Virus record (IMG/VR): IMGVR_UViG_3300005613_000002 | Coordinates: 186,001 to 250,000 of that record | Length of the DNA stretch: 64,000 nt | Direction: 5' to 3' (one strand) | Shown: piece by piece, positions 1 through 64,000 of the stretch | Numbering within the stretch: the stretch's first letter is position 1 | How the letters are laid out: each line of letters starts with the position of its first letter | Notes under the pieces: model-generated | Database searches by the model: none | What the model was told of the DNA's origin: nothing | What the model saw: only the letters and a program-made list of their open reading frames with translations | Program-made: the position numbers and the translations under genes

Positions 1-1
1 A

Positions 2-265
2 GAAACTTTTCAAATTGAATCAGATAGTGAGTCAAACGGTGAAATTGAGAGTAAAGAATTAATGAATAATATTGTTAAGGCATTTGAAGGATTAAAACCA
101 AAATATCAAAAGGTTGCAAGACTGTTATTTTTGGAACAAAAGAAATATGATGAAATTGCAGAAATTTGTGAAATGCCAATGAATAATGTTAAGGTAACAA
201 TTAACAGGTGCAGAAAAATGTTACAAGCTCAACTACAAAACCAAAAAGTTGAATATTCACTATAA
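2..265 (+). CDS. ECF-subfamily RNA polymerase sigma factor, C-terminal region 4 (5' truncated by window)
   Basis: Frame open from nt 2: ...KELMNNIVKAFEGLKPKYQKVARLLFLEQKKYDEIAEICEMPMNNVKVTINRCRKML fits the sigma70 region 4.2 HTH pattern (L+..L...R.+..L......SY.EIA..+.+...TV...+.RAR..L). Confidence 0.85.
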   Translation, partial: ETFQIESDSESNGEIESKELMNNIVKAFEGLKPKYQKVARLLFLEQKKYDEIAEICEMPMNNVKVTINRCRKMLQAQLQNQKVEYSL

Positions 266-328
266 TACACAAACCTTAAAAAAGAATGTGGGCAATGTCC
301 ATATTCTTTTTTTTTAAAACCTAAAATT

Positions 329-640
329 ATGTTATCAATTCAAGAACATTTACAAAGGGATATTAATAATAATAAAAGTATTGCTTGGTGGGCAAAAGGT
401 TTTTATATTTCAAAAGGTGGTGAACATGGTTTTGATTTAAAGATACCTTTTTTTGCTTTTAATAATAACATTGACGAATTAAAACCAAATGATACAACTA
501 AAGTATTAGTTGATTATTTGGGTTCAATGGTTTGGGTCAATGTACTAGTACATTGGTTGCATTATGGTTATGGTGTTGAAAATTCACCAAGTAAAGAGGG
601 AAAACTTATCAGATACCAATTAGAAAATTTAAAGAATTAA
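329..640 (+). CDS. hypothetical protein
   Basis: Co-oriented ORF; no family recognised. Confidence 0.7.
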   Translation: MLSIQEHLQRDINNNKSIAWWAKGFYISKGGEHGFDLKIPFFAFNNNIDELKPNDTTKVLVDYLGSMVWVNVLVHWLHYGYGVENSPSKEGKLIRYQLENLKN

Positions 641-641
641 A

Positions 642-670
642 TGTAACAATGTTCATTAAAAAACGTATAA
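642..670 (+). promoter_or_regulatory. ECF-type phage promoter
   Basis: TGTAAC-N16-CGTATAA. Confidence 0.85.
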
Positions 671-698
671 TAAGTATAACAATTTAAAACTTACAATA

Positions 699-959
699 AT
701 GGCAAAAGTAACAACAAAAAAAGAAGTTAGACCTTTATATGAGATTGCAAATGACATTGAAAAGGATTGGAAAAATATGTATTTTGGTGCAGTTCCTTAT
801 TTTCAAGCCATGCAAACATTAAATAGTATTGAAGATGACTATATACATGATTCAGCTAAAAGCATTGTACTTTATTTCTTATCCAATGCTGGAACTTGGA
901 AGGGTGAAAAAGCTAGGGAAATCAAAAAGGAATTAAAAAAATTAGCTGGTGTTAAGTAA
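699..959 (+). CDS. conserved phage hypothetical protein
   Basis: RPLYEIA..I.KDW...YFGA.PY..AM...SIV.YFLSNA.TW.G motif recalled from widespread small phage proteins; downstream of promoter. Confidence 0.75.
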   Translation: MAKVTTKKEVRPLYEIANDIEKDWKNMYFGAVPYFQAMQTLNSIEDDYIHDSAKSIVLYFLSNAGTWKGEKAREIKKELKKLAGVK

Positions 960-990
960 GTGTTTCACTAGTTGATTGGAGGGAAACCTT

Positions 991-1024
991 AAAAGGGGGA
1001 AGTATTAATTTACTTTCCCCTTTT
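991..1024 (+). terminator. intrinsic terminator
   Basis: AAAAGGGGGAAGTA-TTAATT-TACTTTCCCCTTTT hairpin. Confidence 0.75.
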
Positions 1025-1071
1025 GCTTTTAAAATAGTGATAGCACAACAATAAAAATAGTAAGTGAACAA

Positions 1072-1100
1072 TGTAACAATAGTGGTCAATGTCCGTATAA
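1072..1100 (+). promoter_or_regulatory. ECF-type phage promoter
   Basis: TGTAAC-N16-CGTATAA; only an 8-codon ORF follows. Confidence 0.8.
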
Positions 1101-1171
1101 TAAGTATGAAATATAAAGTAATGTACAAATAAGATATTAAACTTTTGTTTACTTTTATTGTAAGTGTGTTT

Positions 1172-1210
1172 AAAGGGTGAATCATTTAACCAGAATGACA
1201 CCCTTTTTTT
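1172..1210 (+). terminator. intrinsic terminator abutting next promoter
   Basis: AAAGGGTG..TCATT/AATGA-CACCCTTT stem plus U-tract running into TGTAAC. Confidence 0.7.
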
Positions 1211-1239
1211 TGTAACCTTTTTTAATTAAAAACGTATAA
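1211..1239 (+). promoter_or_regulatory. ECF-type phage promoter
   Basis: TGTAAC-N16-CGTATAA. Confidence 0.85.
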
Positions 1240-1266
1240 TAAGTATAACAATTAAAACATACGACA

Positions 1267-1602
1267 ATGAAAATTTTAACAAAAGAAATCGAAAAAGCAT
1301 TTAAAAAACAGGGTGATACTTCACAATGTTCAATGTCCGAGATTAAGATAGTAATGAAACTTTTTGGTGGTGGTTCATTTACTTGGTATCTATATGAACA
1401 TCTTGAAGGTGATATTTACATGGCATTTGTTAATCTTGGTGATAGTGAAATGGCTGAATGTGGTACTGTATCATTGTCTGAGATACAAGCGATTAAATTC
1501 CCTCCATTTGGTTTAGGTGTTGAAAGAGATATGCACTTCAAACCATTGTCCAGAACATTAAAAGATGTTTATGATACTGTTAAATCTGGTGGTCATGTGT
1601 AA
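1267..1602 (+). CDS. DUF2958-family protein
   Basis: KLFGGGSFTWYLYE...LG..EMAECGTVSLSEI..I..P.GLGVERD.HF pattern. Confidence 0.75.
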   Translation: MKILTKEIEKAFKKQGDTSQCSMSEIKIVMKLFGGGSFTWYLYEHLEGDIYMAFVNLGDSEMAECGTVSLSEIQAIKFPPFGLGVERDMHFKPLSRTLKDVYDTVKSGGHV

Positions 1603-1816
1603 TACAATATATCTTAAAATAGGTAAAAAATATAAAACTAGAAATGGTTTAATTACTGAACCATTAATTAAATCCAATAATGGAACTAGTTATATTTTTG
1701 AATCAAAACTTAATGAGCCAGAATTTAAAAGTCCTTCAGTTAGGGAGTGGTTAAAGAATGGAAAGTTTCTAATTGCTGGACATAATCACAGATTAGATTT
1801 AGTTGAGGAAATATAA
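1595..1816 (+). CDS. hypothetical protein
   Basis: ATG overlapping upstream stop; start moved from 1565. Confidence 0.65.
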   Translation: MCNTIYLKIGKKYKTRNGLITEPLIKSNNGTSYIFESKLNEPEFKSPSVREWLKNGKFLIAGHNHRLDLVEEI

Positions 1817-1841
1817 AGTATTCAATATACAATAATATTAT

Positions 1842-1872
1842 AAAAGGGTTGCACGAAAGTGTAACCTTTTTT
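1842..1872 (+). terminator. intrinsic terminator whose 3' arm is the -35 box
   Basis: GGTTGCAC-GAAA-GTGTAACC-TTTTTT. Confidence 0.8.
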
Positions 1873-1888
1873 AATTAAAAACGTATAA
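1860..1888 (+). promoter_or_regulatory. ECF-type phage promoter
   Basis: TGTAAC-N16-CGTATAA. Confidence 0.85.
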
Positions 1889-1893
1889 TAAGT

Positions 1894-2013
1894 ATGGTAA
1901 CAAAAGAAATAAATAGACCAACGACATTAAAGGAATACAATCAATCATTATTAACTGATGATAAATTGTTGAGTGGTAAAGAATTTCGTAGATTGAAACG
2001 TAAAAGACTTTAA
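1894..2013 (+). CDS. small basic protein, 39 aa, probably leaderless
   Basis: MVTKEINRPTT...FRRLKRKRL; ATG 12 nt after the C of the -10 box. Confidence 0.6.
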   Translation: MVTKEINRPTTLKEYNQSLLTDDKLLSGKEFRRLKRKRL

Positions 2014-2015
2014 TT

Positions 2016-2372
2016 ATGAAAGACACATTAACAGATGAACAGATTAATGATTTAATTGTAACAGCAATTGAAGGTGGTATTAATTATTGGTGTTGGCAAG
2101 TTTCATTAAAAGAAGGAACAATTAAACCAGAACAACAATCAAAACTAAGATATTTATCTGATTGTATTTCCCTTGGTGGTACATTAATATTACATGATGC
2201 TGAAAGTTCTGAATCATGGGAATTAACAAAAGAAAAGTTCTTAAAAGGGATTGAAAAGACTTTAGAATGGGGTGGTAGTGCTAATGTTCAAGATTTATTT
2301 GATAACCACGATGCAGACGTTGCAGACGTTTTAATTCAATTCTCAATATTTGATAAAATAGTCTTTGGATAG
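2016..2372 (+). CDS. conserved phage hypothetical protein
   Basis: TAIEGGINYW...DADVADVLIQ..IF..IVFG motif recalled from phage proteins. Confidence 0.75.
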   Translation: MKDTLTDEQINDLIVTAIEGGINYWCWQVSLKEGTIKPEQQSKLRYLSDCISLGGTLILHDAESSESWELTKEKFLKGIEKTLEWGGSANVQDLFDNHDADVADVLIQFSIFDKIVFG

Positions 2373-2373
2373 T

Positions 2374-2402
2374 TGTAACTATTTTTTATTAAAAACGTAT
2401 AA
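2374..2402 (+). promoter_or_regulatory. ECF-type phage promoter
   Basis: TGTAAC-N16-CGTATAA. Confidence 0.85.
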
Positions 2403-2407
2403 CTATT

Positions 2408-2758
2408 ATGAGCGACAAATTAGATACACAAGAATTTTATGAAGTGATGCAACAGTATCGACATTCAAATGCTAACAATCAGGAACAAGTTGTTAAATCT
2501 TTTGAAAATGTTAAAACTTGGATTCGTGATAATTTTCTTGGTGAAGTTGAAAAGAAAGTTGAGGGTTGCCCAGAATGGTTAACTTCTGATGTTCGTAAAC
2601 TTGTAAAGGAAACATGGGATAGTCATAAGGTTTGTAATGATGGTTTGACCATTAAAGCAATGAGAATAGTTCAAGCAACAGCAAAAGAAGCTGGTTATGA
2701 AATTGGTATTTCCAAAGCAATGGACTTAATGAAAGAATATTGTAATATTTACGATTAA
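2408..2758 (+). CDS. hypothetical protein, probably leaderless
   Basis: ATG 12 nt after the -10 C. Confidence 0.7.
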   Translation: MSDKLDTQEFYEVMQQYRHSNANNQEQVVKSFENVKTWIRDNFLGEVEKKVEGCPEWLTSDVRKLVKETWDSHKVCNDGLTIKAMRIVQATAKEAGYEIGISKAMDLMKEYCNIYD

Positions 2759-2762
2759 AGTC

Positions 2763-2978
2763 ATGGTTAAAACATTAGACAATACAGATAAAAACATTAA
2801 AGACTTAGAAAGTCAGGGTTATGTTAAAAGTAGTGTAAGCAAACCATTTAATTATAATAAGGTATTAAGATATGATACTAAACGTATGGTATACTGGTTT
2901 AGTTCAAGTACTGCTGCACATATGAGTGATTGTTTTTTTACTAGACAAAATGTTGGTACTATAATTATAGGTTTTTAG
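2763..2978 (+). CDS. hypothetical protein
   Basis: Co-oriented ORF. Confidence 0.6.
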   Translation: MVKTLDNTDKNIKDLESQGYVKSSVSKPFNYNKVLRYDTKRMVYWFSSSTAAHMSDCFFTRQNVGTIIIGF

Positions 2979-2979
2979 T

Positions 2980-3008
2980 TGTAACCTTTTTTAATTAAAA
3001 ACGTATAA
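2980..3008 (+). promoter_or_regulatory. ECF-type phage promoter
   Basis: TGTAAC-N16-CGTATAA. Confidence 0.85.
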
Positions 3009-3036
3009 TTATTATAACACACTAAAAGTAAATATC

Positions 3037-3348
3037 ATGGATTTATTTGAAACATTAGGAAAGACATTAAAACCTGTAACAACATTAACTAAAGAATTTA
3101 AGGTTGGGGCAGTATCAGTAAATTCCAATTCATTTGGATTAAAGCAAATGATTATGGTTGCCAAAGATGGAACAGCATTTAAGGCATGTTTTAATTATTT
3201 GAATGTGAAGAAAGAAAAGGAAACTATTAATGCTTCTATAATTTTAAATGAAGATGGAAAAGTAATATCAACTTCATTTGTTGGTGGTGAATTAATTGAA
3301 CAAATCAGTGATGCACCAAAAGAAATAATTGAAGAACTCTGGAATTAA
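3037..3348 (+). CDS. hypothetical protein
   Basis: First gene after promoter. Confidence 0.7.
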   Translation: MDLFETLGKTLKPVTTLTKEFKVGAVSVNSNSFGLKQMIMVAKDGTAFKACFNYLNVKKEKETINASIILNEDGKVISTSFVGGELIEQISDAPKEIIEELWN

Positions 3349-3359
3349 AAATAACAGTA

Positions 3360-3572
3360 ATGGAAATTTTAAAAATAAAACAATTAGAACATAGTGGAAT
3401 AGGTAATAATGCTATTCATATTAAAGTGATTGATAAGTTTAGAAAATCAAAAGAAGATGGATTGAAATATTGTAAACTCAAAGGTTTTGATGTTTCTATA
3501 ACTGATGTTTTATTAACAGTAAAACAAAATGTAATGTATGGGTTTAAAATGTCTGCATTAATTACTAATTAG
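3360..3572 (+). CDS. hypothetical protein
   Basis: Co-oriented ORF. Confidence 0.65.
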   Translation: MEILKIKQLEHSGIGNNAIHIKVIDKFRKSKEDGLKYCKLKGFDVSITDVLLTVKQNVMYGFKMSALITN

Positions 3573-3573
3573 T

Positions 3574-3602
3574 TGTAACTATTTTTAATTAAAAACGTAT
3601 AA
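3574..3602 (+). promoter_or_regulatory. ECF-type phage promoter
   Basis: TGTAAC-N16-CGTATAA. Confidence 0.85.
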
Positions 3603-3626
3603 CTATTATAACTAAAACACAAAGTT

Positions 3627-3944
3627 ATGAAAAAGCAATTAAAAGAAATATTGAATAATTGTCCACTTTCTGCTAAATGGTTAAATATGAGAGAATGGCA
3701 AAAAGAAAAATTCTCTACAGTTTTTGAAATGTGTGAAAATGAAAATATTAAAATTCACAATCGAAATCAAAAAGGTTGTTCAGGATTATTGAAAATATAT
3801 TACGATTATGGACAAATGAGAGTGATTAGATTTTCAAGCATTAGTAATATTGAAGCTGATTTGGTTAATTTGTATGCACAAAAATGTTTATATTTAGGTG
3901 ATAAATTTAAAATAACTCACAGACTTAGGAACTATTCAAATTAA
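3627..3944 (+). CDS. hypothetical protein
   Basis: First gene after promoter. Confidence 0.7.
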   Translation: MKKQLKEILNNCPLSAKWLNMREWQKEKFSTVFEMCENENIKIHNRNQKGCSGLLKIYYDYGQMRVIRFSSISNIEADLVNLYAQKCLYLGDKFKITHRLRNYSN

Positions 3945-3954
3945 AAATATACCA

Positions 3955-4149
3955 ATGAAATCAATAAACGTAAAGAATTTACAAATTCAGTTTGATAGCT
4001 TTGACGAAGGAGCAGACAAACACACGGCATTAAACATGCTTGAAGAAATCAATGGTGCATTACAAGAAAGATTCCCAGAGAACACACCTCAAATTTTTGT
4101 TGGTGCAGTTGATGACGATGACATTGAAATAGCAGATTGTAAAGAATAA
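3955..4149 (+). CDS. small acidic hypothetical protein
   Basis: Co-oriented ORF. Confidence 0.65.
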   Translation: MKSINVKNLQIQFDSFDEGADKHTALNMLEEINGALQERFPENTPQIFVGAVDDDDIEIADCKE

Positions 4150-4154
4150 TCATA

Positions 4155-4310
4155 ATGAGACCATTTAGCACTGATAATTTCAAACATAAAGAAATTCTAA
4201 GGAGTACGACAAAAACAGCAAAATTAGTAGCAAAAAATGCTGATAGGTCGAAAAAGAAAACTGTAAGGAATAGATTAAAAAATGAAATGAATAGGGAATT
4301 GGATAATTAA
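4155..4310 (+). CDS. small basic protein, 51 aa
   Basis: MRPFSTDNFKHKE...; fills the gap, not in ORF track. Confidence 0.55.
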   Translation: MRPFSTDNFKHKEILRSTTKTAKLVAKNADRSKKKTVRNRLKNEMNRELDN

Positions 4311-4331
4311 AATTTGTTACAGTTTTTAATT

Positions 4332-4364
4332 AAAAAGGTTGCATGAAAGTGTAACCTTTTTTTT
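4332..4364 (+). terminator. intrinsic terminator whose 3' arm is the -35 box
   Basis: GGTTGCAT-GAAA-GTGTAACC-TTTTTTTT. Confidence 0.8.
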
Positions 4365-4378
4365 GTTATTACGTATAA
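4350..4378 (+). promoter_or_regulatory. ECF-type phage promoter
   Basis: TGTAAC-N16-CGTATAA; no ORF follows. Confidence 0.8.
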
Positions 4379-4383
4379 TAATT

Positions 4384-4437
4384 AGGCTGGATAATACTAG
4401 GGTGCAGTAATCCACTCCTGCCTGAAAGTCTGACTTT
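4384..4437 (+). ncRNA. candidate small structured RNA
   Basis: GC-rich island starting at predicted +1; nested stems AGGC/GCCT, TGGAT/ATCCA, TACT/AGTA; possible loop pseudoknot AGGG/TCCT. Confidence 0.5.
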
Positions 4438-4481
4438 AGAATCATTCTACATTAATACTATAAATCTTTTTAATTAAAAAC

Positions 4482-4510
4482 TGTAACAAATTTTAATTAG
4501 AAACGTATAA
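4482..4510 (+). promoter_or_regulatory. ECF-type phage promoter
   Basis: TGTAAC-N16-CGTATAA. Confidence 0.85.
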
Positions 4511-4538
4511 TAAGTATAACATTTAAAGATATACTATC

Positions 4539-5429
4539 ATGACAAAAAAAGTAAAAAAAGGAACAGAAATTTGCACAATTGAAGACTTAATGTTTCCAGT
4601 TGAAATGAGGGAAGAAACTATGGCTTGTAATAAAGAGTATTGCCGTAGGATTGTTGGTCAAATTAATGGTGAAGACTTTTTATTGAATCAGTGTTCAGAT
4701 GTTTATACATTGATTGAAAATAAGGATATCTTTCCAATGATTGAAGAAGTGCTAACTAACAATAAAGTTGAGTTTACACCAACTTACAAACATTTAAACC
4801 ATGTTCGTTTCTATGCTGATTATGATATTACTGATACCCGTTTTGGTTATCAAATGAAAGATTCATTTGATGTTATTCGACCAATGTTGAGGGTTCAACA
4901 CAGTTATAACGGTTTAACCAAGTATAAAATTATCTTTGGTTATTTCAGGTTGGTTTGTTCTAATGGTTTGGTAATTCCAATTGAAGAAATGAAAGAATTC
5001 AATTTGGCAATTGTTGGAAAACACACCGAAGTAATTCTAAAATCATTTGATGACTTGAATGAGGTGCTTATTCGTTTCACAAATGAAGCTGAAAAAATCA
5101 CGGGTGCAATTGTTAATAAATTTGAGGTTCTTCGTAGTAGGGTTCGTTCAACAACAAAAAATGTTGAAGATAGGATTGAAGAAATTTTTAAAGCTACAAA
5201 AATGTCACTTGTGGATAATAAAAATTTCAGTACAATGAATACCCTAATGTCCATAATCAGGGAAGAAGCAAATAAAACTGAATTAGGTTATGATGGTCAA
5301 ATAAATGACTGGTTGATTTACAATGCTATCAACCAATATTTAAATGATGACTCACGTAATATTGCAACACCTGAAACTAGAATGGACAAAGATTCAAAGG
5401 TGTTTGAATATATGTTACAATATGCTTAA
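4539..5429 (+). CDS. DUF932-family protein
   Basis: LRVQHSYNG...GYFRLVCSNGLV signature. Confidence 0.75.
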   Translation: MTKKVKKGTEICTIEDLMFPVEMREETMACNKEYCRRIVGQINGEDFLLNQCSDVYTLIENKDIFPMIEEVLTNNKVEFTPTYKHLNHVRFYADYDITDTRFGYQMKDSFDVIRPMLRVQHSYNGLTKYKIIFGYFRLVCSNGLVIPIEEMKEFNLAIVGKHTEVILKSFDDLNEVLIRFTNEAEKITGAIVNKFEVLRSRVRSTTKNVEDRIEEIFKATKMSLVDNKNFSTMNTLMSIIREEANKTELGYDGQINDWLIYNAINQYLNDDSRNIATPETRMDKDSKVFEYMLQYA

Positions 5430-5448
5430 TCTGAGCAATGTACAATAT

Positions 5449-5479
5449 AAAAAAGGTTGCAGAAATGTAACCTTTTTTT
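5449..5479 (+). terminator. intrinsic terminator (same family, no -10 box follows)
   Basis: AAAAAAGGTTGCA-GAAA-TGTAACCTTTTTTT. Confidence 0.8.
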
Positions 5480-5513
5480 GTGGTTAATTTTAATTAAAAA
5501 AACTTACAATATT

Positions 5514-5542
5514 TGTAACTATTTTTAATTAAAAACGTATAA
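5514..5542 (+). promoter_or_regulatory. ECF-type phage promoter
   Basis: TGTAAC-N16-CGTATAA. Confidence 0.85.
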
Positions 5543-5569
5543 TAAGTATAACAATTAAAACACACTATC

Positions 5570-6052
5570 ATGACAATTTTTGAAGCACTTCGATTAGCCA
5601 ACAAAATGATTTTAGAACATTCTGAATTAAAGAATTGGATTGCTGTTTCAAACAGACGTAAACGTGCATTTGGTTTATGTAGTTATAGAAAGAAAAGAAT
5701 TTCATTATCAGAATATTTAGTTCCAGCAATGACTGATAAAGCAATTAAAGACACAATTATTCATGAAATTGCTCACGCCTTAACTAAAGGTCATGGTCAC
5801 GATAAAGTATGGCAAAGTAAATGTATTGAACTCGGTGGTAATGGTTTACGTTGTGGCGGTACTGATAAATATTTTAATGGTTCTAAAGGTAAGAATGAAA
5901 TATTAAATGCAATATCTAAATATTCATTAACATGTCCTGTTTGTGGTCATGTAAGTTATATTAACAGGAAACCAAAAAAAGATTCATCTTGTGGTAATTG
6001 TTGTAATTATTTTAATCCTAAATTTAAATTAGTTTTAACTCAAAACTATTAG
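5570..6052 (+). CDS. SprT-like zinc metalloprotease with C-terminal Zn ribbon
   Basis: RRKRAFGLC, DTIIHEIAHAL (HExxH), GHGHD..W; CPVCG...CGNC. Confidence 0.85.
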   Translation: MTIFEALRLANKMILEHSELKNWIAVSNRRKRAFGLCSYRKKRISLSEYLVPAMTDKAIKDTIIHEIAHALTKGHGHDKVWQSKCIELGGNGLRCGGTDKYFNGSKGKNEILNAISKYSLTCPVCGHVSYINRKPKKDSSCGNCCNYFNPKFKLVLTQNY

Positions 6053-6053
6053 T

Positions 6054-6082
6054 TGTAACAATTTTAATTAAAAAACGTATAA
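6054..6082 (+). promoter_or_regulatory. ECF-type phage promoter
   Basis: TGTAAC-N16-CGTATAA. Confidence 0.85.
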
Positions 6083-6108
6083 TAAGTATAACAATTAAAA
6101 CAAGACAA

Positions 6109-6576
6109 ATGAGAGACATTAATTATTTAATACAATTATTTCCAGATAAAACAGGTAAAGAACTTTTAGCTATTCAAGCACAGGATAAACTTGATGACCA
6201 AAAAGAATTTGATGAATTGAATAAAGAAAAATTAGCATACATCAAAGACTTAAATGAAAATGGTGGTTATTTCTGTGGTAGGTTTGGAATTGACCAACAT
6301 TATTATTATCATGTTTACAATCTGGTAATGGATAATAAAGGTCGTATTACTATGGATGTTGATAAGGTTGTTTTATTTTATAATGATTCTAAAGATACTC
6401 ACCAAGTTACAAGACCAAACGAAATTCGTATGGAACGTAGAATAAAAGAATATCAAGAATTTGATAAGTATGGTTTAGAACATGAAAAGAGGGTAACCAA
6501 AAAAGAATGGGATGCAGTAAATGACTATTTAAACAAAATGTCTGAATTATTTTGGGGTCATATAAAACCTGTTTAA
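6109..6576 (+). CDS. hypothetical protein
   Basis: First gene after promoter. Confidence 0.75.
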   Translation: MRDINYLIQLFPDKTGKELLAIQAQDKLDDQKEFDELNKEKLAYIKDLNENGGYFCGRFGIDQHYYYHVYNLVMDNKGRITMDVDKVVLFYNDSKDTHQVTRPNEIRMERRIKEYQEFDKYGLEHEKRVTKKEWDAVNDYLNKMSELFWGHIKPV

Positions 6577-6577
6577 T

Positions 6578-6606
6578 TGTAACTATTTTTAATTAAAAAC
6601 GTATAA
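6578..6606 (+). promoter_or_regulatory. ECF-type phage promoter
   Basis: TGTAAC-N16-CGTATAA. Confidence 0.85.
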
Positions 6607-6629
6607 CTATTATAACTAAAATTATAATA

Positions 6630-6914
6630 ATGAAATCATATAATTATAAAATTCAATGGGTGTTTAATGTAAATGGAAATTTCATAACACCAATAAATCA
6701 ACTTAGAAAGGAATTATATTCTGTTATTAGAGCTTTAGGTGCTAAAAGTTTAACAGTGATTAATTTCTTAGATGCTGATTTTAAAAAAGTTGATTCATAT
6801 ACTAGTATGGTTCAATACCCATATAATCTTGCAAATGAAGAAACAATAAAATTCATTAAAAAGAAATTAAAAAATAATCCTAATATAATGCAAATTGAAC
6901 TATTAAGAAAATAA
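6630..6914 (+). CDS. hypothetical protein
   Basis: First gene after promoter. Confidence 0.7.
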   Translation: MKSYNYKIQWVFNVNGNFITPINQLRKELYSVIRALGAKSLTVINFLDADFKKVDSYTSMVQYPYNLANEETIKFIKKKLKNNPNIMQIELLRK

Positions 6915-6919
6915 ATATC

Positions 6920-7135
6920 ATGACAAAAATAGACGCAATACTAGCAATGGAACAAGGTCAGAAAATTACACATGTTGACTTTACACCCGATGAATGGATG
7001 ACAATGGAAGGTAAGCAATGTAATAAAAAGATTGTTCTGGAAGATGGTGTTAAATGTTCACCTATTGAATTTTGGAAATGGCGAACAGATAAATCATGGG
7101 ACGATGGTTATTCAATTTTTACTGAAAAACAATAA
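6920..7135 (+). CDS. hypothetical protein
   Basis: Co-oriented ORF; A..AM..G.KI.H motif common in small phage proteins. Confidence 0.7.
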   Translation: MTKIDAILAMEQGQKITHVDFTPDEWMTMEGKQCNKKIVLEDGVKCSPIEFWKWRTDKSWDDGYSIFTEKQ

Positions 7136-7147
7136 AAACATACTATT

Positions 7148-7357
7148 ATGAATAAAGCAATGTACACTGGTGAAGTAACAGTTACCGACCCAGATTCGAA
7201 ATTACCAGTTGAGGTATCAATGTTTAAACATGAAGGTGGTGGAATGTTTGGAATAGATAGTTCATATCTTGACCAAACATTTGAAGATGATATTGAACCA
7301 GTAATACCTGACCCTTTTAATACTGGTAAAGGGTTAATTTTAGAAGGTTTAGTGTAA
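7148..7357 (+). CDS. hypothetical protein
   Basis: Stop TAA lies inside next -35 box. Confidence 0.7.
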   Translation: MNKAMYTGEVTVTDPDSKLPVEVSMFKHEGGGMFGIDSSYLDQTFEDDIEPVIPDPFNTGKGLILEGLV

Positions 7358-7381
7358 CCTTTTTTAATTAAAAACGTATAA
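7353..7381 (+). promoter_or_regulatory. ECF-type phage promoter
   Basis: TGTAAC-N16-CGTATAA. Confidence 0.85.
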
Positions 7382-7409
7382 GTAGGTATAACAATTTAAA
7401 TCTACTATC

Positions 7410-7742
7410 ATGACAAAAAAAGAATTTAAAAAGTTGATTAGTTTTCACAAGTATGGTAATCGTAGGGATTCAAGCATAATTGCAATTTTCTTCGATTATA
7501 ATCAAGGTGAACTTGAAAATGGTGATTATTTCCGTGGTTATAAATTTTGTTTGTTTTCAAGATCAACCAATGCAACCAAAGCAGAATTAATTAATATTGC
7601 ATACGATGCAATTATCAATGAGGTTGAAACACCTTATTACATTCAGCAAATAACTGCTCAGAATGATTCACAACGTTTTAGAGTTCCTATAGTTAGTTCA
7701 GGTTTAAATAAATTAATTAAGTACGAACCTGTAACAAATTAG
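7410..7742 (+). CDS. hypothetical protein
   Basis: First gene after promoter. Confidence 0.7.
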   Translation: MTKKEFKKLISFHKYGNRRDSSIIAIFFDYNQGELENGDYFRGYKFCLFSRSTNATKAELINIAYDAIINEVETPYYIQQITAQNDSQRFRVPIVSSGLNKLIKYEPVTN

Positions 7743-7758
7743 AATAAAAAACGTATAA
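7730..7758 (+). promoter_or_regulatory. ECF-type phage promoter
   Basis: TGTAAC-N16-CGTATAA, -35 inside upstream CDS end. Confidence 0.8.
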
Positions 7759-7785
7759 GTAGTATAACAATTTAAAACAAAGACA

Positions 7786-8280
7786 ATGAAAAATCTATTA
7801 TTCTTATTACTAGCAGTTTTAACCTTAACATCCTGTCAAGAAGAACTAATTACAGAGTTAGAACAAGAGCAAGAAATTGTTATTGATAATCCAATTCTTG
7901 ATTTAGTTAATGAAGTGAGGACTGTTGATTATGTAATTAATGGTATCACATATCCAGCAAAAGATGCTTTAGTTTGGAATTCGGATTTAGAAAAGATATC
8001 AAAAATACAAACCACTCACATGGATGAAAATAATGATTGGTGTATGGTTTGGGAAGATGGAACTGATTTATCTAAAAGATTTGAAATGGTTGATTGTGAT
8101 TATAAACCAAGATTTGAGGGTTATGTAAAAATGTCAACACCAACATGTCCATCAAAATTAGCAATTGATGTATTATTTAAATCATACCATGAAATATTAA
8201 TGAGTGAAAAATATAATATTGTTGCAGTTACACAAACTGGTATATATTGGTCAATTGTCTTAGCCAATAAACCTACATGA
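7786..8280 (+). CDS. lipoprotein with CAP/SCP-like domain
   Basis: Lipobox LTLTSC; LDLVNEVR...LVWN.DL......HM...; H.EILM......V....YW pattern of CAP domains. Confidence 0.6.
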   Translation: MKNLLFLLLAVLTLTSCQEELITELEQEQEIVIDNPILDLVNEVRTVDYVINGITYPAKDALVWNSDLEKISKIQTTHMDENNDWCMVWEDGTDLSKRFEMVDCDYKPRFEGYVKMSTPTCPSKLAIDVLFKSYHEILMSEKYNIVAVTQTGIYWSIVLANKPT

Positions 8281-8396
8281 CTAGCAACCCTGTTGAGAAA
8301 TGCCCATAGTATTAACCAAAGAAAACCCGATAGTATGAACAAATCTCCCCCGAAAGGGTAAATAATTAATAAATAAGATATTGAAAATATAAACGT

Positions 8397-8431
8397 AAAC
8401 GGCAGCAAATTAATTTTGTTGCCGTTTTTTT
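8397..8431 (+). terminator. intrinsic terminator abutting next promoter
   Basis: AAACGGCAGCAAA/TTTGTTGCCGTTT plus U-tract into TGTAAC. Confidence 0.8.
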
Positions 8432-8459
8432 GTAACAATTTTAATTAAAAAACGTATAA
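8431..8459 (+). promoter_or_regulatory. ECF-type phage promoter
   Basis: TGTAAC-N16-CGTATAA. Confidence 0.85.
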
Positions 8460-8486
8460 TTAGTATAACAAATTAAAACTAGACAA

Positions 8487-9737
8487 ATGAGTACTAAAAG
8501 TGATAAAGCAAAAGAAAGTGGTGTTGTTCATTTCTCAATTGGTGAGAATATGGGTGTTAGATTAATGGAAATCTCACAGGAACATCTTATTTATGGTAAC
8601 GACCCAATTAAAGCATTAAAAGCAATTACAGACAGTTTAATTGGTTGCCCTACTGATTATGCGTTAAAAATTCTTAAAGGTGATATTGTATTGTTTGTTG
8701 ATACAGCAGACCAAACAATTATGCCAACTGAACGTATTCCAGCAATACATGATAAAATCTTTCCAAAGATTGATGTTGTTGATTACATGAAAAAATGTGA
8801 CCATAAAATTCAAAAACATTCACTATCATTAATAAACACTTGGAATATATTGAAGGGTGAAATTGCTAAAAGACATTATAGTTTAACGGTTGATTTTGAT
8901 TTTGAAGATATTTTTAAATTCGTTTCGGGTAATAATGAAGTGATTTTAGAAACATTAAGAGATTTAAAAGAGGTTGACCAAATAACAGAAATAATTGGAG
9001 CAACTAAAGCATTTATTGAACATTCAAGTAAAATTCAATCTACTTTAGAATGGATGTTTAATACTTGGAATGAATTTGAAACTTTTGATAGTGATTCAAA
9101 AGAAAATCCATATGTTGAATATATTGATATTAAAGAAAATATATCAGATAATTTAATACATGCAATGCGTAAAATGCAAGAAGTTGTTAATTTAGATTTT
9201 AAATTTCAACTTGATGCAGAAAGTGAAAGTATTGATAACTATATTAATGCAGTAAAAGAGATTGATGTTGTAATAACAGAAGGAATTGAGCCAGTTGATA
9301 TATTGGATAATTGGTCAGGTGGTTGGTTAAGTCCAGAAGGTGAGTATTATGCTTTAAATGGTGAAATTGCAAACATGTTACATAATCAAATTGCTGATGC
9401 TTTACAAGAAAAAGGAATCATTCCAATGTACGAAAATGATGAAGATAAAAGCGATAAAATTAAACTGAATCCTGATTCATGGTTAGAAGAACAAGGTTGG
9501 GTTAAAATTCATGATAATAATGTACACTTTGCTGGTTGTTTAAATGTTAAATTAGATAAACCAAATGTTAACATGACTGATATACAGATTAATATGGTGC
9601 GTGACTATATTACTGATTGTCACCAATGTATAATTAAAGCAGGTTGGAGATTAATGAAACAAAGTATTGGAATGTTCACAGCTTTAGCAAAATCTGACCC
9701 AATTGCATTTAATAAGAAATATTTTACATTTGATTAA
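8487..9737 (+). CDS. hypothetical protein, 416 aa
   Basis: Long ORF; C-terminal GWLSP.G.Y...H..IA...GWVKI module seen in phage proteins of unknown function. Confidence 0.85.
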   Translation: MSTKSDKAKESGVVHFSIGENMGVRLMEISQEHLIYGNDPIKALKAITDSLIGCPTDYALKILKGDIVLFVDTADQTIMPTERIPAIHDKIFPKIDVVDYMKKCDHKIQKHSLSLINTWNILKGEIAKRHYSLTVDFDFEDIFKFVSGNNEVILETLRDLKEVDQITEIIGATKAFIEHSSKIQSTLEWMFNTWNEFETFDSDSKENPYVEYIDIKENISDNLIHAMRKMQEVVNLDFKFQLDAESESIDNYINAVKEIDVVITEGIEPVDILDNWSGGWLSPEGEYYALNGEIANMLHNQIADALQEKGIIPMYENDEDKSDKIKLNPDSWLEEQGWVKIHDNNVHFAGCLNVKLDKPNVNMTDIQINMVRDYITDCHQCIIKAGWRLMKQSIGMFTALAKSDPIAFNKKYFTFD

Positions 9738-9751
9738 AAAACAATAATTAT

Positions 9752-9780
9752 TGTAACAAAATAAAAAATAATACGTATAT
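9752..9780 (+). promoter_or_regulatory. ECF-type phage promoter
   Basis: TGTAAC-N16-CGTATAT. Confidence 0.8.
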
Positions 9781-9833
9781 TTAAACTCAAAGTAATTAAT
9801 AATAGAAAAAGTAACAATTAAAAAAACTTTAAA

Positions 9834-10379
9834 ATGAAGAAACAATTTATTTATTTTTTAATGATTTTCGGGATGTTTTTATTAATGTCCAATTCAGGTT
9901 GTGATGATTCAACAAAACCAAATGCTGATACTGAACAGCAAAAACAAACAGAATTAGCAGCAACAGAAGGTAATCGTCAGGTTGGTATGCCCGGGATAGT
10001 TAACTATCAAGAGAAAAAAATGCTTAAATGGATTTATGAATTATGCGACCAAGAGAATTTGGTTTGTCATGCATATTTATTTAATTCAATAGAAGGTAAA
10101 GTTGGTCAATACTTAGGTGAATGTATTGGTTATGGAATTCCTTACAGTACACAATTTAGTAATCCAAATAAAGTAATTGACCCAGATCAACTCCCGGGAC
10201 AATCGTATTACAATGGTGAAGGTACACCTGTAGTAATGCCACAACCAGAACCTAATTTATTATTTAAACCAGAAGGATTATCTGCTACATGGTTAATTAT
10301 GCTTGACCCTGATACAAAGAAACCTCGACCCGTTTATGTAGAACCTGAAATTTTAGTATTTCCATATAAATTAAAATAA
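9834..10379 (+). CDS. putative phage lipoprotein
   Basis: Signal peptide ending SNSGC; GECIGYGIPYSTQFSNP...PQPEPN.LF.P...SATW...PVYVEP motifs. Confidence 0.75.
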   Translation: MKKQFIYFLMIFGMFLLMSNSGCDDSTKPNADTEQQKQTELAATEGNRQVGMPGIVNYQEKKMLKWIYELCDQENLVCHAYLFNSIEGKVGQYLGECIGYGIPYSTQFSNPNKVIDPDQLPGQSYYNGEGTPVVMPQPEPNLLFKPEGLSATWLIMLDPDTKKPRPVYVEPEILVFPYKLK

Positions 10380-10380
10380 G

Positions 10381-10725
10381 ATGAAAAATACATTAAAAAT
10401 TATAGGTGGAATACTTTTGTTCTTTGTTGTAATAATTGGTTTGTCTTATGGTTTAGGTTGGAATAAAGTTTTATTCACTAAAACAGTAGGCAAAGCACAG
10501 CAAAATGCAGAACGTGAAGTGTTTGAAGAAAACAAAAGTTTTGTTGACGGTAAACGTTCAACAGCATTTAAATACTACCATGAATATCAAACTTTACCTG
10601 ATTCAACAAAGCAATCATATGCAAGAACCGTTGCATTAGAATTTAAAGATTTTGATGAAGATAAATATTTCAAAGGTGATTTAAGAAATTTCATTCACAA
10701 TTGTAAATATAAGTTAATAGAATAG
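10381..10725 (+). CDS. membrane-anchored protein paired with the lipoprotein
   Basis: N-terminal TM helix; AEREVFEENKSFV.G. Confidence 0.75.
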   Translation: MKNTLKIIGGILLFFVVIIGLSYGLGWNKVLFTKTVGKAQQNAEREVFEENKSFVDGKRSTAFKYYHEYQTLPDSTKQSYARTVALEFKDFDEDKYFKGDLRNFIHNCKYKLIE

Positions 10726-10746
10726 AGAATAAAACAAAAAGATATT

Positions 10747-10781
10747 AAAAGGTAGTGATTAATTTCACTACCTTTTTTTTT
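10747..10781 (+). terminator. intrinsic terminator abutting next promoter
   Basis: AAAAGGTAGTGA-TTAATT-TCACTACCTTTT plus U-tract. Confidence 0.85.
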
Positions 10782-10809
10782 GTAACAATTTTAATTAAAA
10801 AACGTATAA
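10781..10809 (+). promoter_or_regulatory. ECF-type phage promoter
   Basis: TGTAAC-N16-CGTATAA. Confidence 0.85.
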
Positions 10810-10835
10810 TAAGTATAATTTAAAACTTATAAATC

Positions 10836-11237
10836 ATGTTAGTTGAAACAAATAGAAATTATGTTGAAAGAGTTGAGGGAAGTAAACATTTCCTGAATTG
10901 TCCTAAACATATATTAAACCATACGTTAGACTGTTTTTATCGTCAATTTCATGATAATAAAGCAAAAGCAATTGAAGTAATTCATTCTTATTTAAAAGAT
11001 TATAATATTGAAAGTCCGAAACAAAAAGCAATTCAATTTGTTGAATGGCGTAGCTCTATTACTATTCAGGAGTTTAATAATATCAATGTTAATTCTTATG
11101 TTGATAATTCACCTAAACATATCAATGATATGTTAAACCACCAATGTAACTGGATTGAAACTAATACAACTTATTTTCCTTTTACTGGTATAAAAAACAA
11201 ACAACCAAGTTACCCATATAAATTTAGAACGTTGTAA
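10836..11237 (+). CDS. hypothetical protein
   Basis: Stop TAA inside next -35 box. Confidence 0.7.
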   Translation: MLVETNRNYVERVEGSKHFLNCPKHILNHTLDCFYRQFHDNKAKAIEVIHSYLKDYNIESPKQKAIQFVEWRSSITIQEFNNINVNSYVDNSPKHINDMLNHQCNWIETNTTYFPFTGIKNKQPSYPYKFRTL

Positions 11238-11261
11238 CAATTTTAATTAAAAAACGTATAA
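11233..11261 (+). promoter_or_regulatory. ECF-type phage promoter
   Basis: TGTAAC-N16-CGTATAA. Confidence 0.85.
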
Positions 11262-11288
11262 TAAGTATAACATTTAAAACATACGACA

Positions 11289-11537
11289 ATGAAAAAGAAA
11301 ACACTTTACAGAACAGTAATTCAAATTGAAGTTTTATCTGAAACACCTATTGAACATTCAATGAGTACAGCAGAAATACAACAAGAATGTGATGATGGTG
11401 AATTTTCAGGAATGACTGATACTACAGTAAGCAACCAACCTATTAGTGGTAAGGATGCAGCTAAACTTGTAATTGCACAAGGTACTGATGTTGAATTTTT
11501 CAACATGGATGCTGATGGAAATGAAGTTGAATATTAA
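11289..11537 (+). CDS. small acidic hypothetical protein
   Basis: First gene after promoter. Confidence 0.7.
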   Translation: MKKKTLYRTVIQIEVLSETPIEHSMSTAEIQQECDDGEFSGMTDTTVSNQPISGKDAAKLVIAQGTDVEFFNMDADGNEVEY

Positions 11538-11555
11538 CATTTAAAACATACGACA

Positions 11556-11774
11556 ATGGCAAAGAAAAGAGTAGTATTCGAAATTGAGGTTGATGCTAAT
11601 TCAAATATTGAAGGAGCTAAAACTGTTCAGGAATGGTTACAAAACCCAAATGATAATTGGCAATATTATGTTCAAGATATTGAAACATTAAAAATTGTTA
11701 CTATTGACTTGGAAGAAGATGAATCTTGTATGGAATTACCAGCAGACAATTATTCTCCAATGATTCAAAAATAA
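11556..11774 (+). CDS. small acidic hypothetical protein
   Basis: Same 18-bp start cassette as upstream gene. Confidence 0.7.
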   Translation: MAKKRVVFEIEVDANSNIEGAKTVQEWLQNPNDNWQYYVQDIETLKIVTIDLEEDESCMELPADNYSPMIQK

Positions 11775-11779
11775 AAATT

Positions 11780-11989
11780 ATGAAAATTTATAAAACACAA
11801 TTAATTGAACTTAATAAAACTGAATTAAATAAGATTACCAAAGGTGTTCCAATTGAAGAACGAATTAAACCTTGTCCTAAATGCAAATGTACTGAATGGT
11901 GGTTACTACCAAGATTAAGTGCTAGTGTTCGTACTGGTGGTAAACATTATTGTGAATGTCTTGAATGTGGTTATCAAACACATTTATAA
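11780..11989 (+). CDS. small Zn-ribbon protein
   Basis: CPKC...CLECG; start moved from 11726. Confidence 0.65.
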   Translation: MKIYKTQLIELNKTELNKITKGVPIEERIKPCPKCKCTEWWLLPRLSASVRTGGKHYCECLECGYQTHL

Positions 11990-12018
11990 AATCTTTTTAA
12001 TTAAAAAGGTTATTAAGT

Positions 12019-12047
12019 TGTAACATATTTAAATTAAAAACGTATAT
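12019..12047 (+). promoter_or_regulatory. ECF-type phage promoter
   Basis: TGTAAC-N16-CGTATAT. Confidence 0.8.
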
Positions 12048-12080
12048 TTGAATATGTTTAACACTTACAATTTAAAACAA

Positions 12081-12887
12081 ATGACAATGAAGTTTACGAC
12101 AATTCCAAAGGCAAAGAAATTAACAGGTTTAGCTTATTTAGGTGGTGTAAATGTTTCAGCTAAAATAATTAAAAACATGAAAGTTAGCAATAACATTACA
12201 TACTCAATATATCTTGCACCTGCAATGGTTAGCGGTTATAATGTTTGTCCTAACTCAACACCTGAATGTCGTTTAGGTTGCCTTGCTACTTCTGGACGTG
12301 CAGGAATGGATATTCTTTCAGGAAAAGGAATGGTAGAAAGAGCTAGGATTAAAAAGACTAAACTATTCCATGAACACAACGATTTTTTTATGGATTGGTT
12401 ATATGCTGAACTTAGATTAGCAAAAGCAAAAGCTGAAAGAAACGGTTTTAATTTTTCTGTTCGTTTAAATGCTACTTCTGATATTGATTGGCAAAACGTA
12501 AAACGTGATAATAAAAATGTTTTTGATGTATTTCCTGATGTTAATTTCTACGACTATACCAAAAATCCAACAAAGTTTTTTGATAAACCTGAGAATTATC
12601 ATTTAACGTTTTCATATTCAGGACACAATGTTAAAATGTGTGAAAAATTATTAAATAGAGGTTTTAATATTGCAACGGTTTTCAATGTAAAAAGAGAATC
12701 AGACCTACCAAAAACCTTTATGGGTTATGATGTGATTAACGGTGATTTAACGGACTTTAGACCAAATGATGAAAAAGGTATTATTGTTGGTTTAAAATGG
12801 AAACAAATAGCTAATAAAGAGAATAACGACAAAATTAAGAACAGTATCTTTGTTGTTCAACCAAATGATGAAAGAAGTAAATATTAA
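12081..12887 (+). CDS. GP88-like phage protein (Cys-motif, radical-SAM-like)
   Basis: YLAPA...NVCP.S...C...CL..SGR; VRLNATSDI.W; FYDYTK; YHLTFS; NGD..D.R..D. Confidence 0.75.
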   Translation: MTMKFTTIPKAKKLTGLAYLGGVNVSAKIIKNMKVSNNITYSIYLAPAMVSGYNVCPNSTPECRLGCLATSGRAGMDILSGKGMVERARIKKTKLFHEHNDFFMDWLYAELRLAKAKAERNGFNFSVRLNATSDIDWQNVKRDNKNVFDVFPDVNFYDYTKNPTKFFDKPENYHLTFSYSGHNVKMCEKLLNRGFNIATVFNVKRESDLPKTFMGYDVINGDLTDFRPNDEKGIIVGLKWKQIANKENNDKIKNSIFVVQPNDERSKY

Positions 12888-12891
12888 TATT

Positions 12892-12934
12892 TAATTGGCT
12901 ATAAGTAATAAAAATTAACACTTATAGCCAATTA
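12892..12934. repeat. perfect 15-bp inverted repeat, 13-nt loop
   Basis: TAATTGGCTATAAGT / ACTTATAGCCAATTA; no U-tract. Confidence 0.85.
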
Positions 12935-12951
12935 TAACAAAAATTATAGCA

Positions 12952-13242
12952 ATGATAAATTCAAAAGATTACATTATTTCAGAACGTGAAGCAATAAAAA
13001 AAGCATTATGTATGCCAACTTCATTACCTGATACTTGGAAACTTAAAGAATTAGAACCAATTGGTCAATCCAAATTTAAAGGTGATAATTTAACTGGTAA
13101 TTGGTCAGTTAACGACCAATTTGAAATTGGAAAAGTTTACCCAATTTATGAAGGTGAAGAAGATTTATTTGTTGTTGGTGCTGATGGTGGTGGTAAAAAA
13201 ATGACACCAAAAGCATGGGGTAGGATTTTATATTTTGACTAA
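12952..13242 (+). CDS. hypothetical protein
   Basis: Co-oriented ORF. Confidence 0.7.
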   Translation: MINSKDYIISEREAIKKALCMPTSLPDTWKLKELEPIGQSKFKGDNLTGNWSVNDQFEIGKVYPIYEGEEDLFVVGADGGGKKMTPKAWGRILYFD

Positions 13243-13252
13243 AATTAAAGTA

Positions 13253-13789
13253 ATGAAAGAACCAAGAATAACTTTCTCTAATATCAAAACGTTTCGAGGT
13301 ATGGAGGGAACAGGAATAAATGCACATGTTCATATCAATGGTTTAAAATGTTTATTTATTTATGATTCAGGTGATGGTGGTGATTTAGAAATTGAAAAGT
13401 TAACTAAATCAAGTATACCTAACATTGATAAAAGAATAGAATTGCTAAATAAATTTGTTGACCAATTACCAAAAGAAAAATTTGAATTTGGTAAAACTGT
13501 GAAATATTATAAAGTCACATTGGAAAGTTATCTAAACACCAAGATTAATGATTTTATGATTGCAAAAGAAAAAGCTAAATTTCAAAAGAAGATGGAAAAG
13601 CATTTTTTAACTTGTATTGTTTTTGGTGTTCCTGATTCTGGTAGTTATCAATTTCTAAACTACAAAAAACCTTTAAGTAGTTTACCTGATATGTTTTTGG
13701 AGAATCAAATAAAGAATGTCCAAAACAAATATTGTAAAGATAATGTACAAATCTTAAATACAAATTTAGAAAAGTTTCTTTCTAATTGA
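13253..13789 (+). CDS. hypothetical protein
   Basis: ATG start chosen over TTG at 13235. Confidence 0.7.
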   Translation: MKEPRITFSNIKTFRGMEGTGINAHVHINGLKCLFIYDSGDGGDLEIEKLTKSSIPNIDKRIELLNKFVDQLPKEKFEFGKTVKYYKVTLESYLNTKINDFMIAKEKAKFQKKMEKHFLTCIVFGVPDSGSYQFLNYKKPLSSLPDMFLENQIKNVQNKYCKDNVQILNTNLEKFLSN

Positions 13790-13797
13790 TGCTAATT

Positions 13798-13837
13798 ATG
13801 CGGTGATTAAATGATCTATTCACCGCATTTAATTTTT
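13798..13837 (+). terminator. probable terminator
   Basis: ATGCGGTGA/TCACCGCAT stem then TTAATTTTT. Confidence 0.55.
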
Positions 13838-13855
13838 AATTAAAAACTTACTACA

Positions 13856-13993
13856 ATGAATGAATTCATATTTATGATGGGATTTTTTAGTGGTGCTGTT
13901 ACATGTGCAATATTATATCTTGTTGCAATGTACACTATTAAAAGAGTTAACAGGAGAAAGAGGGAGAAAGAACTGATAAGAAGATATAAATAA
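13856..13993 (+). CDS. small membrane protein, 45 aa
   Basis: Hydrophobic helix then basic tail; not in ORF track. Confidence 0.55.
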   Translation: MNEFIFMMGFFSGAVTCAILYLVAMYTIKRVNRRKREKELIRRYK

Positions 13994-13998
13994 TATAT

Positions 13999-14027
13999 AG
14001 TAACATAATTGAGCAATGTACGTATAA
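13999..14027 (+). promoter_or_regulatory. ECF-type phage promoter (AGTAAC variant)
   Basis: AGTAAC-N16-CGTATAA; spacer identical to 14699 promoter. Confidence 0.75.
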
Positions 14028-14051
14028 TTATTATAACAAAAAGAAAAAGTA

Positions 14052-14537
14052 ATGGGACAAGTAAAAGAAATGAAAAACGCTATTGAGTTTTATCTACTCA
14101 ACATTTATACCAACATTGGAATGGATAAACCATCAAACCATGATGATATCTTAGAATTCATAGCCAATGATGTAATAGAAACAGCAGACCCAATAAATTG
14201 GCATTCAGGTGATGTATCAATAGGATTTCGCAGATGGATTGAGAGCAATGTACAACCACAAGAAACAAAAATTCCAACAGGTCTTAAAGACAGTAATAAT
14301 AACATTATTTATGTTGGTGATAATGTACAACCTAATATCTGGTCACAAATAAATAGCGATCATGAAGATGAAGGTGAAATTCATATTGATGGTTATCTAA
14401 CTGATGACGATAATGAAGAAGGAACAGTAATCGCTAAAGTCAGAATGATTGATAATGAGGTTACATATTATGATGAACGTGCAAAGACTGATAAGTATGC
14501 ACAAGAAGTAATTACTGAATGTTTTAAAAGATTATAA
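14052..14537 (+). CDS. hypothetical protein with YopX-like C-terminal motif
   Basis: TGLKDSNNNIIYVGDNV resembles YopX TGLKDKNG.EIYEGDI. Confidence 0.65.
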   Translation: MGQVKEMKNAIEFYLLNIYTNIGMDKPSNHDDILEFIANDVIETADPINWHSGDVSIGFRRWIESNVQPQETKIPTGLKDSNNNIIYVGDNVQPNIWSQINSDHEDEGEIHIDGYLTDDDNEEGTVIAKVRMIDNEVTYYDERAKTDKYAQEVITECFKRL

Positions 14538-14556
14538 TTTTAATTAAAAAATAATC

Positions 14557-14694
14557 ATGGGAGCAATTAATTTACGGGATGAATATATCAATAAGATATT
14601 ATCCAACGATGATAATGATAATGATGACAATGAAGGATTTTTAGAATCATTACCATTGAGTGAACTTAAAACATTAGCTGAAGATTGTTCATAA
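14557..14694 (+). CDS. small acidic protein, 45 aa
   Basis: MGAINLRDEY...; not in ORF track. Confidence 0.5.
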   Translation: MGAINLRDEYINKILSNDDNDNDDNEGFLESLPLSELKTLAEDCS

Positions 14695-14698
14695 TTTT

Positions 14699-14727
14699 TG
14701 TAACATAATTGAGCAATGTACGTATAA
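14699..14727 (+). promoter_or_regulatory. ECF-type promoter of non-coding RNA cluster
   Basis: TGTAAC-N16-CGTATAA followed by about 400 nt without a credible ORF. Confidence 0.85.
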
Positions 14728-14732
14728 TAATA

Positions 14733-14862
14733 TAACAGTGAATAGCATAATGGAGTACGATAAGCTAAGTACAGGATGCGCAGGACTTTAAGTTTTATTT
14801 TTAAATGCATGTGGAAATAAAATTGTCGCTGAGAAGTGGGGTTGAATTCCCCAACACTGTTA
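14733..14862 (+). ncRNA. tRNA-like RNA with insertions in D-loop and anticodon loop (nominal anticodon TTA)
   Basis: Acceptor TAACAGTG/CACTGTTA; TAGCATAATGG...ATGC D-arm; CAGGA-CTTTAA then 34-nt hairpin insert then TC(G)CTG; T-arm TGGGG-TTGAATT-CCCCA. Confidence 0.6.
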
Positions 14863-14865
14863 AAC

Positions 14866-14924
14866 GGTATTGAGTGAAGTTGTTTTGGAATTCACACCAG
14901 TAGGTTCGAAACCTGCCGATACCA
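14866..14924 (+). ncRNA. 59-nt tRNA-like RNA lacking one arm
   Basis: Acceptor GGTATTG/CGATACC + A; T-arm GTAGG-TTCGAAA-CCTGC; only one other hairpin GTGAA/TTCAC. Confidence 0.65.
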
Positions 14925-14936
14925 CACCAAAACCAA

Positions 14937-15060
14937 CCGAAAGGATGCATTCTGTTTCGGCAAGGGTTATACTCTGGGGTTCTGCTTACCCTTTAAAGCA
15001 GGAGTATAAAGAAGTTGTGGGCATTATTAAGGGACACTCTTGATACGAAACAACTTCTTT
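14937..15060 (+). ncRNA. structured RNA segment (hairpin, pseudoknot, long hairpin)
   Basis: CCGAAA/TTTCGG; TTATACTC/GAGTATAA enclosing CTGCTT/AAGCAG; AAGGGT/ACCCTT; AAAGAAGTTGT/ACAACTTCTTT. Confidence 0.55.
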
Positions 15061-15118
15061 GAAATTAATTAAAAATATTTGTCTGTCACTATACTTTAAA
15101 TTGTCGTTTAGTTGTGTG

Positions 15119-15150
15119 AAATGCCGTATAGAAATGTACGGTATTTTTTT
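15119..15150 (+). terminator. terminator of ncRNA cluster, abutting next promoter
   Basis: AAATGCCGTATA-GAAA-TGTACGGTATTT plus U-tract. Confidence 0.8.
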
Positions 15151-15178
15151 GTAACATTATTGAGCAATCTACGTATAA
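15150..15178 (+). promoter_or_regulatory. ECF-type phage promoter
   Basis: TGTAAC-N16-CGTATAA. Confidence 0.85.
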
Positions 15179-15204
15179 TAATTATAACATTTAAAACATA
15201 CACA

Positions 15205-15462
15205 ATGAAATATCAAGATTTAAAAAACAGACATGACACATTAGAACAAGATATTCTTGCTGCTTTGAGACATGAAGTTAATTCCAGCAAGAAAATGTCT
15301 AAACATATTAATGATGTCGCTATTGAAGTTAATGTTTATGATTATCATGAACTTGCAATCATTCATGATGAACTTGCATTCATGGATGAAAACGGATATC
15401 AATATTCAGTTTATGCTGAATGTTCGCTTGAAGATTTAATTGACATTTTAAGTAAAATCTAA
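15205..15462 (+). CDS. hypothetical protein
   Basis: Start moved from 15112 to first ATG after promoter. Confidence 0.7.
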   Translation: MKYQDLKNRHDTLEQDILAALRHEVNSSKKMSKHINDVAIEVNVYDYHELAIIHDELAFMDENGYQYSVYAECSLEDLIDILSKI

Positions 15463-15674
15463 TGATTAAATTATTAAATATTGGAGAAATAGATGGTGGT
15501 ACTATTAGACTACAATCACAATTATTAGTTGGAAGTGATACTGCTGATTTTATCTTAGAAAATAATGAATTAAAACATTGGGAAAATGGTAATAAAGGTT
15601 TTAATTTTTATAAAACCGATATACCATATGAAATTTTCACAGATAAAAAGGATATGGTTAGGCAACGATTATAA
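15462..15674 (+). CDS. hypothetical protein
   Basis: TAATG coupling. Confidence 0.65.
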   Translation: MIKLLNIGEIDGGTIRLQSQLLVGSDTADFILENNELKHWENGNKGFNFYKTDIPYEIFTDKKDMVRQRL

Positions 15675-15689
15675 TTAAAAACAATTATT

Positions 15690-15989
15690 ATGGCATACAA
15701 TATTAATACACATGGTGATTTTAAAAATTGGTGGTGTAAAAAACAAAAGAGAACATATTGGATTCTTGGTTATTTCGGTGGTGGTTCAATAAGTATATCA
15801 GATGCATATGAGTTAGCAAAACAATATGCCAAAGCAAATAATGTTGCTATTGAAACTGTTCAAATTGATGAAGTACCAAGTTCTCGAAGATATAAATATT
15901 TCAAATTTATATTTTCAACTGCATTAGAACAAGTTCCAGCTAAAGATAGCACTGAAATGGATAATGTTTATGAATGGTTAAGAGATTAA
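15690..15989 (+). CDS. hypothetical protein
   Basis: Co-oriented ORF. Confidence 0.7.
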   Translation: MAYNINTHGDFKNWWCKKQKRTYWILGYFGGGSISISDAYELAKQYAKANNVAIETVQIDEVPSSRRYKYFKFIFSTALEQVPAKDSTEMDNVYEWLRD

Positions 15990-16045
15990 TTTTAATTAAA
16001 AATACTATTAAGTTAGGTATTAGTTCCATAATGCCTCCTTTCTTT

Positions 16046-16080
16046 AAGTGTCAGTCCCGTTAAGACTGGCACTTTTTTTT
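16046..16080 (+). terminator. intrinsic terminator abutting next promoter
   Basis: AAGTGTCAGTC/GACTGGCACTT plus U-tract. Confidence 0.85.
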
Positions 16081-16108
16081 GTAACATTAATTAAAAATTT
16101 ACGTATAA
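16080..16108 (+). promoter_or_regulatory. ECF-type phage promoter (1 of 3 tandem)
   Basis: TGTAAC-N16-CGTATAA. Confidence 0.8.
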
Positions 16109-16192
16109 ATAAGTGGTCGGCAACCTAAAGTTGTGGAAAGAATAAACCTTACTATGGATATAATTGATCTAATAAGCATTATTTAAATTAAC

Positions 16193-16221
16193 TGTAACCT
16201 TTTTTAATTAAAAACGTATAA
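16193..16221 (+). promoter_or_regulatory. ECF-type phage promoter (2 of 3 tandem)
   Basis: TGTAAC-N16-CGTATAA. Confidence 0.8.
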
Positions 16222-16267
16222 ATAATCGAAATCACAATTATTCTATTTAAAAAATGTTTTGATTAAT

Positions 16268-16296
16268 TGTAACATTTATATTTAATATACGTATAT
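16268..16296 (+). promoter_or_regulatory. ECF-type phage promoter (3 of 3 tandem)
   Basis: TGTAAC-N16-CGTATAT. Confidence 0.8.
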
Positions 16297-16329
16297 TTGT
16301 ATAGAACATAACACATTAAAAATACTATC

Positions 16330-18654
16330 ATGGAAATTAATTTACTAGAATTAAGTACACAAGGTGTTGAAAGTACAACCACTGCAAGAAAAATGGGAAT
16401 GTCAAAGAATGCACAATCAATGGTATTCCAATTGTTTACAAAAAATGTATATTCTAATCCAATTGGTACAGTTGTACGTGAAATTACTTCCAATTGTTTT
16501 GATAGCCATGTTGAAGCCAAAGTTAAATCTCCTGTACTTATCAAGAAAACCTATGATGAACAAACTAAAACACATTATATATCATTTATTGATTTTGGTG
16601 TTGGTATGTCAGAAGAAAGGATTTATGAGATTTATGGTGTATATTTTGAAAGTACCAAACGTGTTGATAATACACAAATTGGTGGTTTTGGAATTGGTGG
16701 TAAAACTCCATTAGCATATAAACGTTCAACAGGTCAAGGTGATGGTGAATATGATAATAGCTTTTATATTATCACTAATTATAATGGTACTCGTTATTAC
16801 TATTGCATATATGAAGGTGCTGATGCTCCTGTAATTTCCCCTTTACATTCTGAACCAACAACAGAAAGAAACGGAACTGAAATTCGTATTCCAGTTTTAG
16901 AAAAAGATATGGATGACTTTGCTAAAGAAATGGTACGTCAACTTTATTATTTTGAAGATGTTATTTTTGAAGGTTTTGAAGATGCTTGGAGGCATGGTGA
17001 AACCTTATCAAATGAGTATCAAATATTCAGAGGTAAAACATTCTTATTTAGAGGTGACGATTATTTGAGCAATGTACATATATGTTTGGGTAGAGTTGCT
17101 TACCCAATTGATTATTCTGTTTTAGGTTTATCTTCTGGTGAATATAATTTACCAGTTGCAATTAGACTTGAAGTTGGAGATTTAAATGTTACAGTTTCAA
17201 GGGAAAGTATTGATTATAGTGAGTCTACAATCAAGATGTTAAAAAAGAAATTGGTTGAGGTGAAAACTGAAATTATTGGAATGATGGTGAAACAATATGA
17301 AAATATTGTTACCCTTGAAGATTATTTCAAAATGAAAACCGATTTTGGAAACTATACTTTTAGCAATGGGAAAAGTATTTCAGTTGGAAATGTTGTTAAA
17401 GAAAAAGATATTGATTTTACAAATTTCAATTTCAGTTTCATGAAAATGCCAACAGATAAACAATTGTTTAATTTGTTCTTCAATGTTAAATCTTATGGTA
17501 AAAAACCTAATAGAAGTCGTTATGGTAGTAGTAGTAATGAATTCGAAGGTGGTTATAAAGAATTACTTTCAAGTTCAAACCTTTATCATTTTAATAACGT
17601 TTTTAATCGTAAGGTTATTAAACAATCTTATTTAAAATCAGAACACATATTGTACCATATCATTAATCGTGAAAATTTGTCACAACCACATTTGCGTCAT
17701 AAGATTACTGAATTGTTCAATGTACATTTAGATTCACTTGTTGATGAAAATGGTGTTCCTGTTCAATTTGTTCAATCATTAATGGCAATGCAGGATGAAT
17801 ATTTTACCATTGTACAAGATCAAACTGTATGTTACGATACTTTGGAAGTTCCAGAAGATTTTATTGCAGAAAGAAAGAACCGTAATAAAATCACTGATGA
17901 TATGAGGAAATTAACATTTCCAATAAAATTCATGTGTGAATATTCTGGAAGTCCTACAAGAGTAAAACTAGATCATTTATTTAAATTTAATATGCCTATC
18001 TTTTATGGTACTACTGACGATGAATTTAAATTAGAAAAAGCTAGTAAAATATATAGACATTTGTTTAATGAGAAATTTTTAATAACTGGTTATTCTGAAT
18101 ATGGTTATAACAATAGTGTTGATAAATTTAATAGAGTAGGACATGATTCAACACAAAAAGCTGGAATTATGTTTATCAGAATAGCAAAAGGAAATGTTAA
18201 ATATATGAAGTTTTGCAAAAATGCAAATCATATTGATACTGTTTATGATAAACTATTCAAACGTAAAGAAAAAGTAGTTTTGAATTATTTTAAAACTTAT
18301 CAATTATTTAATAGTTATAATAATCTGGATGATTTATATAAAGATAAACATTTTGGATTAATTGATGAAAATTGGGGTGAAACAATTATTAAACTCAATA
18401 CTGATATTACTAAAATTAAGGATTCTTTATTGGTGAAAGATTTGGAATATATTGAATCATCATTAAGTCATTATTTTAATATTGATAGAAATAAAATTGA
18501 TAAGAAATACGATAAATTAATAAAAGCTATTGATGATCTGGTAATGTTGGAAGAAGTAAATAAAGATATTGTTGAATTTATTCGTATTCCACATAGTTTA
18601 GAATATGGAAATAAAAAACTATTTCCACTATTGAAAAAAGTAATGATATTATAA
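16330..18654 (+). CDS. rIIA: RIIA-like protein with N-terminal GHKL ATPase domain
   Basis: VYSNPIGTVVREITSNCFDS, FIDFGVGMS, GGFGIGGK, SRESI; adjacent to rIIB-like gene. Confidence 0.85.
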   Translation: MEINLLELSTQGVESTTTARKMGMSKNAQSMVFQLFTKNVYSNPIGTVVREITSNCFDSHVEAKVKSPVLIKKTYDEQTKTHYISFIDFGVGMSEERIYEIYGVYFESTKRVDNTQIGGFGIGGKTPLAYKRSTGQGDGEYDNSFYIITNYNGTRYYYCIYEGADAPVISPLHSEPTTERNGTEIRIPVLEKDMDDFAKEMVRQLYYFEDVIFEGFEDAWRHGETLSNEYQIFRGKTFLFRGDDYLSNVHICLGRVAYPIDYSVLGLSSGEYNLPVAIRLEVGDLNVTVSRESIDYSESTIKMLKKKLVEVKTEIIGMMVKQYENIVTLEDYFKMKTDFGNYTFSNGKSISVGNVVKEKDIDFTNFNFSFMKMPTDKQLFNLFFNVKSYGKKPNRSRYGSSSNEFEGGYKELLSSSNLYHFNNVFNRKVIKQSYLKSEHILYHIINRENLSQPHLRHKITELFNVHLDSLVDENGVPVQFVQSLMAMQDEYFTIVQDQTVCYDTLEVPEDFIAERKNRNKITDDMRKLTFPIKFMCEYSGSPTRVKLDHLFKFNMPIFYGTTDDEFKLEKASKIYRHLFNEKFLITGYSEYGYNNSVDKFNRVGHDSTQKAGIMFIRIAKGNVKYMKFCKNANHIDTVYDKLFKRKEKVVLNYFKTYQLFNSYNNLDDLYKDKHFGLIDENWGETIIKLNTDITKIKDSLLVKDLEYIESSLSHYFNIDRNKIDKKYDKLIKAIDDLVMLEEVNKDIVEFIRIPHSLEYGNKKLFPLLKKVMIL

Positions 18655-18666
18655 TCATTACTTTTT
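18635..18666 (+). terminator. hairpin at rIIA stop fused to next -35
   Basis: AAAAAGTAATGAT/ATCATTACTTTTT perfect 13 bp. Confidence 0.6.
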
Positions 18667-18694
18667 GTAACAAAATTTTAATTAATACGTATAA
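18666..18694 (+). promoter_or_regulatory. ECF-type phage promoter
   Basis: TGTAAC-N16-CGTATAA. Confidence 0.85.
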
Positions 18695-18726
18695 TAATAA
18701 ACAAACATTAATAAACAATAATAATC

Positions 18727-19923
18727 ATGAAAAACATTCAAGGTGTAAAAATCGGAAATGTTGTAAATCTATCAATTGATGGTAGACTTTGCAAAAAGAA
18801 TTGTGGTAGTCCAGAAGAAGCAGATGAACTTTTTCGTTTGGTACTAAAAGCAAAAGAAAACCCAACGGATGAAAATGTGAAAAACATTCGTGTTTATCTG
18901 AATGAACAAACTCGTATTGCAATGCTTGCTGGATTAGAATCAGATGTAGATACTGGTGAAGTATTCTTAGCTGGCTTTAATACTCCTGTACCTGAAACTC
19001 TTTTGGAAGTTATTAAAGAGTACCATGAAAATAAGTATCCTTTAGATGCTGTTATCAATTTCTGGAAACTCTTAATGATTAATCCAGATACACGTGTTCG
19101 AACTTCATTGTTTGATTTTATTAAATCACATGACTTTGTTTTAACTGATAAAGGTTATATGGTGGTTTATAAAGCAGTTTACTTGAAAGAAGCAAAAGTA
19201 AACACACCTGAGAAAAAATATGTGGAATTCCTTTCAAACAAATATCTTCATGTGAAAAAAACATGGAAATGTTCACCTAACAAATATGTGGCATATAAAA
19301 TTCTTGAAGATAATTCATATGGAATTACCAAAACAGTAACTGCTGAAAAATGGGATGAAAAGGAAAAGAACATTGAAATCTTAGGTAAACTTGGTGACTT
19401 ACATAAAGCCATTATTGAAAATAAGGTTGAAGTTAAAGAAGACCTAGCACCATTGTACACCGATATGTATTCAAAAACTATGAGTATCCAACTTGGTGTA
19501 CCAGTTTGTCAAGAAAGAAAAGATTGTAATGGAAATCCAAAAATAGAATGTTCTGATGGTTTGCATTGTGGTGCAACAAAATATGTTGAAAACTATGCAA
19601 ATAGAAGTTCTGCAATCTTAGCTTGTTTTGTTAATCCTGCAAATGTAGTTGCTGTTCCAGATTACGATAAATCAAAAATGCGTACCTGTGAATATTTCCC
19701 TTTTGCAGTTGCAACATTCGAAAATAAAAAGATTGACATTATTGAACAATCATATTTTGAAGAAGATTATTGCAATTATGAATCTACCGAATTAGAAAAA
19801 CAAATTGCAAAGATCAAAGCAAATGAACTTCCAATTGCAACAGCAAAGAAAGCTGAAAAGGAAACCCGACCAATGGTCGAACTTATGAAAATACTTGAAA
19901 CAAGATTAGTTGATATTGTGTAA
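18727..19923 (+). CDS. rIIB: RIIB-like protein
   Basis: LINFW..LM.NP, LTDKG..V.YKAV, CSDGLHCG..KY, VNPANVVAVP.YD.SKMRTCEY. Confidence 0.85.
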   Translation: MKNIQGVKIGNVVNLSIDGRLCKKNCGSPEEADELFRLVLKAKENPTDENVKNIRVYLNEQTRIAMLAGLESDVDTGEVFLAGFNTPVPETLLEVIKEYHENKYPLDAVINFWKLLMINPDTRVRTSLFDFIKSHDFVLTDKGYMVVYKAVYLKEAKVNTPEKKYVEFLSNKYLHVKKTWKCSPNKYVAYKILEDNSYGITKTVTAEKWDEKEKNIEILGKLGDLHKAIIENKVEVKEDLAPLYTDMYSKTMSIQLGVPVCQERKDCNGNPKIECSDGLHCGATKYVENYANRSSAILACFVNPANVVAVPDYDKSKMRTCEYFPFAVATFENKKIDIIEQSYFEEDYCNYESTELEKQIAKIKANELPIATAKKAEKETRPMVELMKILETRLVDIV

Positions 19924-19933
19924 TGTTTGTGTT

Positions 19934-19965
19934 AAACCTTCCTGTATAATGTACAGGGAGGTTTT
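19934..19965 (+). terminator. intrinsic terminator
   Basis: AAACCTTCCTGTA/TACAGGGAGGTTT. Confidence 0.7.
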
Positions 19966-20013
19966 AGTTTATTAACAAACATTAAGGGTAATAATCGTTT
20001 TAATTAAAAAAAT

Positions 20014-20292
20014 ATGAGTAAAATATATTTATCAGCAGACATAAGGGAAATTAATAGTTTTAACTTTACAGTTGAAGTTGATGATAATCTACCTATAACA
20101 AAAGCAGTTGAAGTTGCTAAAGATAAATTAAAAGCACATCTGGATGTTCAATGTCCAAACCCTTTACAAAGTTCACCAGATAAGAATGGAATTCATTGTT
20201 ATGATTGTGAAGGTTCTGTTGAAACCGAAGACACCGTTTCTATTGATGTAAATAATACATTACATAAAATTCAATCGATAACAACAAAATAA
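20014..20292 (+). CDS. hypothetical protein
   Basis: Co-oriented ORF. Confidence 0.65.
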   Translation: MSKIYLSADIREINSFNFTVEVDDNLPITKAVEVAKDKLKAHLDVQCPNPLQSSPDKNGIHCYDCEGSVETEDTVSIDVNNTLHKIQSITTK

Positions 20293-20297
20293 TTATC

Positions 20298-20777
20298 ATG
20301 GATATCAATACTAAAAGAAAATATAAAAAAATTAGTAAAAATTTATATAAAGCAGCTACTAGTTGTATTGTATTATTTTTTATTGTTCTAATTGTATTAG
20401 GAACAAAAAAAATTGACGCATCAAATTTAAATGCTGCTTGGGGTATGGTAATAATTATGTCACCAATATTCATTGGGTTATTCTTTGCTTTCTTTGGTGC
20501 TATATATTATGAATATTTCAATAGCTATCATAAAAAAGTTATTGAATATCGTAAACGTTTCCATATTACCAAGATTTATGAATTTATTGATATTGGTGAT
20601 TTCGAGAAAGCTATTCCTATCTATAACAATCTTAAACAAAGTATGGATAAGGATATGTTGTACATCTATTTAATTAAATCTTCAATGGATTCAGATGACC
20701 CCAAACAAAAAGCTAAAGGTTTAGAGAATTATAATGTTATACGCAACTGGTATGATGTTGAAAAAGTTTTTAATTAA
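20298..20777 (+). CDS. two-TM membrane protein
   Basis: Two hydrophobic helices at N-terminus. Confidence 0.7.
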   Translation: MDINTKRKYKKISKNLYKAATSCIVLFFIVLIVLGTKKIDASNLNAAWGMVIIMSPIFIGLFFAFFGAIYYEYFNSYHKKVIEYRKRFHITKIYEFIDIGDFEKAIPIYNNLKQSMDKDMLYIYLIKSSMDSDDPKQKAKGLENYNVIRNWYDVEKVFN

Positions 20778-20779
20778 TA

Positions 20780-21028
20780 ATGGCTAACAGAAAATCAGGA
20801 AAAGAACTTAGAAAGGAATATCAAGACCTTCTGGATAAGACCAAGGCAATGCGTAAACGCATTATTAAAAGAGCAGAAGATTTAATTAAAAGATATCCAA
20901 ATGTTGTTGTAAATGATTTTGATCTATATAAACTAAATATACAAGCAGCAATGTCCATTATTGAAAAAATTGAAGAACATATTGCTGACAAACATCCACA
21001 TCAACAAACTAAAATGTTTAACACTTAA
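20780..21028 (+). CDS. hypothetical protein
   Basis: Co-oriented ORF. Confidence 0.7.
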   Translation: MANRKSGKELRKEYQDLLDKTKAMRKRIIKRAEDLIKRYPNVVVNDFDLYKLNIQAAMSIIEKIEEHIADKHPHQQTKMFNT

Positions 21029-21038
21029 AAAATACATA

Positions 21039-21449
21039 ATGAAAAAAGCTAAAGTATTAGAAATAAAAACTTCAGAAATAAAAACTTCAGTAAATAGAAT
21101 TACTGAAAAAGTAATTCTTTTAGAAAAAAAGAATAAAGATTTTTTCTTGAAAGTCAATTCATTATTATATAATCCAATATATAATGGCTTCCATGAACTT
21201 AGAAAAATCAATGATGATGATACTGTTGTCATTAGTGATTGTTGTAATTATCTTATTGACGCAACAACAACTATCTCCAATAATAAAGTAAAGGTTGATT
21301 ATTTAACTAAACTAAAACCAGTTTATAAACTTCATAATTTTATGGAATATTGTAATACTGTTAAGGCGTGGAGAGTTAAAAAAAGTTTAGGACATAAATC
21401 ATACTTGTTCTATAAAGATATTAATGTTATTAATATCTTCGAACATTAG
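21039..21449 (+). CDS. hypothetical protein
   Basis: Start moved from 20961 to avoid overlap. Confidence 0.65.
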   Translation: MKKAKVLEIKTSEIKTSVNRITEKVILLEKKNKDFFLKVNSLLYNPIYNGFHELRKINDDDTVVISDCCNYLIDATTTISNNKVKVDYLTKLKPVYKLHNFMEYCNTVKAWRVKKSLGHKSYLFYKDINVINIFEH

Positions 21450-21452
21450 ATA

Positions 21453-21620
21453 ATGTACAGAATATCTAAGAACATAAGAAAGTTTAGCTCAACACCCATT
21501 GTACGACCATACAAAGATGATAAGGGTAAAGAGAAAGAACAAATGGTTTGTGTATGCATTGGTAAGAAAAAAGAAGCTGATGCTTTAGCATTAAAAATTG
21601 TTGAACTATTAAATCAATAA
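21453..21620 (+). CDS. small protein, 55 aa
   Basis: MYRISKNIRK...; fills the gap. Confidence 0.55.
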   Translation: MYRISKNIRKFSSTPIVRPYKDDKGKEKEQMVCVCIGKKKEADALALKIVELLNQ

Positions 21621-21621
21621 T

Positions 21622-21864
21622 ATGACACACGAAGACTTACTTGAAATTGGTTTTAAACTATATGGTGAAACAGAAAATGACCCATACTATAAACTAATCT
21701 ATAGACCACCATTTAATTTTGGTATTACTTCTTTATCTGGTGTGTTCTTAGGATTAAATAATACCGAATTTTATCTTTATAATAACAACACTAGATATAC
21801 TGATAAAAAAGAGTTAAAAACATTAGTTAATATACTAGGAAATGAAATATATGGTATTGATTAA
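21622..21864 (+). CDS. hypothetical protein
   Basis: Co-oriented ORF. Confidence 0.65.
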   Translation: MTHEDLLEIGFKLYGETENDPYYKLIYRPPFNFGITSLSGVFLGLNNTEFYLYNNNTRYTDKKELKTLVNILGNEIYGID

Positions 21865-21895
21865 TGTTAAATCATAACAAATTAAATAAAATATC

Positions 21896-22039
21896 ATGAA
21901 CGATAAATCAAGAGACTGGTGGAACATGCAATCTTTAGATAACCAAATCTGGTTATTAATGAAACATGGGTTTGAAAACTTTAATCCTAAGAATGTGAAA
22001 CTTGAACAAATATCAAAATTATATAAATTAGAGCATTAA
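21896..22039 (+). CDS. small protein, 47 aa
   Basis: MNDKSRDWWN...; not in ORF track. Confidence 0.55.
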   Translation: MNDKSRDWWNMQSLDNQIWLLMKHGFENFNPKNVKLEQISKLYKLEH

Positions 22040-22131
22040 ACTTATAAACTGAAAGCTCAGACCCTAGTAAGAACAACTTTCAGTTTAATAGAATAATGTA
22101 CGTTTTACTTACAGATTAATAATTTTAAACT

Positions 22132-22599
22132 ATGATTAAATATATTAAAGGTGATGCAACATCACCAGTAGGAGAAGGAAATAAAGTAATAGCACATATT
22201 TCTAATGATGTTGGTGGTTGGGGTGCAGGTTTCGTATTAGCATTATCCAAGAGGTGGATACAACCTGAAGCACATTATCGTGCTGAAGCTAAAAAACTAA
22301 CCAAAGAGAACCCATACTTAACTCTGGGTGATGTACAGTTTGTACAAGTTGAAAATAATATTGTTGTTGCTAATATGATAGGACAACACCTAACTGTCTC
22401 AAGAACAAAAGAAACCCCAATTAGATATGAAGCAGTTAAAAAATGCTTAGAAGAAGTAAATGAATTCTGTATGTTAAATAACGCAACACTTCATGCACCA
22501 AGATTCGGTTCAGGTTTAGCTGGTGGTGATTGGAATAAGATTGAAGCAATCATTAATTCCACAATGTCCGTTGATGTTACTATATACGATTTTAATTAA
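22132..22599 (+). CDS. macrodomain (Appr-1-p / ADP-ribose processing) protein
   Basis: IKGDAT, IAHISNDVGGWGAGFV.A, PRFGSGLAGGDW. Confidence 0.9.
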   Translation: MIKYIKGDATSPVGEGNKVIAHISNDVGGWGAGFVLALSKRWIQPEAHYRAEAKKLTKENPYLTLGDVQFVQVENNIVVANMIGQHLTVSRTKETPIRYEAVKKCLEEVNEFCMLNNATLHAPRFGSGLAGGDWNKIEAIINSTMSVDVTIYDFN

Positions 22600-22610
22600 A
22601 AAAGGTTACA
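22582..22610 (-). promoter_or_regulatory. ECF-type promoter, antisense to macrodomain gene
   Basis: Minus strand TGTAAC-CTTTTTTAATTAAAAT-CGTATAT. Confidence 0.75.
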
Positions 22611-22633
22611 AATATTATTAACTAAAAACTTAT

Positions 22634-22918
22634 ATGAGTAGAATTGTTAATTACAAAGACGATAGATTATGTTTCGTTTCAGGATTAGATCATGTTTTAG
22701 GAAAGTTTATTCAACTATATGATAACGAAATTGAAACACCTGATGGTGAAGGAATTGTTTTAGATTGGACTGAACGTTTCGGAATATCAATTAACCTAAC
22801 TGGAGAATCAATAAGTAATAATGAACATGAAGTTCTAATGATGATTAGTAAATATCTCTCAAAACATAACAAAGAATTAATCATTATTACTGCCGAACAA
22901 CAAAACAATCTAAATTAA
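22634..22918 (+). CDS. hypothetical protein
   Basis: Co-oriented ORF. Confidence 0.7.
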   Translation: MSRIVNYKDDRLCFVSGLDHVLGKFIQLYDNEIETPDGEGIVLDWTERFGISINLTGESISNNEHEVLMMISKYLSKHNKELIIITAEQQNNLN

Positions 22919-22999
22919 TCATAAGCCGAATGTAATTCATATTGATATTTTTATTACATTTACATTACGATAAAATAATTCCAATAATTAGAGAGATAT

Positions 23000-23464
23000 A
23001 TGACTAGAAGAAAAAAAGAATACTCCCCTGAAGAAAACACAACATTTAATACTACCAATAATTATAACATAGAACTAGAGTTTAACCTTATCAATCATGA
23101 TAAAGAATTATCAGATGCTGAAGATGCTATCGAAACATTAAAGCTGAAGGTCATTGAAATTATTATTAATGAAACCTTAGACGATAATGTACATGAAGAA
23201 TTCTATGAGGAAATAATGAGAGTGCTCGACTATACAGGTAGACTATCAATGCAAATATTCGCAATTAATGACTTGCTTGAAGAACAATACCTGAAGAAAT
23301 ATAAAAACGCTCCTGCAATGGCTAAAGAATTATGGCTTAACCATTATGAACAATTACACCAACCATATAACAAAATTAAAAATAGATGCTTTAAACTCTT
23401 AGATCGTTTAGATAATGGTTATGTCGCATTGTACGATAAGAACCCTCCTAACTGGAATCCATAA
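23000..23464 (+). CDS. helical hypothetical protein
   Basis: Last + strand gene. Confidence 0.75.
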   Translation: MTRRKKEYSPEENTTFNTTNNYNIELEFNLINHDKELSDAEDAIETLKLKVIEIIINETLDDNVHEEFYEEIMRVLDYTGRLSMQIFAINDLLEEQYLKKYKNAPAMAKELWLNHYEQLHQPYNKIKNRCFKLLDRLDNGYVALYDKNPPNWNP

Positions 23465-23518
23465 TGTACAATCTAAAAAATAATTGTAGTTCATCACATT
23501 AATGCTACAGTGTTCTCG

Positions 23519-23556
23519 AATGTCCAGTTTATTTAATTATTTACTGGACATTTTTT
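23519..23556 (+). terminator. terminator closing + block
   Basis: AATGTCCAGT/ACTGGACATT plus U-tract. Confidence 0.7.
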
Positions 23557-23561
23557 ATTCA

Positions 23562-23619
23562 CCATTGTACACAAACTCTACAACACCCATTGTACACCTA
23601 ATATATTTTACCATTGTAC
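23562..23619 (+). repeat. three CCATTGTAC direct repeats, 24-25 bp period
   Basis: Copies at 23562, 23587, 23611. Confidence 0.8.
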
Positions 23620-23969
23620 GAAGATACATTCCCAGAGGGTGTTAACCTTTATCTAAAATAAATAAAGTAACCCCTAAGTTTATAGTTATTTATAAAATAT
23701 TATAAAATTAAGTTTCTATAAAAAATATCTATAAGGAAAGTTTGGCGTGTGGGGACTACATTTTCTTGATTTTACCATAAAAACCATTATTTTTCTTCCA
23801 TTTCATGACACAATCTTCCATTTTAAACCTTCAATTTACTGAAAGATGTATTGTACACCGTCTAACTACCTGATAATCAGTAGTACCATTATATTATAAA
23901 ATAGTACAAAATATTACAGTTTTTTAGGGTTATGGTACAGTTAAAGTTAGGTTATGTTTATATTAAATT

Positions 23970-24104
23970 TTAGATATATTCCTCACCACATTTATATATC
24001 TTAGTTTTAAGTCCTAATTCATTATAGACATCATGTTTAAATAATCTACCATTAAAGTTACAATTATTACATTTAGGATGTAAGAACCTCCAAAAATTCA
24101 TCAT
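23970..24104 (-). CDS. small Cys-containing protein, 44 aa
   Basis: MMNFWRFLHPKCNNC...KCGEEYI; starts 2 nt after upstream stop. Confidence 0.5.
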   Translation of the reverse strand: MMNFWRFLHPKCNNCNFNGRLFKHDVYNELGLKTKIYKCGEEYI

Positions 24105-24106
24105 AA

Positions 24107-24436
24107 TCACAATGAATTTAATTTTACTTTTCCTTTAACAACATTTATTTTATCTTTATTCTTTTCACCAATTTTGATATCTAAATCATATTCTCTGGAA
24201 AGCAGCATATTGTTTGCATCTTCTTTAGTTATTATTTTTAAGAATTCATTAGTCATACCAGAGTGTTCATGAATATCTTTATAAATTTTATCACCTATTA
24301 GATACTCAAGATCATATTTAAGTTCTTTATTGTCACCTCTGTCTGCTTTTCTGACATTTCTTATTATACCTAATCCATATGCACCTCTTTCAATATGGTG
24401 TACTAGTTGACCATCTTTAATGTATTTTCTATTCAT
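24107..24436 (-). CDS. hypothetical protein
   Basis: Co-oriented ORF in - block. Confidence 0.7.
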   Translation of the reverse strand: MNRKYIKDGQLVHHIERGAYGLGIIRNVRKADRGDNKELKYDLEYLIGDKIYKDIHEHSGMTNEFLKIITKEDANNMLLSREYDLDIKIGEKNKDKINVVKGKVKLNSL

Positions 24437-24484
24437 GATTATTAATTAAAATTATATTTATTTATATACCTATAACTACAAAAA

Positions 24485-24841
24485 TTATGAGTTATAGAAG
24501 TTAACTATTTTAGAATACATATCTTTAATAGTAGTCCATTTAACTGGAACTTTTTGCATATAGTATTCATTGTTATCGTCATTATTGCAAGTATTACATT
24601 CGCCACAATCACAATATTCATTGTTTGCTATTTCGATTGTTTCATTTATTTCTCCACAGAGCAGGTTTTTAGCTCCATTTTCGACAGTTAAGCTAGTGGG
24701 TAATAGATTTAGGTCTTTAACAACATTTATTGCGTCATTAATAGCTTTTACATAACCTTCTCTAAATTTAGAGTCTTCGTTATGTTCGTTAACTTCTCTA
24801 TCTATTTTTAATTGTTTAAATTTCTTTTCTGCTATATTCAT
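24485..24841 (-). CDS. hypothetical protein with CxCxxCxxC
   Basis: Co-oriented ORF. Confidence 0.7.
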   Translation of the reverse strand: MNIAEKKFKQLKIDREVNEHNEDSKFREGYVKAINDAINVVKDLNLLPTSLTVENGAKNLLCGEINETIEIANNEYCDCGECNTCNNDDNNEYYMQKVPVKWTTIKDMYSKIVNFYNS

Positions 24842-24858
24842 ATTTTTAATTAAGAATA

Positions 24859-25224
24859 TTAACGAGTAATGAATCTATCTGGGATTACAAAATAGTTATT
24901 GATTGGACTTCCAAATATTTTTCTACAATCATCAATTATTGTTTTATCGAATTTCATTTTTACAATTCTTCCAGTTGGGAGTTTATATTTACGTTTAGTT
25001 AGAATACAGACGGATAAATCATTTCCAATTGCATCGACTAAAAATGGTTGATTATATTCGATAACTTGGTTTAGAGTTATTTTGCTTTTATCTTCATCTG
25101 TTTTATAGAAAAAATCGATATCGTTTCTTGTATGAGCTTTTATAAGACCACCGTTATTTATTGTTTCATAGGTTAGGGTTTTGATGAATCTTTTTAATCC
25201 TTCATAATCTATAATGTAGTTCAT
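24859..25224 (-). CDS. hypothetical protein
   Basis: Co-oriented ORF. Confidence 0.7.
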   Translation of the reverse strand: MNYIIDYEGLKRFIKTLTYETINNGGLIKAHTRNDIDFFYKTDEDKSKITLNQVIEYNQPFLVDAIGNDLSVCILTKRKYKLPTGRIVKMKFDKTIIDDCRKIFGSPINNYFVIPDRFITR

Positions 25225-25245
25225 ATTAGATAGTTTTTATTGGAA

Positions 25246-25431
25246 TTATAATGTATCATAAGTTCCCAGATACTTATCGTTTATATGGACTTCTGCCTCT
25301 TTTTTATTTTCTTTAAAATAAATTGTTACTTTATCTTTATCTGTACCAACTAATTTTTGTATTGCTTCCAAAATATCTTCCCAGTATTCCATATAGTTTT
25401 TATTTATATAATTGAATATAATATCCATCAA
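25246..25431 (-). CDS. hypothetical protein
   Basis: Co-oriented ORF. Confidence 0.6.
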   Translation of the reverse strand: MMDIIFNYINKNYMEYWEDILEAIQKLVGTDKDKVTIYFKENKKEAEVHINDKYLGTYDTL

Positions 25432-25519
25432 TACCTTTAACTACTTTACCGATTACCAACCAATCTCCAGTAGGTGCTTGTTCATAAACATATCTTCCTA
25501 TTTGTACCATAGTTTTTAA

Positions 25520-25810
25520 TTAATAGTCAGCACTAATATGATATTTTTTATTTTTATATTCAATTTTTTCTACACGTCTTTCTATTTCATTTATTTCACC
25601 AACTGCATCGGTATTAAAATATATTGAAAAACTTCCTAGAAGGTTTAATTCATGGCAACGAACTAAATAGTTTAGAGTTTCTATTTGTAGTTCAGATAAT
25701 TCTTTTTCATCTAATTTAATAATATAACCAAAACCTTTATCTGGATTTTTAAATACATCTAAAAAGACATTTTGATTTACATTAAAATATATTCCTTTAA
25801 ATATTTGCAT
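25520..25810 (-). CDS. hypothetical protein
   Basis: Co-oriented ORF. Confidence 0.65.
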   Translation of the reverse strand: MQIFKGIYFNVNQNVFLDVFKNPDKGFGYIIKLDEKELSELQIETLNYLVRCHELNLLGSFSIYFNTDAVGEINEIERRVEKIEYKNKKYHISADY

Positions 25811-25844
25811 AGTTTTTAATTAAAAGTTTAAGCACAAAATATTT

Positions 25845-26252
25845 TTACAAATTATCAAATTCAGGAATCCATCTATTTGGCATTCTTTTAAATTCCATGA
25901 TTGCTTTACTATTTTCATGTGAATATAAGCACCATTTACTCCATTTCTTTTTATTTGTTTTTCTACTTGGTTGCCAAATAGAATAATCATCATCATTATA
26001 AAACTTCCAAATATCTCTATGATTGGTTTTTATTTCATAACTTTCTGTATGTCTTAATGAAAGGTTTACGAAATATTTATAACCTTTTTCTTTTAGTGAT
26101 TCTAAATATTTTTCAACTTCTCTAAGATAACCTTTCACTAAGAAATTACCTTTATTGGAGTATACATAAGCTAGGGTATATGCACCACCATACCAACCTT
26201 TTTTACCATCAGGTTTGATTTCGATTACATTTTTCCAAGTTTTATTTTTCAT
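25845..26252 (-). CDS. hypothetical protein (Trp/Tyr/Lys rich)
   Basis: Co-oriented ORF. Confidence 0.7.
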   Translation of the reverse strand: MKNKTWKNVIEIKPDGKKGWYGGAYTLAYVYSNKGNFLVKGYLREVEKYLESLKEKGYKYFVNLSLRHTESYEIKTNHRDIWKFYNDDDYSIWQPSRKTNKKKWSKWCLYSHENSKAIMEFKRMPNRWIPEFDNL

Positions 26253-26258
26253 TTTTTT

Positions 26259-26323
26259 AAATTAAAAAGAGACATTATTATTGGATTAATTAAGCTTTCT
26301 ATATTTAATCACTAATGTCTCTT
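26259..26323 (-). terminator. promoter-proximal leader hairpin with U-tract (attenuator or sRNA end)
   Basis: AAGAGACATTA/TAATGTCTCTT perfect 11 bp, then TTTAATTT. Confidence 0.55.
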
Positions 26324-26362
26324 ATGGGTTAATTATGCTTTTTATATATAACCACTAATTTA

Positions 26363-26391
26363 TTATACGTAAAACATTAATAAATGTTACA
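26363..26391 (-). promoter_or_regulatory. ECF-type phage promoter
   Basis: TGTAAC-N16-CGTATAA. Confidence 0.85.
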
Positions 26392-26695
26392 ATTTTAACA
26401 TATCAATTAATTCTGCTGTATTACAACCACCGCCATTATCATTTTCCCACCATACACCATCTTCTTTACTGTATGTATATTTCCAATTTTGTTTAGATGC
26501 TTTTGCTAATAAGTGATCGATGAAAACATTTTTTATTTCATCTTCAAGTTCTAACATTGCATCTAAAGTAGTTTGATATTCTGGTTGTTCTTTAATTTCT
26601 TCAATACTACAATAACTTTCATTGGTTCTATTAAGCATAGTTTTTATATGCTTATCAAGAATTTCTTTTTTTGTTTTTATTTTAATTTTACTCAT
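26387..26695 (-). CDS. hypothetical protein
   Basis: Stop TAA inside -35 box. Confidence 0.7.
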   Translation of the reverse strand: MSKIKIKTKKEILDKHIKTMLNRTNESYCSIEEIKEQPEYQTTLDAMLELEDEIKNVFIDHLLAKASKQNWKYTYSKEDGVWWENDNGGGCNTAELIDMLKL

Positions 26696-27089
26696 GGTTA
26701 ATAGTATTAAATGCTTGTTTTAAATCGTTTTCAAATTGTTCTTTAGTTCTAACATCAAAATCATCATTCAACCAACATTTAACAAAATTACTCACATCAT
26801 TATTTGCTTTTGAATAATATGAGTCTGCTAAAGAGTTTCCATATGCTTTAATTGTTATAACTTCAATTTTACATTCAAATGAACCATATACGAATGTTAC
26901 TTTATATTCGAATATTTCTTCATCCTTATTTTCTTGTTCTTTTTTCCATGTAGTCCATCTTGGAACTATTCTTATGGCTCTACGTATTCCAGTTTGGAAA
27001 TAGTATTGGGTTTCTTCTGGAAGTTCTATTTCCTTTGAATCAATTTCTTTCTGTACGTATTCGTATTGTTTTAATTTTATTGTAGTCAT
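26688..27089 (-). CDS. hypothetical protein
   Basis: First gene after promoter. Confidence 0.75.
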   Translation of the reverse strand: MTTIKLKQYEYVQKEIDSKEIELPEETQYYFQTGIRRAIRIVPRWTTWKKEQENKDEEIFEYKVTFVYGSFECKIEVITIKAYGNSLADSYYSKANNDVSNFVKCWLNDDFDVRTKEQFENDLKQAFNTINHE

Positions 27090-27106
27090 GATTTAAATTT
27101 TATTAT

Positions 27107-27135
27107 TTATACGTAAAAATAGTTATTTTGTTACA
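27107..27135 (-). promoter_or_regulatory. ECF-type phage promoter
   Basis: TGTAAC-N16-CGTATAA. Confidence 0.85.
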
Positions 27136-27136
27136 A

Positions 27137-27490
27137 TTATTCTTCATAACCACATTTTCTACATTTTGAAATTACACTACCAGTATCATAATCTGGATAC
27201 ATATCATGGTTACACTCTTTAGGTTTACAAATTTCTGCACCACCAAGGCATGATATATAATCAGAATCACCACCATAATCTGTACGTCTTATTGTTTTAA
27301 GTCTTCTACTATTTTCACCATTGGTTATTTTTTCATTTATACCAGTGATTAAAATAAAATTTCTATCGAAGATTATATGCCAGATAGCGTTTAGTCTTTG
27401 TTTAAATGGGTGAACTTCTCTAACATATGATTTATCATTTATATTAGATTTAGTTGTTGCAATATGATTTATATGGTTTTTATTACTCAT
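27137..27490 (-). CDS. hypothetical protein with C-terminal C.H...CxxC
   Basis: Co-oriented ORF. Confidence 0.7.
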   Translation of the reverse strand: MSNKNHINHIATTKSNINDKSYVREVHPFKQRLNAIWHIIFDRNFILITGINEKITNGENSRRLKTIRRTDYGGDSDYISCLGGAEICKPKECNHDMYPDYDTGSVISKCRKCGYEE

Positions 27491-27504
27491 GATTATCTTT
27501 TTAA

Positions 27505-27798
27505 TTAAGATTTATTGAATATATCACCAAACCCACTAAATGGATTATTTTTATCAAAACCTTTCCCAAAAGGATTATCTTTAAATATATCACCAAACAT
27601 TGAATTAATTTGACTATTTTCTTTATCACATTTATGGACTATTAATTGTTGAAAGTCTTTATATTTTCTTTTTAGAAACTTTTCAAATTCAACTTGTGCT
27701 TCTATGGAGTTTGATTTGTTTTTAACTATAGTTATTCCATTTTTTTTCAAGATGGAATTATTCTTTCCTTTTACGGTATATTCGATTTTATAGTCCAT
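27505..27798 (-). CDS. hypothetical protein
   Basis: Co-oriented ORF. Confidence 0.7.
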   Translation of the reverse strand: MDYKIEYTVKGKNNSILKKNGITIVKNKSNSIEAQVEFEKFLKRKYKDFQQLIVHKCDKENSQINSMFGDIFKDNPFGKGFDKNNPFSGFGDIFNKS

Positions 27799-27806
27799 GT
27801 TATGAT

Positions 27807-28244
27807 TTATTTCTTTGGTGATATTACATCATATCCTTCACTAAATAACCATTTAATACTATCCATCACATTATTAAATGTTAAATAATGGCTACGCATA
27901 CCCAGAGCAATTTGTCCTTGATACTGTTCATCATATCCTAATGCTTTACACATTGGGTTTATTTCATCTTCATTATCTAGTTTATGATAGATTGCTTTTA
28001 AACTATCACCAGAGACTTCATCTTTAGAATTTAGGTTTTGATCTAATTGAATTTGATTTAGTTTAAACTCAACCTCAGTCATTTTATCCCTAAGTTCTTT
28101 TCCTTTATCAATTCTTTCTGGTGTTTCTCTATAGCTATGGACATATGCCATTATAAATGCACCATCATAACATTCACCTAAGTGTTCGATATATTCTCTT
28201 TGGAGTTTGATATATTCTTGTTGTAATTTAATTTTATTTTTCAT
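27807..28244 (-). CDS. hypothetical protein
   Basis: Co-oriented ORF. Confidence 0.7.
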   Translation of the reverse strand: MKNKIKLQQEYIKLQREYIEHLGECYDGAFIMAYVHSYRETPERIDKGKELRDKMTEVEFKLNQIQLDQNLNSKDEVSGDSLKAIYHKLDNEDEINPMCKALGYDEQYQGQIALGMRSHYLTFNNVMDSIKWLFSEGYDVISPKK

Positions 28245-28614
28245 AATTCCATTTAATTATGTTAATACTTATTGGTTTCATTGTAATACTACTTGCCCAT
28301 TGAATTTTATTGTTAGAATTTGGGATTCTAACTACATGAAAGCTAGAATCAAATTCATCATACCCAATACAGGGAACTAATTCATGTGGAAGTTCAATAT
28401 TTATTGATGTCGGTTTCATGTTTTTTCTCAATAATAATTTACTTTCCCACAATTCACCTTCATAACAAATTTTATTTAATCCTTTTTCAGCATAATAACT
28501 ACCAACATTACAATCGTTTATCTTAGTATGGTCATCTTCATAATTAAACCTACAGTTCAAGCAGGTTTGTTTAGATTTCTTTTTGAAATATGATTTAAAA
28601 TTATTTTTTTTCAT
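28234..28614 (-). CDS. hypothetical protein, Cys-rich N-terminus
   Basis: Co-oriented ORF. Confidence 0.65.
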   Translation of the reverse strand: MKKNNFKSYFKKKSKQTCLNCRFNYEDDHTKINDCNVGSYYAEKGLNKICYEGELWESKLLLRKNMKPTSINIELPHELVPCIGYDEFDSSFHVVRIPNSNNKIQWASSITMKPISINIIKWNYEK

Positions 28615-28661
28615 TTCGTTTTATTGAGAGTTTATAGCAATTTTCTCTAACTCATTCAATA

Positions 28662-28952
28662 TTAATCGTTATTTAGTCTAATAATCATACTACCCCATTT
28701 ATTCGTACCTTTTTTATGTGGTAAACCTTTATAATGTAAAGTCATCCCTGTGAATTCACATTCTTTATTATTTAATGACTTTTTAAATAACCAATCTTTA
28801 GCTTCTTTTCTGATGATATCATTTTCATTATTACTATACCAACCAATACTGAGAATTAATTTACCTAATCTTAATTGTTTAAGTTTAGATTTCTTTTTAT
28901 GTCGTTTATTTCCGAATTCTTTAGTAATTCGAGCTAGTTCTTTTAAATTCAT
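28662..28952 (-). CDS. basic hypothetical protein
   Basis: Co-oriented ORF. Confidence 0.65.
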   Translation of the reverse strand: MNLKELARITKEFGNKRHKKKSKLKQLRLGKLILSIGWYSNNENDIIRKEAKDWLFKKSLNNKECEFTGMTLHYKGLPHKKGTNKWGSMIIRLNND

Positions 28953-29298
28953 CTTTCATGTATTAAAATAAATTATCCCAATTTATTTGCCAGATAGCCA
29001 TATATATCATAAAGATAATAATTAATAGATGTATTACTATTGGTTTTAGTTTATTTTTCTTATTACTTCTAACTAATTTAATAAAATCATAAACGTTATA
29101 TAGAATTATAAGTATAAATAATATTAAGCAAATCATAGTTTTAAGTTTTAAATATTAATTTAAACAGACCAATGAAACCAACTACAATGGATAATAATGT
29201 TGTTGAAATTAACAAGTAGAAGATAACAGTACCTGCTGCACTTATCTTTACTCTTTCTATCCATTTTTCAAATCTTATGATATATTTTTTCATAGTTT

Positions 29299-29565
29299 TT
29301 AATTAATATTTGTTAGTATTTCTTTAGCTTTTTTCTGATATACATTAGCAAATTTTGATAATTCTTTTTCTTTAACCAATTCCTTTAAGAACTTAATTAA
29401 AGTTTTAATGTGTTTAGGTTGGGATGGTAATTTATTAAATTCATCTCTGAATTCACGTAAATCTTTTAATCTCATGTGACCATATGTTGTTAGAGTAAAT
29501 TCTCCAGAATTTTCCCAACCCTCCAACTTTTTAATTTCTCTATTTACTTTAGTTATGTATTTCAT
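29299..29565 (-). CDS. hypothetical protein
   Basis: Co-oriented ORF. Confidence 0.65.
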   Translation of the reverse strand: MKYITKVNREIKKLEGWENSGEFTLTTYGHMRLKDLREFRDEFNKLPSQPKHIKTLIKFLKELVKEKELSKFANVYQKKAKEILTNIN

Positions 29566-29585
29566 AGATTTGTTTTCAAAATTAA

Positions 29586-29771
29586 TTATCTATTTCGTCT
29601 AACTTTATCTCTAGCAACTTGTTCTTGGTTACAAAAGCTAATTAATTCATCAAATTCTTTTTGAGTTAGTTCTTTTTCTTTTACCCATTTAAAGACTAAT
29701 TTAGTTCTTTCAGATAATTCATCTTCTCTGTAAAGAATATTTAATAAATGTGTTAATCCGTGTATATCCAT
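29586..29771 (-). CDS. hypothetical protein
   Basis: Co-oriented ORF. Confidence 0.6.
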   Translation of the reverse strand: MDIHGLTHLLNILYREDELSERTKLVFKWVKEKELTQKEFDELISFCNQEQVARDKVRRNR

Positions 29772-29784
29772 GATTATAATTTTA

Positions 29785-30081
29785 TTACCAAGTTAAACTC
29801 AAAATCTTTCTCACATCATCCTGACTAAATACATAACCATTAAATACTGTTCTAGTATCACCATCTTTCCGAATACTAATACTATTATTAGGTTCTAATT
29901 CTTTACCAAAATATGTAACACTATTACCTTCTTCATTCCAATAAATATGTGTTAATCCTATTCGGTCTTTTGCCTTACCATATATTTGATATGGCTTGAA
30001 TGTACTCTTGGTTTCTGATATTAATGTAAAACCAATTTCATCAAGAAACTCTGGTGTAAATATTTTTAGAAATTCACTCAT
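29785..30081 (-). CDS. hypothetical protein
   Basis: Co-oriented ORF. Confidence 0.7.
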   Translation of the reverse strand: MSEFLKIFTPEFLDEIGFTLISETKSTFKPYQIYGKAKDRIGLTHIYWNEEGNSVTYFGKELEPNNSISIRKDGDTRTVFNGYVFSQDDVRKILSLTW

Positions 30082-30374
30082 ATTAGCTTCTCATTAAACG
30101 AGATTTGAAATTCATCTTTGGTGCAAATATTACGTTTCACATATAAATCTTCATAATGCCACCAACCCTCAACTCTATTCTCCCAGATTATGGTCAATGC
30201 TTTTGTTTTATCACATTCCTTAACACAAGGATAGACATTATTTTGTTTAGTTTGAACACCTCTTGAATTTAATGCTTCTCTTTGACTTGACATTTGACAC
30301 AAATCTCCTTCAAGATAGAATGAATAATCTTCATTTTTTTCTTCTGAAATTGCTGATTCTATTAAATTATACAT
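30078..30374 (-). CDS. hypothetical protein
   Basis: ATGA coupling. Confidence 0.65.
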   Translation of the reverse strand: MYNLIESAISEEKNEDYSFYLEGDLCQMSSQREALNSRGVQTKQNNVYPCVKECDKTKALTIIWENRVEGWWHYEDLYVKRNICTKDEFQISFNEKLI

Positions 30375-30385
30375 AATTATTTGTT

Positions 30386-30616
30386 TTATTTAGTAATTAA
30401 TTCAATTGTATCGCTTACTTGATATAAAGTATCTGTGTAAATTTTGATATTATTATTATCGTTAATTTCAAGAATTACTCTATATTTATAATCTTCCCAA
30501 TTAAGTTCTTTTACACTTTTAACAATTACAGTATCTTCTTGTTTTAATTGAACCTCATTAGTACAAGATATTAAAGTTAATAATAGTCCTATTATGAATA
30601 TTTTTATTAGTTTCAT
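30386..30616 (-). CDS. small lipoprotein
   Basis: Lipobox LISC; KSV.E...DTLYQV.DT shared with 34393-34602. Confidence 0.65.
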   Translation of the reverse strand: MKLIKIFIIGLLLTLISCTNEVQLKQEDTVIVKSVKELNWEDYKYRVILEINDNNNIKIYTDTLYQVSDTIELITK

Positions 30617-30620
30617 ATGA

Positions 30621-30842
30621 TTATTTTAAAAATGGTTTAATTTCTTTCCATGATGTTAATTCAAAATTATCGGTATTCCAAGCATTAGAATCACTCCCAA
30701 CTTTTTCGGTATGACCAACATCTTTAATAACTACAGCATTGAACTGTGTTTCGCTAGGTGCTTTATCATTAATAACCATAAGAAATAATGGATATTCATT
30801 TGTTCTAGCTTTACTTTTAACTAATTTTCCAACTTTAAACAT
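30621..30842 (-). CDS. hypothetical protein
   Basis: First gene after promoter. Confidence 0.7.
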   Translation of the reverse strand: MFKVGKLVKSKARTNEYPLFLMVINDKAPSETQFNAVVIKDVGHTEKVGSDSNAWNTDNFELTSWKEIKPFLK

Positions 30843-30867
30843 ATTATTGTTTTTTCGATTATATTAG

Positions 30868-30896
30868 TTATACGTGAATATGTTTTAAATGTTACA
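30868..30896 (-). promoter_or_regulatory. ECF-type phage promoter
   Basis: TGTAAC-N16-CGTATAA. Confidence 0.85.
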
Positions 30897-31080
30897 ATTT
30901 TTCACTAATATTGCTTTTGGATTCTTCATGTGCTTGCAATATATCAAGTAATTCTTCTGGTGTTAAAGTAAATTCATCTAACATTTCATGAGTTTTGAAT
31001 TTACCACCATCACAATGAAATAATAAATTAACTTTATCATCACATGTTTTTATTTCAGTACTTATTTTATAATCACTCAT
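30892..31080 (-). CDS. hypothetical protein
   Basis: Stop TAA inside -35 box. Confidence 0.65.
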   Translation of the reverse strand: MSDYKISTEIKTCDDKVNLLFHCDGGKFKTHEMLDEFTLTPEELLDILQAHEESKSNISEKL

Positions 31081-31261
31081 TACTTATTAATCTTCTATAC
31101 TTCCTATGAGAAATAAATTTAGGGTCAGGAGCATATTGCCCAATACAATTAGCTTTAACCCATTTTGATGGGTCATTATAGTTTGCTGACATTTCAACCT
31201 CGTCACCTTCTTTAATTTCTTCACCTTTTTTAAGGTAATAATACTTATTTACTGATTCCAT
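31073..31261 (-). CDS. hypothetical protein
   Basis: Co-oriented ORF. Confidence 0.65.
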   Translation of the reverse strand: MESVNKYYYLKKGEEIKEGDEVEMSANYNDPSKWVKANCIGQYAPDPKFISHRKYRRLISNE

Positions 31262-31788
31262 AATTTTTAAATTGTTTTATAAATTCATTATATCGACTTC
31301 ACCATAATAATAAACATAATCACCAAAAGATGAACTAGATATTTTTATGTGTTCTGGTTTTATACCTTTTTTATCTAAATCATTTAGTGCTGCCGTTAAA
31401 TCTTCAATTGTTTTATACATTCCTTTATATTTCCATTTTCTAATCATAATATAATTGTATTATAATTTCTAACTAAAAAGATGTAAATAATTCACACATT
31501 TTACTTTTTTCTTCTTTATTATTCCTTCTACTTGTTTTCTATCACAAGTAGAATAAAACTTACATGAACTAATACGACATAAATCTGAATACTTAATTCG
31601 CATCAGATTTACTTGACTTTTTATTTGTGCTTTATTCAACATAATATATTAAATTTTATAATCAACACATTTATCTTTCTCAGATTCACAAACACTAAAA
31701 CATTCATCCCTGTATTTACAGACCTTTACGCTTTTATTCCATTTTAACTTTAAACGTTTAAATTTGTTTATGAGTTTATCTTTTTTCA

Positions 31789-32058
31789 TTACATCCAAAA
31801 ATTTTTCAATATTGATATGTTTAATATTTTAACTTGTTCCAATTTTCTTCTTTTTTCCAAATAGTTTTGAATATATATGTGTTCTACTTTTTTCAATACA
31901 TCTTCCTCAGTATCACCATGATTGGATAAATTAGAATATTCATTGGAATCATATGAATAAGATATTCCTGTAGTAATTCCATTAGTTTTTTCAATAGAAA
32001 AGATATTAATCATCATCCTTGATTCTATTCTTAATTTTTTTAATAGTTTTACTTTCAT
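31789..32058 (-). CDS. hypothetical protein
   Basis: Co-oriented ORF. Confidence 0.6.
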   Translation of the reverse strand: MKVKLLKKLRIESRMMINIFSIEKTNGITTGISYSYDSNEYSNLSNHGDTEEDVLKKVEHIYIQNYLEKRRKLEQVKILNISILKNFWM

Positions 32059-32064
32059 GATTAC

Positions 32065-32259
32065 TTAGTTTAATATTAATTTAGAAGCAGATATTTCAGA
32101 TTGTTTTGATTTCCTTATATAATCTTTTCTAACATCTTCCATATATTTATTAATGCTTTCAATTTTATTTAAGTCTTCTGGGGAATCCAACACTTTTATC
32201 TTACCTTCTTTATTTAATTTAGTTAATATCTTTTTGGTTTTACTTATCTTTTTATACAT
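32065..32259 (-). CDS. hypothetical protein
   Basis: Co-oriented ORF. Confidence 0.65.
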   Translation of the reverse strand: MYKKISKTKKILTKLNKEGKIKVLDSPEDLNKIESINKYMEDVRKDYIRKSKQSEISASKLILN

Positions 32260-32268
32260 AATATTTTA

Positions 32269-32517
32269 TTAACTTTCCCAAACGACTGATGAAAATCTAT
32301 CCATCCAATCTTTAGCTCTATCCATGTTATTTTTGTGAGTACTAATCCTTTTTTTTGCTTCATATAATGTTTCACAAATGACTGAACTTGGTTTAAATAA
32401 TCGTCCGATTTGCATCCTATTTATATTTAACCATATGCCACATATTTTGTATTGTGCCGTAAAATATGTTTTAGCGAAAGGATGTTCCCATTTTTTTATT
32501 CTATATTTTAGTTTCAT
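32269..32517 (-). CDS. hypothetical protein
   Basis: Co-oriented ORF. Confidence 0.65.
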   Translation of the reverse strand: MKLKYRIKKWEHPFAKTYFTAQYKICGIWLNINRMQIGRLFKPSSVICETLYEAKKRISTHKNNMDRAKDWMDRFSSVVWES

Positions 32518-32807
32518 TATTTTTGTTTTATCATTTTTTCATCTTCCATAATTTTCATCAAACCACAAAATTCTCTCCAATGATATTCAGTTATTTTCTC
32601 ACCTACTTTATTACTCATTAGTGATAAAACTTTATAAATTCCATCATAAATATTCTGTTTTTTATTTGGTGTTCTTTCTATTGATATAATATTTCTAACA
32701 CCTTCAACAATATAAAATTGTTGAATGGCATCTAAGATATTACTAGCAGCATAAGAACCTATTTCTTCCGTACCATCTTTATCAATAAATAATATTCTAA
32801 ATTCCAT
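32517..32807 (-). CDS. hypothetical protein
   Basis: TAATG coupling. Confidence 0.65.
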   Translation of the reverse strand: MEFRILFIDKDGTEEIGSYAASNILDAIQQFYIVEGVRNIISIERTPNKKQNIYDGIYKVLSLMSNKVGEKITEYHWREFCGLMKIMEDEKMIKQK

Positions 32808-33225
32808 TATTTTCTAAATTAAAAAATTCCAACCAACTAGTGATATCATGTTCAAGATTACGTTCATCGATTAAAATATATGAGTGTTTATTTTTTACTT
32901 GTTTATATAGTTTATTTTTCTTAAAACATATTTCACCATTTCTAACCATTCTTTTTGTTGTATTACAACGCCAAAATGCATCATAATTAATATTAGCTTT
33001 AGGTTTATTTATAGAATTTTTAAGAAAATACTCATAATCATCCAATATTTCATTAACATCATCAATATTGAACTCTGGTTCATTTTTCATCCATTCAAGA
33101 AGATTAGATAATTTTAAACGTTCAGATTTTTTTTCTTCAATAAATGAAGAAATTTTATATCTAATAGATAATATAATTAATGCTGTAATATATATTACTA
33201 CTCCTGCTAATATTAAATTTTCCAT
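32797..33225 (-). CDS. membrane-anchored hypothetical protein
   Basis: N-terminal TM; start moved from 33273. Confidence 0.65.
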   Translation of the reverse strand: MENLILAGVVIYITALIILSIRYKISSFIEEKKSERLKLSNLLEWMKNEPEFNIDDVNEILDDYEYFLKNSINKPKANINYDAFWRCNTTKRMVRNGEICFKKNKLYKQVKNKHSYILIDERNLEHDITSWLEFFNLENNGI

Positions 33226-33238
33226 AATTATTAATGTT

Positions 33239-33568
33239 TTAATAACAATATAAGGTTTTAGGTAAATAACCATATACGAATTTAGTTACATGACACAGCC
33301 ACACATCGAATTCATACATATCACTTTTAAGATTATATAACCCACCATCTGCTTCATCTTTTTCAAAGGTAAGAATAAATTTTGGATTTTCAACTTTTAT
33401 TTCACTGATATTGAGATGAACTACGTTTTCTCCTTGTGCGATAATATCTAACATAGTATCAGCACCATATACCATTTCAAGTTCAGCTTTATCTCCTTTC
33501 CATTCAGGTAATACTGCATACCATCTATTATCTTCTTCTCTTTCGAATTTGAAATTTTTATTTATCAT
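33239..33568 (-). CDS. conserved hypothetical protein (resembles Bacteroidota DUF6717-like family)
   Basis: WY..LPEW.G.KAELEMV.GADT.LD...WLC.VT..VYG..P..LY. Confidence 0.55.
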   Translation of the reverse strand: MINKNFKFEREEDNRWYAVLPEWKGDKAELEMVYGADTMLDIIAQGENVVHLNISEIKVENPKFILTFEKDEADGGLYNLKSDMYEFDVWLCHVTKFVYGYLPKTLYCY

Positions 33569-33751
33569 AGTATTTCTTGTTAATCCCAATGGTCAACACA
33601 AACATCTCTCTGCATTAAATCAATATATTCAGCTTTTTTCCACAATAATAACAACTATTCTTTAGTTTTTTCTTAATTTTTATTCCTCTAATCCAATATC
33701 CAATGATAAATGATATAATAATTAATATAACTGAAATATATAATTCCATTT

Positions 33752-33961
33752 TTATAGTAATTTGGTTTTAATTAACACATATTCTCCAGTATCATACAGT
33801 TTATCAGCATGTTCTTCATCTGTTAATACAAAAGTTACATTATCACTAGTTCTGTACATAACATAACAATCAGTACCTTTTTCAAGAAAAGGCAAATCAA
33901 TTTGTTCTTGATATTCTTTAACAATACTTTTTGCTTTTAAATAATCTTCTTTTTTAATCAT
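33752..33961 (-). CDS. hypothetical protein
   Basis: Co-oriented ORF. Confidence 0.65.
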   Translation of the reverse strand: MIKKEDYLKAKSIVKEYQEQIDLPFLEKGTDCYVMYRTSDNVTFVLTDEEHADKLYDTGEYVLIKTKLL

Positions 33962-34157
33962 TTTTCTTTTTATCTAATAATTTAATAAAATTCTTAACAG
34001 CAAATTCAGTATTAACATTACTAAAATATGGTGGAGGTGAATATCCTTGCCCACCAACATGTCTAGGATTTACCATTTTTATTTCATAACCTTCTTTATT
34101 TAAGAAGTCAATAAATTCTTGACAACTAACATTTTTAAGTGAATCATTATTTTTCAT
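33954..34157 (-). CDS. hypothetical protein
   Basis: Co-oriented ORF. Confidence 0.65.
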   Translation of the reverse strand: MKNNDSLKNVSCQEFIDFLNKEGYEIKMVNPRHVGGQGYSPPPYFSNVNTEFAVKNFIKLLDKKKND

Positions 34158-34160
34158 TAG

Positions 34161-34409
34161 TTATTTATTTAAACGTACATATTTTTCTAAAACAAAATTT
34201 AATTTATCCATGAATCTTTTATCTGATTCAATTTCTTTAAGCATTTCATATTGATAATTCAATTCCATTGAGTTATCATCATATTCTCCATGTGTTAAAA
34301 ATTGACGAAAATTAGCATTAATAAAATAGTCTACTTCATCAAATTCTTTAATTTCATCAATATCATCATTGATACGTTTTTTTATTTTTTCTCTATCTTT
34401 GTACCTCAT
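34161..34409 (-). CDS. hypothetical protein
   Basis: Co-oriented ORF. Confidence 0.65.
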   Translation of the reverse strand: MRYKDREKIKKRINDDIDEIKEFDEVDYFINANFRQFLTHGEYDDNSMELNYQYEMLKEIESDKRFMDKLNFVLEKYVRLNK

Positions 34410-34602
34410 GTTTTTTTATTACCTTTGTTGTGTCATTTATTTGATATAAAGTATCAACATTAAATCTAAAAAATAAATTAGAATTTCCTATTTTTAGATT
34501 AATTTCAGTAACACTTTTAATAGTTAACGTATTTTTAACACTACTACATGAAGTTAAACAAACAAAGAATATTATTAATAATATTTTAACTATTAATTTC
34601 AT
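34393..34602 (-). CDS. small lipoprotein
   Basis: Lipobox LTSC; DTLYQINDT. Confidence 0.6.
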   Translation of the reverse strand: MKLIVKILLIIFFVCLTSCSSVKNTLTIKSVTEINLKIGNSNLFFRFNVDTLYQINDTTKVIKKHEVQR

Positions 34603-34777
34603 GATTTTTATTTAAAATTTCACCCATAACTGCTCCATCTGTTTTTCTAACAATTAATTTTCGTTCAATTTTAATATTATCATTCATAAATTCAAATATT
34701 ATTTCATCTTCTGTATATCTTTGTTTTTGTGAAGAATCAACAGAAATTCTGACATTTAATATCATTTTTGGTTTCAT
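34586..34777 (-). CDS. hypothetical protein
   Basis: Co-oriented ORF. Confidence 0.6.
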   Translation of the reverse strand: MKPKMILNVRISVDSSQKQRYTEDEIIFEFMNDNIKIERKLIVRKTDGAVMGEILNKNHEINS

Positions 34778-34782
34778 GTTTA

Positions 34783-35346
34783 TTAATTATAAATTAAACA
34801 ACATTTTTTATATTTTTTTCCTGACCCACAAGGGCAAGGTTCATTTCTACCAGCATTAATTGGTTTTGGTTCTTCAAAGGAATAATCTTTAACATCTTCT
34901 TCAATTCCATTAAGATGATTAATTTCATGTTGCCAAATTTGTCCTGAAAACCCTTTGAATATATTAACATGTGGTTGTCCTTCCATGTCATAGTATTTAA
35001 CCTTAACTGCACGTGAACGTTCAGCTACAATTATTTTATCTTTCCAAGTTAAACAACCTTCAACTTTAATATCTTTAAGTCCTAGATATTCAACAATTTC
35101 TGGATTAATAATAATTGACCAATCATCAATTACCATACTACGTAAAGCAAATGCACGTAAACTAAACCTATTTCCGTCTAATGCTGTTTGATTTGCAGCA
35201 AGACCAACTCCATTATCTTTAGTTTTTGCATATTCAAGAAATGCTGAGAGTTCGACTTTATGTTTTTCAATATAGTCATTAACTAATTCATGTTGAATTT
35301 TCCCAATTTCTGGTGTCTGTTCGTTTGGTATGATTGTAAATTTCAT
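34783..35346 (-). CDS. def: peptide deformylase with C-terminal SEC-C motif
   Basis: GVGLAANQ, EGCLT, QHEINHLNG; tail GRNEPCPCGSGKKYKKCC; ATG 35346 chosen over TTG 35367. Confidence 0.92.
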   Translation of the reverse strand: MKFTIIPNEQTPEIGKIQHELVNDYIEKHKVELSAFLEYAKTKDNGVGLAANQTALDGNRFSLRAFALRSMVIDDWSIIINPEIVEYLGLKDIKVEGCLTWKDKIIVAERSRAVKVKYYDMEGQPHVNIFKGFSGQIWQHEINHLNGIEEDVKDYSFEEPKPINAGRNEPCPCGSGKKYKKCCLIYN

Positions 35347-35357
35347 GTAATTATATT

Positions 35358-35555
35358 TTAATTCCAATTATCAAAAGCGAATTCCAAATGGATTTTACCA
35401 AATTTAACTATAAAATCTAAAAATGATTTTCCTGTTATTACCCAAAACAAAATATTAATTATAGCTGATAATCCAATTATAAACATCGTCACAATTATTA
35501 ATGGGATTGAAATTACTTTTGCTAATCGAATTAATATTAATTTAATTGTTTTCAT
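35358..35555 (-). CDS. small membrane protein
   Basis: Long hydrophobic stretch; first gene after promoter. Confidence 0.6.
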   Translation of the reverse strand: MKTIKLILIRLAKVISIPLIIVTMFIIGLSAIINILFWVITGKSFLDFIVKFGKIHLEFAFDNWN

Positions 35556-35561
35556 GTTTAT

Positions 35562-35590
35562 TTATACGTAATTTATTCTCAAATGTTACA
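35562..35590 (-). promoter_or_regulatory. ECF-type phage promoter
   Basis: TGTAAC-N16-CGTATAA. Confidence 0.85.
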
Positions 35591-35591
35591 A

Positions 35592-35822
35592 TTAGTTATC
35601 AAGCCAATCTTTATTATAAATCTTCTCTACTTTATTCTTAGCAATATTAACATGATATATGTAATTTGTATTATCAGTTTTAAACACATATATACTATCA
35701 AGATAGTTATGAATTATAATACTTTCGATTGGTTCATCCACATATTTTTCAAAAAGATTAATTGCAACAGTAAGTTTTCTTTTACTAATTAATTGTGTTT
35801 TTCTATCTTTTAGAATTTTCAT
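35592..35822 (-). CDS. hypothetical protein
   Basis: Co-oriented ORF. Confidence 0.6.
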   Translation of the reverse strand: MKILKDRKTQLISKRKLTVAINLFEKYVDEPIESIIIHNYLDSIYVFKTDNTNYIYHVNIAKNKVEKIYNKDWLDN

Positions 35823-35827
35823 TGGTT

Positions 35828-36172
35828 TTATTTAAGTTTAGTAATTTTATCATTTAATTCATCGACTTCTAATTTTAATAAATCAAGTTTTGTTTTTTCA
35901 ATTTCATATGCTTCAATTTTCTCTATGTTTTCTTTAGTATTTTCAGCAAATGCCCACCCATAATTACATCGATACTTTTCTCCAGTATCTTTAACTATAA
36001 ACTCATAACTATTGTTAGGGAGTTTAACTACATTTTTAACTATAGAATTTGGTAGAATAGGGAAACCACCAAGTTCATTGGGTTTCCAAACCATATCAAG
36101 TCTGTATATGTATTCCATATCAGATTTTGGGTTTTTATTCTCTTTATCAATTAAGAAATCGAAATATGCCAT
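35828..36172 (-). CDS. hypothetical protein
   Basis: TAATG coupling to radical SAM gene. Confidence 0.7.
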   Translation of the reverse strand: MAYFDFLIDKENKNPKSDMEYIYRLDMVWKPNELGGFPILPNSIVKNVVKLPNNSYEFIVKDTGEKYRCNYGWAFAENTKENIEKIEAYEIEKTKLDLLKLEVDELNDKITKLK

Positions 36173-36882
36173 TATAATTGTTTTAGTTTTCTATCCCAAC
36201 TTTGGGAAATTTCACCATCTACATGGAATTTATAACTTTGATATGGGTTTTCTTTAATTACTTTATCATTTCTTTTTATGATATGACCTCTATATTTTAA
36301 TCCTTCAATTTCATCAAACAACACCAATTTTTCAGCGTTTAGTGTATCTAAATAATAAACATTTTGCATCTGTCTAGTCCATTCATTACAAGAGGTTAAA
36401 GTGCTGAATTTCAGATGACCATAATTCTGGTATTTATCGATGAATGAATTAAGTTCATTAGTATTTGGTAATTGCTTTTTATGAATCAATGTAGTAATTG
36501 TAATATCACTAATAAAATCACATTGCATTGGTAATTCTTTTTGATTATAAAAAGAAATATTAAAACAATCAATAATACCATCAAGTTGTTTTATTATTGA
36601 AGGTTTAGTATAATTAGTTGTAAGAATACTTTTAAAACCATATTCTTTTACTAGTTTTGCAATTTCAACAATATTTGGATGTAATGTTGGTTCTCCACCA
36701 ACTATTAATATTTCTTTTAGGTTTAAAGATTTGGCTTTATTAAGTGCTTTAATTACATTTTCAAGTGTAATATACTCATATCTACCTCTGTACTTATCAA
36801 TACAAAATCTACAATATTTATTACATTCATGAGTTACAACTAATGACCCAAATTCTGTTGTTTTCACTTTTCCATCAAACAT
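36172..36882 (-). CDS. radical SAM protein
   Basis: CNKYCRFC (CxxxCxxC), IVGGEPTLHP, LTTNY. Confidence 0.9.
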   Translation of the reverse strand: MFDGKVKTTEFGSLVVTHECNKYCRFCIDKYRGRYEYITLENVIKALNKAKSLNLKEILIVGGEPTLHPNIVEIAKLVKEYGFKSILTTNYTKPSIIKQLDGIIDCFNISFYNQKELPMQCDFISDITITTLIHKKQLPNTNELNSFIDKYQNYGHLKFSTLTSCNEWTRQMQNVYYLDTLNAEKLVLFDEIEGLKYRGHIIKRNDKVIKENPYQSYKFHVDGEISQSWDRKLKQL

Positions 36883-36884
36883 AG

Positions 36885-37181
36885 TTAGTTGTTTTTATTT
36901 ATAAAAGACCAATCAATATCAGCAATAATACATTTATCATCTCTATCACCACAAATCATAGAGAAAACAGGTAATAAACTTGGTAATAACTTGGGGTCAT
37001 TTTCTAATGTTGAAACATATAATGAACATAACACTAGTAATATTCCAGCACTTCTATCATTAATGACTTTAGATTCAAACACTTCAGATTCTAAAACGCA
37101 TTGAATTTCATTTAATCTTCTCCCAGAGGTTTCTGGTTTAGATGCCTCAACTAATAATTTATGTATTTCTTTTGTTTCCAT
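36885..37181 (-). CDS. hypothetical protein, probably leaderless
   Basis: ATG 13 nt after the -10 C. Confidence 0.65.
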   Translation of the reverse strand: METKEIHKLLVEASKPETSGRRLNEIQCVLESEVFESKVINDRSAGILLVLCSLYVSTLENDPKLLPSLLPVFSMICGDRDDKCIIADIDWSFINKNN

Positions 37182-37187
37182 AATTAC

Positions 37188-37216
37188 TTATACGTAATTA
37201 TCATTATTTTGTTACA
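37188..37216 (-). promoter_or_regulatory. ECF-type phage promoter
   Basis: TGTAAC-N16-CGTATAA. Confidence 0.85.
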
Positions 37217-37641
37217 ACTGTGAAGCCAGCATTTTCTAATGCTTTAATTCCTGCCGAATCAGTACCATCAATACTACCATTTTTTTCAACATAGTCAGTA
37301 AGTTGTTTCATCCCATTAATATATTCCAAGAGGTCAGGATATAACACTTTAGCATCACCAAGAATTTTAATTCCCCATTCATCATCATATTCAGTGGCAT
37401 ACCAATTTTTTCCACCATCCCATGAATGTATCATATAATTGAAAAATTTACCATCTTTTTCTTTATCCCAATTTGGTGGGAAATATACTGATGTACCACC
37501 TTGGTGTCTTAAATTAATCTTTGACTGTTCTTCTTGACGTTTTAACATATATTCATAATCACGCAATTTAGGAGCAGTATATAATCCTAAAGCAATTATG
37601 GTCAAACCTAATACTAATGATATAATCAATAATCCTTTCAT
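37204..37641 (-). CDS. membrane-anchored protein with one Asp-box-like motif
   Basis: N-terminal TM; HSWDGGKNW resembles SxDxGxxW. Confidence 0.7.
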   Translation of the reverse strand: MKGLLIISLVLGLTIIALGLYTAPKLRDYEYMLKRQEEQSKINLRHQGGTSVYFPPNWDKEKDGKFFNYMIHSWDGGKNWYATEYDDEWGIKILGDAKVLYPDLLEYINGMKQLTDYVEKNGSIDGTDSAGIKALENAGFTVVTK

Positions 37642-37669
37642 TTTATTTAATTTTAGTTTATTTGTATTA

Positions 37670-37894
37670 TTAAAATTTTTTATAATTAAACATTGGGTAT
37701 TTCTTATTTACAATTTTATGTTGTTCTTCTGTATATGGAATTATTTCTGATTTGTAATAAGAATTAAGTTTTTGAACTACCCCTGTGACCATTTCACATT
37801 GTAAATTATCTGGTTGACAAAAATCAACACCAACATAATAACCTAGATCATAACCGAATCCAGAATCCCATATTATTTTATCATTTTTTTCCAT
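37670..37894 (-). CDS. hypothetical protein
   Basis: Co-oriented ORF. Confidence 0.65.
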   Translation of the reverse strand: MEKNDKIIWDSGFGYDLGYYVGVDFCQPDNLQCEMVTGVVQKLNSYYKSEIIPYTEEQHKIVNKKYPMFNYKKF

Positions 37895-38033
37895 AATAAC
37901 ATTTTTATATTGTTGATGTGCAGGTGGATATTTCCATTAATGCACCAATAAATCCTAGAAATAATATAAGACATATTACACCAAAAAGTATTGTTGAACC
38001 ATATTTTTCACTAAATTCCATCATAATATTTGT

Positions 38034-38615
38034 TTATTGATAATTTTCTGTTTGAATTATTCCATATTTATGAAAATACCTAAGTGGTCGCCACTTGACA
38101 AGTTTTCCAGTTTTTTTATTTGTTACCCAGAAACCCCATTTATGATATGGTCTACTGCATAATAATATAGTCCAAGCACCACCTTTAGGGATACATAACC
38201 AATGTCTATCAGTTGCTTTAGAATACCAAATTGAATCTTGTGGATTGAAAAATGATTTCCATGAATTAAACATTCCTTCAACATGACAGAATGTTTCATT
38301 TCTAAAATGATGTGTACAACCTCTTTTTAAATCAGCACTCATATGTTTATCCATTGGTGTATCACCGATGTATGGTGTTGAATCTTCACGTGTCGGTTTA
38401 ACATTCCAATAATGACCTTTTAATACGATACTAATTAAATCAGTTGCATGGTCATGAAAGAATCTATTATCATCAGATTTAATCCAGTGATGAAGTCTAA
38501 AGGTATAACCAAATAGAATAAGTGTCCACCTATAAAGATATGGTGATTCAGGAATTCCCATTGGTTCTTTCCAACGTATTTGAAATATTCTATTAAATTT
38601 TCTAAATGGTTTCAT
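38034..38615 (-). CDS. cupin-like phage protein, probably leaderless
   Basis: PYL.RW...RLHH...DD...HDH...ISIVL.G.Y; ATG 13 nt after -10 C. Confidence 0.65.
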   Translation of the reverse strand: MKPFRKFNRIFQIRWKEPMGIPESPYLYRWTLILFGYTFRLHHWIKSDDNRFFHDHATDLISIVLKGHYWNVKPTREDSTPYIGDTPMDKHMSADLKRGCTHHFRNETFCHVEGMFNSWKSFFNPQDSIWYSKATDRHWLCIPKGGAWTILLCSRPYHKWGFWVTNKKTGKLVKWRPLRYFHKYGIIQTENYQ

Positions 38616-38621
38616 GATTAC

Positions 38622-38650
38622 TTATACGAAATTAAAGATAAAATGTTACA
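38622..38650 (-). promoter_or_regulatory. ECF-type phage promoter
   Basis: TGTAAC-N16-CGTATAA. Confidence 0.85.
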
Positions 38651-38662
38651 AATAATTAACAT

Positions 38663-38950
38663 TTAAATTTCGATATTACTTGTATCTGTAATCATATCAG
38701 GAAAAGGTTTAGACCATTGAGCACGTTTCATTGAGTTATTCTTTAACTTTAACTCATATGTTAGATTAGTTACGATCATTTTAGAAAAATCAATAACTTT
38801 AGCACTCCCTCGTCTTATATCACTAACTTGAAATTGTGTTGGTTTAATTTCTTTCTTATAAGAAAGAACATTACCACTAAGAGTTTGTGTTGAATCAATT
38901 AAATCTAAATACTTTTGAGGAATTCCTTCTTTTGAATTAATTTTTGACAT
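38663..38950 (-). CDS. hypothetical protein
   Basis: Co-oriented ORF. Confidence 0.6.
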   Translation of the reverse strand: MSKINSKEGIPQKYLDLIDSTQTLSGNVLSYKKEIKPTQFQVSDIRRGSAKVIDFSKMIVTNLTYELKLKNNSMKRAQWSKPFPDMITDTSNIEI

Positions 38951-38968
38951 TTTATTTGTTTTTAATTA

Positions 38969-39025
38969 AAAATGATAGAATTCAAGTGGGTAGTCATACT
39001 AACCATCTTAAATATCTATCATTTT
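38969..39025 (-). other. long imperfect hairpin right after tRNA-like gene
   Basis: AAAATGATAGA/TCTATCATTTT, ATTTAAG/CTTGAAT, TGG/CCA, TAGT/ACTA. Confidence 0.65.
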
Positions 39026-39031
39026 ATTTTG

Positions 39032-39238
39032 TCAACCCAACGGGGTTCGAACCAAACGTGACCTCCTGCATGTTAATACCGCCAATCTATTTCCGATTTC
39101 ATCCAAATTTCATGATATTAGCTTTATATCAATTCATATATTTTACTTTCTTATTTCCACCTTTAGTACCCCATTATCCGTAAACCGCTAAATAAACATT
39201 TAATTAGGACAGGCACTCTACCACTGAGCTATGGGTTG
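39032..39238 (-). tRNA. tRNA-like gene split by about 132 extra nt in the anticodon loop; identity unresolved
   Basis: Acceptor CAACCCA/TGGGTTG + A; TA-GCTC-AGTGGTA-GAGT D-arm; anticodon stem CCTGT/GCAGG; AGGTC; T-arm ACG(TTT)GG-TTCGAAC-CCCGT. Confidence 0.75.
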
Positions 39239-39248
39239 ATGTTTAAAT

Positions 39249-39458
39249 AAAGTAGATTAGGTAGGCTTTCGCATTATTACTTATGCACTTTCGTAATGTT
39301 ACCTTGATGGTTTGTTTCGCATTTCTATTGATTAAACAAAACCAGAGCATCATATTATCACTACCCACGAACTATCTTTCACTCATTGTGATGTTCAAGA
39401 GTCAGTCATGACTATTGTTCCCTATTTCACGACACAAATCTATGGGTTCTACTACTTT
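39249..39458 (-). ncRNA. 210-nt structured RNA of unknown class
   Basis: Closed by AAAGTAG/CTACTTT; internal ACCCA/TGGGT, AGTCA/TGACT, TCAC/GTGA, TGGTT.TTGTTT/AAACAAACCA, GGTAG/CTACC; several GAAA loops; no ORF. Confidence 0.6.
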
Positions 39459-39465
39459 AAATTTT

Positions 39466-39483
39466 CAATATTTTAAAGAACTG
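39466..39483 (-). promoter_or_regulatory. boxA-like antitermination element
   Basis: CAGTTCTTTAAAATATTG about 10 nt after predicted +1, resembling rRNA-leader boxA (GYTCTTT.A.A). Confidence 0.4.
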
Positions 39484-39497
39484 TTTTCTTATAATAC

Positions 39498-39526
39498 TTA
39501 TACGTTAGAAATAAAAAAATGTTACA
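39498..39526 (-). promoter_or_regulatory. ECF-type promoter of ncRNA/tRNA-like locus
   Basis: TGTAAC-N16-CGTATAA, preceded by a weak hairpin and T7. Confidence 0.85.
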
Positions 39527-39542
39527 AAAAAAGTGAACTATT

Positions 39543-39719
39543 TTATTTAACTTCACCAATTATTGATTCAATTCTTTTGATTATATTCAACGTATTATTA
39601 TATGTGTGAATTTTTGCGGTATGACTATATTCTGAAATATTAGGACTATTCATTACATCTGAACGATCTTGATTTTCATTTTTTAATTCTCTAACTAGTT
39701 TTTCGAATTCTAATTTCAT
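39543..39719 (-). CDS. small protein, 58 aa
   Basis: MKLEFEKLVREL...; not in ORF track. Confidence 0.55.
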   Translation of the reverse strand: MKLEFEKLVRELKNENQDRSDVMNSPNISEYSHTAKIHTYNNTLNIIKRIESIIGEVK

Positions 39720-39729
39720 TCTATTTATT

Positions 39730-39930
39730 TTAAATTAAAAACATACTTTTCCATGTAGACTCTCCACATATTTCAGTTATAACAACACTGAAATCCATAT
39801 CTTGTGTTTCTTTCCAGTTCCATGTAATTAGATTAAAGAATATTGTAAATAATAATAAGAAAATCCAAAAACACCAACCTAAAATAAATTTAAGATAATA
39901 TGCGACAATATATTTAAAAAATTTTCTCAT
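39730..39930 (-). CDS. small membrane protein
   Basis: Hydrophobic helix. Confidence 0.6.
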   Translation of the reverse strand: MRKFFKYIVAYYLKFILGWCFWIFLLLFTIFFNLITWNWKETQDMDFSVVITEICGESTWKSMFLI

Positions 39931-40127
39931 TATTTATTTGTTAATTGTTTTAATGCCAGAAAAGCGATATTCTTTTTTAAATGATGACCATCAGCTTCAT
40001 AGTCTGATTTCTCTAACTGTTCAACAATCTTTCCTAATGCACCAATTACTTCATTATTTAAATGATTCTTAGCATTACCAAGATATTTGTTAATTTGTTT
40101 TTGTGTATTACTTATTTCCTGTACCAT
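39930..40127 (-). CDS. hypothetical protein
   Basis: TAATG coupling. Confidence 0.6.
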   Translation of the reverse strand: MVQEISNTQKQINKYLGNAKNHLNNEVIGALGKIVEQLEKSDYEADGHHLKKNIAFLALKQLTNK

Positions 40128-40137
40128 GATTCTTAAT

Positions 40138-40350
40138 TTAAATTCTATTATTTAATTCAACTATAGTGTCATTCCATAATGCCCACTTAGGATTTAGATT
40201 ACCAATATACATTGGGTGACTTTCTTTCACTTGTTCAGCAATCAAAATTGCAACATTAACTATTTTATCATAAGTTAAACTATAATTTAGTTTTGCAACT
40301 AAATCTTCTAATTTATCAGCATTTTTTTGGACTTCAGTTTTCATAATCAT
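40138..40350 (-). CDS. hypothetical protein
   Basis: Co-oriented ORF. Confidence 0.65.
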   Translation of the reverse strand: MIMKTEVQKNADKLEDLVAKLNYSLTYDKIVNVAILIAEQVKESHPMYIGNLNPKWALWNDTIVELNNRI

Positions 40351-40592
40351 TATTTTTTCTTCTCAGGATTACTTGAAAAACTTTTAAGTAAAAGCATAGT
40401 GGCTTTAAATCCTACTGCACTTTCAAGCATTGATTTAAAAAGTCTAAGTTCATTTTGATTATAATTATTTTTTTCAACAAACTCTTTTAATTTATCTTCA
40501 AAATCTTTAGGGAGTTGAGCATTTAAAAACTCATTAGCTGCTTTCCAAAAATCAATACTATCATTTATTTTATTAATTTTTTTTGTGTTCAT
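40350..40592 (-). CDS. hypothetical protein
   Basis: Co-oriented ORF. Confidence 0.65.
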   Translation of the reverse strand: MNTKKINKINDSIDFWKAANEFLNAQLPKDFEDKLKEFVEKNNYNQNELRLFKSMLESAVGFKATMLLLKSFSSNPEKKK

Positions 40593-40613
40593 GATTTCAT
40601 AATTTATGTTGGA

Positions 40614-40778
40614 TTAAACTTCCTTTTCCCAAATTTCTTGAATTTCTCTCCCTGTTAAAGAGTATAGAGTTCTTTCTTTAAAATATCGTTTCTGTAGATC
40701 AATTCTATCTAATAGTCTAAGGTCAGTATTCCACCATTTCAATGCTGTTGACCTTTTGTTATGGTATTCGCTTATCAT
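40614..40778 (-). CDS. small protein, 54 aa
   Basis: ALKWWN...LTGREIQEIW; not in ORF track. Confidence 0.55.
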   Translation of the reverse strand: MISEYHNKRSTALKWWNTDLRLLDRIDLQKRYFKERTLYSLTGREIQEIWEKEV

Positions 40779-40788
40779 TTTATAATTA

Positions 40789-41091
40789 TTAACAAATTAA
40801 TTTATTTTGTACTTTACCACATCTTAAACAAGTTCTTTTTTGTCTATAATCAAAAGAATCTTTACCTTTAATTACCACATTTTCTGTGTATTCTTTCCAT
40901 TTAGTCCATTTGTGTCTAAAAAAACAATTACCAGAAATACCTTGTTCTTGAACAAGAAAATTCTTATCATTAGCATTATATCCAAATATAACTGCTAACC
41001 TAACAAATTCTTTCACCCCACCTTTTGGGTTTATGACCTTTAGTTGTTCAAAACATTCTTGACCTAATTTATCAAAATCAGTTTTATTCAT
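40789..41091 (-). CDS. hypothetical protein with C..RHKW...CxxC (DUF1660-like Zn motif)
   Basis: CFFRHKWTKW...RTCLRCG. Confidence 0.65.
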   Translation of the reverse strand: MNKTDFDKLGQECFEQLKVINPKGGVKEFVRLAVIFGYNANDKNFLVQEQGISGNCFFRHKWTKWKEYTENVVIKGKDSFDYRQKRTCLRCGKVQNKLIC

Positions 41092-41093
41092 GA

Positions 41094-41339
41094 TTATTCA
41101 ATTATTTTTACAATAAATATTCTCATTTCAGAATTAGTATCATCTGATTTTTTCCAATATATCTTATCCCAGATTTTACCAAATAAACTTTTTTCAGCAA
41201 TAACAAAACAATAATCATTCATCTTTTCTTTTTGTTTAATTGTTATCACTTTCTCTTGAATCATTTTATTTAAAAATAATTCTTTTAACTGATTACCATG
41301 TTCAGTTAAACCTGTTGCAGTCATTGTATATGCTTTCAT
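41094..41339 (-). CDS. hypothetical protein
   Basis: Co-oriented ORF. Confidence 0.65.
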   Translation of the reverse strand: MKAYTMTATGLTEHGNQLKELFLNKMIQEKVITIKQKEKMNDYCFVIAEKSLFGKIWDKIYWKKSDDTNSEMRIFIVKIIE

Positions 41340-41341
41340 AG

Positions 41342-41629
41342 TTATTTAGGTAACATTTCTTTTTTTAACTCTCCTAACATAGAAATTAAACAATCAATAC
41401 TATCTACCTCATTAAAAATGAATACTAATTCAGGTTTCATTTCATCATATGATTTGATTGATGTTTCAACTAGTTTATTTATTTGTTTAGATTCTTTTAC
41501 TGTTTTAAACCCTAACACAGTTTCTTGATTTTCACCTAATTCTGAACCAACCATCCAAACATCACCAGAACCAAACTCACAAACAACCACATTTTGAGTT
41601 TCACCAAATGTTGCGTTTTTTGTTATCAT
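41342..41629 (-). CDS. hypothetical protein
   Basis: Co-oriented ORF. Confidence 0.7.
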   Translation of the reverse strand: MITKNATFGETQNVVVCEFGSGDVWMVGSELGENQETVLGFKTVKESKQINKLVETSIKSYDEMKPELVFIFNEVDSIDCLISMLGELKKEMLPK

Positions 41630-41937
41630 TATTTTTTAGAATTAATATATTTTCGTTCTATTTTTTTTAATCTATTTATTTCATGTTTATTATTGATTAT
41701 TATTTCAATTAGTCTTTCTTTAGACATAAAATCATAATAATTTTTATAATCATTATAACTCATTGAGGATTCACCACCTCCACATTCTTCTACCATAATT
41801 ATTAATCTTTGTTCTGTTTTAACTGTTTTCGTTTTTTTAAATTATATGAAATAGTTGGAATTATTACCACAACAAATATAACTATAATTAAAATAACTTT
41901 CACTATAAATTCTATCATAATTAATATATTTCCCATA

Positions 41938-42366
41938 TTAATTATTGTCAACAGTTTGTAATATTATATTCACATCACATAATAAATTTCTCATTTCTCC
42001 TGTTGGTATGATACTAATTGCATCATTAAGCCTTTTCACTAAGTCTTTTATTGGGAGTTCATTATAATGTAATTTTTCAATTGATGAATCTTTCATAAAT
42101 TCCAATGTTTCACTTGGAATTGTATTATTTTCTTTTCTTAGAAAGATATATGCTTCTCTAATTTCTTTTTCGATTTGTTTTCTTGCATCATTAAATTCAT
42201 CATTACTAGACTCAACTGTTTTAGGTATAAGTATTTCAGCTTCATTATTTTCATCAATATGTTTAGTTGGTTGGGTTTTTCGCCAAAAATAAAACGAAAC
42301 ATAAATTATACTAAATGATAAAGTAAAAAATCCTATTATTGCAAAAATTATTATTAATATTTCCAT
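41938..42366 (-). CDS. membrane-anchored hypothetical protein
   Basis: N-terminal TM; first gene after promoter. Confidence 0.7.
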   Translation of the reverse strand: MEILIIIFAIIGFFTLSFSIIYVSFYFWRKTQPTKHIDENNEAEILIPKTVESSNDEFNDARKQIEKEIREAYIFLRKENNTIPSETLEFMKDSSIEKLHYNELPIKDLVKRLNDAISIIPTGEMRNLLCDVNIILQTVDNN

Positions 42367-42376
42367 TTTTTATTAT

Positions 42377-42405
42377 TTATACGTGTGTATTATTTTTTTG
42401 TTACA
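42377..42405 (-). promoter_or_regulatory. ECF-type phage promoter
   Basis: TGTAAC-N16-CGTATAA. Confidence 0.85.
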
Positions 42406-42406
42406 A

Positions 42407-42721
42407 TTACCACCACCTTTTTATCATTTCTTCATCTGTTCCAAGATCAACTTTAGTATCAAACATTTCGACTTCTACCCAATCACTATATGGGTCATAA
42501 TTCCATTTCCATTTTCTTTTACATCTTTCACAAATACATTTATCTGGCATATTAGTGAAATTATATTTAAGTTTATGACCTTTTATTTTACATAATATAT
42601 TATTCTTATCGAATAACCACCAACTAACCCAAAATGATATTCTCATTATCGCATAAAATAATAAAAATATAACAGTTAAAATTACTATACCATATCCGAA
42701 TTCAATAATTAATAGATTCAT
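42407..42721 (-). CDS. membrane protein with DUF1660-like Zn motif
   Basis: TM helix; LCKIKGHK...CERC. Confidence 0.65.
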   Translation of the reverse strand: MNLLIIEFGYGIVILTVIFLLFYAIMRISFWVSWWLFDKNNILCKIKGHKLKYNFTNMPDKCICERCKRKWKWNYDPYSDWVEVEMFDTKVDLGTDEEMIKRWW

Positions 42722-42731
42722 AACATTTAAT

Positions 42732-42944
42732 TTATGTTAAATATTCTTTCATAAATTTATAAAACTTATCTTTCATTTCAAATTTTAAACGTACCTTTGC
42801 CATATGGTCTTGACATGTTGTTAAGCTTGGTTCTACATGTGCCACACCTCTAATCATTCTAACTGCATTTAGAATTATTTCTACATCTTCTTCACTATAA
42901 TCTTGTTCTAATGTAACTGTAAATCCTTTAACTTTATGTCCCAT
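42732..42944 (-). CDS. conserved phage hypothetical protein
   Basis: KG..VTLE.D...D..E.I.NA+.MI+GV..VE pattern. Confidence 0.7.
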   Translation of the reverse strand: MGHKVKGFTVTLEQDYSEEDVEIILNAVRMIRGVAHVEPSLTTCQDHMAKVRLKFEMKDKFYKFMKEYLT

Positions 42945-42953
42945 GATGAATTA

Positions 42954-43178
42954 TTATAAAGGTGATGTTTGATTTTTACTTGGTTTGAAAATATCCTTAA
43001 ATATCTCATAAGGGACATTTAACTTATTGTTTTGTGAATTAATTAAGACTGCAAATGATTTTTTATCTTTAATTGAAATACTATCAAGTTCACATCTTTC
43101 ACCAGCACATGCTGTGTATCTTGAATCTTTATCCCATATTGTAACATATGGTTCGTATATTTTAAATTTGTTTTCCAT
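42954..43178 (-). CDS. hypothetical protein
   Basis: Start moved from 43259 to avoid overlap. Confidence 0.6.
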   Translation of the reverse strand: MENKFKIYEPYVTIWDKDSRYTACAGERCELDSISIKDKKSFAVLINSQNNKLNVPYEIFKDIFKPSKNQTSPL

Positions 43179-43197
43179 TCTTAAAATATTTATTGAT

Positions 43198-43389
43198 TTA
43201 TCTACAGGTACAATTCTCAACTCTTTTCCCACAACCATCACAATGCCAATGCTCACCATACCCAGAATAATGTTTATAGGTCATTGACCATTTATTACAG
43301 GTTGGACACATACCTGTTGTGGTATGTTTACCTCTACGTTGTAACTCTTTTTCAAGTTCATTTGTTGATGCTAGTCTAAGATTTACCAT
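43198..43389 (-). CDS. small Zn-finger protein
   Basis: CPTC...CDGC. Confidence 0.65.
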   Translation of the reverse strand: MVNLRLASTNELEKELQRRGKHTTTGMCPTCNKWSMTYKHYSGYGEHWHCDGCGKRVENCTCR

Positions 43390-43631
43390 TAGGTTCTTTT
43401 TTCAATTGGTAACATACAGGTAGTACAAAAATCTCTACCATTTTTAAATCTAACTTGTGGATATGGGCAAATACATGTGTCATGAACTAAAGTAATTAAT
43501 CTGGTTTCAAGTTCTTTTGCATAAACTTCCCAACCACAAGAGGGTTCATCAAAACCCTTTAAATAATAATTCATTTCAGTTATTACTTCTTTTCTTAGTT
43601 CAACTATTCCACATTTAGAATTTTTACCCAT
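43389..43631 (-). CDS. small Cys-rich protein
   Basis: CIC...CTTC. Confidence 0.6.
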   Translation of the reverse strand: MGKNSKCGIVELRKEVITEMNYYLKGFDEPSCGWEVYAKELETRLITLVHDTCICPYPQVRFKNGRDFCTTCMLPIEKRT

Positions 43632-43888
43632 TATTCAATATTTTTATTTGCTTCTTCAATAAATTTCATTTGTTCTAATGCCCATTTCCTAGCATCATTA
43701 TAATCTGACTCAATTGGTTTTCGAAAACATTTACCAAATTTTTTACTTAATAGACGAATGTGAACATCATTCTGGTTTAACTTTATTAATGGAGTTGAAA
43801 CTTTATATATTTCAGCAATAACTTTCCCATAATAAGGCTCAATTGTAAATCCATACTCTCTATTATTAATTTTCAAGTTTTCACTCAT
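43631..43888 (-). CDS. hypothetical protein
   Basis: TAATG coupling. Confidence 0.65.
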   Translation of the reverse strand: MSENLKINNREYGFTIEPYYGKVIAEIYKVSTPLIKLNQNDVHIRLLSKKFGKCFRKPIESDYNDARKWALEQMKFIEEANKNIE

Positions 43889-44061
43889 GACTTATTTTTA
43901 TTTAAAATTTTAATTCAATAACAATCCCTTCAATACCATCAGAATACTTAGTTCTTTCACGCATTTCAACAACAATATTATCAATGTTATCATCTAACAT
44001 TTTCTTTATTTCTAATTTGTCAACAACAGTACCTTTTTTATATGTTTCCTGATAGGTAATA

Positions 44062-44445
44062 CTATTTTTTGCCATGATTATAATTTTTTAATTTAAATTC
44101 ATTTACTAGATCATTAACTTTTTTCGGGTCAACAATCTCATAATCTTTTTTGAACTGCATCACATCTTCAATAGTTTTTAACCAACTAAATTTAGCACCT
44201 AATATTTGATGTTTGCTTTGATTATTGGCTTTCATCATTCTTCCAACTTCTTCCTTCACTTTAGTTTTTCTTGCTGGTCTAATTGGAAGATAAGCATATC
44301 TTTTCCCTTTATAATTAAAACTATAACCTAATAGTGTATTATTGAAAATAGTTTCATTCTTTCTAATTGAGAAATGTTTATGCGTAAATATATAAATTAA
44401 CAGAATAGAGTTAATAATTGTAATTATATAATTTAATATCATCAT
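44062..44445 (-). CDS. membrane-anchored basic protein
   Basis: Start moved from 44487. Confidence 0.65.
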   Translation of the reverse strand: MMILNYIITIINSILLIYIFTHKHFSIRKNETIFNNTLLGYSFNYKGKRYAYLPIRPARKTKVKEEVGRMMKANNQSKHQILGAKFSWLKTIEDVMQFKKDYEIVDPKKVNDLVNEFKLKNYNHGKK

Positions 44446-44455
44446 AATTTTAAAA

Positions 44456-44670
44456 TTAAATAAAAAGAATATTACCAAATGAAACAATATCTTGCAACAT
44501 CATCATTCCATTATCACAACGACATTGCTTTAATACTGGACGATTACTGTGTTCAATAATCCAATTTTTAAACTGTTCTTTAGTTACTTGGGATGAACCC
44601 CAAAGTGTGTCCTTGTTATTTTTCCACAAGCTCTACATTTTACATCATATTCCCAATTTCTATCTTCCAT
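44456..44670 (-). pseudogene. Zn-binding gene split by a frameshift at a G4 run
   Basis: MEDRNWEYDVKCRACG...HFG then continuation in -1 frame ...KQCRCDNG...NILFI. Confidence 0.55.
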
Positions 44671-44684
44671 AACTGTATCTTATT

Positions 44685-44744
44685 TTATACCCTTAAAGGT
44701 ATAATTATTAGTTTTTTACTCTCATTATACCCTTAAAGGTATAA
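44685..44744. repeat. two identical 20-bp palindromes, 40-bp period
   Basis: TTATACC-CTTAAA-GGTATAA at 44685 and 44725. Confidence 0.85.
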
Positions 44745-44748
44745 ATGA

Positions 44749-44979
44749 TTATGATGTTAACATTCTTAATATAGTATATTTCACATCATCAATAATAATG
44801 AGATCATCATAAACGCTAACACCCATTAGATTACTTTTACGTTTATCACCATTTTTATTTACCATAAGAAATATATCCATATAACTATCATAGGTTTCTA
44901 CTCTGACTAAATCATTATCAACAACAGCATTATTTTTTATGTTAGTTGTTGGGGTGAATACAATTTTACTCTTACTCAT
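44749..44979 (-). CDS. hypothetical protein
   Basis: Co-oriented ORF. Confidence 0.65.
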   Translation of the reverse strand: MSKSKIVFTPTTNIKNNAVVDNDLVRVETYDSYMDIFLMVNKNGDKRKSNLMGVSVYDDLIIIDDVKYTILRMLTS

Positions 44980-45253
44980 TTGTTATCGTTTTATTACGTT
45001 CAGCACAATATTTACAATTCCCCTTATGTGCTAAACTTTGATTATCACTTGAACCATCACGTAAAATATATTCACAACTATCAATTTCAATTATTTTAAC
45101 ATTGTGAGGTAAATTAAATTCAATACGATTTGATTTATTCTTTTCTGCTTCTTTTAATTCTTTCAATTTAGTTTCATGATATTCAATATCATGAACACAT
45201 CCAACACTAAAAAATAGTGTAATTAAGAATAAAAATTTAATTAAATTTTTCAT
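44972..45253 (-). CDS. small lipoprotein
   Basis: Lipobox SVGC; IDSCEYI...AHKGNCKYC. Confidence 0.7.
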   Translation of the reverse strand: MKNLIKFLFLITLFFSVGCVHDIEYHETKLKELKEAEKNKSNRIEFNLPHNVKIIEIDSCEYILRDGSSDNQSLAHKGNCKYCAERNKTITNE

Positions 45254-45254
45254 T

Positions 45255-45446
45255 TTATTTATCCTTTTTAATTAATATATGTGGACTATTTTCTGCATTA
45301 ATTTGACTACACATCTTATCAACCTCATTTAGGAACTCATTCATAAATGGTAAATTGTTCGGAAATATCCAAGTACCATCCGTACCTCTAAAGTGATATT
45401 CGAGTCTTTGTTTAACTATATCAGATTGTTTTTTTAAATCGCTCAT
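45255..45446 (-). CDS. hypothetical protein
   Basis: Co-oriented ORF. Confidence 0.6.
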   Translation of the reverse strand: MSDLKKQSDIVKQRLEYHFRGTDGTWIFPNNLPFMNEFLNEVDKMCSQINAENSPHILIKKDK

Positions 45447-45454
45447 TATTTCTA

Positions 45455-45811
45455 TTAGGTTATAATCATTAATTCTTTTAAAACTTCAACATATCTTTCT
45501 TTACTCATTGCCATAACTACTGAATCATCACTAGTATCAGCATAACAATCGAACTTATTTTCAAAAATCTGTTTAAGTTCATTTTCACTATATTGCTTAA
45601 TTCTATTTAAGATTTGTTCATTGGTTTGTAAATCTTTAACTGGAATATCTTTCGATGAATTATTAGCTAGAATAGCATCATCTTTACCTAAATAATATGC
45701 TTTATGTTTTAAACTATTATTACGGATTCTAAAAGTATGTGATATTAACTCATTTAACCCATCCCTATAACCCCACATATAATATTCCAATAAATCTTTA
45801 TCTGTTATCAT
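45455..45811 (-). CDS. hypothetical protein
   Basis: Co-oriented ORF. Confidence 0.7.
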   Translation of the reverse strand: MITDKDLLEYYMWGYRDGLNELISHTFRIRNNSLKHKAYYLGKDDAILANNSSKDIPVKDLQTNEQILNRIKQYSENELKQIFENKFDCYADTSDDSVVMAMSKERYVEVLKELMIIT

Positions 45812-45819
45812 TTTTATTA

Positions 45820-46110
45820 TTATTGATTACATTCACAAGTTTTACAATCTTCATTTAAACAATCGTGATATCTTGTTGCTTTCAGAAAACCACCATTATA
45901 ACAAATTAAATTATTAATAGTGCTTTTTATTTCAATATCTTCTAACTTCTTTGCTTTATTAAATGAAACATCTGGAATTAAACCAGCGTCATAACATTTC
46001 AAGAAATGAATGAATTTATCAACTTGAATAAGATTCCACCATAAAATAATTAATCTTTGTCTTTTAGTTAAAGATTTAAGATATTTTATATATTTCGATT
46101 CTTCTTTCAT
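45820..46110 (-). CDS. hypothetical protein, probably leaderless
   Basis: ATG 13 nt after the -10 C. Confidence 0.65.
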   Translation of the reverse strand: MKEESKYIKYLKSLTKRQRLIILWWNLIQVDKFIHFLKCYDAGLIPDVSFNKAKKLEDIEIKSTINNLICYNGGFLKATRYHDCLNEDCKTCECNQ

Positions 46111-46116
46111 AATAGA

Positions 46117-46145
46117 TTATACGAATACTAATAAAAAATGTTACA
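46117..46145 (-). promoter_or_regulatory. ECF-type phage promoter
   Basis: TGTAAC-N16-CGTATAA. Confidence 0.85.
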
Positions 46146-46338
46146 AACTTTTAATACCAATTTTTCTCATTGTTTTACATCTTTCAACTAAATCCTTAAA
46201 ATCAGTATCAACAAAAAAGCATTGAAAATATTTTTGAGGTTCATCAACTAGAATCACCTTAATATAGTTATTATTGGTATTATCAATAATTGCTATTTTA
46301 TTTGTTCCCTCATAAAAATCATGTACGTCTTGTCTCAT
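46141..46338 (-). CDS. hypothetical protein
   Basis: Stop TAA inside -35 box. Confidence 0.65.
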   Translation of the reverse strand: MRQDVHDFYEGTNKIAIIDNTNNNYIKVILVDEPQKYFQCFFVDTDFKDLVERCKTMRKIGIKSL

Positions 46339-46647
46339 TACTCATTATCTTTAGTACGCACAACAATATAACCATATGTATTTTTATATTCATATGCTTC
46401 ACTTGCATAGTCACAATAAAGATTACCTGCTGGTGTTATTACTGTCCATGCTTTTTTTTCTGTTCTTGATGTTGCCATAGTATTATTTAATTAATATCAT
46501 AAATAAAAATAATAAGTATCCAACTTACTACTATTAACATTATCAAATGATAACGTAAAAACCATGAATACTTAAAATATCTACGTTCTTTCCTGAAATA
46601 TTCAATAAAAAAACCAATATATGGAATAAATGAAAGTATGTTTTTCA

Positions 46648-46833
46648 TTATGTTTTTTCATTTAAAATTTCAGCATCAGAAAAACTAATTATTCCAGTTA
46701 AAAGTCCTTCATCAGTTTCAACCTTATAACCATGTTTGTGCGTTTCTTTACTAACTTCAACGGTTTTTCCAACTTGATCTCTATACCAATAAGTTGGTTT
46801 ACTACATTTTATGATTTTAACCAACAATCCCAT
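46648..46833 (-). CDS. hypothetical protein
   Basis: Co-oriented ORF. Confidence 0.65.
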   Translation of the reverse strand: MGLLVKIIKCSKPTYWYRDQVGKTVEVSKETHKHGYKVETDEGLLTGIISFSDAEILNEKT

Positions 46834-47080
46834 ATATTATATTTAAAATCTTTTTCTTAGTTAAATATCCATCATAATCATAATTATGAAGACATATTAT
46901 TTCAGTTACATTTTTTTCATCTTGGTCTGATGTTTCAGTGATGAACATCATTTCATTAGGTGTTCCAACAGCAGCAACACTTATTTGTCGATGTCTACCC
47001 AATTTATAGATATGGGAATTTGAAACAGTAAAATGTGGAATAGGTTCAAAACCTATTAATACTAAATCATCACTAGTCAT
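46817..47080 (-). CDS. hypothetical protein
   Basis: Start moved from 47110. Confidence 0.65.
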   Translation of the reverse strand: MTSDDLVLIGFEPIPHFTVSNSHIYKLGRHRQISVAAVGTPNEMMFITETSDQDEKNVTEIICLHNYDYDGYLTKKKILNIIYGIVG

Positions 47081-47081
47081 T

Positions 47082-47333
47082 TTAATTTCTTTTAATGAAA
47101 AGTCTTTCAACTCTATTATTTACATCTTTTTCATAATATCCAGCAAACCTACTTAAATTTCCTTTTGCTGAATTTTCAGCTTCACTATATCCACAATTAT
47201 GTGTCATTTGGATATATTGGATATAATCTGCCATATATTGTTTAGCATCAGCTTCATCAGTAATTAACATAGCTGGTTTTAATGTCTCGCTATATGATAA
47301 TTCTTTTTTGTTTTCTGGATTAAATTTTGTCAT
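47082..47333 (-). CDS. hypothetical protein
   Basis: Co-oriented ORF. Confidence 0.7.
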   Translation of the reverse strand: MTKFNPENKKELSYSETLKPAMLITDEADAKQYMADYIQYIQMTHNCGYSEAENSAKGNLSRFAGYYEKDVNNRVERLFIKRN

Positions 47334-47342
47334 GATAATAGT

Positions 47343-47690
47343 TTAAATAATTGGAATTTCTTTATATCTAAATTTTGGTATTTGTGCTTTATCATAAAAA
47401 CCAATAGACCAACAATCATTCACAGTCCAGAATCCTTTTGATTCACAAAACTCTTTAGCTTCATCTTCTGTTAATTTATAACCATATGGCTTATAACCAT
47501 CAGCGTTTCTATTTTCCATTGGGTCAATCCAACCCTTTTCAATTAAGAATATTGATTTGAATTCTCTTTCAGAATTAATTATAGCTTCTTTAATTTGGAA
47601 TTCAGCATACTCTTTTTGTTGTTCATCTAAACCAACACGTTTGTTAATCCATTCAACCCTTTGTTTTGCATCTGCTTCAATACTTTTCAT
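47343..47690 (-). CDS. hypothetical protein
   Basis: Co-oriented ORF. Confidence 0.7.
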   Translation of the reverse strand: MKSIEADAKQRVEWINKRVGLDEQQKEYAEFQIKEAIINSEREFKSIFLIEKGWIDPMENRNADGYKPYGYKLTEDEAKEFCESKGFWTVNDCWSIGFYDKAQIPKFRYKEIPII

Positions 47691-47696
47691 TTGGAT

Positions 47697-47927
47697 TTAT
47701 TTTACAACCAATTCAAAATCAACATCTTTTTTACTACATGTAGTATAAAATTTGAATAAATATCCTTTATTAAAACATGCTTCTCTTAACCTATCGGCAA
47801 ATTCACTACCACCTTCATCATTTTCTGGTTTTAAAACATCAACCTTATCAATAGGTATTGTTAGAAATGGTGGTTCTTTAATTGTTTCATCATATCTTGT
47901 TATGATACATTTTTTTAGAATTTCCAT
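47697..47927 (-). CDS. hypothetical protein
   Basis: First gene after promoter. Confidence 0.7.
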   Translation of the reverse strand: MEILKKCIITRYDETIKEPPFLTIPIDKVDVLKPENDEGGSEFADRLREACFNKGYLFKFYTTCSKKDVDFELVVK

Positions 47928-47942
47928 GTTGTTTTTTATTTA

Positions 47943-47971
47943 TTATACGAAGATTATTATTTTTTGTTACA
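47943..47971 (-). promoter_or_regulatory. ECF-type phage promoter
   Basis: TGTAAC-N16-CGTATAA. Confidence 0.85.
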
Positions 47972-48434
47972 ACCATTCACCATTTTCATCACATTTTACT
48001 AAATCATTAGCAAAATAAGCTGAAACTCTATCTTCTTTACCATATGGTTTAAAATATAATTGACCATCTTCTTTTTTATATATTTTTTGTGCTCCATCTT
48101 TCTGCACATCAACATAATCATCTTCGTTTAATTCTCTTTTAAATTTATCATAACATTTAATAAATTTTTTACCTGCTTCACAATCACATTGAATATATTT
48201 TTCAAATGGTTCAGAATAACGTGAGCCACTATCCTTACATTTCTCACATTTATATACTGTAGGTATGAAATGAATTGTTAAATTATCTAGTTCTCCATCA
48301 TCGTATTCATTCCAACTAATTGAGTCAACTGAACATAGGTTAATACCCATATAATTAGGAATTACATGTAATGGTAATGGGCATTTCTCATTGTTATTAA
48401 TTATATCATCAACTTTTTTTATAATTCTTTTCAT
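47967..48434 (-). CDS. hypothetical protein with CxxC/CxC Zn motif
   Basis: Stop TAA inside -35 box. Confidence 0.7.
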   Translation of the reverse strand: MKRIIKKVDDIINNNEKCPLPLHVIPNYMGINLCSVDSISWNEYDDGELDNLTIHFIPTVYKCEKCKDSGSRYSEPFEKYIQCDCEAGKKFIKCYDKFKRELNEDDYVDVQKDGAQKIYKKEDGQLYFKPYGKEDRVSAYFANDLVKCDENGEWL

Positions 48435-48440
48435 TTGGAT

Positions 48441-48707
48441 TTATTTTAGATTTTTTATTGGTATACCAGTATTCTTATCATATTTACTCATAATTGATAG
48501 TCTTTCTTCATCAGTTAAATTCTTAAACGCACATACTACAGAATTCTTTTTATGTGATTTAATTAATTCATGAACTGATTTAGCTACACCAGATGAATCA
48601 AATTTAAAATATGCTTCTAAATATTTTACATGTTCATCAAGAGTAAAAAACTTATTGAAGTCTATAAATTCTGCATGTTTTATTTTCTTTTCGTCTTTCT
48701 TACTCAC
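48441..48707 (-). CDS. hypothetical protein
   Basis: Co-oriented ORF. Confidence 0.65.
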   Translation of the reverse strand: MSKKDEKKIKHAEFIDFNKFFTLDEHVKYLEAYFKFDSSGVAKSVHELIKSHKKNSVVCAFKNLTDEERLSIMSKYDKNTGIPIKNLK

Positions 48708-48955
48708 TTTAAACTATCTTTATTTTTTGCATATTTTCTTGCACCTTTACTTAATGGTTTAACTAGAACATTAATTCCATATTCTGCTTTTCCATTACTT
48801 GAAATGCTTGGGATTTTAAAACAAACTTTTTTAACTACCTCAAATTCCCAACCAGTATTATCAGGTAAAAAAACATCACCTTTATTTAGATATTTGGCAG
48901 CTTCTGCATCTGCTAAATATTCAAAAGTTTTATATATTCTTACGTGTATACTCAT
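48704..48955 (-). CDS. hypothetical protein
   Basis: ATGA coupling. Confidence 0.65.
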   Translation of the reverse strand: MSIHVRIYKTFEYLADAEAAKYLNKGDVFLPDNTGWEFEVVKKVCFKIPSISSNGKAEYGINVLVKPLSKGARKYAKNKDSLK

Positions 48956-48964
48956 GTTTTATAA

Positions 48965-49207
48965 TTATACAGACCATGCTTCATCCATGTCTGATTTAAC
49001 GTTACTTAATTCAGTTTGGATATTAATTAATAGTTCGTGATATTCTTGTTGTTTAGCATCGATTTGTTCATCTGCGAACTTAATTTTACCTATGACATCT
49101 TCTTTATATTCATAAGCAATACTAAGTTCATCTTTTAGTTGAACCTGCTTTAGTTTCAATTCATCTAACTTTTTTAATCTTTTTAAATATTTTTCTGGAA
49201 ATCCCAT
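48965..49207 (-). CDS. coiled-coil hypothetical protein
   Basis: Co-oriented ORF. Confidence 0.65.
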   Translation of the reverse strand: MGFPEKYLKRLKKLDELKLKQVQLKDELSIAYEYKEDVIGKIKFADEQIDAKQQEYHELLINIQTELSNVKSDMDEAWSV

Positions 49208-49209
49208 AA

Positions 49210-49674
49210 TTATTTTTCTTTAAAAAAACAACTAACGATATTTGATAATTCATCAGTTATTTCAGTTTGTATTTCTTTACCGATATTATTCCACCAATCA
49301 TCAAAACCACTTCTATCATTTAATGCAAATATCATTCTACCAACGACTTCTTTTGTGTCTTTAGTGTTAATGTTTTCACATTCTATGAAAGCATATTGGA
49401 GTTTCTTTTTATATACATCACCAATAATTTTAAAGAAATATTCATTAGAATAAATCCCAATATATTTACCAAAATCAGCAATTTGTGTTGTATTATCTGG
49501 TATATTTATAGTTTGTGTATCTTTAAATTGATTTTTAATTACACATTCTAATCCAACACCACCAAATTTTGCAGATTCAATTTGATTTAAAATACATACT
49601 GGTAATTTTTTCAGTAATTCCTCTGCTTTTTGAAATGTTTCAATATCTTGAGCAGTAATATTAATGTTTTTCAT
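49210..49674 (-). CDS. hypothetical protein
   Basis: Co-oriented ORF. Confidence 0.7.
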   Translation of the reverse strand: MKNINITAQDIETFQKAEELLKKLPVCILNQIESAKFGGVGLECVIKNQFKDTQTINIPDNTTQIADFGKYIGIYSNEYFFKIIGDVYKKKLQYAFIECENINTKDTKEVVGRMIFALNDRSGFDDWWNNIGKEIQTEITDELSNIVSCFFKEK

Positions 49675-49676
49675 AA

Positions 49677-50102
49677 TTATTTTTTTTCAACTTTTTTATA
49701 TTTGACCATTCCAGTATATTTGTTTGTCTTTTTCATTACGTCACAACAAACACTTATTGGTTTTGATTCATAACCTAAAAATGGATTGGATGTGGTCTTG
49801 GTATATCTCTTGTCAGCTTCATAAATTTCCCATTTAGTCCACCTGTTAAAAATTCTATTAAGAAAATTGAAACTAAAGAAACGTTTCTTTATCTTTTTAG
49901 GGTTATCAATATCATACCATTTATTAAACAATTCATTCAGCTTATTAGCATCGTTAACTTCCAGACTTAGAGCAACACATGTAGAATTATCACCAATTTC
50001 ATAAGGATTGCATTTAAAACGTGCTGTAGGTAAATTAGTCCTGATAAAAGACTTTAATTCTGTAAGTCTATGAGTTTTTATATTAAATGTTTGTTCTACC
50101 AT
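49677..50102 (-). CDS. hypothetical protein
   Basis: Co-oriented ORF. Confidence 0.7.
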   Translation of the reverse strand: MVEQTFNIKTHRLTELKSFIRTNLPTARFKCNPYEIGDNSTCVALSLEVNDANKLNELFNKWYDIDNPKKIKKRFFSFNFLNRIFNRWTKWEIYEADKRYTKTTSNPFLGYESKPISVCCDVMKKTNKYTGMVKYKKVEKK

Positions 50103-50113
50103 TTTTCACAAAA

Positions 50114-50266
50114 TTAATCATTATTTGAGTTAGCTCTTTCTTTTATATATTCTTCAAGCTTTTCATAGAATAAACCTACGTCATTCCATTTATTATGAAT
50201 TTCTCTCACTTGTTCTTCACACATGTCATAATCTCGTGCCGTTTGTTTAATACAATTATCGTTCAT
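50114..50266 (-). CDS. small protein, 50 aa
   Basis: MNDNCIKQTARDY...; first gene after promoter, not in ORF track. Confidence 0.6.
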   Translation of the reverse strand: MNDNCIKQTARDYDMCEEQVREIHNKWNDVGLFYEKLEEYIKERANSNND

Positions 50267-50291
50267 GATTATTATTTTAAATTATATTAAA

Positions 50292-50320
50292 TTATACGTA
50301 TATTTTAAAATAATGTTACA
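50292..50320 (-). promoter_or_regulatory. ECF-type phage promoter
   Basis: TGTAAC-N16-CGTATAA. Confidence 0.85.
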
Positions 50321-50675
50321 TTTTCTCTTGTTTATCTTTATCACTCTCAATTTCGTCTTCAATTTGTTTTTTCATTTCATCCATGAACGTTCCAAAATGA
50401 TAAACATATGCTGCTTCAAACCCATACATTCTTAATGGATTATCCATATTCAACATTACGTCAAACTCGCTTTTTGGTAATATGTTTGTTTTTTGTAATT
50501 CAGTTAGATTAAGATTAAATAAATATTTAGCGAATTCAATTCTAACTTCATTACATTCATCATTACTAATTTCAACACCATCATACATTTTTCTAATGAA
50601 ATAACGGAATAATCCCTCAGAACATAAAAATGATTCATATGAATCATTCTCGGTTTTTTCTTTTTTATTTTTCAT
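50316..50675 (-). CDS. hypothetical protein
   Basis: Stop TAA inside -35 box; start moved from 50696. Confidence 0.65.
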   Translation of the reverse strand: MKNKKEKTENDSYESFLCSEGLFRYFIRKMYDGVEISNDECNEVRIEFAKYLFNLNLTELQKTNILPKSEFDVMLNMDNPLRMYGFEAAYVYHFGTFMDEMKKQIEDEIESDKDKQEKM

Positions 50676-51081
50676 CTGATTTTTGTTTAGCTTCACAATG
50701 TTTATTGATTTTTTCTTGAGTTTCCAAATATGTTAACTCACCATTATTGAATTTATCCATGAATTCTTGAGTTTCTGGATTATTTTTCACATAATCAACA
50801 ACATACCAAGAAAAATATTTTTGATCTGATTTTTTACAATGGGATTTCAATCCTTCTGGACTTGTCCCACCAGAATTACAACCATTACTGTTTATAGTAT
50901 GTTCACAATCATCACATAATGGAGCACCACATACTAAACCCATTGTTTCAGAACATTCATGAGTTGCTTTAGCACCACAACTACAACACATAATATCTTT
51001 ATGTTCTTCACAATAACCTGATTCATCGGCATCATTTTTACATTTACCAATCCATGCTTTATCAAATTTACATTTTTTCAT
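50665..51081 (-). CDS. Cys-rich Zn-binding protein
   Basis: C..C..C.EH...CCSCG...C...CG..LC..C. Confidence 0.7.
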   Translation of the reverse strand: MKKCKFDKAWIGKCKNDADESGYCEEHKDIMCCSCGAKATHECSETMGLVCGAPLCDDCEHTINSNGCNSGGTSPEGLKSHCKKSDQKYFSWYVVDYVKNNPETQEFMDKFNNGELTYLETQEKINKHCEAKQKSDEK

Positions 51082-51083
51082 GA

Positions 51084-51290
51084 TTATTTGTTGTTATTTA
51101 ATATTTTAATACAGTCAACCCATTTATTAAATGAAACACATGGTATAGTTCCACCACCGATAATACTTTTCATTTCTCTAATACGGTCATTATCTTGAAG
51201 TGATTTCTTCCATTCTTTACCATATAATGCCAACCATGCAGCAACAAGGGTATCATCATCATAAGTTATTGAATTTATTTTTTGTTCCAT
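51084..51290 (-). CDS. hypothetical protein, probably leaderless
   Basis: ATG 13 nt after the -10 C. Confidence 0.65.
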   Translation of the reverse strand: MEQKINSITYDDDTLVAAWLALYGKEWKKSLQDNDRIREMKSIIGGGTIPCVSFNKWVDCIKILNNNK

Positions 51291-51296
51291 AATTGA

Positions 51297-51325
51297 TTAT
51301 ACGTAATGATGAATATTTTGTTACA
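51297..51325 (-). promoter_or_regulatory. ECF-type phage promoter
   Basis: TGTAAC-N16-CGTATAA. Confidence 0.85.
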
Positions 51326-51536
51326 ATTCTTTTAATTTTAGTTTAAGTTTATCAACTAACATATTTTCTAAATCAACAAACTTACTTGCCATTTCTTTTG
51401 TTGTTTCATCAAGTATTTCATTAGATGTTGTATCTTGTATTACAATTAATACCTCAACAAATTTTTTTCTTGTTGATTCAATAAAAATAATAGTTTCATC
51501 AATATCCCTTACTAATTCAATATTTCTATATTCCAT
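51321..51536 (-). CDS. hypothetical protein
   Basis: Stop TAA inside -35 box. Confidence 0.65.
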   Translation of the reverse strand: MEYRNIELVRDIDETIIFIESTRKKFVEVLIVIQDTTSNEILDETTKEMASKFVDLENMLVDKLKLKLKEL

Positions 51537-51879
51537 AATAACTAATTTTTATTTTTAGGTTTTTACTTTTTGCTAAATCTATCATATGTTTACTTCCTTT
51601 ACTTTCACCATCCCAGAAAATGATTAATGCGTCAGCATATTCACTCATTTTCTCATTTCGAATATAACCTGCTTTTCTACCGAGTAAATCCCAATTAGCT
51701 GGAAATTGTTTTATTGGATATCCTTTTTCATTAGCATAATTTTCACCAAGTTTATCAGCACCATTTGCTGTTCCACTAACTATTTCAATATCAGTTTGGT
51801 TTGATAACATATGATTACAAACTTTACGTAGTTTATTATAATCATTAAAATCTCTACCACCAGCAATTATTACTTTCAT
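51526..51879 (-). CDS. SLOG-superfamily protein (DUF2493 / YspA-like)
   Basis: MKVIIAGGRDF.DY, IVSG.A.GAD.LG..YA, AG..RN..M..YADA...FWDG.S.G+.HMI. Confidence 0.85.
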   Translation of the reverse strand: MKVIIAGGRDFNDYNKLRKVCNHMLSNQTDIEIVSGTANGADKLGENYANEKGYPIKQFPANWDLLGRKAGYIRNEKMSEYADALIIFWDGESKGSKHMIDLAKSKNLKIKISYYGI

Positions 51880-51899
51880 TTGATTAATATTTAATCAGT

Positions 51900-51935
51900 T
51901 TTACTCCCTCATTTACTCCCTCATTTACTCCCTCA
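51900..51935 (-). repeat. 12-bp tandem repeat x3
   Basis: TTTACTCCCTCA x3 on +; reads (ATG AGG GAG TAA)x3 on -. Confidence 0.9.
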
Positions 51936-51941
51936 TATAGT

Positions 51942-52005
51942 TATCAGGATAACACAAACAATTAGTTAAAAGCTATAATTGCTATCAGAATAACACAAAC
52001 AATTA
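51942..52005. repeat. 23-bp direct repeat, 1 mismatch
   Basis: TATCAG(G/A)ATAACACAAACAATTA at 51942 and 51983. Confidence 0.85.
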
Positions 52006-52123
52006 ATAGAATATTAATTAATCTTTGTTTACGAAACTCATAATATCCAGTTGCTCGACCACCATAACATGGTGTGCCTGTTTCAACAAATTTATACCAA
52101 AAACGTTTCCAAGATTTATTCAT
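51962..52123 (-). CDS. small membrane protein, 53 aa
   Basis: C-terminal TM helix; not in ORF track. Confidence 0.55.
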   Translation of the reverse strand: MNKSWKRFWYKFVETGTPCYGGRATGYYEFRKQRLINILLIVCVILIAIIAFN

Positions 52124-52134
52124 AACTATCATTT

Positions 52135-52353
52135 TTAATTAAAACCATCAATCCAGTTTTTCATTTGGTGAGCATTCGATAAATTACCAGATATTAACAA
52201 CATAGTACCCATTTCTAATGCAAGATGATTTTCTGTTTCTGGATGTTTACTCATATCACTATGAAAACTAGCAAATGCACCAGAAACATCACCCTTATCA
52301 ATACATTCATTTGCTCTTTCTTTACACCAATTTAAATGTTCTGCTCTATTCAT
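52135..52353 (-). CDS. conserved phage hypothetical protein
   Basis: RAEHL.WCKERA.E..D.GD...AFAS..SDM.KHPET..H. Confidence 0.7.
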   Translation of the reverse strand: MNRAEHLNWCKERANECIDKGDVSGAFASFHSDMSKHPETENHLALEMGTMLLISGNLSNAHQMKNWIDGFN

Positions 52354-52355
52354 AA

Positions 52356-52592
52356 TTATTTTTTATCAATTAAACGTTCATCCCATAAATTTTGTGCTTG
52401 CTCTGAAATATTTTGAGCCATATGATGTCCATTCCCATGCAATCTTTTACCGTCAGTAAGTTTACCATGTTCCCCAATATTCTCATAAAATTGAACACTT
52501 GTCTTATAGATAGCATTACCTAATTCTCTCTTTGCTGTTTCCGAATCCATTTCTTCTGGAATCATTATTTTTATTTCTCTAAATTTTTTCAT
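52356..52592 (-). CDS. hypothetical protein
   Basis: Co-oriented ORF. Confidence 0.65.
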   Translation of the reverse strand: MKKFREIKIMIPEEMDSETAKRELGNAIYKTSVQFYENIGEHGKLTDGKRLHGNGHHMAQNISEQAQNLWDERLIDKK

Positions 52593-52849
52593 TTATTTTC
52601 TCTTTTTTATTTTATCAATCATATGTTCCAATTCATGATACAACATTGTAAATTTATTTACTTCACTTAATCTATTTTCACACAATAAAGTAATAACAAG
52701 TAATTAGGACGATGAAAACATATCATTTGAATTAGCCTCTAAATGCTTAATATATAATTCTAATGCGTTTGAATATTTCTCATAATCATATCCACCAAAT
52801 GGTGATATCATATTTCCCGAAGTACTAAAATCTTCTAATTTTGGTTTTT

Positions 52850-53209
52850 TCATTTTATATTGTGTTTTTTAATTAAAATTGCATCATCAAAAGGACATCT
52901 AATACTACCATTACCCATCCCACCTGAATCAACCCAATAACCATGTTTTCCAACAATTTGTATATAACCTCTTTTAGGTTCACCGAAAAAATCAAATTCA
53001 ATCAAATCTTCAACTTCCAATCTTTCTTTTATTGGTGCTGGTGGATATGCCCTTTTCTTTGTCCTAAATTCTTTAAACTCACATTTTTTATTAATATATG
53101 GATATTCAGAACAACATCTAGCACCAATACCCAATAAAGAACGTTTAATGTTTTTATTGGTGCACCATGCTCCATTATTATTGAATTTACAATTAATTTT
53201 AGAAATCAT
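52850..53209 (-). CDS. hypothetical protein, Cys-rich N-terminus
   Basis: Start moved from 53275. Confidence 0.6.
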   Translation of the reverse strand: MISKINCKFNNNGAWCTNKNIKRSLLGIGARCCSEYPYINKKCEFKEFRTKKRAYPPAPIKERLEVEDLIEFDFFGEPKRGYIQIVGKHGYWVDSGGMGNGSIRCPFDDAILIKKHNIK

Positions 53210-53222
53210 TTTAGTTTCACAA

Positions 53223-53645
53223 TTAAAATTTACAATTATACTTGAATACCCAATAAGGATATCCAGAACTAACATTACAACCAGTCATAATTCCAACCAG
53301 TTCTAACTCTGGTTTATTGTAATAATCACGAAGAAATGCTTCAATTTGTTTAAAACCTCTACCATCCCAATACTGTCCTTGATTACCAAAATGTTTTTCA
53401 CAAAATTTATCATGTTTTTTTGAATCCCATTGATAAAGTCGATCTGAATAAACAGCATGTTCATACTTATCTGCCTTTTTTGAAACAACATAAGCATCAT
53501 AGCTATATCTATATTCATCTCGTGTTCTTTTTACAGGATTCCCATCCCAATCTTTATATCTGCTTTCACCTTCGAAAAAACATAAACCATCACTTGTGTA
53601 TATTCTATTATTCATAGTATTATTTTTACTGCTTATAATTTTCAT
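53223..53645 (-). CDS. conserved phage hypothetical protein
   Basis: YSYDAYV..YSDRLYQWD...HFG..GQ.W...IE.FL..Y...C.VS.GYP.W; start could be 53615. Confidence 0.75.
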   Translation of the reverse strand: MKIISSKNNTMNNRIYTSDGLCFFEGESRYKDWDGNPVKRTRDEYRYSYDAYVVSKKADKYEHAVYSDRLYQWDSKKHDKFCEKHFGNQGQYWDGRGFKQIEAFLRDYYNKPELELVGIMTGCNVSSGYPYWVFKYNCKF

Positions 53646-53682
53646 TAATACTGCTCAAATGTTTAATTAATGAGCAGTATTA
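53646..53682. repeat. perfect 12-bp inverted repeat abutting start codon
   Basis: TAATACTGCTCA / TGAGCAGTATTA, 13-nt loop. Confidence 0.85.
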
Positions 53683-53735
53683 TAATATGTTTCGATCATA
53701 ACCTTCAACCAGTCGAATTTTTCGACCACTTTAAA

Positions 53736-54155
53736 TTAATCCATATAATCAACATCTTCTTGAGATATTTCAAGACAATCGATTTTATCTAAACAATTTT
53801 CAAGATAAACATGAATAAATGGTTCACTTCTACGTGGCATGAAACCTCTTACGAATGTGTGTCCTTCTTTAGATAAATATTTCCATACTGGTATATTCCA
53901 CTTATCAAAAATCCAATCAGAACTTTTAAATGTATCATAAATTGTTGGTCTCACATTTTTAAATGCGCCAAGTCTATCAAAACCTTTTGGCATTCCTAAA
54001 AAGAAAGACCCAATAAATGAACCAATTGTTCCTGCTGTATGTTTACCACAACCAATTCCACCAATAGTGTTTGGTTCAAAACATGAAATATTCCTTCCAC
54101 AAATACATCCAGTACACTGGTATTCTTCGATTGCTAATTTAAATTTATCTTCCAT
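53736..54155 (-). CDS. hypothetical protein, Cys-rich
   Basis: First gene after promoter. Confidence 0.75.
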   Translation of the reverse strand: MEDKFKLAIEEYQCTGCICGRNISCFEPNTIGGIGCGKHTAGTIGSFIGSFFLGMPKGFDRLGAFKNVRPTIYDTFKSSDWIFDKWNIPVWKYLSKEGHTFVRGFMPRRSEPFIHVYLENCLDKIDCLEISQEDVDYMD

Positions 54156-54182
54156 TTTATTTTTGTTTTTGAATTATACTAC

Positions 54183-54211
54183 TTATACGAATATAATAGC
54201 TTTTTGTTACA
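54183..54211 (-). promoter_or_regulatory. ECF-type phage promoter
   Basis: TGTAAC-N16-CGTATAA. Confidence 0.85.
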
Positions 54212-54230
54212 AAAATTATTATTTATTTCC

Positions 54231-54419
54231 TTATGGTAATTTCAATATGAAATAACAATCAGATTTATGAATCCCATCAGTGCAACCACAATATTCACAT
54301 TTGTTATTAATATATTTCCTCTCAAAATTATTACTATCACTAGAACAACAATCACAATATTTTGGGGAATATGGCTCATGTTTACATCCAGTACAAACTT
54401 TTTGTTTATTAATTTTCAT
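54231..54419 (-). CDS. small Cys-rich protein
   Basis: CTGC..C.CC..CEYCG..H..C. Confidence 0.6.
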   Translation of the reverse strand: MKINKQKVCTGCKHEPYSPKYCDCCSSDSNNFERKYINNKCEYCGCTDGIHKSDCYFILKLP

Positions 54420-54425
54420 TCTTTT

Positions 54426-54602
54426 TTAATTAATAATAACTGCTTCAATTTCATCAATATCAATAGTGAAGTTTTTATTACCAGTCCAATTCATTGAACG
54501 ATTAGTGTTTCCACTTAATTTATCAATTGTAAACGTTTTAAATCTTACAGTTATTTTATTCCCGCTTTTCATATAGAAAGTAACCTTAATTTTTTTTCCC
54601 AT
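54426..54602 (-). CDS. small protein, 58 aa
   Basis: MGKKIKVTFYMKSGNKI...IDIDEIEAVII; not in ORF track. Confidence 0.6.
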   Translation of the reverse strand: MGKKIKVTFYMKSGNKITVRFKTFTIDKLSGNTNRSMNWTGNKNFTIDIDEIEAVIIN

Positions 54603-54613
54603 GATTAATATAA

Positions 54614-54892
54614 TTAAATAACTGTTGTTAAGTCAAAGTTTGTTGTTTTTATTTTATAGCAGTTTCTCCAAAAACCAGTAACTAAATCAATTTTACTATT
54701 ATCTAATACTCTATCATTTTGATTGATTTCATATTTCATTTCTTCTGTTAAGCATTTTTGAACATCAGCAATACCTGCAAAAAAGAAAATAAAGTAATCA
54801 TCAATTTCAATTGGTGTTGTATTATCTTCACAAGTAAAATCAAATTTCTTATTTGAATCAGAACTATCTACTTTAGTTTTAAAATTTTCCAT
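54614..54892 (-). CDS. hypothetical protein
   Basis: Co-oriented ORF. Confidence 0.65.
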   Translation of the reverse strand: MENFKTKVDSSDSNKKFDFTCEDNTTPIEIDDYFIFFFAGIADVQKCLTEEMKYEINQNDRVLDNSKIDLVTGFWRNCYKIKTTNFDLTTVI

Positions 54893-54894
54893 AA

Positions 54895-55167
54895 TTACTT
54901 ATCTTTGGTTTTATCTCTTGATAATAATAATCTTAATCCCATAACAGGACGTATTGGTGTCATTCCGAGGTCAACATCATCCAGTAAATGATTACAACAA
55001 TCTAACAAAGCATCGTAATGAATTTTTTCATCAGATTTTAAAGTTATTTCATTTTGTTCTTCCAAATGATTTATATATTTTTCTAATTCATCGTAATACT
55101 TATTAAGTTGTTCACGATATTCCATTTGGTTTGATGTCTGATAATCTTTTATGTTTGGTCGTTTCAT
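54895..55167 (-). CDS. hypothetical protein
   Basis: Co-oriented ORF. Confidence 0.65.
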   Translation of the reverse strand: MKRPNIKDYQTSNQMEYREQLNKYYDELEKYINHLEEQNEITLKSDEKIHYDALLDCCNHLLDDVDLGMTPIRPVMGLRLLLSRDKTKDK

Positions 55168-55382
55168 AATACATATGTTGTTTTACTATTTACAAATGAT
55201 AATCTAAGACCAATCTGACCTTCAATTAAATCACTTCGTAATTCCCAATTATTTTTAAAATCTGGTCTTAAAAATTTACAATTATTACACAAATAATGCC
55301 CATCACCCCAACATTTACCATTTGGTTCACCAGAAGTGAAATCTTCCGTAGGACAATCAATATGTTCTTGCATGTTCTCCAT
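55164..55382 (-). CDS. small Cys-containing protein
   Basis: CWGDGHYLC..C. Confidence 0.65.
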   Translation of the reverse strand: MENMQEHIDCPTEDFTSGEPNGKCWGDGHYLCNNCKFLRPDFKNNWELRSDLIEGQIGLRLSFVNSKTTYVL

Positions 55383-55672
55383 TAAATTTTCATTTTTTTA
55401 ATGAAGCACCAATATTCTATAATAACTGGTCTTAAATTTTGATGTAAAAATCGTAGATATTTAATATCTGGAATTGTTGCTTTTTCTTCGAAAGTTGGAT
55501 TACTTTCCCACCTTTTCATTTCTTCCAATGATACAGGTTCAATATCTTCAATCACCATTTTTTTTAGTAGATGATATCCTGTTGATTGTGAATGATCTGG
55601 TAAATTTGGTAAATATAATTTATCACATAATTTATAACAAAATTCATCAAAAGTAAATTCTCTGATGCCCAT
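55382..55672 (-). CDS. hypothetical protein
   Basis: TAATG coupling. Confidence 0.65.
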   Translation of the reverse strand: MGIREFTFDEFCYKLCDKLYLPNLPDHSQSTGYHLLKKMVIEDIEPVSLEEMKRWESNPTFEEKATIPDIKYLRFLHQNLRPVIIEYWCFIKKMKI

Positions 55673-55675
55673 GTT

Positions 55676-56221
55676 TTATAATTTAAATAGTTTAGTTTCA
55701 CCAGTAAGTTTATCTATTCTAAGAATACCACGTTTGGTTTTATCTTTATCATATTCATTATTCAAGAAGATAAAATCTTTAGATTTCATTCTTGAATAAC
55801 TGGTACAATAATATTCATCAGTTTCAATATTATAATATTTATCACCAATTGAATAAACACAACCACCAATCAAATAAGGACTATCTGATTGAGCAAAAAC
55901 CTTTTTCTCCACACCATCGTTATCAATAATACAAGCACAATTCGCAAGATGTCTTGGATTGCTATCAAATTTAGTGCCTTGCTTTTTATTGAAATCTTTA
56001 GATGAATCCATAATTGATTTATCATAAAAAGATTCAACTTGTTTAAGTATCATAAAATACTTATCTTTGGGATTAAAACCAAAACCACCAACTCTATATA
56101 GAGTGTCATTAAGTTTCACACCATTTTTATATAGGTTTACAAAATCAGTTTGATTTACACGCCACTTTTTACGATATTTTTCATCTAATTCAACTGGTTT
56201 TACTTCGATTAAATTTTCCAT
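55676..56221 (-). CDS. hypothetical protein
   Basis: Start moved from 56278 to first ATG after promoter. Confidence 0.75.
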   Translation of the reverse strand: MENLIEVKPVELDEKYRKKWRVNQTDFVNLYKNGVKLNDTLYRVGGFGFNPKDKYFMILKQVESFYDKSIMDSSKDFNKKQGTKFDSNPRHLANCACIIDNDGVEKKVFAQSDSPYLIGGCVYSIGDKYYNIETDEYYCTSYSRMKSKDFIFLNNEYDKDKTKRGILRIDKLTGETKLFKL

Positions 56222-56240
56222 GATATTATCTTTTTTTAAC

Positions 56241-56269
56241 TTATACGTGGTATCTAATAAAATGTTACA
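56241..56269 (-). promoter_or_regulatory. ECF-type phage promoter
   Basis: TGTAAC-N16-CGTATAA. Confidence 0.85.
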
Positions 56270-56462
56270 ATTTACCACCTTTAATTACATCATGCAATAA
56301 ACCAATGAATTCATCATCCTTTTTAAATTTCTCTCTCCATTTAAGAATACACTCGATTTTTTCAACAGTCGTTGATTCTTGCGACATAATTTTTATATCA
56401 GCAATAAGTCTCTTATTTTCCTCTTTTACTTTTTGATATACACTTCTGCTTACATTACTCAT
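56265..56462 (-). CDS. hypothetical protein
   Basis: Stop TAA inside -35 box; start moved from 56522. Confidence 0.65.
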   Translation of the reverse strand: MSNVSRSVYQKVKEENKRLIADIKIMSQESTTVEKIECILKWREKFKKDDEFIGLLHDVIKGGKL

Positions 56463-56472
56463 AATATGGATT

Positions 56473-56742
56473 TTAATCGTCAAATACAAACATAATTCTT
56501 TGCATGAATGGATGTGCATCATAAAAATTATTAATCCATTCTACACTAAATTCAGTATTGTGAGATGCTTTACTTATTTTTCCAACATAATATGTTTTTC
56601 CATCTTCACCAAACATTTTACTATCTCTACATAAATCACATAGTTGATTCCAATCATAATCAGAATTAGCTTCAATAAATTTAACCATATCAGCTTCTGA
56701 TACATAATATATTGCTTCGTTTACATTAATTACTGATTTCAT
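56473..56742 (-). CDS. hypothetical protein
   Basis: Start moved from 56778. Confidence 0.65.
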   Translation of the reverse strand: MKSVINVNEAIYYVSEADMVKFIEANSDYDWNQLCDLCRDSKMFGEDGKTYYVGKISKASHNTEFSVEWINNFYDAHPFMQRIMFVFDD

Positions 56743-56744
56743 AC

Positions 56745-57128
56745 TTAAACAGTTATTTTTAATACGTTTTTCACCCAACTTTTACCTTGTAAGTACATCC
56801 CTAGATTAAAATATTTATTCATTTTTTTATCGATAATTATTTCAGTCCCATCTTTTTCACTAATCACAACAATTTGAGCTTTCATTATCTCGTTTTTAAA
56901 TGAATCACCTGTTATAATAAGCGTATCACCTTGTTTAATATCATAAATTGTTTTTATTGATATTATTTTAACTGTATTATTCTTGGGATATAAGAAATCT
57001 ATACTCTGTTTTAACACATCAATAGTATGTTTCTTTTCTAATGAAAATTCTGGCATATGTTTATTCAATGCCAGAATGTCTTCATCAATCAATTTTTGAT
57101 ATGTTTCTTTATTTAATTTAGTTCCCAT
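56745..57128 (-). CDS. hypothetical protein
   Basis: Co-oriented ORF. Confidence 0.7.
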   Translation of the reverse strand: MGTKLNKETYQKLIDEDILALNKHMPEFSLEKKHTIDVLKQSIDFLYPKNNTVKIISIKTIYDIKQGDTLIITGDSFKNEIMKAQIVVISEKDGTEIIIDKKMNKYFNLGMYLQGKSWVKNVLKITV

Positions 57129-57132
57129 AATA

Positions 57133-57375
57133 TTAACTAATTTCTAGTCCTTTTAACCAATTTATTGAAAATCTGTAAAGTACAGTCCCATCAGTACCAG
57201 TTATAGCAAAGTTATTACCTCCGTCAACTGGAAATATTTCAGTTTCAGTAAAAGGAATATCATTATATGTTGTCCTATATTTTAGATAAAGTCTTTTTTC
57301 ATTAATTCTTAGTTCCTTTAACCAGAGTTTATTTCCGCTATTATCTGCTGGTATACATGCTATTTTAATTCCCAT
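57133..57375 (-). CDS. hypothetical protein
   Basis: Co-oriented ORF. Confidence 0.65.
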   Translation of the reverse strand: MGIKIACIPADNSGNKLWLKELRINEKRLYLKYRTTYNDIPFTETEIFPVDGGNNFAITGTDGTVLYRFSINWLKGLEIS

Positions 57376-57377
57376 AG

Positions 57378-57713
57378 TTATTTTTTTAAATTAAATTCAT
57401 TAAGATATACTTTGAATCGTTCTTGTTTTCCATCAATATTAACAACAACACTAATGTAATCACCAAAGGAAGCAAAACCACCACCCATTTCAATTAATCT
57501 ATTTTTATAATAGTATTTGGTTTCACCCCATAAACCTTGAATATTGTTAAAATGTTTTGTTTTAAGATATTTAACTAATTCTTCTTTTGTTGACATATCA
57601 TTAAATTTTAATTTCTTTCCAGATATTATACATTTCTTCTGTAGTATGTTTTTTTTCGTAATTATCTCCCCTGTAAGTCCATTGATGTCTCTCTGCTCTA
57701 ATTCCTTCAACAT
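57378..57713 (-). CDS. hypothetical protein
   Basis: Start uncertain. Confidence 0.55.
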   Translation of the reverse strand: MLKELEQRDINGLTGEIITKKNILQKKCIISGKKLKFNDMSTKEELVKYLKTKHFNNIQGLWGETKYYYKNRLIEMGGGFASFGDYISVVVNIDGKQERFKVYLNEFNLKK

Positions 57714-57748
57714 CAATCCATTCTGCAAAACCTAATACATCATCAATA

Positions 57749-57973
57749 TTACTCATTATTCAAATCTTCGGTATATAAAGCATAATCAACACCCTTTTCA
57801 CGACCCATGTAATTAAGGAAGTCAGTAAGCACAGCATCAACATGTCGTTGTTGAATCTGTTCACCATCTTCAATTTCATTCATATGGTTATTACGAACTA
57901 AACTTTCTTGTGCTTCTTTCCTATATTTAATTGCACTTTTTTTTGCTAAATCTAAATATTCTAATGCTCCCAT
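57749..57973 (-). CDS. hypothetical protein
   Basis: Co-oriented ORF. Confidence 0.7.
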   Translation of the reverse strand: MGALEYLDLAKKSAIKYRKEAQESLVRNNHMNEIEDGEQIQQRHVDAVLTDFLNYMGREKGVDYALYTEDLNNE

Positions 57974-57980
57974 AATATTA

Positions 57981-58232
57981 TTAATTGTTTATTGATTCCC
58001 ACCATTCACTAAAATGTTTAATTACTTTTTCACTAGCATTCTCACCACCTAAAAAATATTCATAATAATATGGTGATTTCGTTTCTCCATCAGCATGTCT
58101 TAAACCACTTTTGATAGTGCAAAATCCTGCACCTTCATGAATTTCGAACCAATCAATCATTGTCATATGACCATTAAATTTAAACTCAGGTCTTAGTTTA
58201 AGAATTTGTTTTCTTGTTAAAATCTTACCCAT
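57981..58232 (-). CDS. hypothetical protein
   Basis: Start moved from 58340. Confidence 0.65.
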   Translation of the reverse strand: MGKILTRKQILKLRPEFKFNGHMTMIDWFEIHEGAGFCTIKSGLRHADGETKSPYYYEYFLGGENASEKVIKHFSEWWESINN

Positions 58233-58233
58233 T

Positions 58234-58827
58234 TTATATATTATTTGCTTCGATAAACATCTTAGATCGAAACCATCTATGATGTTCAAGTGAATATACA
58301 TTATCAAAATGCTGAATAATTGGTAAACAATGTGTTGCAATTATTAATTGAACGTTTCTATTCGCAGCATTTTCAATTTCTTTTGCTAATTTATATTGAT
58401 TCCTAAGTGATAATGCTGCTTCTGGTTCATCTAAGTATAATACACAATCTTTAGTATCTTTAATTCTATTAACTGTAAATTCTTTTAATACTTCACCATG
58501 TGACATGAAATGTGATTGCATAGCAGCACCAACACCAATACCTCTTGATGTTCCATTAGGATTAGTATACATTTGTAAATCAACAATTCTTGGATTCATT
58601 TTTTCAGCATCAAAATAAAAAGTGTTAATTCCTTTTTTTATTGTGTCTTCATGCAATTCGACTTTAATTATATCTGAATTTTCTTGAAGTAGAGTGAGAA
58701 GTGTGCTTTTTCCACAACCCTGTTCTCCAACTAACAATGTAACATGATTAAACTCAATTTTTAATCCTTTGTTTAAAGAATATTTATCAGCTAATAATTC
58801 AACTGATTTAAGATGTATATTACTCAT
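58234..58827 (-). CDS. stand-alone ABC/AAA-type ATPase
   Basis: Walker A GEQGCGKST, signature SHGE, Walker B LYLDEPEAALS, H-loop IIATH. Confidence 0.9.
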   Translation of the reverse strand: MSNIHLKSVELLADKYSLNKGLKIEFNHVTLLVGEQGCGKSTLLTLLQENSDIIKVELHEDTIKKGINTFYFDAEKMNPRIVDLQMYTNPNGTSRGIGVGAAMQSHFMSHGEVLKEFTVNRIKDTKDCVLYLDEPEAALSLRNQYKLAKEIENAANRNVQLIIATHCLPIIQHFDNVYSLEHHRWFRSKMFIEANNI

Positions 58828-59041
58828 TTTCTTTTCGTCTTTTATAAAGTTCAAGAAGCATTTCTAATTGAATCTTTTGAACTTTATCTTTATTTTTTAT
58901 TTCTAAAAGCCAACGTCCGAACTCAATGATTTCATTATCAAATTCATCATAAATTTTATCAATTTTAGACATGATTGCTTTAGGTTTCCCATAGCTATCT
59001 TTATCATCTCTAAACATTTGTTTTGCTTCTTTCCTTTTCAT
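58820..59041 (-). CDS. hypothetical protein, near-leaderless
   Basis: ATG 14 nt after the -10 C. Confidence 0.65.
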   Translation of the reverse strand: MKRKEAKQMFRDDKDSYGKPKAIMSKIDKIYDEFDNEIIEFGRWLLEIKNKDKVQKIQLEMLLELYKRRKENE

Positions 59042-59048
59042 TATTATC

Positions 59049-59077
59049 TTATACGTAAGATTTTATCTTTTGTTACA
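59049..59077 (-). promoter_or_regulatory. ECF-type phage promoter
   Basis: TGTAAC-N16-CGTATAA. Confidence 0.85.
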
Positions 59078-59078
59078 A

Positions 59079-59315
59079 TTAATAATAATCACCAACACCA
59101 ACAAAAAGTATCCTATTATGAAACAGATATTTAACCTTAACATTATTATCAAAAATATCTTCAAAATCACCAATTAAACTTCTACGTTTATCCATTTTTT
59201 TTCCATTGAAATGAATTTCTTTGCATGACAATTTAGCTTCATCGATTAATGACATAAAATCTTCAAAAGAATTAGAAATCTTTAGATTTTCTACGGTTTT
59301 AGTTTCAGTTAACAT
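59079..59315 (-). CDS. hypothetical protein
   Basis: Co-oriented ORF. Confidence 0.65.
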   Translation of the reverse strand: MLTETKTVENLKISNSFEDFMSLIDEAKLSCKEIHFNGKKMDKRRSLIGDFEDIFDNNVKVKYLFHNRILFVGVGDYY

Positions 59316-59318
59316 ATT

Positions 59319-59549
59319 TTACTTTTTAATATCAAATGGTCTACTATCCCTCCTAATATAATCTTCAAACATTATTTGTGTTTGTTCTGCCGATAATATT
59401 ACTTGTTCGAATACATCATATATATCCATCCCATCAACCATCATATGGACAGTTTTATTAAAAACAGCATTTCTCCTATATAATTCTTCACCATTTTTAA
59501 ATTTACTAATTATTTCAGTAATTTTATTGTATCGTTCAGTTTGATTCAT
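59319..59549 (-). CDS. hypothetical protein
   Basis: Co-oriented ORF. Confidence 0.65.
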   Translation of the reverse strand: MNQTERYNKITEIISKFKNGEELYRRNAVFNKTVHMMVDGMDIYDVFEQVILSAEQTQIMFEDYIRRDSRPFDIKK

Positions 59550-59872
59550 TATTTTGGTTCTTTAGGTTCTTTAGATTTCCATTTATTAAATCCAACACAT
59601 TCTTTACCACAATTAATAGTTTCAGATATATAGTGTTCACATGTTTGACAAGATACCGAAGATATATGTGGGAATTCATCATTATAAAAGAACTTCATTT
59701 TAATTGGAACATCTTCATCAGAACCCCAAACAATTCCTCTATCACAACTTCTACATGTTTCAGGTGTTATATCAGTTGTAGAACCACCATAACCACCATT
59801 AATTTGATTGTAAAATCCGTTTGGGACTTGACTTGTGCCACTACATACGGGGCAAACAAATGGAATCTTCAT
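59549..59872 (-). CDS. protein with DnaJ-like CxxCxG zinc finger
   Basis: CPVCSGT...CRSCDRG; second CQTC..C..C. Confidence 0.65.
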   Translation of the reverse strand: MKIPFVCPVCSGTSQVPNGFYNQINGGYGGSTTDITPETCRSCDRGIVWGSDEDVPIKMKFFYNDEFPHISSVSCQTCEHYISETINCGKECVGFNKWKSKEPKEPK

Positions 59873-59879
59873 AGTTTTA

Positions 59880-60101
59880 TTATTTATTTAATGTTTGTGA
59901 AAAACTTGGTTGTTCAGAATGACCTTCAAACCCTCTTAATACACAATCTTGTAATGGATGAACCAAATTTTTACACTCAATAGCATACATACCAGCAGTT
60001 ACAGTATTAATCTTTTCAAGAACATCATGTCGAAAATGTGCACAATTATTACAATTAAATTCTGGTAAGACTGTTGTTCTTAATTGTTTATTATCTATCA
60101 T
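59880..60101 (-). CDS. small Cys-rich protein
   Basis: CNNC..C..C. Confidence 0.6.
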   Translation of the reverse strand: MIDNKQLRTTVLPEFNCNNCAHFRHDVLEKINTVTAGMYAIECKNLVHPLQDCVLRGFEGHSEQPSFSQTLNK

Positions 60102-60103
60102 TA

Positions 60104-60382
60104 TTAATTATTTGATGGTTCATATGCTTTTGTAATATAAACTGATTGTGGTTTATATTTTGATGTTAAATATACATAACTTGCACGTTCCATTTGATTT
60201 GCGCTTAGTTCGTAATTCATTATTGTTAATCCTTCATTAAAGACACGACTAATTACGTCTTTATTTTCGATCATAAACTCACCAACTGTCATTTCCTCAT
60301 TGGTTTTTATCGTTTTTGAATACATCACCATTGTGCTATGGGCGAAATAAATCATTAATCTGTATTTTTCACTCATTTTCAA
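60104..60382 (-). CDS. hypothetical protein
   Basis: Co-oriented ORF. Confidence 0.6.
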   Translation of the reverse strand: MKMSEKYRLMIYFAHSTMVMYSKTIKTNEEMTVGEFMIENKDVISRVFNEGLTIMNYELSANQMERASYVYLTSKYKPQSVYITKAYEPSNN

Positions 60383-60896
60383 GATTTTTTATGTTTCCAG
60401 ATAAATATTCAATACACCTTTTAGAATTAATTATTTCTTTTTTAATGAATTCATCAATTTTAGGGTCTTTAATATTTGATTCAAGTAATGCGATTAAATT
60501 AGTAATTGGTGTCAATTTATTTCTAATATCAGGAATACTTAACACTTCAACATCATCACCACTTTGTTTGTGATACCACATAATAACATCATCATGTGTC
60601 ATTCCAATACCAACATTATCTGTATCAATAAATGTTGTAATATGGTCATTATATAATAATAGTGAGTTTAAAATGTTAATATTTTTTTCCATTGTTAAAT
60701 GAACTTGATGACAATCAACAATACTTTCATCTTCAAGTATAAATGCTTGTTTGAATGAGTGTGGATTTGTTGTAATATTAACAACACGTTCAATTTGTTT
60801 ACCACCTTTAAATGGTTTCTTTGAATGTTTAATCACATCACAACCAACCCAATTTTCCCAATCATCTTTATGTTTAAATTTATCGACTTTCATCAT
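60369..60896 (-). CDS. hypothetical protein with HisKA-like C-terminal helices
   Basis: IPDIRNKLTPITNLIALLE...EFIKKEIINSKRCIEYL. Confidence 0.7.
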   Translation of the reverse strand: MMKVDKFKHKDDWENWVGCDVIKHSKKPFKGGKQIERVVNITTNPHSFKQAFILEDESIVDCHQVHLTMEKNINILNSLLLYNDHITTFIDTDNVGIGMTHDDVIMWYHKQSGDDVEVLSIPDIRNKLTPITNLIALLESNIKDPKIDEFIKKEIINSKRCIEYLSGNIKNLENE

Positions 60897-61200
60897 TTAA
60901 CCAATTAAGTGAATTACATTCTACATAACTATCGCTACTTAATGCAGAATAACCTTTTATTTTGAACATTCCTTCACATTTAACACTTCTAAATATTGAC
61001 TCCAGTTCTGGTGAATTATAAACATTTTTGTTTACATTTTTTATAAACTCGTCTTTATCAACATCAGAAACTTCATGAACTACATCAAAAAGTTTATTTA
61101 CATCAATCACATTTTGTGTGATAGGAGTAAATCCGTTAAAACTTACACTAACTGTAAATTTCTTGCAAAGTTCTTTTAATTTTTCAATATTAATTTTCAT
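60880..61200 (-). CDS. hypothetical protein
   Basis: Co-oriented ORF. Confidence 0.65.
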   Translation of the reverse strand: MKINIEKLKELCKKFTVSVSFNGFTPITQNVIDVNKLFDVVHEVSDVDKDEFIKNVNKNVYNSPELESIFRSVKCEGMFKIKGYSALSSDSYVECNSLNWLNDESR

Positions 61201-61400
61201 TATAGTTTAATTTTAATATGTTTCCTAACGTTTTTCAAACACACAACATCAACTTCAACAGCATGACCCCAAATTTCATTATCAGCATATGTACATAACC
61301 AATGTTTAGTATGTAATTTTAAATCATCAATTAGTGTACTTTCTAATTCTTTAAGTTTTTCTAATGATAGTTTCTCAAGTGTCTTATTATCGTAAATCAT
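61200..61400 (-). CDS. hypothetical protein
   Basis: First gene after promoter. Confidence 0.65.
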   Translation of the reverse strand: MIYDNKTLEKLSLEKLKELESTLIDDLKLHTKHWLCTYADNEIWGHAVEVDVVCLKNVRKHIKIKL

Positions 61401-61416
61401 TATTATTGTTTATTAC

Positions 61417-61445
61417 TTATACGTTGAATTTAAAATTTTGTTACA
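61417..61445 (-). promoter_or_regulatory. ECF-type phage promoter
   Basis: TGTAAC-N16-CGTATAA. Confidence 0.85.
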
Positions 61446-61833
61446 ATATTTTAACAATAGATTTTTGAAAGCTATCTAAAGTATGAAATTGGATGTTATG
61501 ACCAAACAAATTAGTACTGATAAATTTTAAAGAATTTTTATAAAAAACACCAGATTGTTTATACATTTTAAACTTTTTTTGTGACCCAAGAAACTGTGGT
61601 GTTTCAATAACACAGTTAATAACATCAACATTAGGTATATTTGTAATTTTCTTTTTTGTGGTTTTAGTAAAAATCTTTTTAATTAAAAATTTGAAACCAA
61701 CTTCTTTCTGAGCAGATTCCATTAAGTTTAACACTTGATTAAATGATAACAATTGAGCAGATTCACCCCAATTTTTAACCAAACCTAAGTGTTGTTCATT
61801 TATGATGTCTTTATTTGTTTTCATTTTATTCAA
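61441..61833 (-). CDS. hypothetical protein
   Basis: Stop TAA inside -35 box. Confidence 0.65.
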   Translation of the reverse strand: MNKMKTNKDIINEQHLGLVKNWGESAQLLSFNQVLNLMESAQKEVGFKFLIKKIFTKTTKKKITNIPNVDVINCVIETPQFLGSQKKFKMYKQSGVFYKNSLKFISTNLFGHNIQFHTLDSFQKSIVKIL

Positions 61834-62029
61834 TTTCTGATAAACGATTAGTCATTGTGTCCCATTCTGAAAGATTGTCAGGAGTTTTTATCCTACAAAA
61901 TAGTTTCCCATATATTCCAACTAATACAATTTTAAAACCACCACGATGATTTTTATCTAAGATATAAGATTTACCAACAGTAAGCTTTATACCTTTATTT
62001 GTTATAATTTCAGTTATTGAATTAATCAT
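61826..62029 (-). CDS. hypothetical protein
   Basis: Start moved from 62059. Confidence 0.6.
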   Translation of the reverse strand: MINSITEIITNKGIKLTVGKSYILDKNHRGGFKIVLVGIYGKLFCRIKTPDNLSEWDTMTNRLSEIE

Positions 62030-62348
62030 CGTCAAAGAGTATTGTGTTGTTACCAACAATTTTAATTGCTTTTAATATTTTCTCTTGGTTATCATATAGA
62101 ATTTTCATTCTATATTCATTACTATTAAATTCAGCAAGACTTAATTGTGTTAATTGAATATTGTTAAGTTCTTCTAGTGACTTAATAGTTTTGTTTGCTT
62201 CATTATCTTCCCTTTGTAATTCTTCCAATACTGTTACAGCAGCAAACATAGTCGCAAAACTACCATCTTCATGACGAATTTCAAATGGACTTTCACATTC
62301 AATTATCCAACCATTTCTTTCTAATAATTTAATTTCTTTTTTATCCAT
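62022..62348 (-). CDS. hypothetical protein
   Basis: GW.IECESPFEIRHEDGSFAT..AA motif. Confidence 0.7.
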   Translation of the reverse strand: MDKKEIKLLERNGWIIECESPFEIRHEDGSFATMFAAVTVLEELQREDNEANKTIKSLEELNNIQLTQLSLAEFNSNEYRMKILYDNQEKILKAIKIVGNNTILFDDD

Positions 62349-62349
62349 G

Positions 62350-62571
62350 CTATTTTATTTTTTCATTTAATATCTTAATTTCATTTTCAAAAAAATCATT
62401 ATCAACACCTCGTTTAACATCATTAATGTAAATATAAAGAGATATTGCTACAACCCAAATAACATTCAATTCAGTTAACCAGAATAATATAGAAAACGGA
62501 AAAATTAATGAAGTTATGTGCCAAATTAAATTAAAACCTAAATGTTTTATCTTCTTTTTATTGTTTCTCAT
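62350..62571 (-). CDS. two-TM small membrane protein
   Basis: Hydrophobic helices. Confidence 0.65.
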   Translation of the reverse strand: MRNNKKKIKHLGFNLIWHITSLIFPFSILFWLTELNVIWVVAISLYIYINDVKRGVDNDFFENEIKILNEKIK

Positions 62572-62608
62572 GATTTTATTATTTTAATCAAGATATGATT
62601 TTACATCA

Positions 62609-62995
62609 TTATAATTTATCTAAGTCAAATCTTTTATTTCCTTCATCATCAGTAACTTTGGTACATGCAATAAGACCACAAAGTGTATGGATTGCACGTT
62701 CAATTGGTAATTCAGAATCGTTTGATAATCTTTTTTGGAAGGTAGATGAAAAAACATCTTTAATTTGTTGAAAGTTCCCACTGAAATCTTCTTTAATTTT
62801 CAAATGAACATCAAGAAGTTTATAGAAAATCACTTGTAGATATTGTTGGTAGTTTTCATCAGGATTCACTCCATATACTTCAAAATACCAAGGTTTAATT
62901 GTGTTTTCCCATTTACCTGTTAAAGGATATTTATCAGTTAAATGTCCTTTACAAAGTAAAATCAATTGTTTATCATATTTATCCAGTTTAATCAT
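62609..62995 (-). CDS. hypothetical protein
   Basis: First gene after promoter. Confidence 0.75.
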   Translation of the reverse strand: MIKLDKYDKQLILLCKGHLTDKYPLTGKWENTIKPWYFEVYGVNPDENYQQYLQVIFYKLLDVHLKIKEDFSGNFQQIKDVFSSTFQKRLSNDSELPIERAIHTLCGLIACTKVTDDEGNKRFDLDKL

Positions 62996-63013
62996 AATAT
63001 TGTTTTTTATTGA

Positions 63014-63042
63014 TTATACGTAGATTAATTATTTTTGTTACA
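63014..63042 (-). promoter_or_regulatory. ECF-type phage promoter
   Basis: TGTAAC-N16-CGTATAA. Confidence 0.85.
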
Positions 63043-63046
63043 ATTT

Positions 63047-63265
63047 TTATCCTGTAAAGTCAGAAAATGTTTTATGTATATCATTAAAGAAATGAAAGTA
63101 ATTTAAATTCTCTTTTTCTGTCCATAATTTTTGTGCTTGTTCAATTGTTTCTGTATGGTCAACTATTTTCAATCCTTTTGTATTATCATCAGGACAATAA
63201 TCAGTGAAAAATCTAGTACCCCTATCAATATGTTCGAAAACTGTGTATTTGAATTTCTTTTCCAT
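63047..63265 (-). CDS. hypothetical protein
   Basis: Co-oriented ORF. Confidence 0.65.
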   Translation of the reverse strand: MEKKFKYTVFEHIDRGTRFFTDYCPDDNTKGLKIVDHTETIEQAQKLWTEKENLNYFHFFNDIHKTFSDFTG

Positions 63266-63266
63266 A

Positions 63267-63887
63267 TTATAATTTTATTGGTTCAACTATATCAAAATCT
63301 TCATATTCACAATTAATTTTATTCTTTAGTAATTTATAGGCTAATTTCCCATTATTTTCATTAATTGATTTAAGAACTAAATCATAATAATTGTTATTTT
63401 CTTTATATTCTTTTAAAGTATTAATATAATTATCCAATTCAATTCTTGCAGCTTTTTGAATTCCTGCTGGCATTTCTTTAATATCAGACTCTATGAAACC
63501 TAATTCATTAAGTTTAATATTTCGTTTTTGTATATAACCATTATCTATTCGTTGTTTTAATACATGAATAGATACTTTATATAAATCATTTAACGTAGGA
63601 ATTGAATAAATCATGTCGCCATGTTTTTCCCTAAAAATTATAATTTTATTTGTAATGACTTCATCATCAGCAATTCTTAATAAAAATTCTTCAAAGAAAT
63701 GATATGGTGAAGTTTCAAGAAGTTTTTTACCTTCCTCACATATTTCTTTAGATTTGTTTTCAATTATATTTACCTTCAAAACCCTATCAAACAAAAAATA
63801 ACCATAATCAGTTTTCTTTAAATATAATCTATCAAGAATCATTGGGTTAATTGACCCAATTCTAATTTTTTCTGTATAGTCTTCCAT
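63267..63887 (-). CDS. hypothetical protein
   Basis: Co-oriented ORF. Confidence 0.75.
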   Translation of the reverse strand: MEDYTEKIRIGSINPMILDRLYLKKTDYGYFLFDRVLKVNIIENKSKEICEEGKKLLETSPYHFFEEFLLRIADDEVITNKIIIFREKHGDMIYSIPTLNDLYKVSIHVLKQRIDNGYIQKRNIKLNELGFIESDIKEMPAGIQKAARIELDNYINTLKEYKENNNYYDLVLKSINENNGKLAYKLLKNKINCEYEDFDIVEPIKL

Positions 63888-64000
63888 GATTAACTTTTGA
63901 TTAATTTTAATGAATAGTTTCTTAAATGTGATAATTTTTTATCTTTTGTTCGACTAATAACACCCTTATTTTTCTTATAGCGAAAACCATAATAAACTAT

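What the first reader, a model, noticed from the sequence alone, without database searches (positions are those of the whole stretch)
14733..14862. tRNA-shaped RNA with hairpin insertions in both D-loop and anticodon loop, nominal anticodon UUA
Seen: it begins at the promoter's predicted +1 (no leader), with a perfect 8-bp acceptor and a canonical TAGCATAATGG D-arm start. A GTAC/GTAC hairpin is inserted in the D-loop. After CAGGA-CTTTAA a 9-10-bp hairpin is inserted at about the 37/38 position, and the T-arm is intact. At face value UUA would read UAA, yet UAA is the dominant stop here, so suppression seems unlikely. No bulge-helix-bulge is evident. Inference: an unusual intron-containing tRNA or a non-decoding tRNA mimic.
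Basis: partly seen in the sequence, partly recalled or inferred. Interest (0 to 1): 0.72.

Follow-up and report, generated by a model that had tools for sequence, protein, structure and literature searches.

The report
tRNA-shaped module of a phage ncRNA
The "tRNA with two hairpin insertions" is real and conserved, but it is not a decoding or intron-containing tRNA: it is a tRNA-derived structural module at the 5' end of a roughly 420-nt non-coding RNA of an uncultured jumbo phage, an RNA family absent from Rfam.

Summary
The window lies in a 321.6-kb, 27.5% GC jumbo phage with about 49 tRNAs and a tmRNA elsewhere in its genome. The fold at 14733-14862 exists as described, except that the "intron" is a 13-bp coaxial extension of the anticodon stem, not an insertion in a 7-nt loop. 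The T-loop also has G where C56 belongs.

Homologues occur in three related metagenomic phage contigs and one distant one. They keep every helix through compensatory changes: 93.5% of cells are paired, 19 of 38 pairs change on both sides, and 0 of 500 shuffles do as well. This rules out a decaying pseudogene. The nominal anticodon is not conserved (UUA, UUA, UGA, ACA), TAA is 84% of stops, and the genome has no RtcB or splicing endonuclease. This argues against a suppressor or spliced tRNA.

The module is the first part of one transcription unit: promoter, tRNA-like 1, a second tRNA-like with no anticodon arm (14866-14924), a conserved core with an H-type pseudoknot, and a terminator. Relatives carry module 1, module 2, both or neither, always at the same junction.

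My best reading, which is inferred and not shown, is a dispensable tRNA-mimic cassette that RNase P, RNase Z or CCA-adding enzymes recognise. It would define and protect the 5' end of the core RNA. No expression data were available.

The parts
14699..14728 (+). Phage promoter (TGTAACA ... ACGTATAAT; -10 at 14723-14728)
   Evidence: The identical 30-mer occurs at 13999, 14699 and 15150. The looser consensus occurs about 50 times in the genome, upstream of ORFs. The transcription start is inferred only.
14733..14862 (+). tRNA-like module 1 (the finding). Acceptor stem 14733-40 with 14855-62 (conserved core 14736-40 with 14855-59). D-stem 14745-48 with 14776-79. D-loop hairpin 14755-58 with 14769-72. 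Proximal stem 14781-86 with 14825-31 (bulged G at 14828). Bulge UUUA 14787-90. Distal 13-bp hairpin 14791-14803 with 14812-24, loop AAUGCAUG 14804-11. T-arm 14837-53.
   Evidence: Fold. CM R1 finds homologues at L085 2033-2162, L089 2205-2339, L101 991-1120 and L026 10804-10898. Covariation.
14866..14924 (+). tRNA-like module 2: 7-bp acceptor stem, a D-arm-like hairpin (5 bp, 12-nt loop with GG), a 4-nt linker ACCA, a T-arm with canonical UUCGAAA loop, and a discriminator A. It has no anticodon arm.
   Evidence: Rfam tRNA at 15.5 bits, below threshold. CM R2 finds L086 2078-2135 and L014 4124-4182. 8 of 17 pairs change on both sides.
14925..14963 (+). Start of the core: CACCA, then AAAACCAAC (predicted to pair with UGGUU/GGGUU at 14964-68), then hairpin 1 (14937-14960)
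   Evidence: Alignment and RNAalifold consensus of 7 homologues. Hairpin 1 shows compensatory changes. The long-range pairs are invariant, so they are predicted only.
14964..15016 (+). Pseudoknot domain: an outer helix (AUACUC with GAGUAU) encloses an H-type pseudoknot, GGGG/CCCU crossed with CUGCU/AGCAG
   Evidence: CM R3 finds L012 3598-3646, with compensatory changes in the outer helix and in the crossing stem (CUGUU/AACAG).
15008..15060 (+). Long variable hairpin closed by AAAGAAGUUGU with ACAACUUCUUU
   Evidence: 11 pairs, several of them compensatory in L090.
15061..15118 (+). Conserved, mostly unpaired 3' segment (…UUGUCUGUCACUAUACUUUAAAUUGUCGU…)
   Evidence: Sequence conservation. It is not an ORF, because indels break the frame between homologues.
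15119..15150 (+). Intrinsic terminator hairpin plus U-run, overlapping the next promoter at 15150
   Evidence: 13 pairs, with G-C to A-U or G-U changes among homologues.

Best explanation
**What it is (shown).** The element is a tRNA-derived, non-decoding structural module. It keeps the parts of a tRNA that make the acceptor/T-arm minihelix and the D-loop/T-loop elbow. In place of an anticodon stem-loop it has a rod of about 20 bp: a 6-7-bp stem, a 4-nt UNNA bulge, a 13-bp stem and an 8-nt loop containing UGCA. It also carries an extra hairpin in the D-loop.

**Where it sits (shown).** It is the first module of a single non-coding transcription unit of about 420 nt: promoter, tRNA-like 1, tRNA-like 2 (acceptor + D + T only), a conserved core with an H-type pseudoknot, and a terminator. 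The unit lies about 1.2 kb upstream of rIIA in an uncultured jumbo phage.

**How it works (inferred).**
- The modules act as interchangeable, dispensable tRNA-mimic cassettes read by the tRNA end-processing machinery.
- RNase P would cut at the 5' side.
- An RNase Z-type enzyme would cut after the discriminator A. This would release the core RNA with a defined 5' end (…A|CAC…).
- The tightly folded 5' domain would protect the transcript until then.
- The released tRNA-like piece could receive CCA from the phage's own CCA-adding-family enzyme.

The anatomy, conservation and modularity are shown here. Transcription, cleavage sites and any further role are inferred.
For: **Conserved structure**
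- Covariation over 5 sequences: 93.5% of cells are paired, 19 of 38 pairs change on both sides, and 0 of 500 shuffles reach this. Slid controls give 42-57% paired.
- Both "insertions" covary. The D-hairpin reads GUAC/GUAC, GGUUGU/ACAAUC, GAUUG/CAAUC or GGUAGU/GCUAUC in different homologues.

**tRNA-derived scaffold**
- After in-silico removal of both hairpins, default ARAGORN calls a tRNA in L085, L089 and L101.
- The G18G19-type D-loop and the UUCRAUU T-loops are retained.

**Not decoding**
- Nominal anticodons are UUA, UUA, UGA and ACA. L085 and L101 are 91% identical yet differ there.
- TAA makes up 84% of stops.

**Same junction in every homologue**
- Every module, of either type, ends with a discriminator A followed by C(A/C)C and then the core's AAAACCAAC.
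- Module 2 keeps only what RNase P, RNase Z and CCA-adding enzymes recognise: acceptor, T-arm and elbow.

**Modular and dispensable**
- Window: promoter-t1-t2-core.
- L085, L089: promoter-leader-t1-core.
- L101: ORF-t1-core.
- L086: ORF-t2-core.
- L087: ORF-core.
- L090, L122, L012: promoter-core.
- These states are interleaved on the rIIA tree.
- In L086 and L101 the module lies between an ORF and the core with no promoter of its own. That is where a processing signal would be needed.

**Genomic context**
- Most of the phage's tRNA genes lack an encoded CCA.
- The genome encodes a CCA-adding-family protein.
Against: - No expression or end-mapping data exist. No RNA run was listed.
- Some relatives have the core with no module at all, so the cassette is not required.
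- In the window the module starts at about +1, so RNase P is not needed there.
- In relatives the acceptor-like stem is only 5 bp, and 1-3 unpaired A's separate it from the T-stem. This is poor geometry for RNase P or RNase Z.
- The window's T-loop lacks C56.
- The distal 13-bp arm and its UGCA loop are strongly conserved. A pure processing signal does not explain this, and it hints at a second function.
- The core's closing helix next to the junction is predicted but has no covariation.
- Only 4 close homologues and 1 distant one were found.
Confidence: 0.5

Rival explanations
1. It is a functional tRNA mimic acting on proteins. The module, released or not, binds or sequesters tRNA-recognising factors. 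Examples would be a decoy for host tRNA-targeting defence nucleases, or a recruiter of tRNA-modifying, CCA-adding or elongation factors. The core RNA would be a separate or cooperating part.
For: - The elbow and acceptor/T features are kept, and the distal arm with its UGCA loop and UNNA bulge is conserved beyond what processing needs.
- The phage is heavily invested in tRNA biology: about 49 tRNAs, a tmRNA, an Rnl1-like RNA ligase inside the tRNA cluster, and a CCA-adding-family gene.
- Further anticodon-arm-less tRNA-likes exist as separate small units: own genome 43274-43329, and L087 3618-3687 sitting between a promoter and a terminator.
Against: - There is no anticodon loop, which is the usual target of anticodon nucleases.
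- The module is lost repeatedly among close relatives.
- No partner protein was identified, and no conserved neighbouring gene co-varies with presence of the module.
Confidence: 0.2
2. It is an RNA-RNA assembly arm. The distal hairpin presents a self-complementary loop that forms kissing dimers or higher assemblies of the ncRNA, as seen in ornate phage-associated RNAs.
For: - The 8-nt loop carries a 6-nt palindrome in all four close homologues.
- The two versions differ by a paired swap, AUGCAU versus UUGCAA.
- UGCA is also present in the distant L026.
Against: - The same swap is equally explained by one more A-U/U-A pair closing a UGCA tetraloop.
- Palindromes in the core's hairpin-1 loop (AUGCAU, AGAUAUCU, GAAUUC) are no more frequent than in shuffles (per-sequence chance 0.07-0.6).
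- An RNA-only complex prediction was not possible.
Confidence: 0.12
3. It is an intron-containing (or otherwise matured) decoding tRNA, for example a UAA suppressor, whose hairpins are removed by an unknown phage pathway such as nuclease cuts followed by Rnl1-type ligation.
For: - Removing the hairpins in silico gives an ARAGORN-callable tRNA in three homologues. Two of the four nominal anticodons are UUA.
- The phage has an Rnl1-like ligase.
- Elsewhere it has a tRNA(CUA) and other tRNA genes with odd insertions.
Against: - The nominal anticodon changes between near-identical relatives, and its register is ambiguous.
- TAA is the main stop, and no recoding signal was found.
- There is no BHB, no RtcB and no splicing endonuclease.
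- The element is too short for a group I intron, and Rfam gives no hit.
- The acceptor stem is short or interrupted in relatives, and C56 is lost in the window.
- The "intron" keeps exact length and loop sequence.
- The element is embedded in a longer RNA.
Confidence: 0.04
4. It is a decaying tRNA pseudogene with no function.
For: It departs from the canonical form (G56, spacer A, bulged G) and is lost in several relatives.
Against: - Compensatory changes occur in every helix across sequences that are 65-76% identical.
- It is retained in a distant relative whose rIIA is 36% identical.
- Its position at the ncRNA junction is fixed.
Confidence: 0.03

Closest known systems
tRNA-like processing modules linked to longer ncRNAs (MALAT1/mascRNA, NEAT1/menRNA; murid gammaherpesvirus 68 TMERs)
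   Same: A non-decoding cloverleaf-like element lies directly next to a longer or other non-coding RNA. The tRNA features kept are those read by RNase P and RNase Z. The papers were seen (PMC8457004, PMC4337559). The processing roles are from my own knowledge.
   Different: Those are eukaryotic or herpesviral, and mascRNA lies at the 3' end of its partner. Here the modules are at the 5' end of a phage RNA, come in two forms, one without an anticodon arm, and cleavage is untested.
tmRNA tRNA-like domain
   Same: Both have an acceptor stem plus T-arm plus a D-loop element without an anticodon arm, joined to pseudoknotted RNA. This resembles module 2 plus the core.
   Different: In tmRNA the two acceptor strands are the RNA's 5' and 3' ends and enclose the whole molecule. 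Here the module is closed locally. It has no G3-U70 and no tag reading frame. ARAGORN calls the phage's real tmRNA elsewhere, at genome 132007-132367, and nothing here at its default setting.
Bacterial Y RNA (YrlA) tRNA-like domain
   Same: Both are tRNA mimics with T-arm, D-arm and an acceptor-like stem, in which a long helix replaces the anticodon stem-loop.
   Different: The topology is permuted: in YrlA the ends lie in the long stem. The genome has no Ro60/TROVE gene, and Rfam gives no hit.
GOLLD / ROOL ornate phage-associated RNAs
   Same: These are large structured ncRNAs of phages that are often found next to tRNAs or contain them (literature seen).
   Different: There is no Rfam match even at E <= 10. 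This RNA is much smaller, about 220-300 nt for the core. Multimerisation is untested.
Canonical phage tRNA genes
   Same: The D-arm sequence and the overall scaffold are about 68% identical to several of the phage's own tRNAs once the two hairpins are removed. The phage tRNAs' median best identity to each other is 72%.
   Different: It has no 7-nt anticodon loop and no conserved anticodon. It lies outside the tRNA cluster and is fused to a longer ncRNA.

Membership tests
Decoding tRNA (elongator or suppressor) | Recognised by tRNA covariance or heuristic models | tested here: not met
   ARAGORN at default gives 0 genes in the window. Rfam RF00005 gives no hit on 14733-14862 even at E <= 10. 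Only -ps50 gives a call, through a different parse.
Decoding tRNA (elongator or suppressor) | 7-nt anticodon loop with a conserved anticodon among orthologues | tested here: not met
   The proximal stem runs straight into a 13-bp helix, leaving a 4-nt bulge. Nominal anticodons are UUA, UUA, UGA and ACA.
Decoding tRNA (elongator or suppressor) | 7-bp acceptor stem stacked directly on a 5-bp T-stem, with a T-loop carrying U54 U55 C56 | tested here: not met
   Only 5 bp of the acceptor stem are conserved, and 1-3 unpaired A's lie before the 3' strand. The window's T-loop is UUGAAUU. Relatives do have UUCGAUU or UUCAAUU.
Decoding tRNA (elongator or suppressor) | Aminoacylation and use on the ribosome | not testable with these tools
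   This needs acid-urea gels or tRNA-seq.
tRNA with protein-spliced (BHB) intron | Bulge-helix-bulge at the intron borders | tested here: not met
   There is a single 4-nt 5' bulge and no 3' bulge in the window, L085, L089 or L101.
tRNA with protein-spliced (BHB) intron | Splicing endonuclease and RtcB-type ligase available | tested here: not met
   PF01974 and PF01139 are absent from the complete phage genome. An Rnl1-like ligase is present. The host is unknown.
tRNA with group I intron | Self-splicing intron with a P1-P9 core in the anticodon loop | tested here: not met
   The insert is a 34-nt simple hairpin. No Rfam intron hit.
tmRNA | tRNA-like domain formed by the 5' and 3' ends, a tag ORF with a resume codon, and G3-U70 | tested here: not met
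   ARAGORN at default and Rfam find none here. Low-threshold "tags" are not conserved in frame. Acceptor pair 3-70 is U-A or A-U.
Y RNA / YrlA | Ro60 (TROVE) partner and a Ro-binding stem holding the RNA ends | tested here: not met
   No TROVE gene in the genome. The ends lie in the acceptor-like stem.
tRNA-like processing cassette (mascRNA/TMER-type) | Non-decoding cloverleaf directly next to another ncRNA in one transcript | tested here: met
   One promoter and one terminator flank t1, t2 and the core, with no ORF called in relatives.
tRNA-like processing cassette (mascRNA/TMER-type) | Cleavage by RNase P and/or RNase Z at the module borders | not testable with these tools
   No RNA-seq run was listed. 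In-vitro assays are needed.
GOLLD / ROOL | Match to the family covariance models | tested here: not met
   No hit in the window or in 7 related loci.

The most novel reading that the evidence does not exclude
The two tRNA-like modules and the pseudoknotted core form a previously undescribed class of jumbo-phage ncRNA. In this class, tRNA-derived domains are active tRNA mimics. They would hijack or decoy host tRNA-recognising enzymes or tRNA-targeting defence nucleases, or build RNA-only assemblies through the conserved UGCA loop. They would not be mere processing signals.
Probability: 0.2. Interest if true: 0.8.

Novelty: new variant of a known kind. Interest (0 to 1): 0.55.

Why it matters
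- Huge phages carry large tRNA sets whose roles are debated. This case shows that part of that "tRNA-like" sequence is not for decoding. It has been rebuilt into modular domains of a conserved non-coding RNA that standard annotation (ARAGORN, Rfam) misses.
- It gives a concrete family supported by covariation, with three covariance models. The family can be used to test whether phages use tRNA mimicry for RNA processing, RNA stability or counter-defence.
- It warns against reading such elements as suppressor tRNAs or as evidence of recoding.

Tried and rejected
- **Exact-pattern scans.** Scans of IMG/VR for the T-arms of both modules and for the terminator gave one chance hit (L009, a GC-rich coding region) or nothing.
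- **INPHARED.** blastn found no relative.
- **rIIA scan of IMG/VR with a single protein.** It found nothing. The aligned profile did work.
- **L010.** This locus lies downstream of a homologue of the 161-aa ORF. It has a non-coding stretch with a T-arm-like GGGGUUCGUUCCCC, but I could not align it convincingly.
- **Metagenome scan with a core motif.** It gave 16 loci. Only 4 were real: L093 and L098 match the L087 locus, L100 is identical to the window, and L101 is new.
- **GTDB and IMG/VR scans with the pseudoknot motif.** They gave only chance hits.
- **Hand-written T-arm/acceptor scanner.** It was too noisy in AT-rich DNA.
- **Palindromic loops in the core's hairpin 1.** They looked striking but are not above shuffles.
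- **Expression data.** No RNA run, and no run holding this phage well, was listed. I therefore did not use read laying.
- **Parent tRNA.** No specific one could be named. The best matches (His, Asp, Phe, at about 68%) are within the background similarity among tRNAs.

Full report
**Context.** The window is bases 186001-250000 of a complete 321.6-kb phage record with direct terminal repeats and 27.5% GC. The phage carries about 49 tRNA genes, a tmRNA and a tRNA(CUA), almost all in a cluster at 122-160 kb. This is far from the finding, which lies at genome position 200.7 kb. The finding sits in a stretch of about 500 nt with no plausible ORF, between small + strand genes and about 1.2 kb upstream of an rIIA homologue at 16330-18654.

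**The observation.**
- an 8-bp terminal stem;
- a linker ending in UA, then a GCAU/AUGC D-stem;
- a D-loop with GG that contains a GUAC/GUAC hairpin;
- a second stem;
- a long hairpin;
- a 5-nt variable loop;
- a 5-bp T-stem with a 7-nt loop (z = -2.9 against shuffles).

Three details differ.
- The long hairpin is 13 bp with an 8-nt loop. It is coaxial with a 6-bp proximal stem that has one bulged G, and leaves only a 4-nt bulge, UUUA. There is no anticodon loop.
- The T-loop is UUGAAUU, with G at position 56.
- One A separates the T-stem from the acceptor 3' strand.

Default ARAGORN and Rfam, at gathering thresholds and at E <= 10, do not report the element.

The promoter claim is reasonable. 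The 30-mer upstream is repeated exactly at 15150 and with one mismatch at 13999. Its consensus, TGTAACA-N15-ACGTATAAT, occurs about 50 times in the genome, nearly always 20-35 nt before an ATG. The conserved initial transcribed sequence of these promoters...TATAACA..., supplies the first bases of the 8-bp stem.

**It is one module of a longer RNA.** Directly after it, at 14866-14924, lies a second tRNA-like element. This has a 7-bp acceptor stem, a D-arm-like hairpin, a 4-nt linker and a T-arm with a canonical UUCGAAA loop, but no anticodon arm (Rfam tRNA 15.5 bits). A structured region follows, and an intrinsic terminator at about 15119-15150 overlaps the next promoter. The whole unit of about 420 nt folds better than shuffles (z = -4.0).

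**Relatives.**
- INPHARED and exact-pattern scans gave nothing.
- rIIA has many metagenomic homologues at 55-72% identity.
- I fetched their contigs and rIIA-bearing IMG/VR loci.
- I scanned JGI metagenomes with a core motif.
- The non-coding unit is present at the same place in L085, L086, L087 (the same locus was also fetched as L088, L093 and L098), L089, L090, L101 and L122.
- It is recognisable in more distant phages: L012, L014 and L026.
- L100 is identical to the window over this unit.

**Module 1 is conserved by structure.**
- A covariance model built from the window, L085 and L089 scores 117-138 bits on these and on L101. It scores 29 bits on a 95-nt version in L026, a phage whose rIIA is only 36% identical. 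It finds a single copy in the window's own genome.
- The close homologues are 65-76% identical to the window's copy. L085 and L101 are 91% identical to each other.
- On the model alignment, 93.5% of pair cells are standard pairs, 19 of 38 pairs show changes on both sides, and no shuffle of 500 reaches this. Sliding the partners by 1-3 columns drops pairing to 42-57%.
- Every helix takes part, including the two "insertions". The D-loop hairpin reads GUAC/GUAC, GGUUGU/ACAAUC, GAUUG/CAAUC and GGUAGU/GCUAUC. The proximal stem reads CAGGAC/GUC-G-CUG, UAGAAUU/AGUUCUA and CAGAGUU/AAUUCUG. The distal arm keeps 13 bp with six compensated positions.
- The caveat is that there are only five sequences and the structure was derived from them.
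The homologues show compensatory pairs, not random decay.

**It is tRNA-derived but not decoding.**
- If both hairpins are deleted in silico, default ARAGORN calls a tRNA in L085, L089 and L101, and in the window at a lowered threshold. The trimmed scaffolds are about 68% identical to several of the phage's tRNAs, which is within the similarity tRNAs have to each other. No parent can be named.
- The nominal anticodons obtained this way are UUA, UUA, UGA and ACA. They differ even between the 91%-identical L085 and L101, and the register is ambiguous because the proximal stem is 6 or 7 bp.
- TAA ends 84% of long ORFs, and treating any stop as sense gives no sign of recoding.
- The complete genome has no RtcB, no tRNA-splicing endonuclease and no Ro60. 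It does have an Rnl1-like ligase and a CCA-adding-family gene.
- A 34-nt hairpin cannot be a group I intron, and no bulge-helix-bulge exists.
- I therefore reject the intron-containing or suppressor tRNA reading, at roughly 4% residual.

**Module 2 and the core.**
- Module 2 is found in the window, L086 and L014, with 8 of 17 pairs changed on both sides. A weak paralogue lies at genome 43274-43329.
- The core is aligned in 7 sequences. It begins right after the discriminator A with CAC(G/C)A and AAAACCAAC.
- The core contains a hairpin with compensatory changes.
- It also contains a helix enclosing an H-type pseudoknot. The crossing stem is invariant in the close set but covaries in L012, CUGCU/AGCAG to CUGUU/AACAG.
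- A long variable hairpin with compensated closing pairs follows.
- The core ends with a conserved unpaired segment and the terminator.
- The predicted long-range pairs (CACGA/UCGUG, AACCA/UGGUU) are invariant and therefore unproven.
- No Rfam family matches the unit in the window or in seven relatives.

**Modularity.** The 5' end of the unit varies as follows:
- window: promoter-t1-t2-core;
- L085 and L089: promoter, a leader of about 15 nt, t1, core;
- L101: ORF-t1-core;
- L086: ORF-t2-core;
- L014: promoter-t2-core-like;
- L026: promoter-t1-like-core-like;
- L087: ORF-core;
- L090, L122 and L012: promoter-core.

On an rIIA tree these states are interleaved. For example, L087 (no module) is sister to L089 (t1), and L086 (t2) is the next branch out. 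Modules have therefore been lost or exchanged repeatedly. Each time this happened cleanly at the same junction, discriminator A followed by C(A/C)C.

**Mechanism.** The following points are shown:
- a conserved tRNA-shaped fold without a decoding loop;
- a fixed position at the 5' junction of a conserved ncRNA;
- two interchangeable versions whose shared features are exactly the acceptor/T-arm/elbow parts;
- dispensability.

From established knowledge, RNase P, RNase Z and CCA-adding enzymes read those parts and ignore the anticodon arm. I infer that the modules are tRNA-mimic cassettes that let the cell's tRNA end-processing enzymes define the 5' end of the core, and that they protect it. This would matter most where the unit follows an ORF with no promoter of its own.

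Several facts weigh against a pure processing role:
- the modules are absent in several relatives;
- the leaderless start in the window makes RNase P unnecessary there;
- the acceptor stem is short and interrupted;
- the distal arm and its UGCA loop are strongly conserved.

The loop's 6-nt palindrome switches from AUGCAU to UUGCAA by a paired change. This could mean kissing dimers, or simply one more closing base pair. Similar palindromes in the core's first hairpin are not above chance. The alternatives are a protein-directed mimic or decoy and an RNA assembly arm. Both remain open.

**Limits.** No transcript data could be found. The host is unknown. Only a handful of homologues were reachable with the capped look-ups. 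E-values from the short-calibrated models are rough.

**Verdict.** This is a real, conserved, tRNA-derived non-decoding module of a new jumbo-phage ncRNA family.

Noticed in passing
own genome 122-160 kb (outside the window), e.g. 122817-122902, 123267-123351, 130867-130950, 146751-146834, 147846-147932: The tRNA cluster holds long-variable-arm versions (84-87 nt, arm capped by a GAAA-type loop) of tRNAs that are normally short: His, Gln, Trp, Cys and Asn. For His, Gln and Asn a normal-length isoacceptor sits beside them.
   Followed up: no
own genome 159544-159617 and 132007-132367: A tRNA with anticodon CUA (amber-suppressor type) and a tmRNA are present, although stop-codon usage gives no sign of TAG recoding.
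   Followed up: partly
own genome 148144-148272: A 129-nt tRNA-like gene has canonical acceptor, D and T arms, an odd anticodon loop and an extra arm of about 58 nt. ARAGORN reads it as tRNA-Leu(UAA) with a 33-nt intron.
   Followed up: no
It lies downstream of a standard phage promoter. There is no Rfam hit, and the insertion folds no better than shuffles.
   Followed up: partly
own genome 43000-43620 (- strand): Next to tRNA-Met and tRNA-Ile(UAU) lie several tRNA-like elements that share a repeated hairpin with loop GUGUUUACAG inserted at the D-arm. One of them, 43274-43329, lacks an anticodon arm and weakly matches model R2.
   Followed up: partly
L087 3580-3735: Just upstream of rIIA in a relative lies a small stand-alone unit: promoter, a 70-nt anticodon-arm-less tRNA-like (T-loop UUCGAUU), then a terminator.
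   Followed up: no
window 16080-16270: A standard promoter at 16080 is followed by about 150 nt with no start codon before the rIIA promoter at 16268. This may be another small non-coding transcript.
   Followed up: no
own genome 14425-14811 (-) and 135924-136481 (+): The phage encodes a CCA-adding/poly(A)-polymerase-family head domain and a T4 Rnl1-like RNA ligase. The ligase lies inside the tRNA cluster.
   Followed up: no
window 14557-14694 (+): A 45-aa acidic ORF (…NDDNDNDDNEG…) lies directly upstream of the promoter. ORFs of 49-52 aa occupy the same position in relatives.
   Followed up: no

What the first reader, a model, noticed from the sequence alone, without database searches (positions are those of the whole stretch)
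14733..39238. Candidate system: a phage set of anticodon-disabled tRNA mimics made from dedicated promoters
Seen: all three tRNA-like genes in the window keep well-paired acceptor and T-arm (elbow) features, but the anticodon arm is interrupted (14733, 39032) or absent (14866). No intact tRNA is present. Both loci have their own ECF promoter, flanking structured RNAs and 3' hairpins. Known: host defences include anticodon nucleases (PrrC, RloC, PARIS AriB), tRNA-sensing RelA, and Ro60-bound tRNA-like Y RNAs. Inference: uncleavable decoys, synthetase or RNase sponges, or precursors activated by an undescribed splicing route.
Basis: inference. Interest (0 to 1): 0.8.

Follow-up and report, generated by a model that had tools for sequence, protein, structure and literature searches.

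The report
Interrupted valine tRNA-like genes of huge phages
The window of this 322-kb phage holds one real member of a widespread family of valine-tRNA-like genes that carry a large folded RNA inside the anticodon arm, plus one small tRNA-like handle in front of a conserved non-coding RNA. A third candidate is weak, and the three do not form a single system with dedicated promoters.

Summary

**c[39031-39238].** This is a tRNA-Val-type gene with a 132-nt insert. ARAGORN finds it only when introns are allowed. The insert lies between the 5' strand of the anticodon stem and a complete 7-nt loop, UUAACAU. Homologs lie upstream of a cupin-fold gene in at least 40 of 77 huge-phage loci.
- The tRNA stems and the two arms of the insert covary.
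- A35, C36 and A73 never change across the family.
- U33 is kept in only about 11 of 28 members, against 43 of 44 ordinary tRNAs of this phage.
- My best reading is a stable, non-decoding tRNA-like RNA that valyl-tRNA synthetase (ValRS) could recognise. Splicing by an unknown route is the main rival.

**14866-14923.** This is a D-arm-less tRNA-like element. It shows compensatory changes in two relatives. It is an optional 5' add-on to a conserved ncRNA of about 220 nt, and probably a processing handle.

**14733-14865.** This has only a terminal stem and a T-like hairpin. No homolog was found, and the match is near chance level.

**Promoters and genome context.** The promoters are two of about 50 copies of the phage's ECF-type promoter, so they are not dedicated. 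The genome carries 47 normal tRNAs and a tmRNA outside the window.

**Prior work.** "Enigmatic" tRNA introns were already reported in Lak megaphages (PMC6784885).

The parts
14700..14729 (+). Promoter copy (GTAACA-N17-TATAAT, within TGTAAC-N16-CGTATAA) that drives locus 1
   Evidence: It is one of about 50 genome copies.
14733..14865 (+). TL1: an 8-bp terminal stem plus a T-like hairpin (UGGGG UUGAAUU CCCCA). Weak candidate, specific to this phage.
   Evidence: No homolog was found. Its 5' strand overlaps the conserved start region TATAACA of the promoter class.
14866..14924 (+). TL2: a D-arm-less tRNA-like element. Acceptor GGUAUUG/CGAUACC, hairpin GUGAA/UUCAC, T arm GUAGG-UUCGAAA-CCUGC, discriminator A.
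   Evidence: Compensatory changes occur in L031 and L036. The L036 copy resembles the 3' end of tmRNA at 22.8 bits.
14925..15152 (+). ncRNA-1: a conserved structured RNA with stem P1, a pseudoknot-type hairpin, a long stem, a conserved single-stranded tract, and a terminator hairpin at about 15117-15150.
   Evidence: It is present in L031, L032, L033, L220 and L221, with compensatory changes.
39497..39526 (-). Promoter copy that drives locus 2
   Evidence: Homologous loci have the same promoter directly before the tRNA-like gene.
39468..39482 (-). Conserved leader AGUUCUUUAAAAUAU. In relatives it abuts nucleotide 1 of the tRNA-like gene.
39239..39462 (-). ncRNA-2: a structured element of about 225 nt, inserted between the leader and the tRNA-like gene in this phage only. 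A paralog lies at G000 252722-252950.
   Evidence: The two copies are 64% identical, with 14 compensatory pairs.
39209..39238 (-). 5' body of the interrupted tRNA-Val-like gene: acceptor 5' strand, D arm, and 5' strand of the anticodon stem
39077..39208 (-). 132-nt insert. Arm A (about 45 nt, apical loop UUUAGCGG) and arm B (about 85 nt, closed by UAC/GUA, with hairpins B1 and B2) form a three-way junction with the anticodon stem.
   Evidence: No Rfam family matches it.
39031..39076 (-). 3' body: the intact 7-nt loop UUAACAU, the 3' strand of the anticodon stem, the variable loop, the bulged T arm, the acceptor 3' strand, and A73-C74
38960..39022 (-). Long A+U-rich hairpin followed by a U run. 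It resembles a terminator and follows the tRNA-like gene.
   Evidence: MFE structure. The simple scan did not score it.
38034..38615 (-). Cupin-fold gene (193 aa) that accompanies the tRNA-like gene across huge phages

Best explanation
The three RNAs are separate things.

**(1) c[39031-39238]** belongs to a large family of tRNA-Val-type genes in huge phages.
- Members share C1-G72, A73, normal D and T arms and a 5-bp anticodon stem.
- A folded RNA of 36-170 nt sits directly 5' of an otherwise complete 7-nt valine-type loop. In one subfamily a second domain sits in the variable-loop position.
- The gene is transcribed from one of the phage's many ECF-type promoters.
- The nucleotides that ValRS reads (A35, C36, A73) never change. 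The nucleotides needed for decoding on the ribosome (U33, purine 37) are often lost.
- I therefore infer a stable, non-decoding tRNA-like RNA. It would be trimmed by RNase P and 3' nucleases and could probably be valylated. Its enlarged anticodon arm would be the working part. In principle this resembles tmRNA or the valine-accepting tRNA-like ends of plant viruses.
- Its partner or target is unknown. The neighbouring cupin protein is a candidate by position only.

**(2) 14866-14924** is a minimal tRNA-like element: an acceptor-T minihelix plus one hairpin. It most likely serves as an RNase P / RNase Z cleavage handle that frees the conserved ncRNA downstream.

**(3) 14733-14865** may be a further minihelix-type handle, or a chance fold.

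What is shown: the structures, their conservation, the gene neighbourhood and the promoter class. What is inferred: processing, aminoacylation and the absence of splicing.
For: **Family and synteny.**
- Interrupted homologs sit upstream of the cupin gene in G003 and G005.
- They occur in many viral and metagenome loci.
- By a strict test, at least 40 of 77 non-redundant loci carry one, and 36 of those are interrupted.

**Structure.**
- The acceptor, D and anticodon stems, the base of arm A, the closing helix of arm B and hairpin B1 are each 88-100% paired.
- Each has compensatory changes and each beats the slid controls.

**Position of the insert.**
- The first insert nucleotides pair within arm A.
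- The 7 nt before the 3' strand of the anticodon stem read NNN-A-C-N-N in about 28 of 28 distinct members.
- L148 has an uninterrupted paralog with the same stem next to the interrupted copy.

**Decoding constraints.**
- U33 is kept in about 11 of 28 members and purine 37 in about 21 of 28.
- Ordinary tRNAs keep U33 in 43 of 44 (this genome) and 149 of 158 (fetched loci).

**Splicing machinery and classification.**
- No group I or other Rfam family matches the insert.
- The phage has no EndA and no RtcB.

**Promoter.** The motif has about 50 copies, and the phage encodes two ECF-like sigma ORFs.

**TL2.**
- Compensatory pairs occur in the acceptor and T stems in L031 and L036.
- TL2 is absent from L032, L220 and L221, which keep the ncRNA.
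Against: - **No expression, processing or aminoacylation data.** No RNA run was listed.
- **The window's own copy could decode.** Its loop UUAACAU is fully canonical, so it could become tRNA-Val(AAC) if the insert were removed.
- **A34 tRNAs are in use here.** The phage has tRNA-Leu(AAG), and relatives carry intact tRNA-Val(AAC).
- **A ligation route is conceivable.** The phage encodes two RNA-ligase-family ORFs, one of them inside the tRNA cluster.
- **3' end.** Most members do not encode CCA.
- **The U33 and position-37 counts depend on my placement of the stem.** The scan was noisy and the members were picked by eye from its output.
- **The cupin link may be plain synteny.** In relatives the gene lies within tRNA clusters.
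- **TL2 has only three sequences.**
Confidence: 0.45

Rival explanations
1. The insert is a true intron of a new kind. Host nucleases, or RNase P/Z acting on the two stem-closed arms, cut it out. A phage RNA ligase then joins the halves to give a working tRNA-Val(AAC) for GUU codons.
For: - The window's loop is canonical, and the 5-bp anticodon stem is kept with covariation.
- Uninterrupted members of the same family occur at the same place: L119, L137 and the intact copy in L148.
- The phage has two PF09414 RNA-ligase ORFs, one of them in the tRNA cluster.
- Lak megaphage tRNAs have conserved 'enigmatic introns' (PMC6784885).
- Arg-type tRNAs in L171 and L185 carry inserts at the same 31/32 position.
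Against: - U33 is missing in about 60% of family members, and position 37 is a pyrimidine in about a quarter.
- The insert is conserved in sequence and fold well beyond what passive removal would need.
- No known splicing machinery or ribozyme class was found.
- The phage already has tRNA-Val(UAC).
Confidence: 0.3
2. One reading: the RNAs act as decoys or sponges that absorb host anticodon nucleases, synthetases or RNases during infection.
For: - The tRNA body and ValRS identity nucleotides are kept without decoding features.
- The RNAs are probably expressed from the promoter class that serves the block of small ORFs.
- The genome has other tRNA-like genes with 4- or 6-nt loops.
Against: - To my knowledge no defence nuclease specific for tRNA-Val is known.
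- A decoy would not need a conserved 130-nt two-arm domain.
- The phage has no Ro60 gene.
- Nothing in the neighbourhood points to defence or counter-defence.
Confidence: 0.12
3. The gene is a decaying tRNA pseudogene that picked up junk or a mobile insert, and the 14.7-kb elements are chance folds.
For: - TL1 has no homolog, and its pattern is expected about once per shuffled genome.
- The T stem of the window's copy is irregular.
Against: - The interrupted gene and its insert are conserved with compensatory changes across phages whose neighbouring protein is only 50-75% identical.
- TL2 covaries.
Confidence: 0.05
4. The insert is a very small group I, or other self-splicing or self-cleaving, ribozyme.
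For: - Gut huge phages carry many small group I introns of about 206 nt in protein genes (PMC12880540).
- The last nucleotide before the insert is an invariant U, usually in a U-G pair.
Against: - At 36-170 nt the inserts are too small for the group I core.
- Covariation supports only nested helices. No P3-P7 pseudoknot was seen.
- No G is placed to act as the intron's terminal (omega) G with a 7-nt loop.
- No Rfam ribozyme or intron hit appears even at E up to 10.
Confidence: 0.04

Closest known systems
'Enigmatic' conserved introns in tRNA genes of Lak megaphages (Devoto et al. 2019, PMC6784885)
   Same: - Both involve huge phages with A+T-rich genomes and oversized tRNA genes.
- The inserts are highly conserved, fit no Rfam class, and have no known means of removal.
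- A suppressor tRNA(CUA) is also present here.
   Different: - The Lak Tyr example has its insert 3' of the anticodon, at 37/38, and the insert contains a T-arm-like hairpin.
- Here the insert is 5' of the whole loop, at 31/32.
- It belongs to one Val-type family with C1-G72 and A73.
- It travels with a cupin gene.
- The family often lacks U33.
tmRNA
   Same: A tRNA-like body carries a large internal domain, and the RNA is not a decoder. The TL2 homolog in L036 resembles the 3' end of tmRNA at 22.8 bits.
   Different: - A D arm and an anticodon stem are present here.
- There is no G3-U70, no conserved tag reading frame and no pseudoknot series.
- The phage has a canonical tmRNA elsewhere.
Valine-accepting tRNA-like structures of plant RNA viruses (TYMV type)
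   Same: A viral tRNA mimic that keeps the ValRS identity nucleotides of the anticodon loop and the discriminator A, without serving as a decoder.
   Different: - Those are 3' ends of RNA genomes and are built with a pseudoknotted acceptor stem.
- Here the RNA is a free-standing gene of a DNA phage with a true cloverleaf core.
- Aminoacylation is untested here.
tRNA genes with group I introns (cyanobacterial tRNA-Leu, tRNA-fMet; Azoarcus tRNA-Ile)
   Same: A bacterial-type tRNA gene interrupted in the anticodon loop region.
   Different: - Those introns are about 200 nt or more.
- They lie within or 3' of the anticodon.
- They have the group I core.
- None of these features was found here.
tRNA-like processing handles (mascRNA of MALAT1; tRNA-miRNA units of murid herpesvirus 68)
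   Same: This comparison is for TL2. A small tRNA-like element is joined to another non-coding RNA, so that tRNA-processing enzymes could separate the two.
   Different: Those are eukaryotic or herpesviral. Here the element lies 5' of the ncRNA, lacks a D arm, and is optional among relatives.

Membership tests
Canonical elongator tRNA | Cloverleaf core: 7-bp acceptor stem, D arm with GG, T arm with UUCRANY loop | tested here: met
   Met for c[39031-39238] and its homologs. TL2 has only the acceptor and T arms. TL1 has only a terminal stem and a T-like hairpin without C56.
Canonical elongator tRNA | Contiguous 5-bp anticodon stem closing a 7-nt loop | tested here: not met
   A 132-nt insert lies between the 5' strand and the loop. 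Default ARAGORN and Rfam at gathering score find nothing.
Canonical elongator tRNA | U33 and purine 37 | tested here: not met
   The window's own copy has both. The family has U33 in about 11 of 28 members and purine 37 in about 21 of 28. Ordinary tRNAs of this phage have each in 43 of 44.
Group I intron | Match to the group I covariance model and a core with the P3-P7 pseudoknot | tested here: not met
   No Rfam hit at E up to 10 in the window, and none at E up to 0.05 in 13 homologous loci. Only nested helices are supported. The subtype models of the 2025 group I database were not available.
Group I intron | U at the 5' splice site and a terminal G, placed so that a 7-nt loop is restored | tested here: inconclusive
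   An invariant U precedes the insert. The insert ends in ...GGUA, so no G lies at the boundary that would give a 7-nt loop.
Protein-spliced (bulge-helix-bulge) tRNA intron | A splicing endonuclease (EndA) and an RtcB-type ligase are available | tested here: not met
   PF01974 and PF01139 are absent from the phage, and the controls respond. The phage's own tmRNA points to a bacterial host. The bulge-helix-bulge motif itself was not modelled.
tmRNA | Detection by ARAGORN or Rfam; tag reading frame; no D stem | tested here: not met
   No tmRNA is called at either locus. The canonical tmRNA lies at G000 132007-132367. No reading frame is conserved in the insert.
Lak-type 'enigmatic' phage tRNA intron | An oversized tRNA gene of a huge phage, with a conserved insert of no known class | tested here: met
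   and PMC6784885. The insertion site differs: 31/32 here, 37/38 in the Lak Tyr example.
Ro60-bound tRNA-like Y RNA (YrlA type) | An Ro60/TROVE gene is present and the RNA matches Y-RNA-like families | tested here: not met
   The phage has no TROVE gene. No Rfam match was found.
Valine-accepting tRNA mimic | ValRS identity nucleotides A35, C36 and A73 | tested here: met
   These are invariant in 11 close homologs and in about 28 family members. That these positions are the ValRS identity set is established knowledge from E. coli tRNA-Val.
Valine-accepting tRNA mimic | Aminoacylation with valine | not testable with these tools
   This needs an enzyme assay.
ECF-sigma-dependent promoter, dedicated to these RNAs | GTAAC -35 and CGTA -10 spaced about 16 nt, with a cognate sigma factor | tested here: met
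   The motif is present at both loci. Two small sigma ORFs with regions 2 and 4_2 lie at G000 185753-186223 and 294230-294667. Which sigma factor reads the motif is inferred.
ECF-sigma-dependent promoter, dedicated to these RNAs | The promoter is specific to the RNA loci | tested here: not met
   About 50 copies exist, nearly all before small ORFs between 186 and 276 kb.

The most novel reading that the evidence does not exclude
Huge phages share an undescribed class of tRNA-Val-derived RNAs. The members keep the L-shaped body and the ValRS identity set. They have given up decoding and carry large conserved domains in the anticodon arm or the variable region. Under this reading they are charged tRNA mimics with a function of their own, made from phage ECF-type promoters, perhaps acting together with the adjacent cupin protein. 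An alternative reading, similarly novel and counted separately, is that they are substrates of a bacterial-type tRNA splicing route that joins exons with a phage RNA ligase.
Probability: 0.35. Interest if true: 0.8.

Novelty: new variant of a known kind. Interest (0 to 1): 0.6.

Why it matters
Oversized phage tRNA genes are usually logged as pseudo-tRNAs or as having 'enigmatic introns', and then left alone. This analysis shows one such gene family to be widespread in huge phages from sediment, rumen and gut. Its insert has a defined site and a fold supported by covariation.

The pattern of constraint gives a testable either/or. The synthetase identity nucleotides are kept and the decoding nucleotides are relaxed. 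So the RNA is either a new kind of charged tRNA mimic or the substrate of a tRNA splicing route not known in bacteria. Either result would add to what is known of how large phages handle the host's translation apparatus.

It also shows that the 'system' reading drawn from one window was too strong.

Tried and rejected
- **DNA search of the phage collection with locus 1.** No match.
- **Exact-pattern scans of viral contigs.** The TL2 core, the 5' exon of the interrupted tRNA and the ncRNA-2 core each gave no match.
- **Single-protein locus search with rIIA.** It found nothing. The alignment-based search worked.
- **Contig look-ups.** Two returned no DNA.
- **Rfam in permissive mode.** I ran it on both loci and on 13 homologous loci. 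Only noise came back, apart from the weak tmRNA-like hit for the TL2 homolog.
- **Neighbouring cupin protein.** I considered it as a possible RNA enzyme. Pfam gave nothing, PHROG labels it 'cysteine dioxygenase', and Foldseek gives only generic cupins with TM below 0.5. No function is assigned.
- **ncRNA-2.** I considered a group I intron or an RNase P RNA. It has a paralog behind another promoter and before an ORF, and it has no Rfam hit. I left it as an unknown structured RNA.
- **Pseudoknot search.** A column-by-column search for a partner of the 7-nt loop was uninformative with 11 sequences.
- **Read mapping.** Only one DNA run, holding 7% of the sampled words, was listed, and no RNA run was listed.
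- **My permissive scanners.** They gave many false positives, so the family counts rest on strict criteria and on members I checked by eye.
- **Covariance models.** None was built. The TL2 alignment was out of register for L036, and ncRNA-1 is too long for the calibration limit.

Full report
**Setting.** The window is G000:C1:186001-250000 of a 321,624-bp phage record with direct terminal repeats and 27% G+C. It encodes rIIA- and rIIB-like proteins. Outside the window the genome has 47 ordinary tRNA genes at 43-44 kb and 122-160 kb. These include a tRNA with anticodon CUA. There is also a canonical tmRNA at 132007-132367. So the statement 'no intact tRNA' holds for the window only.

**The promoters.** The motif TGTAAC-N16-CGTATAA occurs about 50 times in the genome. 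Almost all copies lie between 186 and 276 kb, in the direction of the small ORFs that follow them. The copies at 14700 (+) and 39525 (-) are ordinary members of this class. The phage encodes two small sigma factors with regions 2 and 4_2. One lies at the very start of the window. An ECF-type reading of the motif is therefore reasonable, but the promoters are not dedicated to the RNAs.

**Locus 2, the interrupted tRNA.**
- Default ARAGORN and Rfam see nothing in the window.
- With introns allowed, ARAGORN reports tRNA-Val c[39031,39238] with a 132-nt insert.
- The next large gene downstream, 38034-38615 (-), encodes a 193-aa protein. It is conserved at 45-76% identity in many huge phages.
- Upstream of that gene, dozens of loci carry a tRNA-like gene of 110-240 nt that begins with C and ends in ...UGAC.
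- By a strict test, at least 40 of 77 non-redundant loci have it. Of those, 36 are interrupted and 4 are of normal length.
- The fetched relatives come from sediment, landfill-type, rumen and gut samples and include genomes of 300-680 kb.

**Structure of the insert.**
- I aligned 11 close homologs. The acceptor, D and anticodon stems are 96-100% paired, with several pair types per position. When partners are slid the figure is at most 71%.
- The insert forms two arms. Arm A starts at the first inserted nucleotide. Its basal helix covaries: 97% paired, and all 3 pairs have double changes.
- Arm B is closed by UAC/GUA, with double changes in L154 and L145. It contains hairpin B1 (loop NAAGCUN) and hairpin B2 (loop GAUGAAAU).
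- Directly after arm B come seven unpaired nucleotides, UUAACAU in the window, and then the 3' strand of the anticodon stem.
- So the insert lies between positions 31 and 32, and the valine-type loop is intact as one strand of a three-way junction.
- L148 carries an uninterrupted tRNA-Val(AAC) with the same stem sequence right next to an interrupted copy. The 5' half of the interrupted gene in L125 is identical over 29 nt to that intact gene.
- In a rumen subfamily the anticodon stem closes a 38-nt arm plus UGAACAU. A second large domain sits in the variable-loop position.

**What is constrained.**
- In the 11 close homologs A35, C36 and A73 are invariant. Position 34 is A, G or U. Position 33 is U in only 5 of the 11. 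Position 37 is U or C in 5 of the 11.
- Across about 28 distinct members with a perfect 5-bp stem, the seven nucleotides always read NNN-A-C-N-N. U33 is present in about 11 and purine 37 in about 21.
- Ordinary tRNAs of this phage have U33 in 43 of 44 and purine 37 in 43 of 44. In the fetched loci the figures are 149 and 153 of 158.
- A35, C36 and A73 are the main identity nucleotides for ValRS. This is established for E. coli tRNA-Val and for the valine-accepting viral tRNA-like structures.
- U33 and purine 37 are needed for the anticodon loop to work on the ribosome.
- This pattern is the main reason I favour a non-decoding RNA that the synthetase could recognise over a spliced tRNA.
- The window's own copy has a canonical loop, so splicing to tRNA-Val(AAC) cannot be excluded for it.
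- The phage already uses an A34 tRNA, Leu(AAG).

**Possible removal routes.**
- No Rfam intron or ribozyme family matches.
- The inserts are too small for the group I core, and only nested helices are supported.
- The phage has no EndA and no RtcB.
- It has two ORFs of the RNA-ligase family PF09414, one of them inside the tRNA cluster.
- A route in which host nucleases cut at the two stem-closed arms and a phage ligase seals the loop is conceivable but unsupported.
- No RNA sequencing run could be listed.

**The neighbouring protein.** It has no Pfam hit. It matches a PHROG labelled cysteine dioxygenase at E 1e-18. It models as a cupin with pLDDT 82. Only generic cupins are structural neighbours, all with TM below 0.5. 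Its link with the RNA may be functional. It may also simply reflect its position inside the tRNA clusters of relatives.

**Leader of locus 2.**
- In relatives the promoter and a conserved leader, AGUUCUUUAAAAUAU, abut nucleotide 1 of the gene.
- In the window a structured element of about 225 nt (ncRNA-2, 39239-39462) lies between the leader and the gene.
- A paralog sits behind another promoter copy at G000 252722-252950 (-), and an ORF follows it.
- The two copies are 64% identical and show 14 compensatory pairs.
- Its nature is unknown.

**Locus 1.**
- The conserved core is an ncRNA (about 14925-15152) that ends in a terminator hairpin.
- It is present in L031, L032, L033, L220 and L221, with compensatory changes in its long stem and in P1.
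- In L220 and L221 it has its own promoter and no tRNA-like element. In L031 and L032 it follows the stop codon of the upstream gene without a promoter.
- TL2 (14866-14924) precedes it in the window and in L031. A TL2 homolog also precedes a structured RNA in the more distant L036, which nhmmer does not recognise as ncRNA-1.
- Between these three copies, acceptor pairs 3, 4, 5 and 6 and T-stem pairs 2, 3 and 4 change on both sides while staying paired.
- TL2 is unique in the genome. It is absent from the other rIIA-linked loci.
- It has no D arm, and the loop of its extra hairpin changes length, so it has no anticodon.
- An acceptor-T minihelix is the minimal substrate of RNase P. A role as a processing handle is therefore the simplest reading, though it is inferred.

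**TL1 (14733-14865).**
- It has a perfect 8-bp terminal stem. Part of the stem's 5' strand is the conserved start region of the promoter class.
- It also has a 5-bp hairpin with loop UUGAAUU.
- No D arm or anticodon arm can be drawn, and no homolog exists.
- The same bare pattern arises about 1.2 times per shuffled genome.
- Its place exactly between the transcription start and TL2 is suggestive, but I rate it as weak.

**Comparison with what is known.**
- Devoto et al. (PMC6784885) reported that Lak megaphage tRNAs contain conserved 'enigmatic' introns of no known class.
- The present family is the same kind of object. It differs in four ways: a different insertion site, a defined two-arm fold, a consistent Val-type identity with relaxed decoding positions, and a conserved gene neighbour.
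- I found no paper that describes it.
- I therefore class it as a new variant of a known kind.

**Verdict.** The interpretation as one system with dedicated promoters is not supported. For the 39-kb locus, the idea of non-decoding tRNA mimics, or of an undescribed splicing route, stays open and is now sharply testable.

Noticed in passing
window 14925-15152 (+): ncRNA-1 is a conserved RNA of about 220 nt that ends in a terminator. It has a pseudoknot-type hairpin and a conserved single-stranded U-rich tract, and looks like an sRNA. It is present in at least 5 related contigs, with or without its own promoter.
   Followed up: partly
window 39239-39462 (-) and G000:C1:252722-252950 (-): ncRNA-2 is a two-member family of structured RNAs of about 225 nt with GNRA-type loops and a closing helix. 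Each copy lies directly behind a promoter copy. One is followed by the tRNA-like gene and the other by an ORF. It has no Rfam match and no match in viral contigs.
   Followed up: partly
whole genome, dense at window 640-18700 (+) and 26390-63041 (-): About 50 copies of TGTAAC-N16-CGTATAA stand before small ORFs. Two ECF-like sigma ORFs lie at G000 185753-186223 (overlapping window 1-223) and at 294230-294667.
   Followed up: partly
G000:C1:129984-130057, 151233-151303, 148144-148272 (outside the window): The main cluster holds tRNA genes with abnormal anticodon arms. Two have 6-nt loops, one has a 4-nt loop on a 7-bp stem, and one has a 56-nt variable arm.
   Followed up: no
G000:C1:43469-43602 (-), about 43230-43290 (-), and 147679-147833 (+): Further long elements have an acceptor stem plus a canonical T arm and odd interiors. 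The two at 43 kb share the motif GUGUUUACAGUAAU.
   Followed up: no
G000:C1:159544-159617 and 132007-132367: A tRNA with anticodon CUA (an amber suppressor type) and a phage tmRNA are present. I did not check whether TAG is recoded in part of the genome.
   Followed up: no
L171:5092-5335 and L185:797-958: Arg-type tRNAs (loops GUUCUAA and UGCCUAA) of related phages carry inserts of 172 and 88 nt at the same place, 5' of the whole loop. The 31/32 site is therefore not limited to the Val family.
   Followed up: no
L148:2022-2096 and 2112-2336: An intact tRNA-Val(AAC) and an interrupted paralog with the same anticodon stem lie in tandem.
   Followed up: partly
G000:C1:136029-136472 (+) and 270596-271156 (-): Two ORFs of the RNA-ligase family PF09414 are present. 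The first lies inside the tRNA cluster.
   Followed up: no
L140 (JGI10211J34971_10001793): A 17.6-kb metagenome contig carries locus 2. Its cupin gene is 100% identical and nhmmer matches locus 2 over nearly its whole length. It is probably the same phage population.
   Followed up: no

What the first reader, a model, noticed from the sequence alone, without database searches (positions are those of the whole stretch)
22046..22610. Lone antisense promoter aimed into the macrodomain gene
Seen: of 44 promoters, only 22582-22610 opposes local gene direction. It is full consensus with the commonest spacer, overlaps the macrodomain stop codon, and fires back through the gene towards a 10-bp hairpin (AAACTGAAAG/CTTTCAGTTT, 22046-22086) that could bound the RNA. 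Known: macrodomains remove ADP-ribose (DarG-like) and can counter ADP-ribosylating defences. Inference: timed antisense silencing of an ADP-ribose eraser; otherwise an inversion relic.
Basis: partly seen in the sequence, partly recalled or inferred. Interest (0 to 1): 0.6.

Follow-up and report, generated by a model that had tools for sequence, protein, structure and literature searches.

The report
Lone backward promoter copy behind macrodomain gene
A jumbo phage has one perfect copy of its own sigma-factor promoter pointing backwards into a macrodomain gene, but the copy is young, found in this genome only, built half from the gene's last codons, and untested for any regulatory role.

Summary
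The window is part of a 321.6-kb phage genome with terminal repeats. That genome carries 58 copies of a strict bipartite motif, TGTAAC-N16-CGTATA (one copy has N17). Chance predicts about 0.01 per window. Every copy points with its genes except the one at 22610..22583 (- strand), which overlaps the stop codon of a + strand macrodomain gene (22132-22599).

The motif resembles the B. subtilis SigW type of ECF sigma promoter. The phage encodes two ECF sigma factors, and one of them sits at the head of the promoter array.

The -10 element and most of the spacer of the backward copy are the reverse complement of the conserved C-terminal codons I-Y-D-F-N-stop. Only the -35 lies in intergenic DNA.

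No other relative examined has the full site, including the sister lineage; the only other copy is a 100% identical contig of the same phage. One relative has the coding half only. Gene order and strand around the site are conserved, so it is not an inversion relic.

The site probably can fire, giving a non-coding antisense RNA. Sense and antisense transcription would use the same sigma class, so "timed" silencing has no support. No sequencing runs were listed. Interest is modest.

The parts
22583..22610 (-). Backward copy of the phage's ECF-type promoter. TGTAAC is at 22610-22605, the 16-nt spacer at 22604-22589, and CGTATA at 22588-22583. The -35 lies in the 34-nt intergenic gap. The spacer holds the stop codon. 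The -10 is the reverse complement of the Ile-Tyr-Asp codons.
22575..22575 (-). Predicted antisense start site (inferred). At nine or more genes of this phage the ATG lies 8 nt after CGTATA, which suggests leaderless starts at that distance. Here that base is an A followed by TC, so no ORF starts there.
   Evidence: inference
22132..22599 (+). Macrodomain gene (155 aa) of the BT1257/SCO6735 type. Its C-terminus VDVT(I/V)YD(F/L)x is conserved across the clade.
22150..22166 (-). Terminator-like hairpin on the - strand: 7 bp with 4 G-C pairs, a loop of 3, and a U-rich tail (-9 kcal/mol, z -3.2). It lies inside codons 7-12 of the macro gene and is a candidate 3' end for an RNA of about 430 nt. Such matches occur near chance rate.
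22046..22086 (.). It is unique in the genome and has no U-tract. Its role is unknown.
22634..22918 (+). 94-aa gene directly downstream. It has homologues downstream of the macro gene on the same strand in L014, L001, L079 and L082.
23000..23464 (+). 154-aa gene. It is conserved downstream of the macro gene on the same strand in about 20 relatives.
18666..18693 (+). Nearest sense-strand promoter of the same class, in front of rIIB and 3.4 kb upstream of the macro gene.
19934..19964 (+). Strong terminator-like hairpin after rIIB (-18.7 kcal/mol, z -5.6). Sense transcripts must read through it to reach the macro gene.
23519..23552 (+). Hairpin followed by a T-run that ends the + strand gene block. 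The - strand block starts near 24100.
1..265 (+). 3' part of the phage ECF sigma factor gene (genome 185,699-186,265). It sits at the head of the promoter array.

Best explanation
The site is a young, lineage-specific, reverse-oriented copy of the phage's own ECF-sigma promoter, and more likely a tolerated by-product than an evolved switch.

Shown:
- The 12 invariant bases, the exact N16 spacing and the extended -35 (TGTAACCTTTT) are all present.
- The -10 and 11 of the 16 spacer bases are the reverse complement of the conserved last codons of the macrodomain gene (ATA TAC GAT TTT AAT TAA).
- The single spacer mismatch to the commonest cassette is the middle base of the conserved Asp codon.
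- The -35 lies in a 34-nt intergenic gap that only this genome has.

Inferred:
- A pre-existing half-site was made by the codons. It is also seen in relative L001.
- The half-site was completed by a short copy from one of the TGTAACC-type promoter copies (gene conversion or recombination), or by mutation.
- The family behaves as all-or-none at its 12 core bases, so RNA polymerase carrying the phage ECF sigma probably starts near 22575. It would then make a non-coding RNA antisense to the macro gene.
- That RNA would end at the hairpin and U-rich tail at 22166-22150 (about 430 nt) or at the 22086-22046 hairpin (about 530 nt).
- Sense transcription appears to come from the same promoter class. 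The effect would then be steady dampening, by head-on collision or RNA pairing, of the macro gene and the two genes behind it. It would not be a timed switch.
For: - Motif statistics and all-or-none behaviour.
- Orientation is with the genes at 57 of 58 copies in this genome and at all 53 copies in two relatives.
- The site scores within the family range.
- ECF sigma genes are present, and the B. subtilis SigW motif is TGAAACTTT / CGTATA.
- The sigma gene sits directly upstream of the promoter array in both G000 and G001.
- The conserved C-terminus and its codons are shown.
- TAC makes up only 8.6% of Tyr codons here and ATA 30% of Ile codons.
- Homology to the cassettes stops at the promoter edges, spanning 28-30 nt.
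- The site is absent from the sister lineage L014 and from all other relatives. Only L001 has the half-site.
- Flanking genes are collinear in relatives.
- No other promoter class lies upstream of the macro gene.
Against: - There are no expression data. No sequencing run was listed, so firing is only predicted.
- The stretch between the -10 and the predicted start is G/C-richer than in real copies. It has T where 84% have A, and the site is in the lowest sixth by score.
- A perfect match by chance alone is expected about 0.05 times per genome, which is small but not zero.
- A rare Tyr codon supplies the essential CG. A - strand hairpin specific to this genome lies at the far end of the gene. 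Both would also fit selection for an antisense unit.
- Gene conversion is inferred from identity to one cassette subtype. No donor tract or flank homology was found.
Confidence: 0.5

Rival explanations
1. The site is a silent look-alike. It has a perfect core but is not used in vivo, for example because the region downstream of the -10 is unsuitable or because sense transcription occludes it.
For: - The site scores low within the family, with atypical bases after CGTATA.
- It has no downstream gene.
- It is not conserved.
- Half of it is forced by protein coding.
Against: - All 12 invariant bases, the exact spacing and the extended -35 are present.
- Eight accepted copies score lower.
- Eight accepted copies also have T after CGTATA.
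- Sigma factors of the ECF type are known, from general knowledge, to depend mainly on the -35 and -10 cores.
Confidence: 0.25
2. This is the reader's reading: an evolved, timed antisense RNA that shuts off the macrodomain (an ADP-ribose eraser) at a set stage of infection.
For: - It is the only opposed copy of 58.
- A rare TAC codon provides the essential CG.
- A - strand terminator-like hairpin specific to this genome sits at the other end of the ORF.
- Phage lambda's OOP RNA, known from general knowledge, shows the principle.
Against: - The site is absent from every other relative examined, including the sister lineage.
- The same sigma class would serve both sense and antisense, so nothing in the sequence sets a time.
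- The TAC codon is also present in L001 and five other relatives that lack a -35.
- Terminator-like hairpins occur near chance rate.
Confidence: 0.12
3. The site is an inversion relic. The promoter once drove - strand genes, and the adjoining segment was later flipped.
For: The site lies 1.5 kb from the point where the + and - gene blocks converge.
Against: - The order rIIA, rIIB, small genes, macro, 94-aa gene, 154-aa gene is kept in relatives, all on one strand.
- The -10 half is native coding sequence of the macro C-terminus.
- Homology to the promoter cassettes ends at the promoter edges.
Confidence: 0.02
4. The site is a pure chance match with no templated origin.
For: - Half of the site follows from conserved residues and AT-rich codon choice.
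- The expected number of perfect matches per genome is about 0.05.
Against: - The intergenic part matches the rarer TGTAACC-TTTT subtype over 11 of 11 bases.
- Overall the site is identical to five cassettes at 27 of 28 positions.
Confidence: 0.06

Closest known systems
Bacillus subtilis SigW / SigX-type ECF sigma promoters
   Same: - They are bipartite, with a -35 ending in AAC, a fixed 16-nt gap and a CGTATA -10. SigW is given as TGAAACTTT / CGTATA.
- The phage sigma's best named NCBIfam matches include SigW, BldN and SigM models.
- Recognition is very strict, as here, where 57 copies are perfect and almost none are near-perfect.
   Different: - The -35 is TGTAAC rather than TGAAAC.
- The sigma factor is phage-encoded and scores far below every equivalog cut-off (about 100 bits against 206-243).
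- That this sigma reads these promoters is inferred from co-occurrence and gene position, not tested.
Phage lambda OOP RNA (promoter pO behind cII, firing back into its 3' end). Recalled from general knowledge, not tested here.
   Same: A promoter placed at the 3' end of a gene and pointing into it would give a cis-antisense RNA able to lower that gene's expression.
   Different: - OOP is short (77 nt), has a defined terminator and is conserved among lambdoid phages.
- Here the predicted RNA is 430-530 nt, its end is uncertain, the site is not conserved, and no transcript has been seen.
Promoter-early stem-loop (PeSL) cassettes of T4-type phages. Recalled from general knowledge.
   Same: - Many near-identical promoter cassettes separate small early genes.
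- The gene content next to them varies between relatives: extra ORFs follow the macro gene in L001 and L014.
- This fits recombination at the cassettes.
   Different: - These are ECF-type promoters, not sigma-70 early promoters.
- No stem-loop partner was found.
- The copy here is inverted and half coding-derived.
BT1257 / SCO6735-type macrodomains (PDB 2fg1, 2afc, 5e3b) and the T4-type 'phosphatase / macro domain protein' next to the vs gene
   Same: - The protein aligns over its full length, with E 1e-47 to 1e-41 against the solved proteins.
- It is about 30% identical to the T4-type phage proteins.
   Different: - It is not DarG, and no partner toxin or ADP-ribosyltransferase was looked for.
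- Its substrate is unknown.

Membership tests
This phage's TGTAAC-N16-CGTATA promoter family | All 12 core bases are present | tested here: met
   12/12
This phage's TGTAAC-N16-CGTATA promoter family | Exactly 16 nt between the two hexamers, and an A/T-rich spacer | tested here: met
   N16 spacing; 15 of 16 spacer bases match the commonest spacer
This phage's TGTAAC-N16-CGTATA promoter family | A after CGTATA and an A/T-rich stretch up to the start site | tested here: not met
   T, which 14% of members have; rare G and C bases follow, because the stretch is coding sequence
This phage's TGTAAC-N16-CGTATA promoter family | Same strand as local genes, 8-30 nt (sometimes more) before an ATG | tested here: not met
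   Opposed to local genes; the next - strand ORF start is 7.7 kb away
ECF sigma-dependent promoters (SigW-like) | An -35 with an AAC core, a CGT-containing -10, a fixed spacer, and a cognate ECF sigma in the genome | tested here: met
   Motif; two ECF sigma genes. Actual recognition was not tested.
Cis-antisense regulatory RNA (OOP-like) | A transcript is detected | not testable with these tools
   No sequencing run was listed
Cis-antisense regulatory RNA (OOP-like) | A defined terminator | tested here: inconclusive
   Two candidate hairpins; hairpins of this kind occur near chance rate
Cis-antisense regulatory RNA (OOP-like) | Conserved in related phages | tested here: not met
   Absent from the 27 relatives' macro 3' ends examined (L013, the same phage, excepted); half-site in L001 only
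DarG antitoxin macrodomain | Passes the DarG family model | tested here: not met
   17.5 bits against a cut-off of 250
Macrodomain, BT1257/SCO6735 type | Full-length sequence similarity to solved members | tested here: met
   E 9e-47 (2fg1), 9e-47 (2afc), 2e-41 (5e3b); phrog_335 at 9e-30
Inversion relic | Flanking gene order or strand differs from that of relatives | tested here: not met
   The region is collinear and on the same strand in relatives

The most novel reading that the evidence does not exclude
A jumbo phage uses its own ECF sigma factor to drive a cis-antisense RNA from a promoter written into the last codons of a macrodomain gene. This would tune how much ADP-ribose-removing activity is made during infection. 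It would be a recently evolved, lineage-specific layer of control over a likely counter-defence enzyme.
Probability: 0.12. Interest if true: 0.55.

Novelty: new member of a known kind. Interest (0 to 1): 0.3.

Why it matters
If the site fires, it would be a clean natural example of a new antisense promoter arising where coding sequence already supplies half of a very strict sigma-factor motif. It would also be easy to test, because the -35 is intergenic and can be changed without touching the protein.

On its own the site is a single-genome feature with no sign of being conserved. The wider setting may matter more. A clade of uncultivated jumbo phages appears to run a large block of small genes from about 58 SigW-like promoters under a phage-encoded ECF sigma, and many of those genes appear to have leaderless mRNAs.

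Tried and rejected
- **Other genetic codes.** The 40-kb - strand block has no long ORFs, but reading TGA or TAG as sense adds nothing on that strand and only one or two 200-aa ORFs on the other. Reading TAA as sense opens frames on both strands alike, as expected when TAA ends 396 of 468 genes, and nothing else in the genome suggests recoding. The genes are simply small.
- **Near-identical phage records.** None was found.
- **Pfam on the macro gene and its neighbours.** No hit at E 0.01. PHROGs and PDB sequence searches then settled the macrodomain.
- **Sigma-70 consensus scan.** Matches fall below shuffle expectation, and the scan does not pick up the site.
- **The 94-aa neighbour in viral contigs.** No relatives by that route. 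Homologues were later found by tblastn in the fetched loci.
- **Sequencing runs.** None was listed for 18000-26000, so read laying was not used and there is no expression evidence either way.
- **Rfam on 21500-24200.** Only sub-threshold noise.
- **Multisubunit or T7-type phage RNA polymerase.** No hit to the Rpb2_6 model. The T7-type model also gave nothing, but it hit none of the control genomes either, so that result is uninformative.
- **Flank homology that would reveal a donor for gene conversion.** None beyond the 28-30 nt of the promoter itself.
- **Literature.** Searches for this motif in phages and for ECF sigma factors in jumbo phages found nothing relevant.
- **L015, L021 and L042.** Their parent records are not held, so their promoter orientation could not be tallied.

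Full report
**What the window is**

The window is bases 186,001-250,000 of a single 321,624-bp virus record. The record has 27.5% G+C and direct terminal repeats. It carries rIIA (16330-18654) and rIIB (18727-19923), so it is a jumbo phage. No near-identical record is in the phage collection.

Genes run on the + strand up to about 23.5 kb and on the - strand from about 24.1 kb. The - strand block has no ORF over 250 aa. Stop-codon recoding does not explain this; the genes are small.

**The promoter family**

A strict bipartite motif, TGTAAC-N16-CGTATA, occurs 43 times in the window, against 0.01 expected.

Genome-wide counts are as follows:

| Mismatches to the 12 core bases | Sites found | Expected by chance |
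|---|---|---|
| 0 (N16 spacing) | 57, plus one N17 copy | 0 in ten simulated genomes |
| 1 | 2 | 1.3 |
| 2 | 25 | 27 |

The family is therefore all-or-none at its 12 core bases.

Of the 58 copies, 57 point the same way as the local genes. They usually end 8-30 nt before an ATG. At nine or more genes the ATG lies exactly 8 nt after CGTATA, which suggests leaderless mRNAs.

The motif is not the sigma-70 consensus. Sigma-70-like matches are fewer than in shuffles. It has the form of ECF sigma promoters: B. subtilis SigW is given as TGAAACTTT / CGTATA.

The phage encodes two ECF-type sigma factors of 188 aa each. One ends at window base 265, directly ahead of the first promoter of the array. In relative G001 the orthologous sigma gene (45% identity) also sits directly ahead of that phage's promoter array. 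I infer, but have not shown, that this sigma reads these promoters. No Rpb2-type subunit of a phage multisubunit RNA polymerase was found, and the T7-type model gave nothing but was uninformative, because it hit none of the control genomes.

**The backward copy**

On the - strand, 22610-22605 is TGTAAC, 22604-22589 is the spacer, and 22588-22583 is CGTATA.

- It is the only one of 58 copies opposed to its surroundings.
- No credible - strand ORF follows it.
- It matches the five copies of the commonest cassette at 27 of 28 positions, and homology stops at the promoter edges.
- In a leave-one-out weight matrix it scores 24.8 bits, the 9th lowest of 57 (range 10.4-44.9).
- Its weak points all lie after the -10, where it runs into coding sequence.

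**The gene it overlaps**

ORF 22132-22599 is a macrodomain. PDB matches are 2fg1 and 2afc at E 9e-47 and the Streptomyces macrodomain 5e3b at 2e-41. It also hits phrog_335 at 9e-30.

It is about 30% identical to the "phosphatase / macro domain protein" next to the vs gene in T4-type phages. It is not DarG: 17.5 bits against a cut-off of 250.

**How the site is built**

The protein's C-terminus, VDVT(I/V)YD(F/L)x-stop, is conserved in more than 25 relatives and in the solved structure.

- The - strand CGTATA is the reverse complement of the codons (A/G)TA-TAC-G for (Ile/Val)-Tyr-Asp.
- The next 11 spacer bases are the reverse complement of the rest of the Asp codon, Phe, Asn and the stop.
- Only 5 spacer bases and the -35 are intergenic.
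- The single spacer difference from the commonest cassette is the middle base of the conserved Asp codon. The T after CGTATA is the first base of the Ile codon. The site is thus as close to a canonical cassette as the protein allows.
- The essential CG depends on the Tyr codon TAC, which makes up only 8.6% of Tyr codons in this genome. ATA makes up 30% of Ile codons. However, TAC is also used at this position in L001 and five other relatives that have no -35.

**Relatives**

IMG/VR and metagenome searches gave 92 loci. About a dozen of them use the same promoter motif.

- L013 is 100% identical over 8,465 nt, so it is the same phage.
- None of the other relatives has a - strand copy at the macro 3' end.
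- The sister lineage L014 (69% identity, support 96/94) ends in HIYDLP-stop and shows no trace of the site.
- L001 (62-64% identity) shares the coding-derived half, with the same last 17 nt and three following A's. At the -35 position it has CCATAA instead.
- In the two relatives whose records could be scanned, all 31 and all 22 perfect copies are co-oriented with their genes. The one apparent exception drives a tRNA cluster.

The full backward promoter is therefore specific to this genome and arose after the split from L014.

**Not an inversion**

The order rIIA, rIIB, a few small genes, then macro is kept in L001 and L002. The 94-aa and 154-aa genes downstream have homologues downstream of the macro gene, on the same strand, in many relatives.

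The position just after the macro stop codon is variable. L001 and L014 each have an extra ORF there, and the intergenic gap ranges from a slight overlap or a few nt (7 nt in L001) to hundreds.

**Origin (inferred)**

The conserved codons plus AT-rich codon choice produced a half-site. The -35, together with the C and four T's typical of the TGTAACC-type cassettes, was then added. The most economical route is a short templated copy from such a cassette.

I found no donor flank, so point mutation cannot be excluded. A perfect match by chance alone is expected about 0.05 times per genome. The extra 5-base agreement makes pure chance less likely still.

**Likely action (inferred)**

Every other perfect match in three genomes sits in front of a gene, and near-matches are at chance level. 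The core therefore seems sufficient for recognition, and the site probably fires when the sigma factor is present.

- The start would be near 22575, and no start codon is there.
- The RNA would run antisense through the macro ORF.
- Two candidate ends exist. One is a - strand hairpin with a U-rich tail at 22166-22150 (-9 kcal/mol, z -3.2), inside codons 7-12; the palindrome is absent from L001 and L002.
- Neither end is secure. Terminator-like matches and 10-bp inverted repeats occur at or modestly above chance rate, and Rfam finds nothing.

**Why "timed" is unsupported**

No + strand promoter of this class lies between 18666 and the macro gene. Nor does any copy of the second motif I found, GTATTTAT(A), which lies upstream of 55 genes, mostly in the 0-185 kb and 260-321 kb parts of the genome and none in the window.

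In relatives the macro gene lies 0.5-1.8 kb behind a TGTAAC promoter. Sense transcripts therefore most likely come from the same class, reading through the hairpin after rIIB. Sense and antisense would then be made together. The expected result is steady dampening of macro and of the 94-aa and 154-aa genes, through head-on collisions or RNA pairing, not a temporal switch.

**Limits**

No sequencing run was listed, so nothing here shows whether the RNA exists. The host is unknown. Literature searches found no description of this promoter set.

**Verdict**

The site is real and non-random, but it is confined to one genome. It is best read as a recent and probably active, but probably unselected, antisense promoter. 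The inversion idea is rejected. Adaptive timed silencing remains possible at low probability.

Noticed in passing
window 1-265 (genome 185,699-186,265) and genome about 294.2-294.7 kb; promoters across genome 129-276 kb: The phage encodes two ECF-type sigma factors. One sits directly ahead of an array of about 58 SigW-like promoters (TGTAAC-N16-CGTATA), and relative G001 has the same layout. The same motif is used by a clade of uncultivated phages with 27-42% G+C.
   Followed up: partly
for example window 37189-37216, 38623-38650, 46118-46145 and 51298-51325 (- strand): At nine or more promoters the ATG lies exactly 8 nt after CGTATA, which implies leaderless mRNAs. The other promoters have leaders of about 20-30 nt with no visible Shine-Dalgarno sequence.
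   Followed up: partly
for example window 26387-26391, 30892-30896 and 46141-46145 (- strand): Several genes end with their TAA stop inside the TGTAAC -35 element of the next promoter. Gene ends and promoters are packed into each other.
   Followed up: no
mostly genome 0-185 kb and 260-321 kb (outside the window): A second upstream motif, GTATTTAT(A), precedes 55 genes, mostly in the structural-gene regions and none in the window. It is probably a second (late?) promoter class. L014 has one right after its macro gene.
   Followed up: partly
window 24100-64000, - strand: Forty kb contain no ORF of 250 aa or more. The block is a dense run of small genes, each often with its own promoter. Stop-codon reassignment does not explain it.
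   Followed up: partly
window 23560-23625 and 23848-23858: Three or four copies of CCATTGTAC lie in the non-coding zone where the + and - gene blocks converge, just after a hairpin with a T-run at 23519-23552. Their role is unknown.
   Followed up: no
L093 1060-1190 (genome about 185,310-185,440): Direct repeats (TTGGTTAACATGT... and TATCTTTAATTAGTTAT...) lie in the 480-nt gap ahead of the sigma gene. A promoter-like variant (TTGTTACA, then the common spacer, then TTTAATAT) lies nearer the gene. These are possible control sites for sigma expression.
   Followed up: no
L095 2638-2665 (G001): In relative G001 the only promoter on the other strand drives a tRNA cluster, so this promoter class also serves tRNA genes.
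   Followed up: partly
just after the macro stop codon in L001 (6455-6739) and L014 (438-1006): Unrelated extra ORFs are inserted between the macro gene and the 94-aa gene in different relatives. This junction is a hotspot for gene gain and loss.
   Followed up: partly
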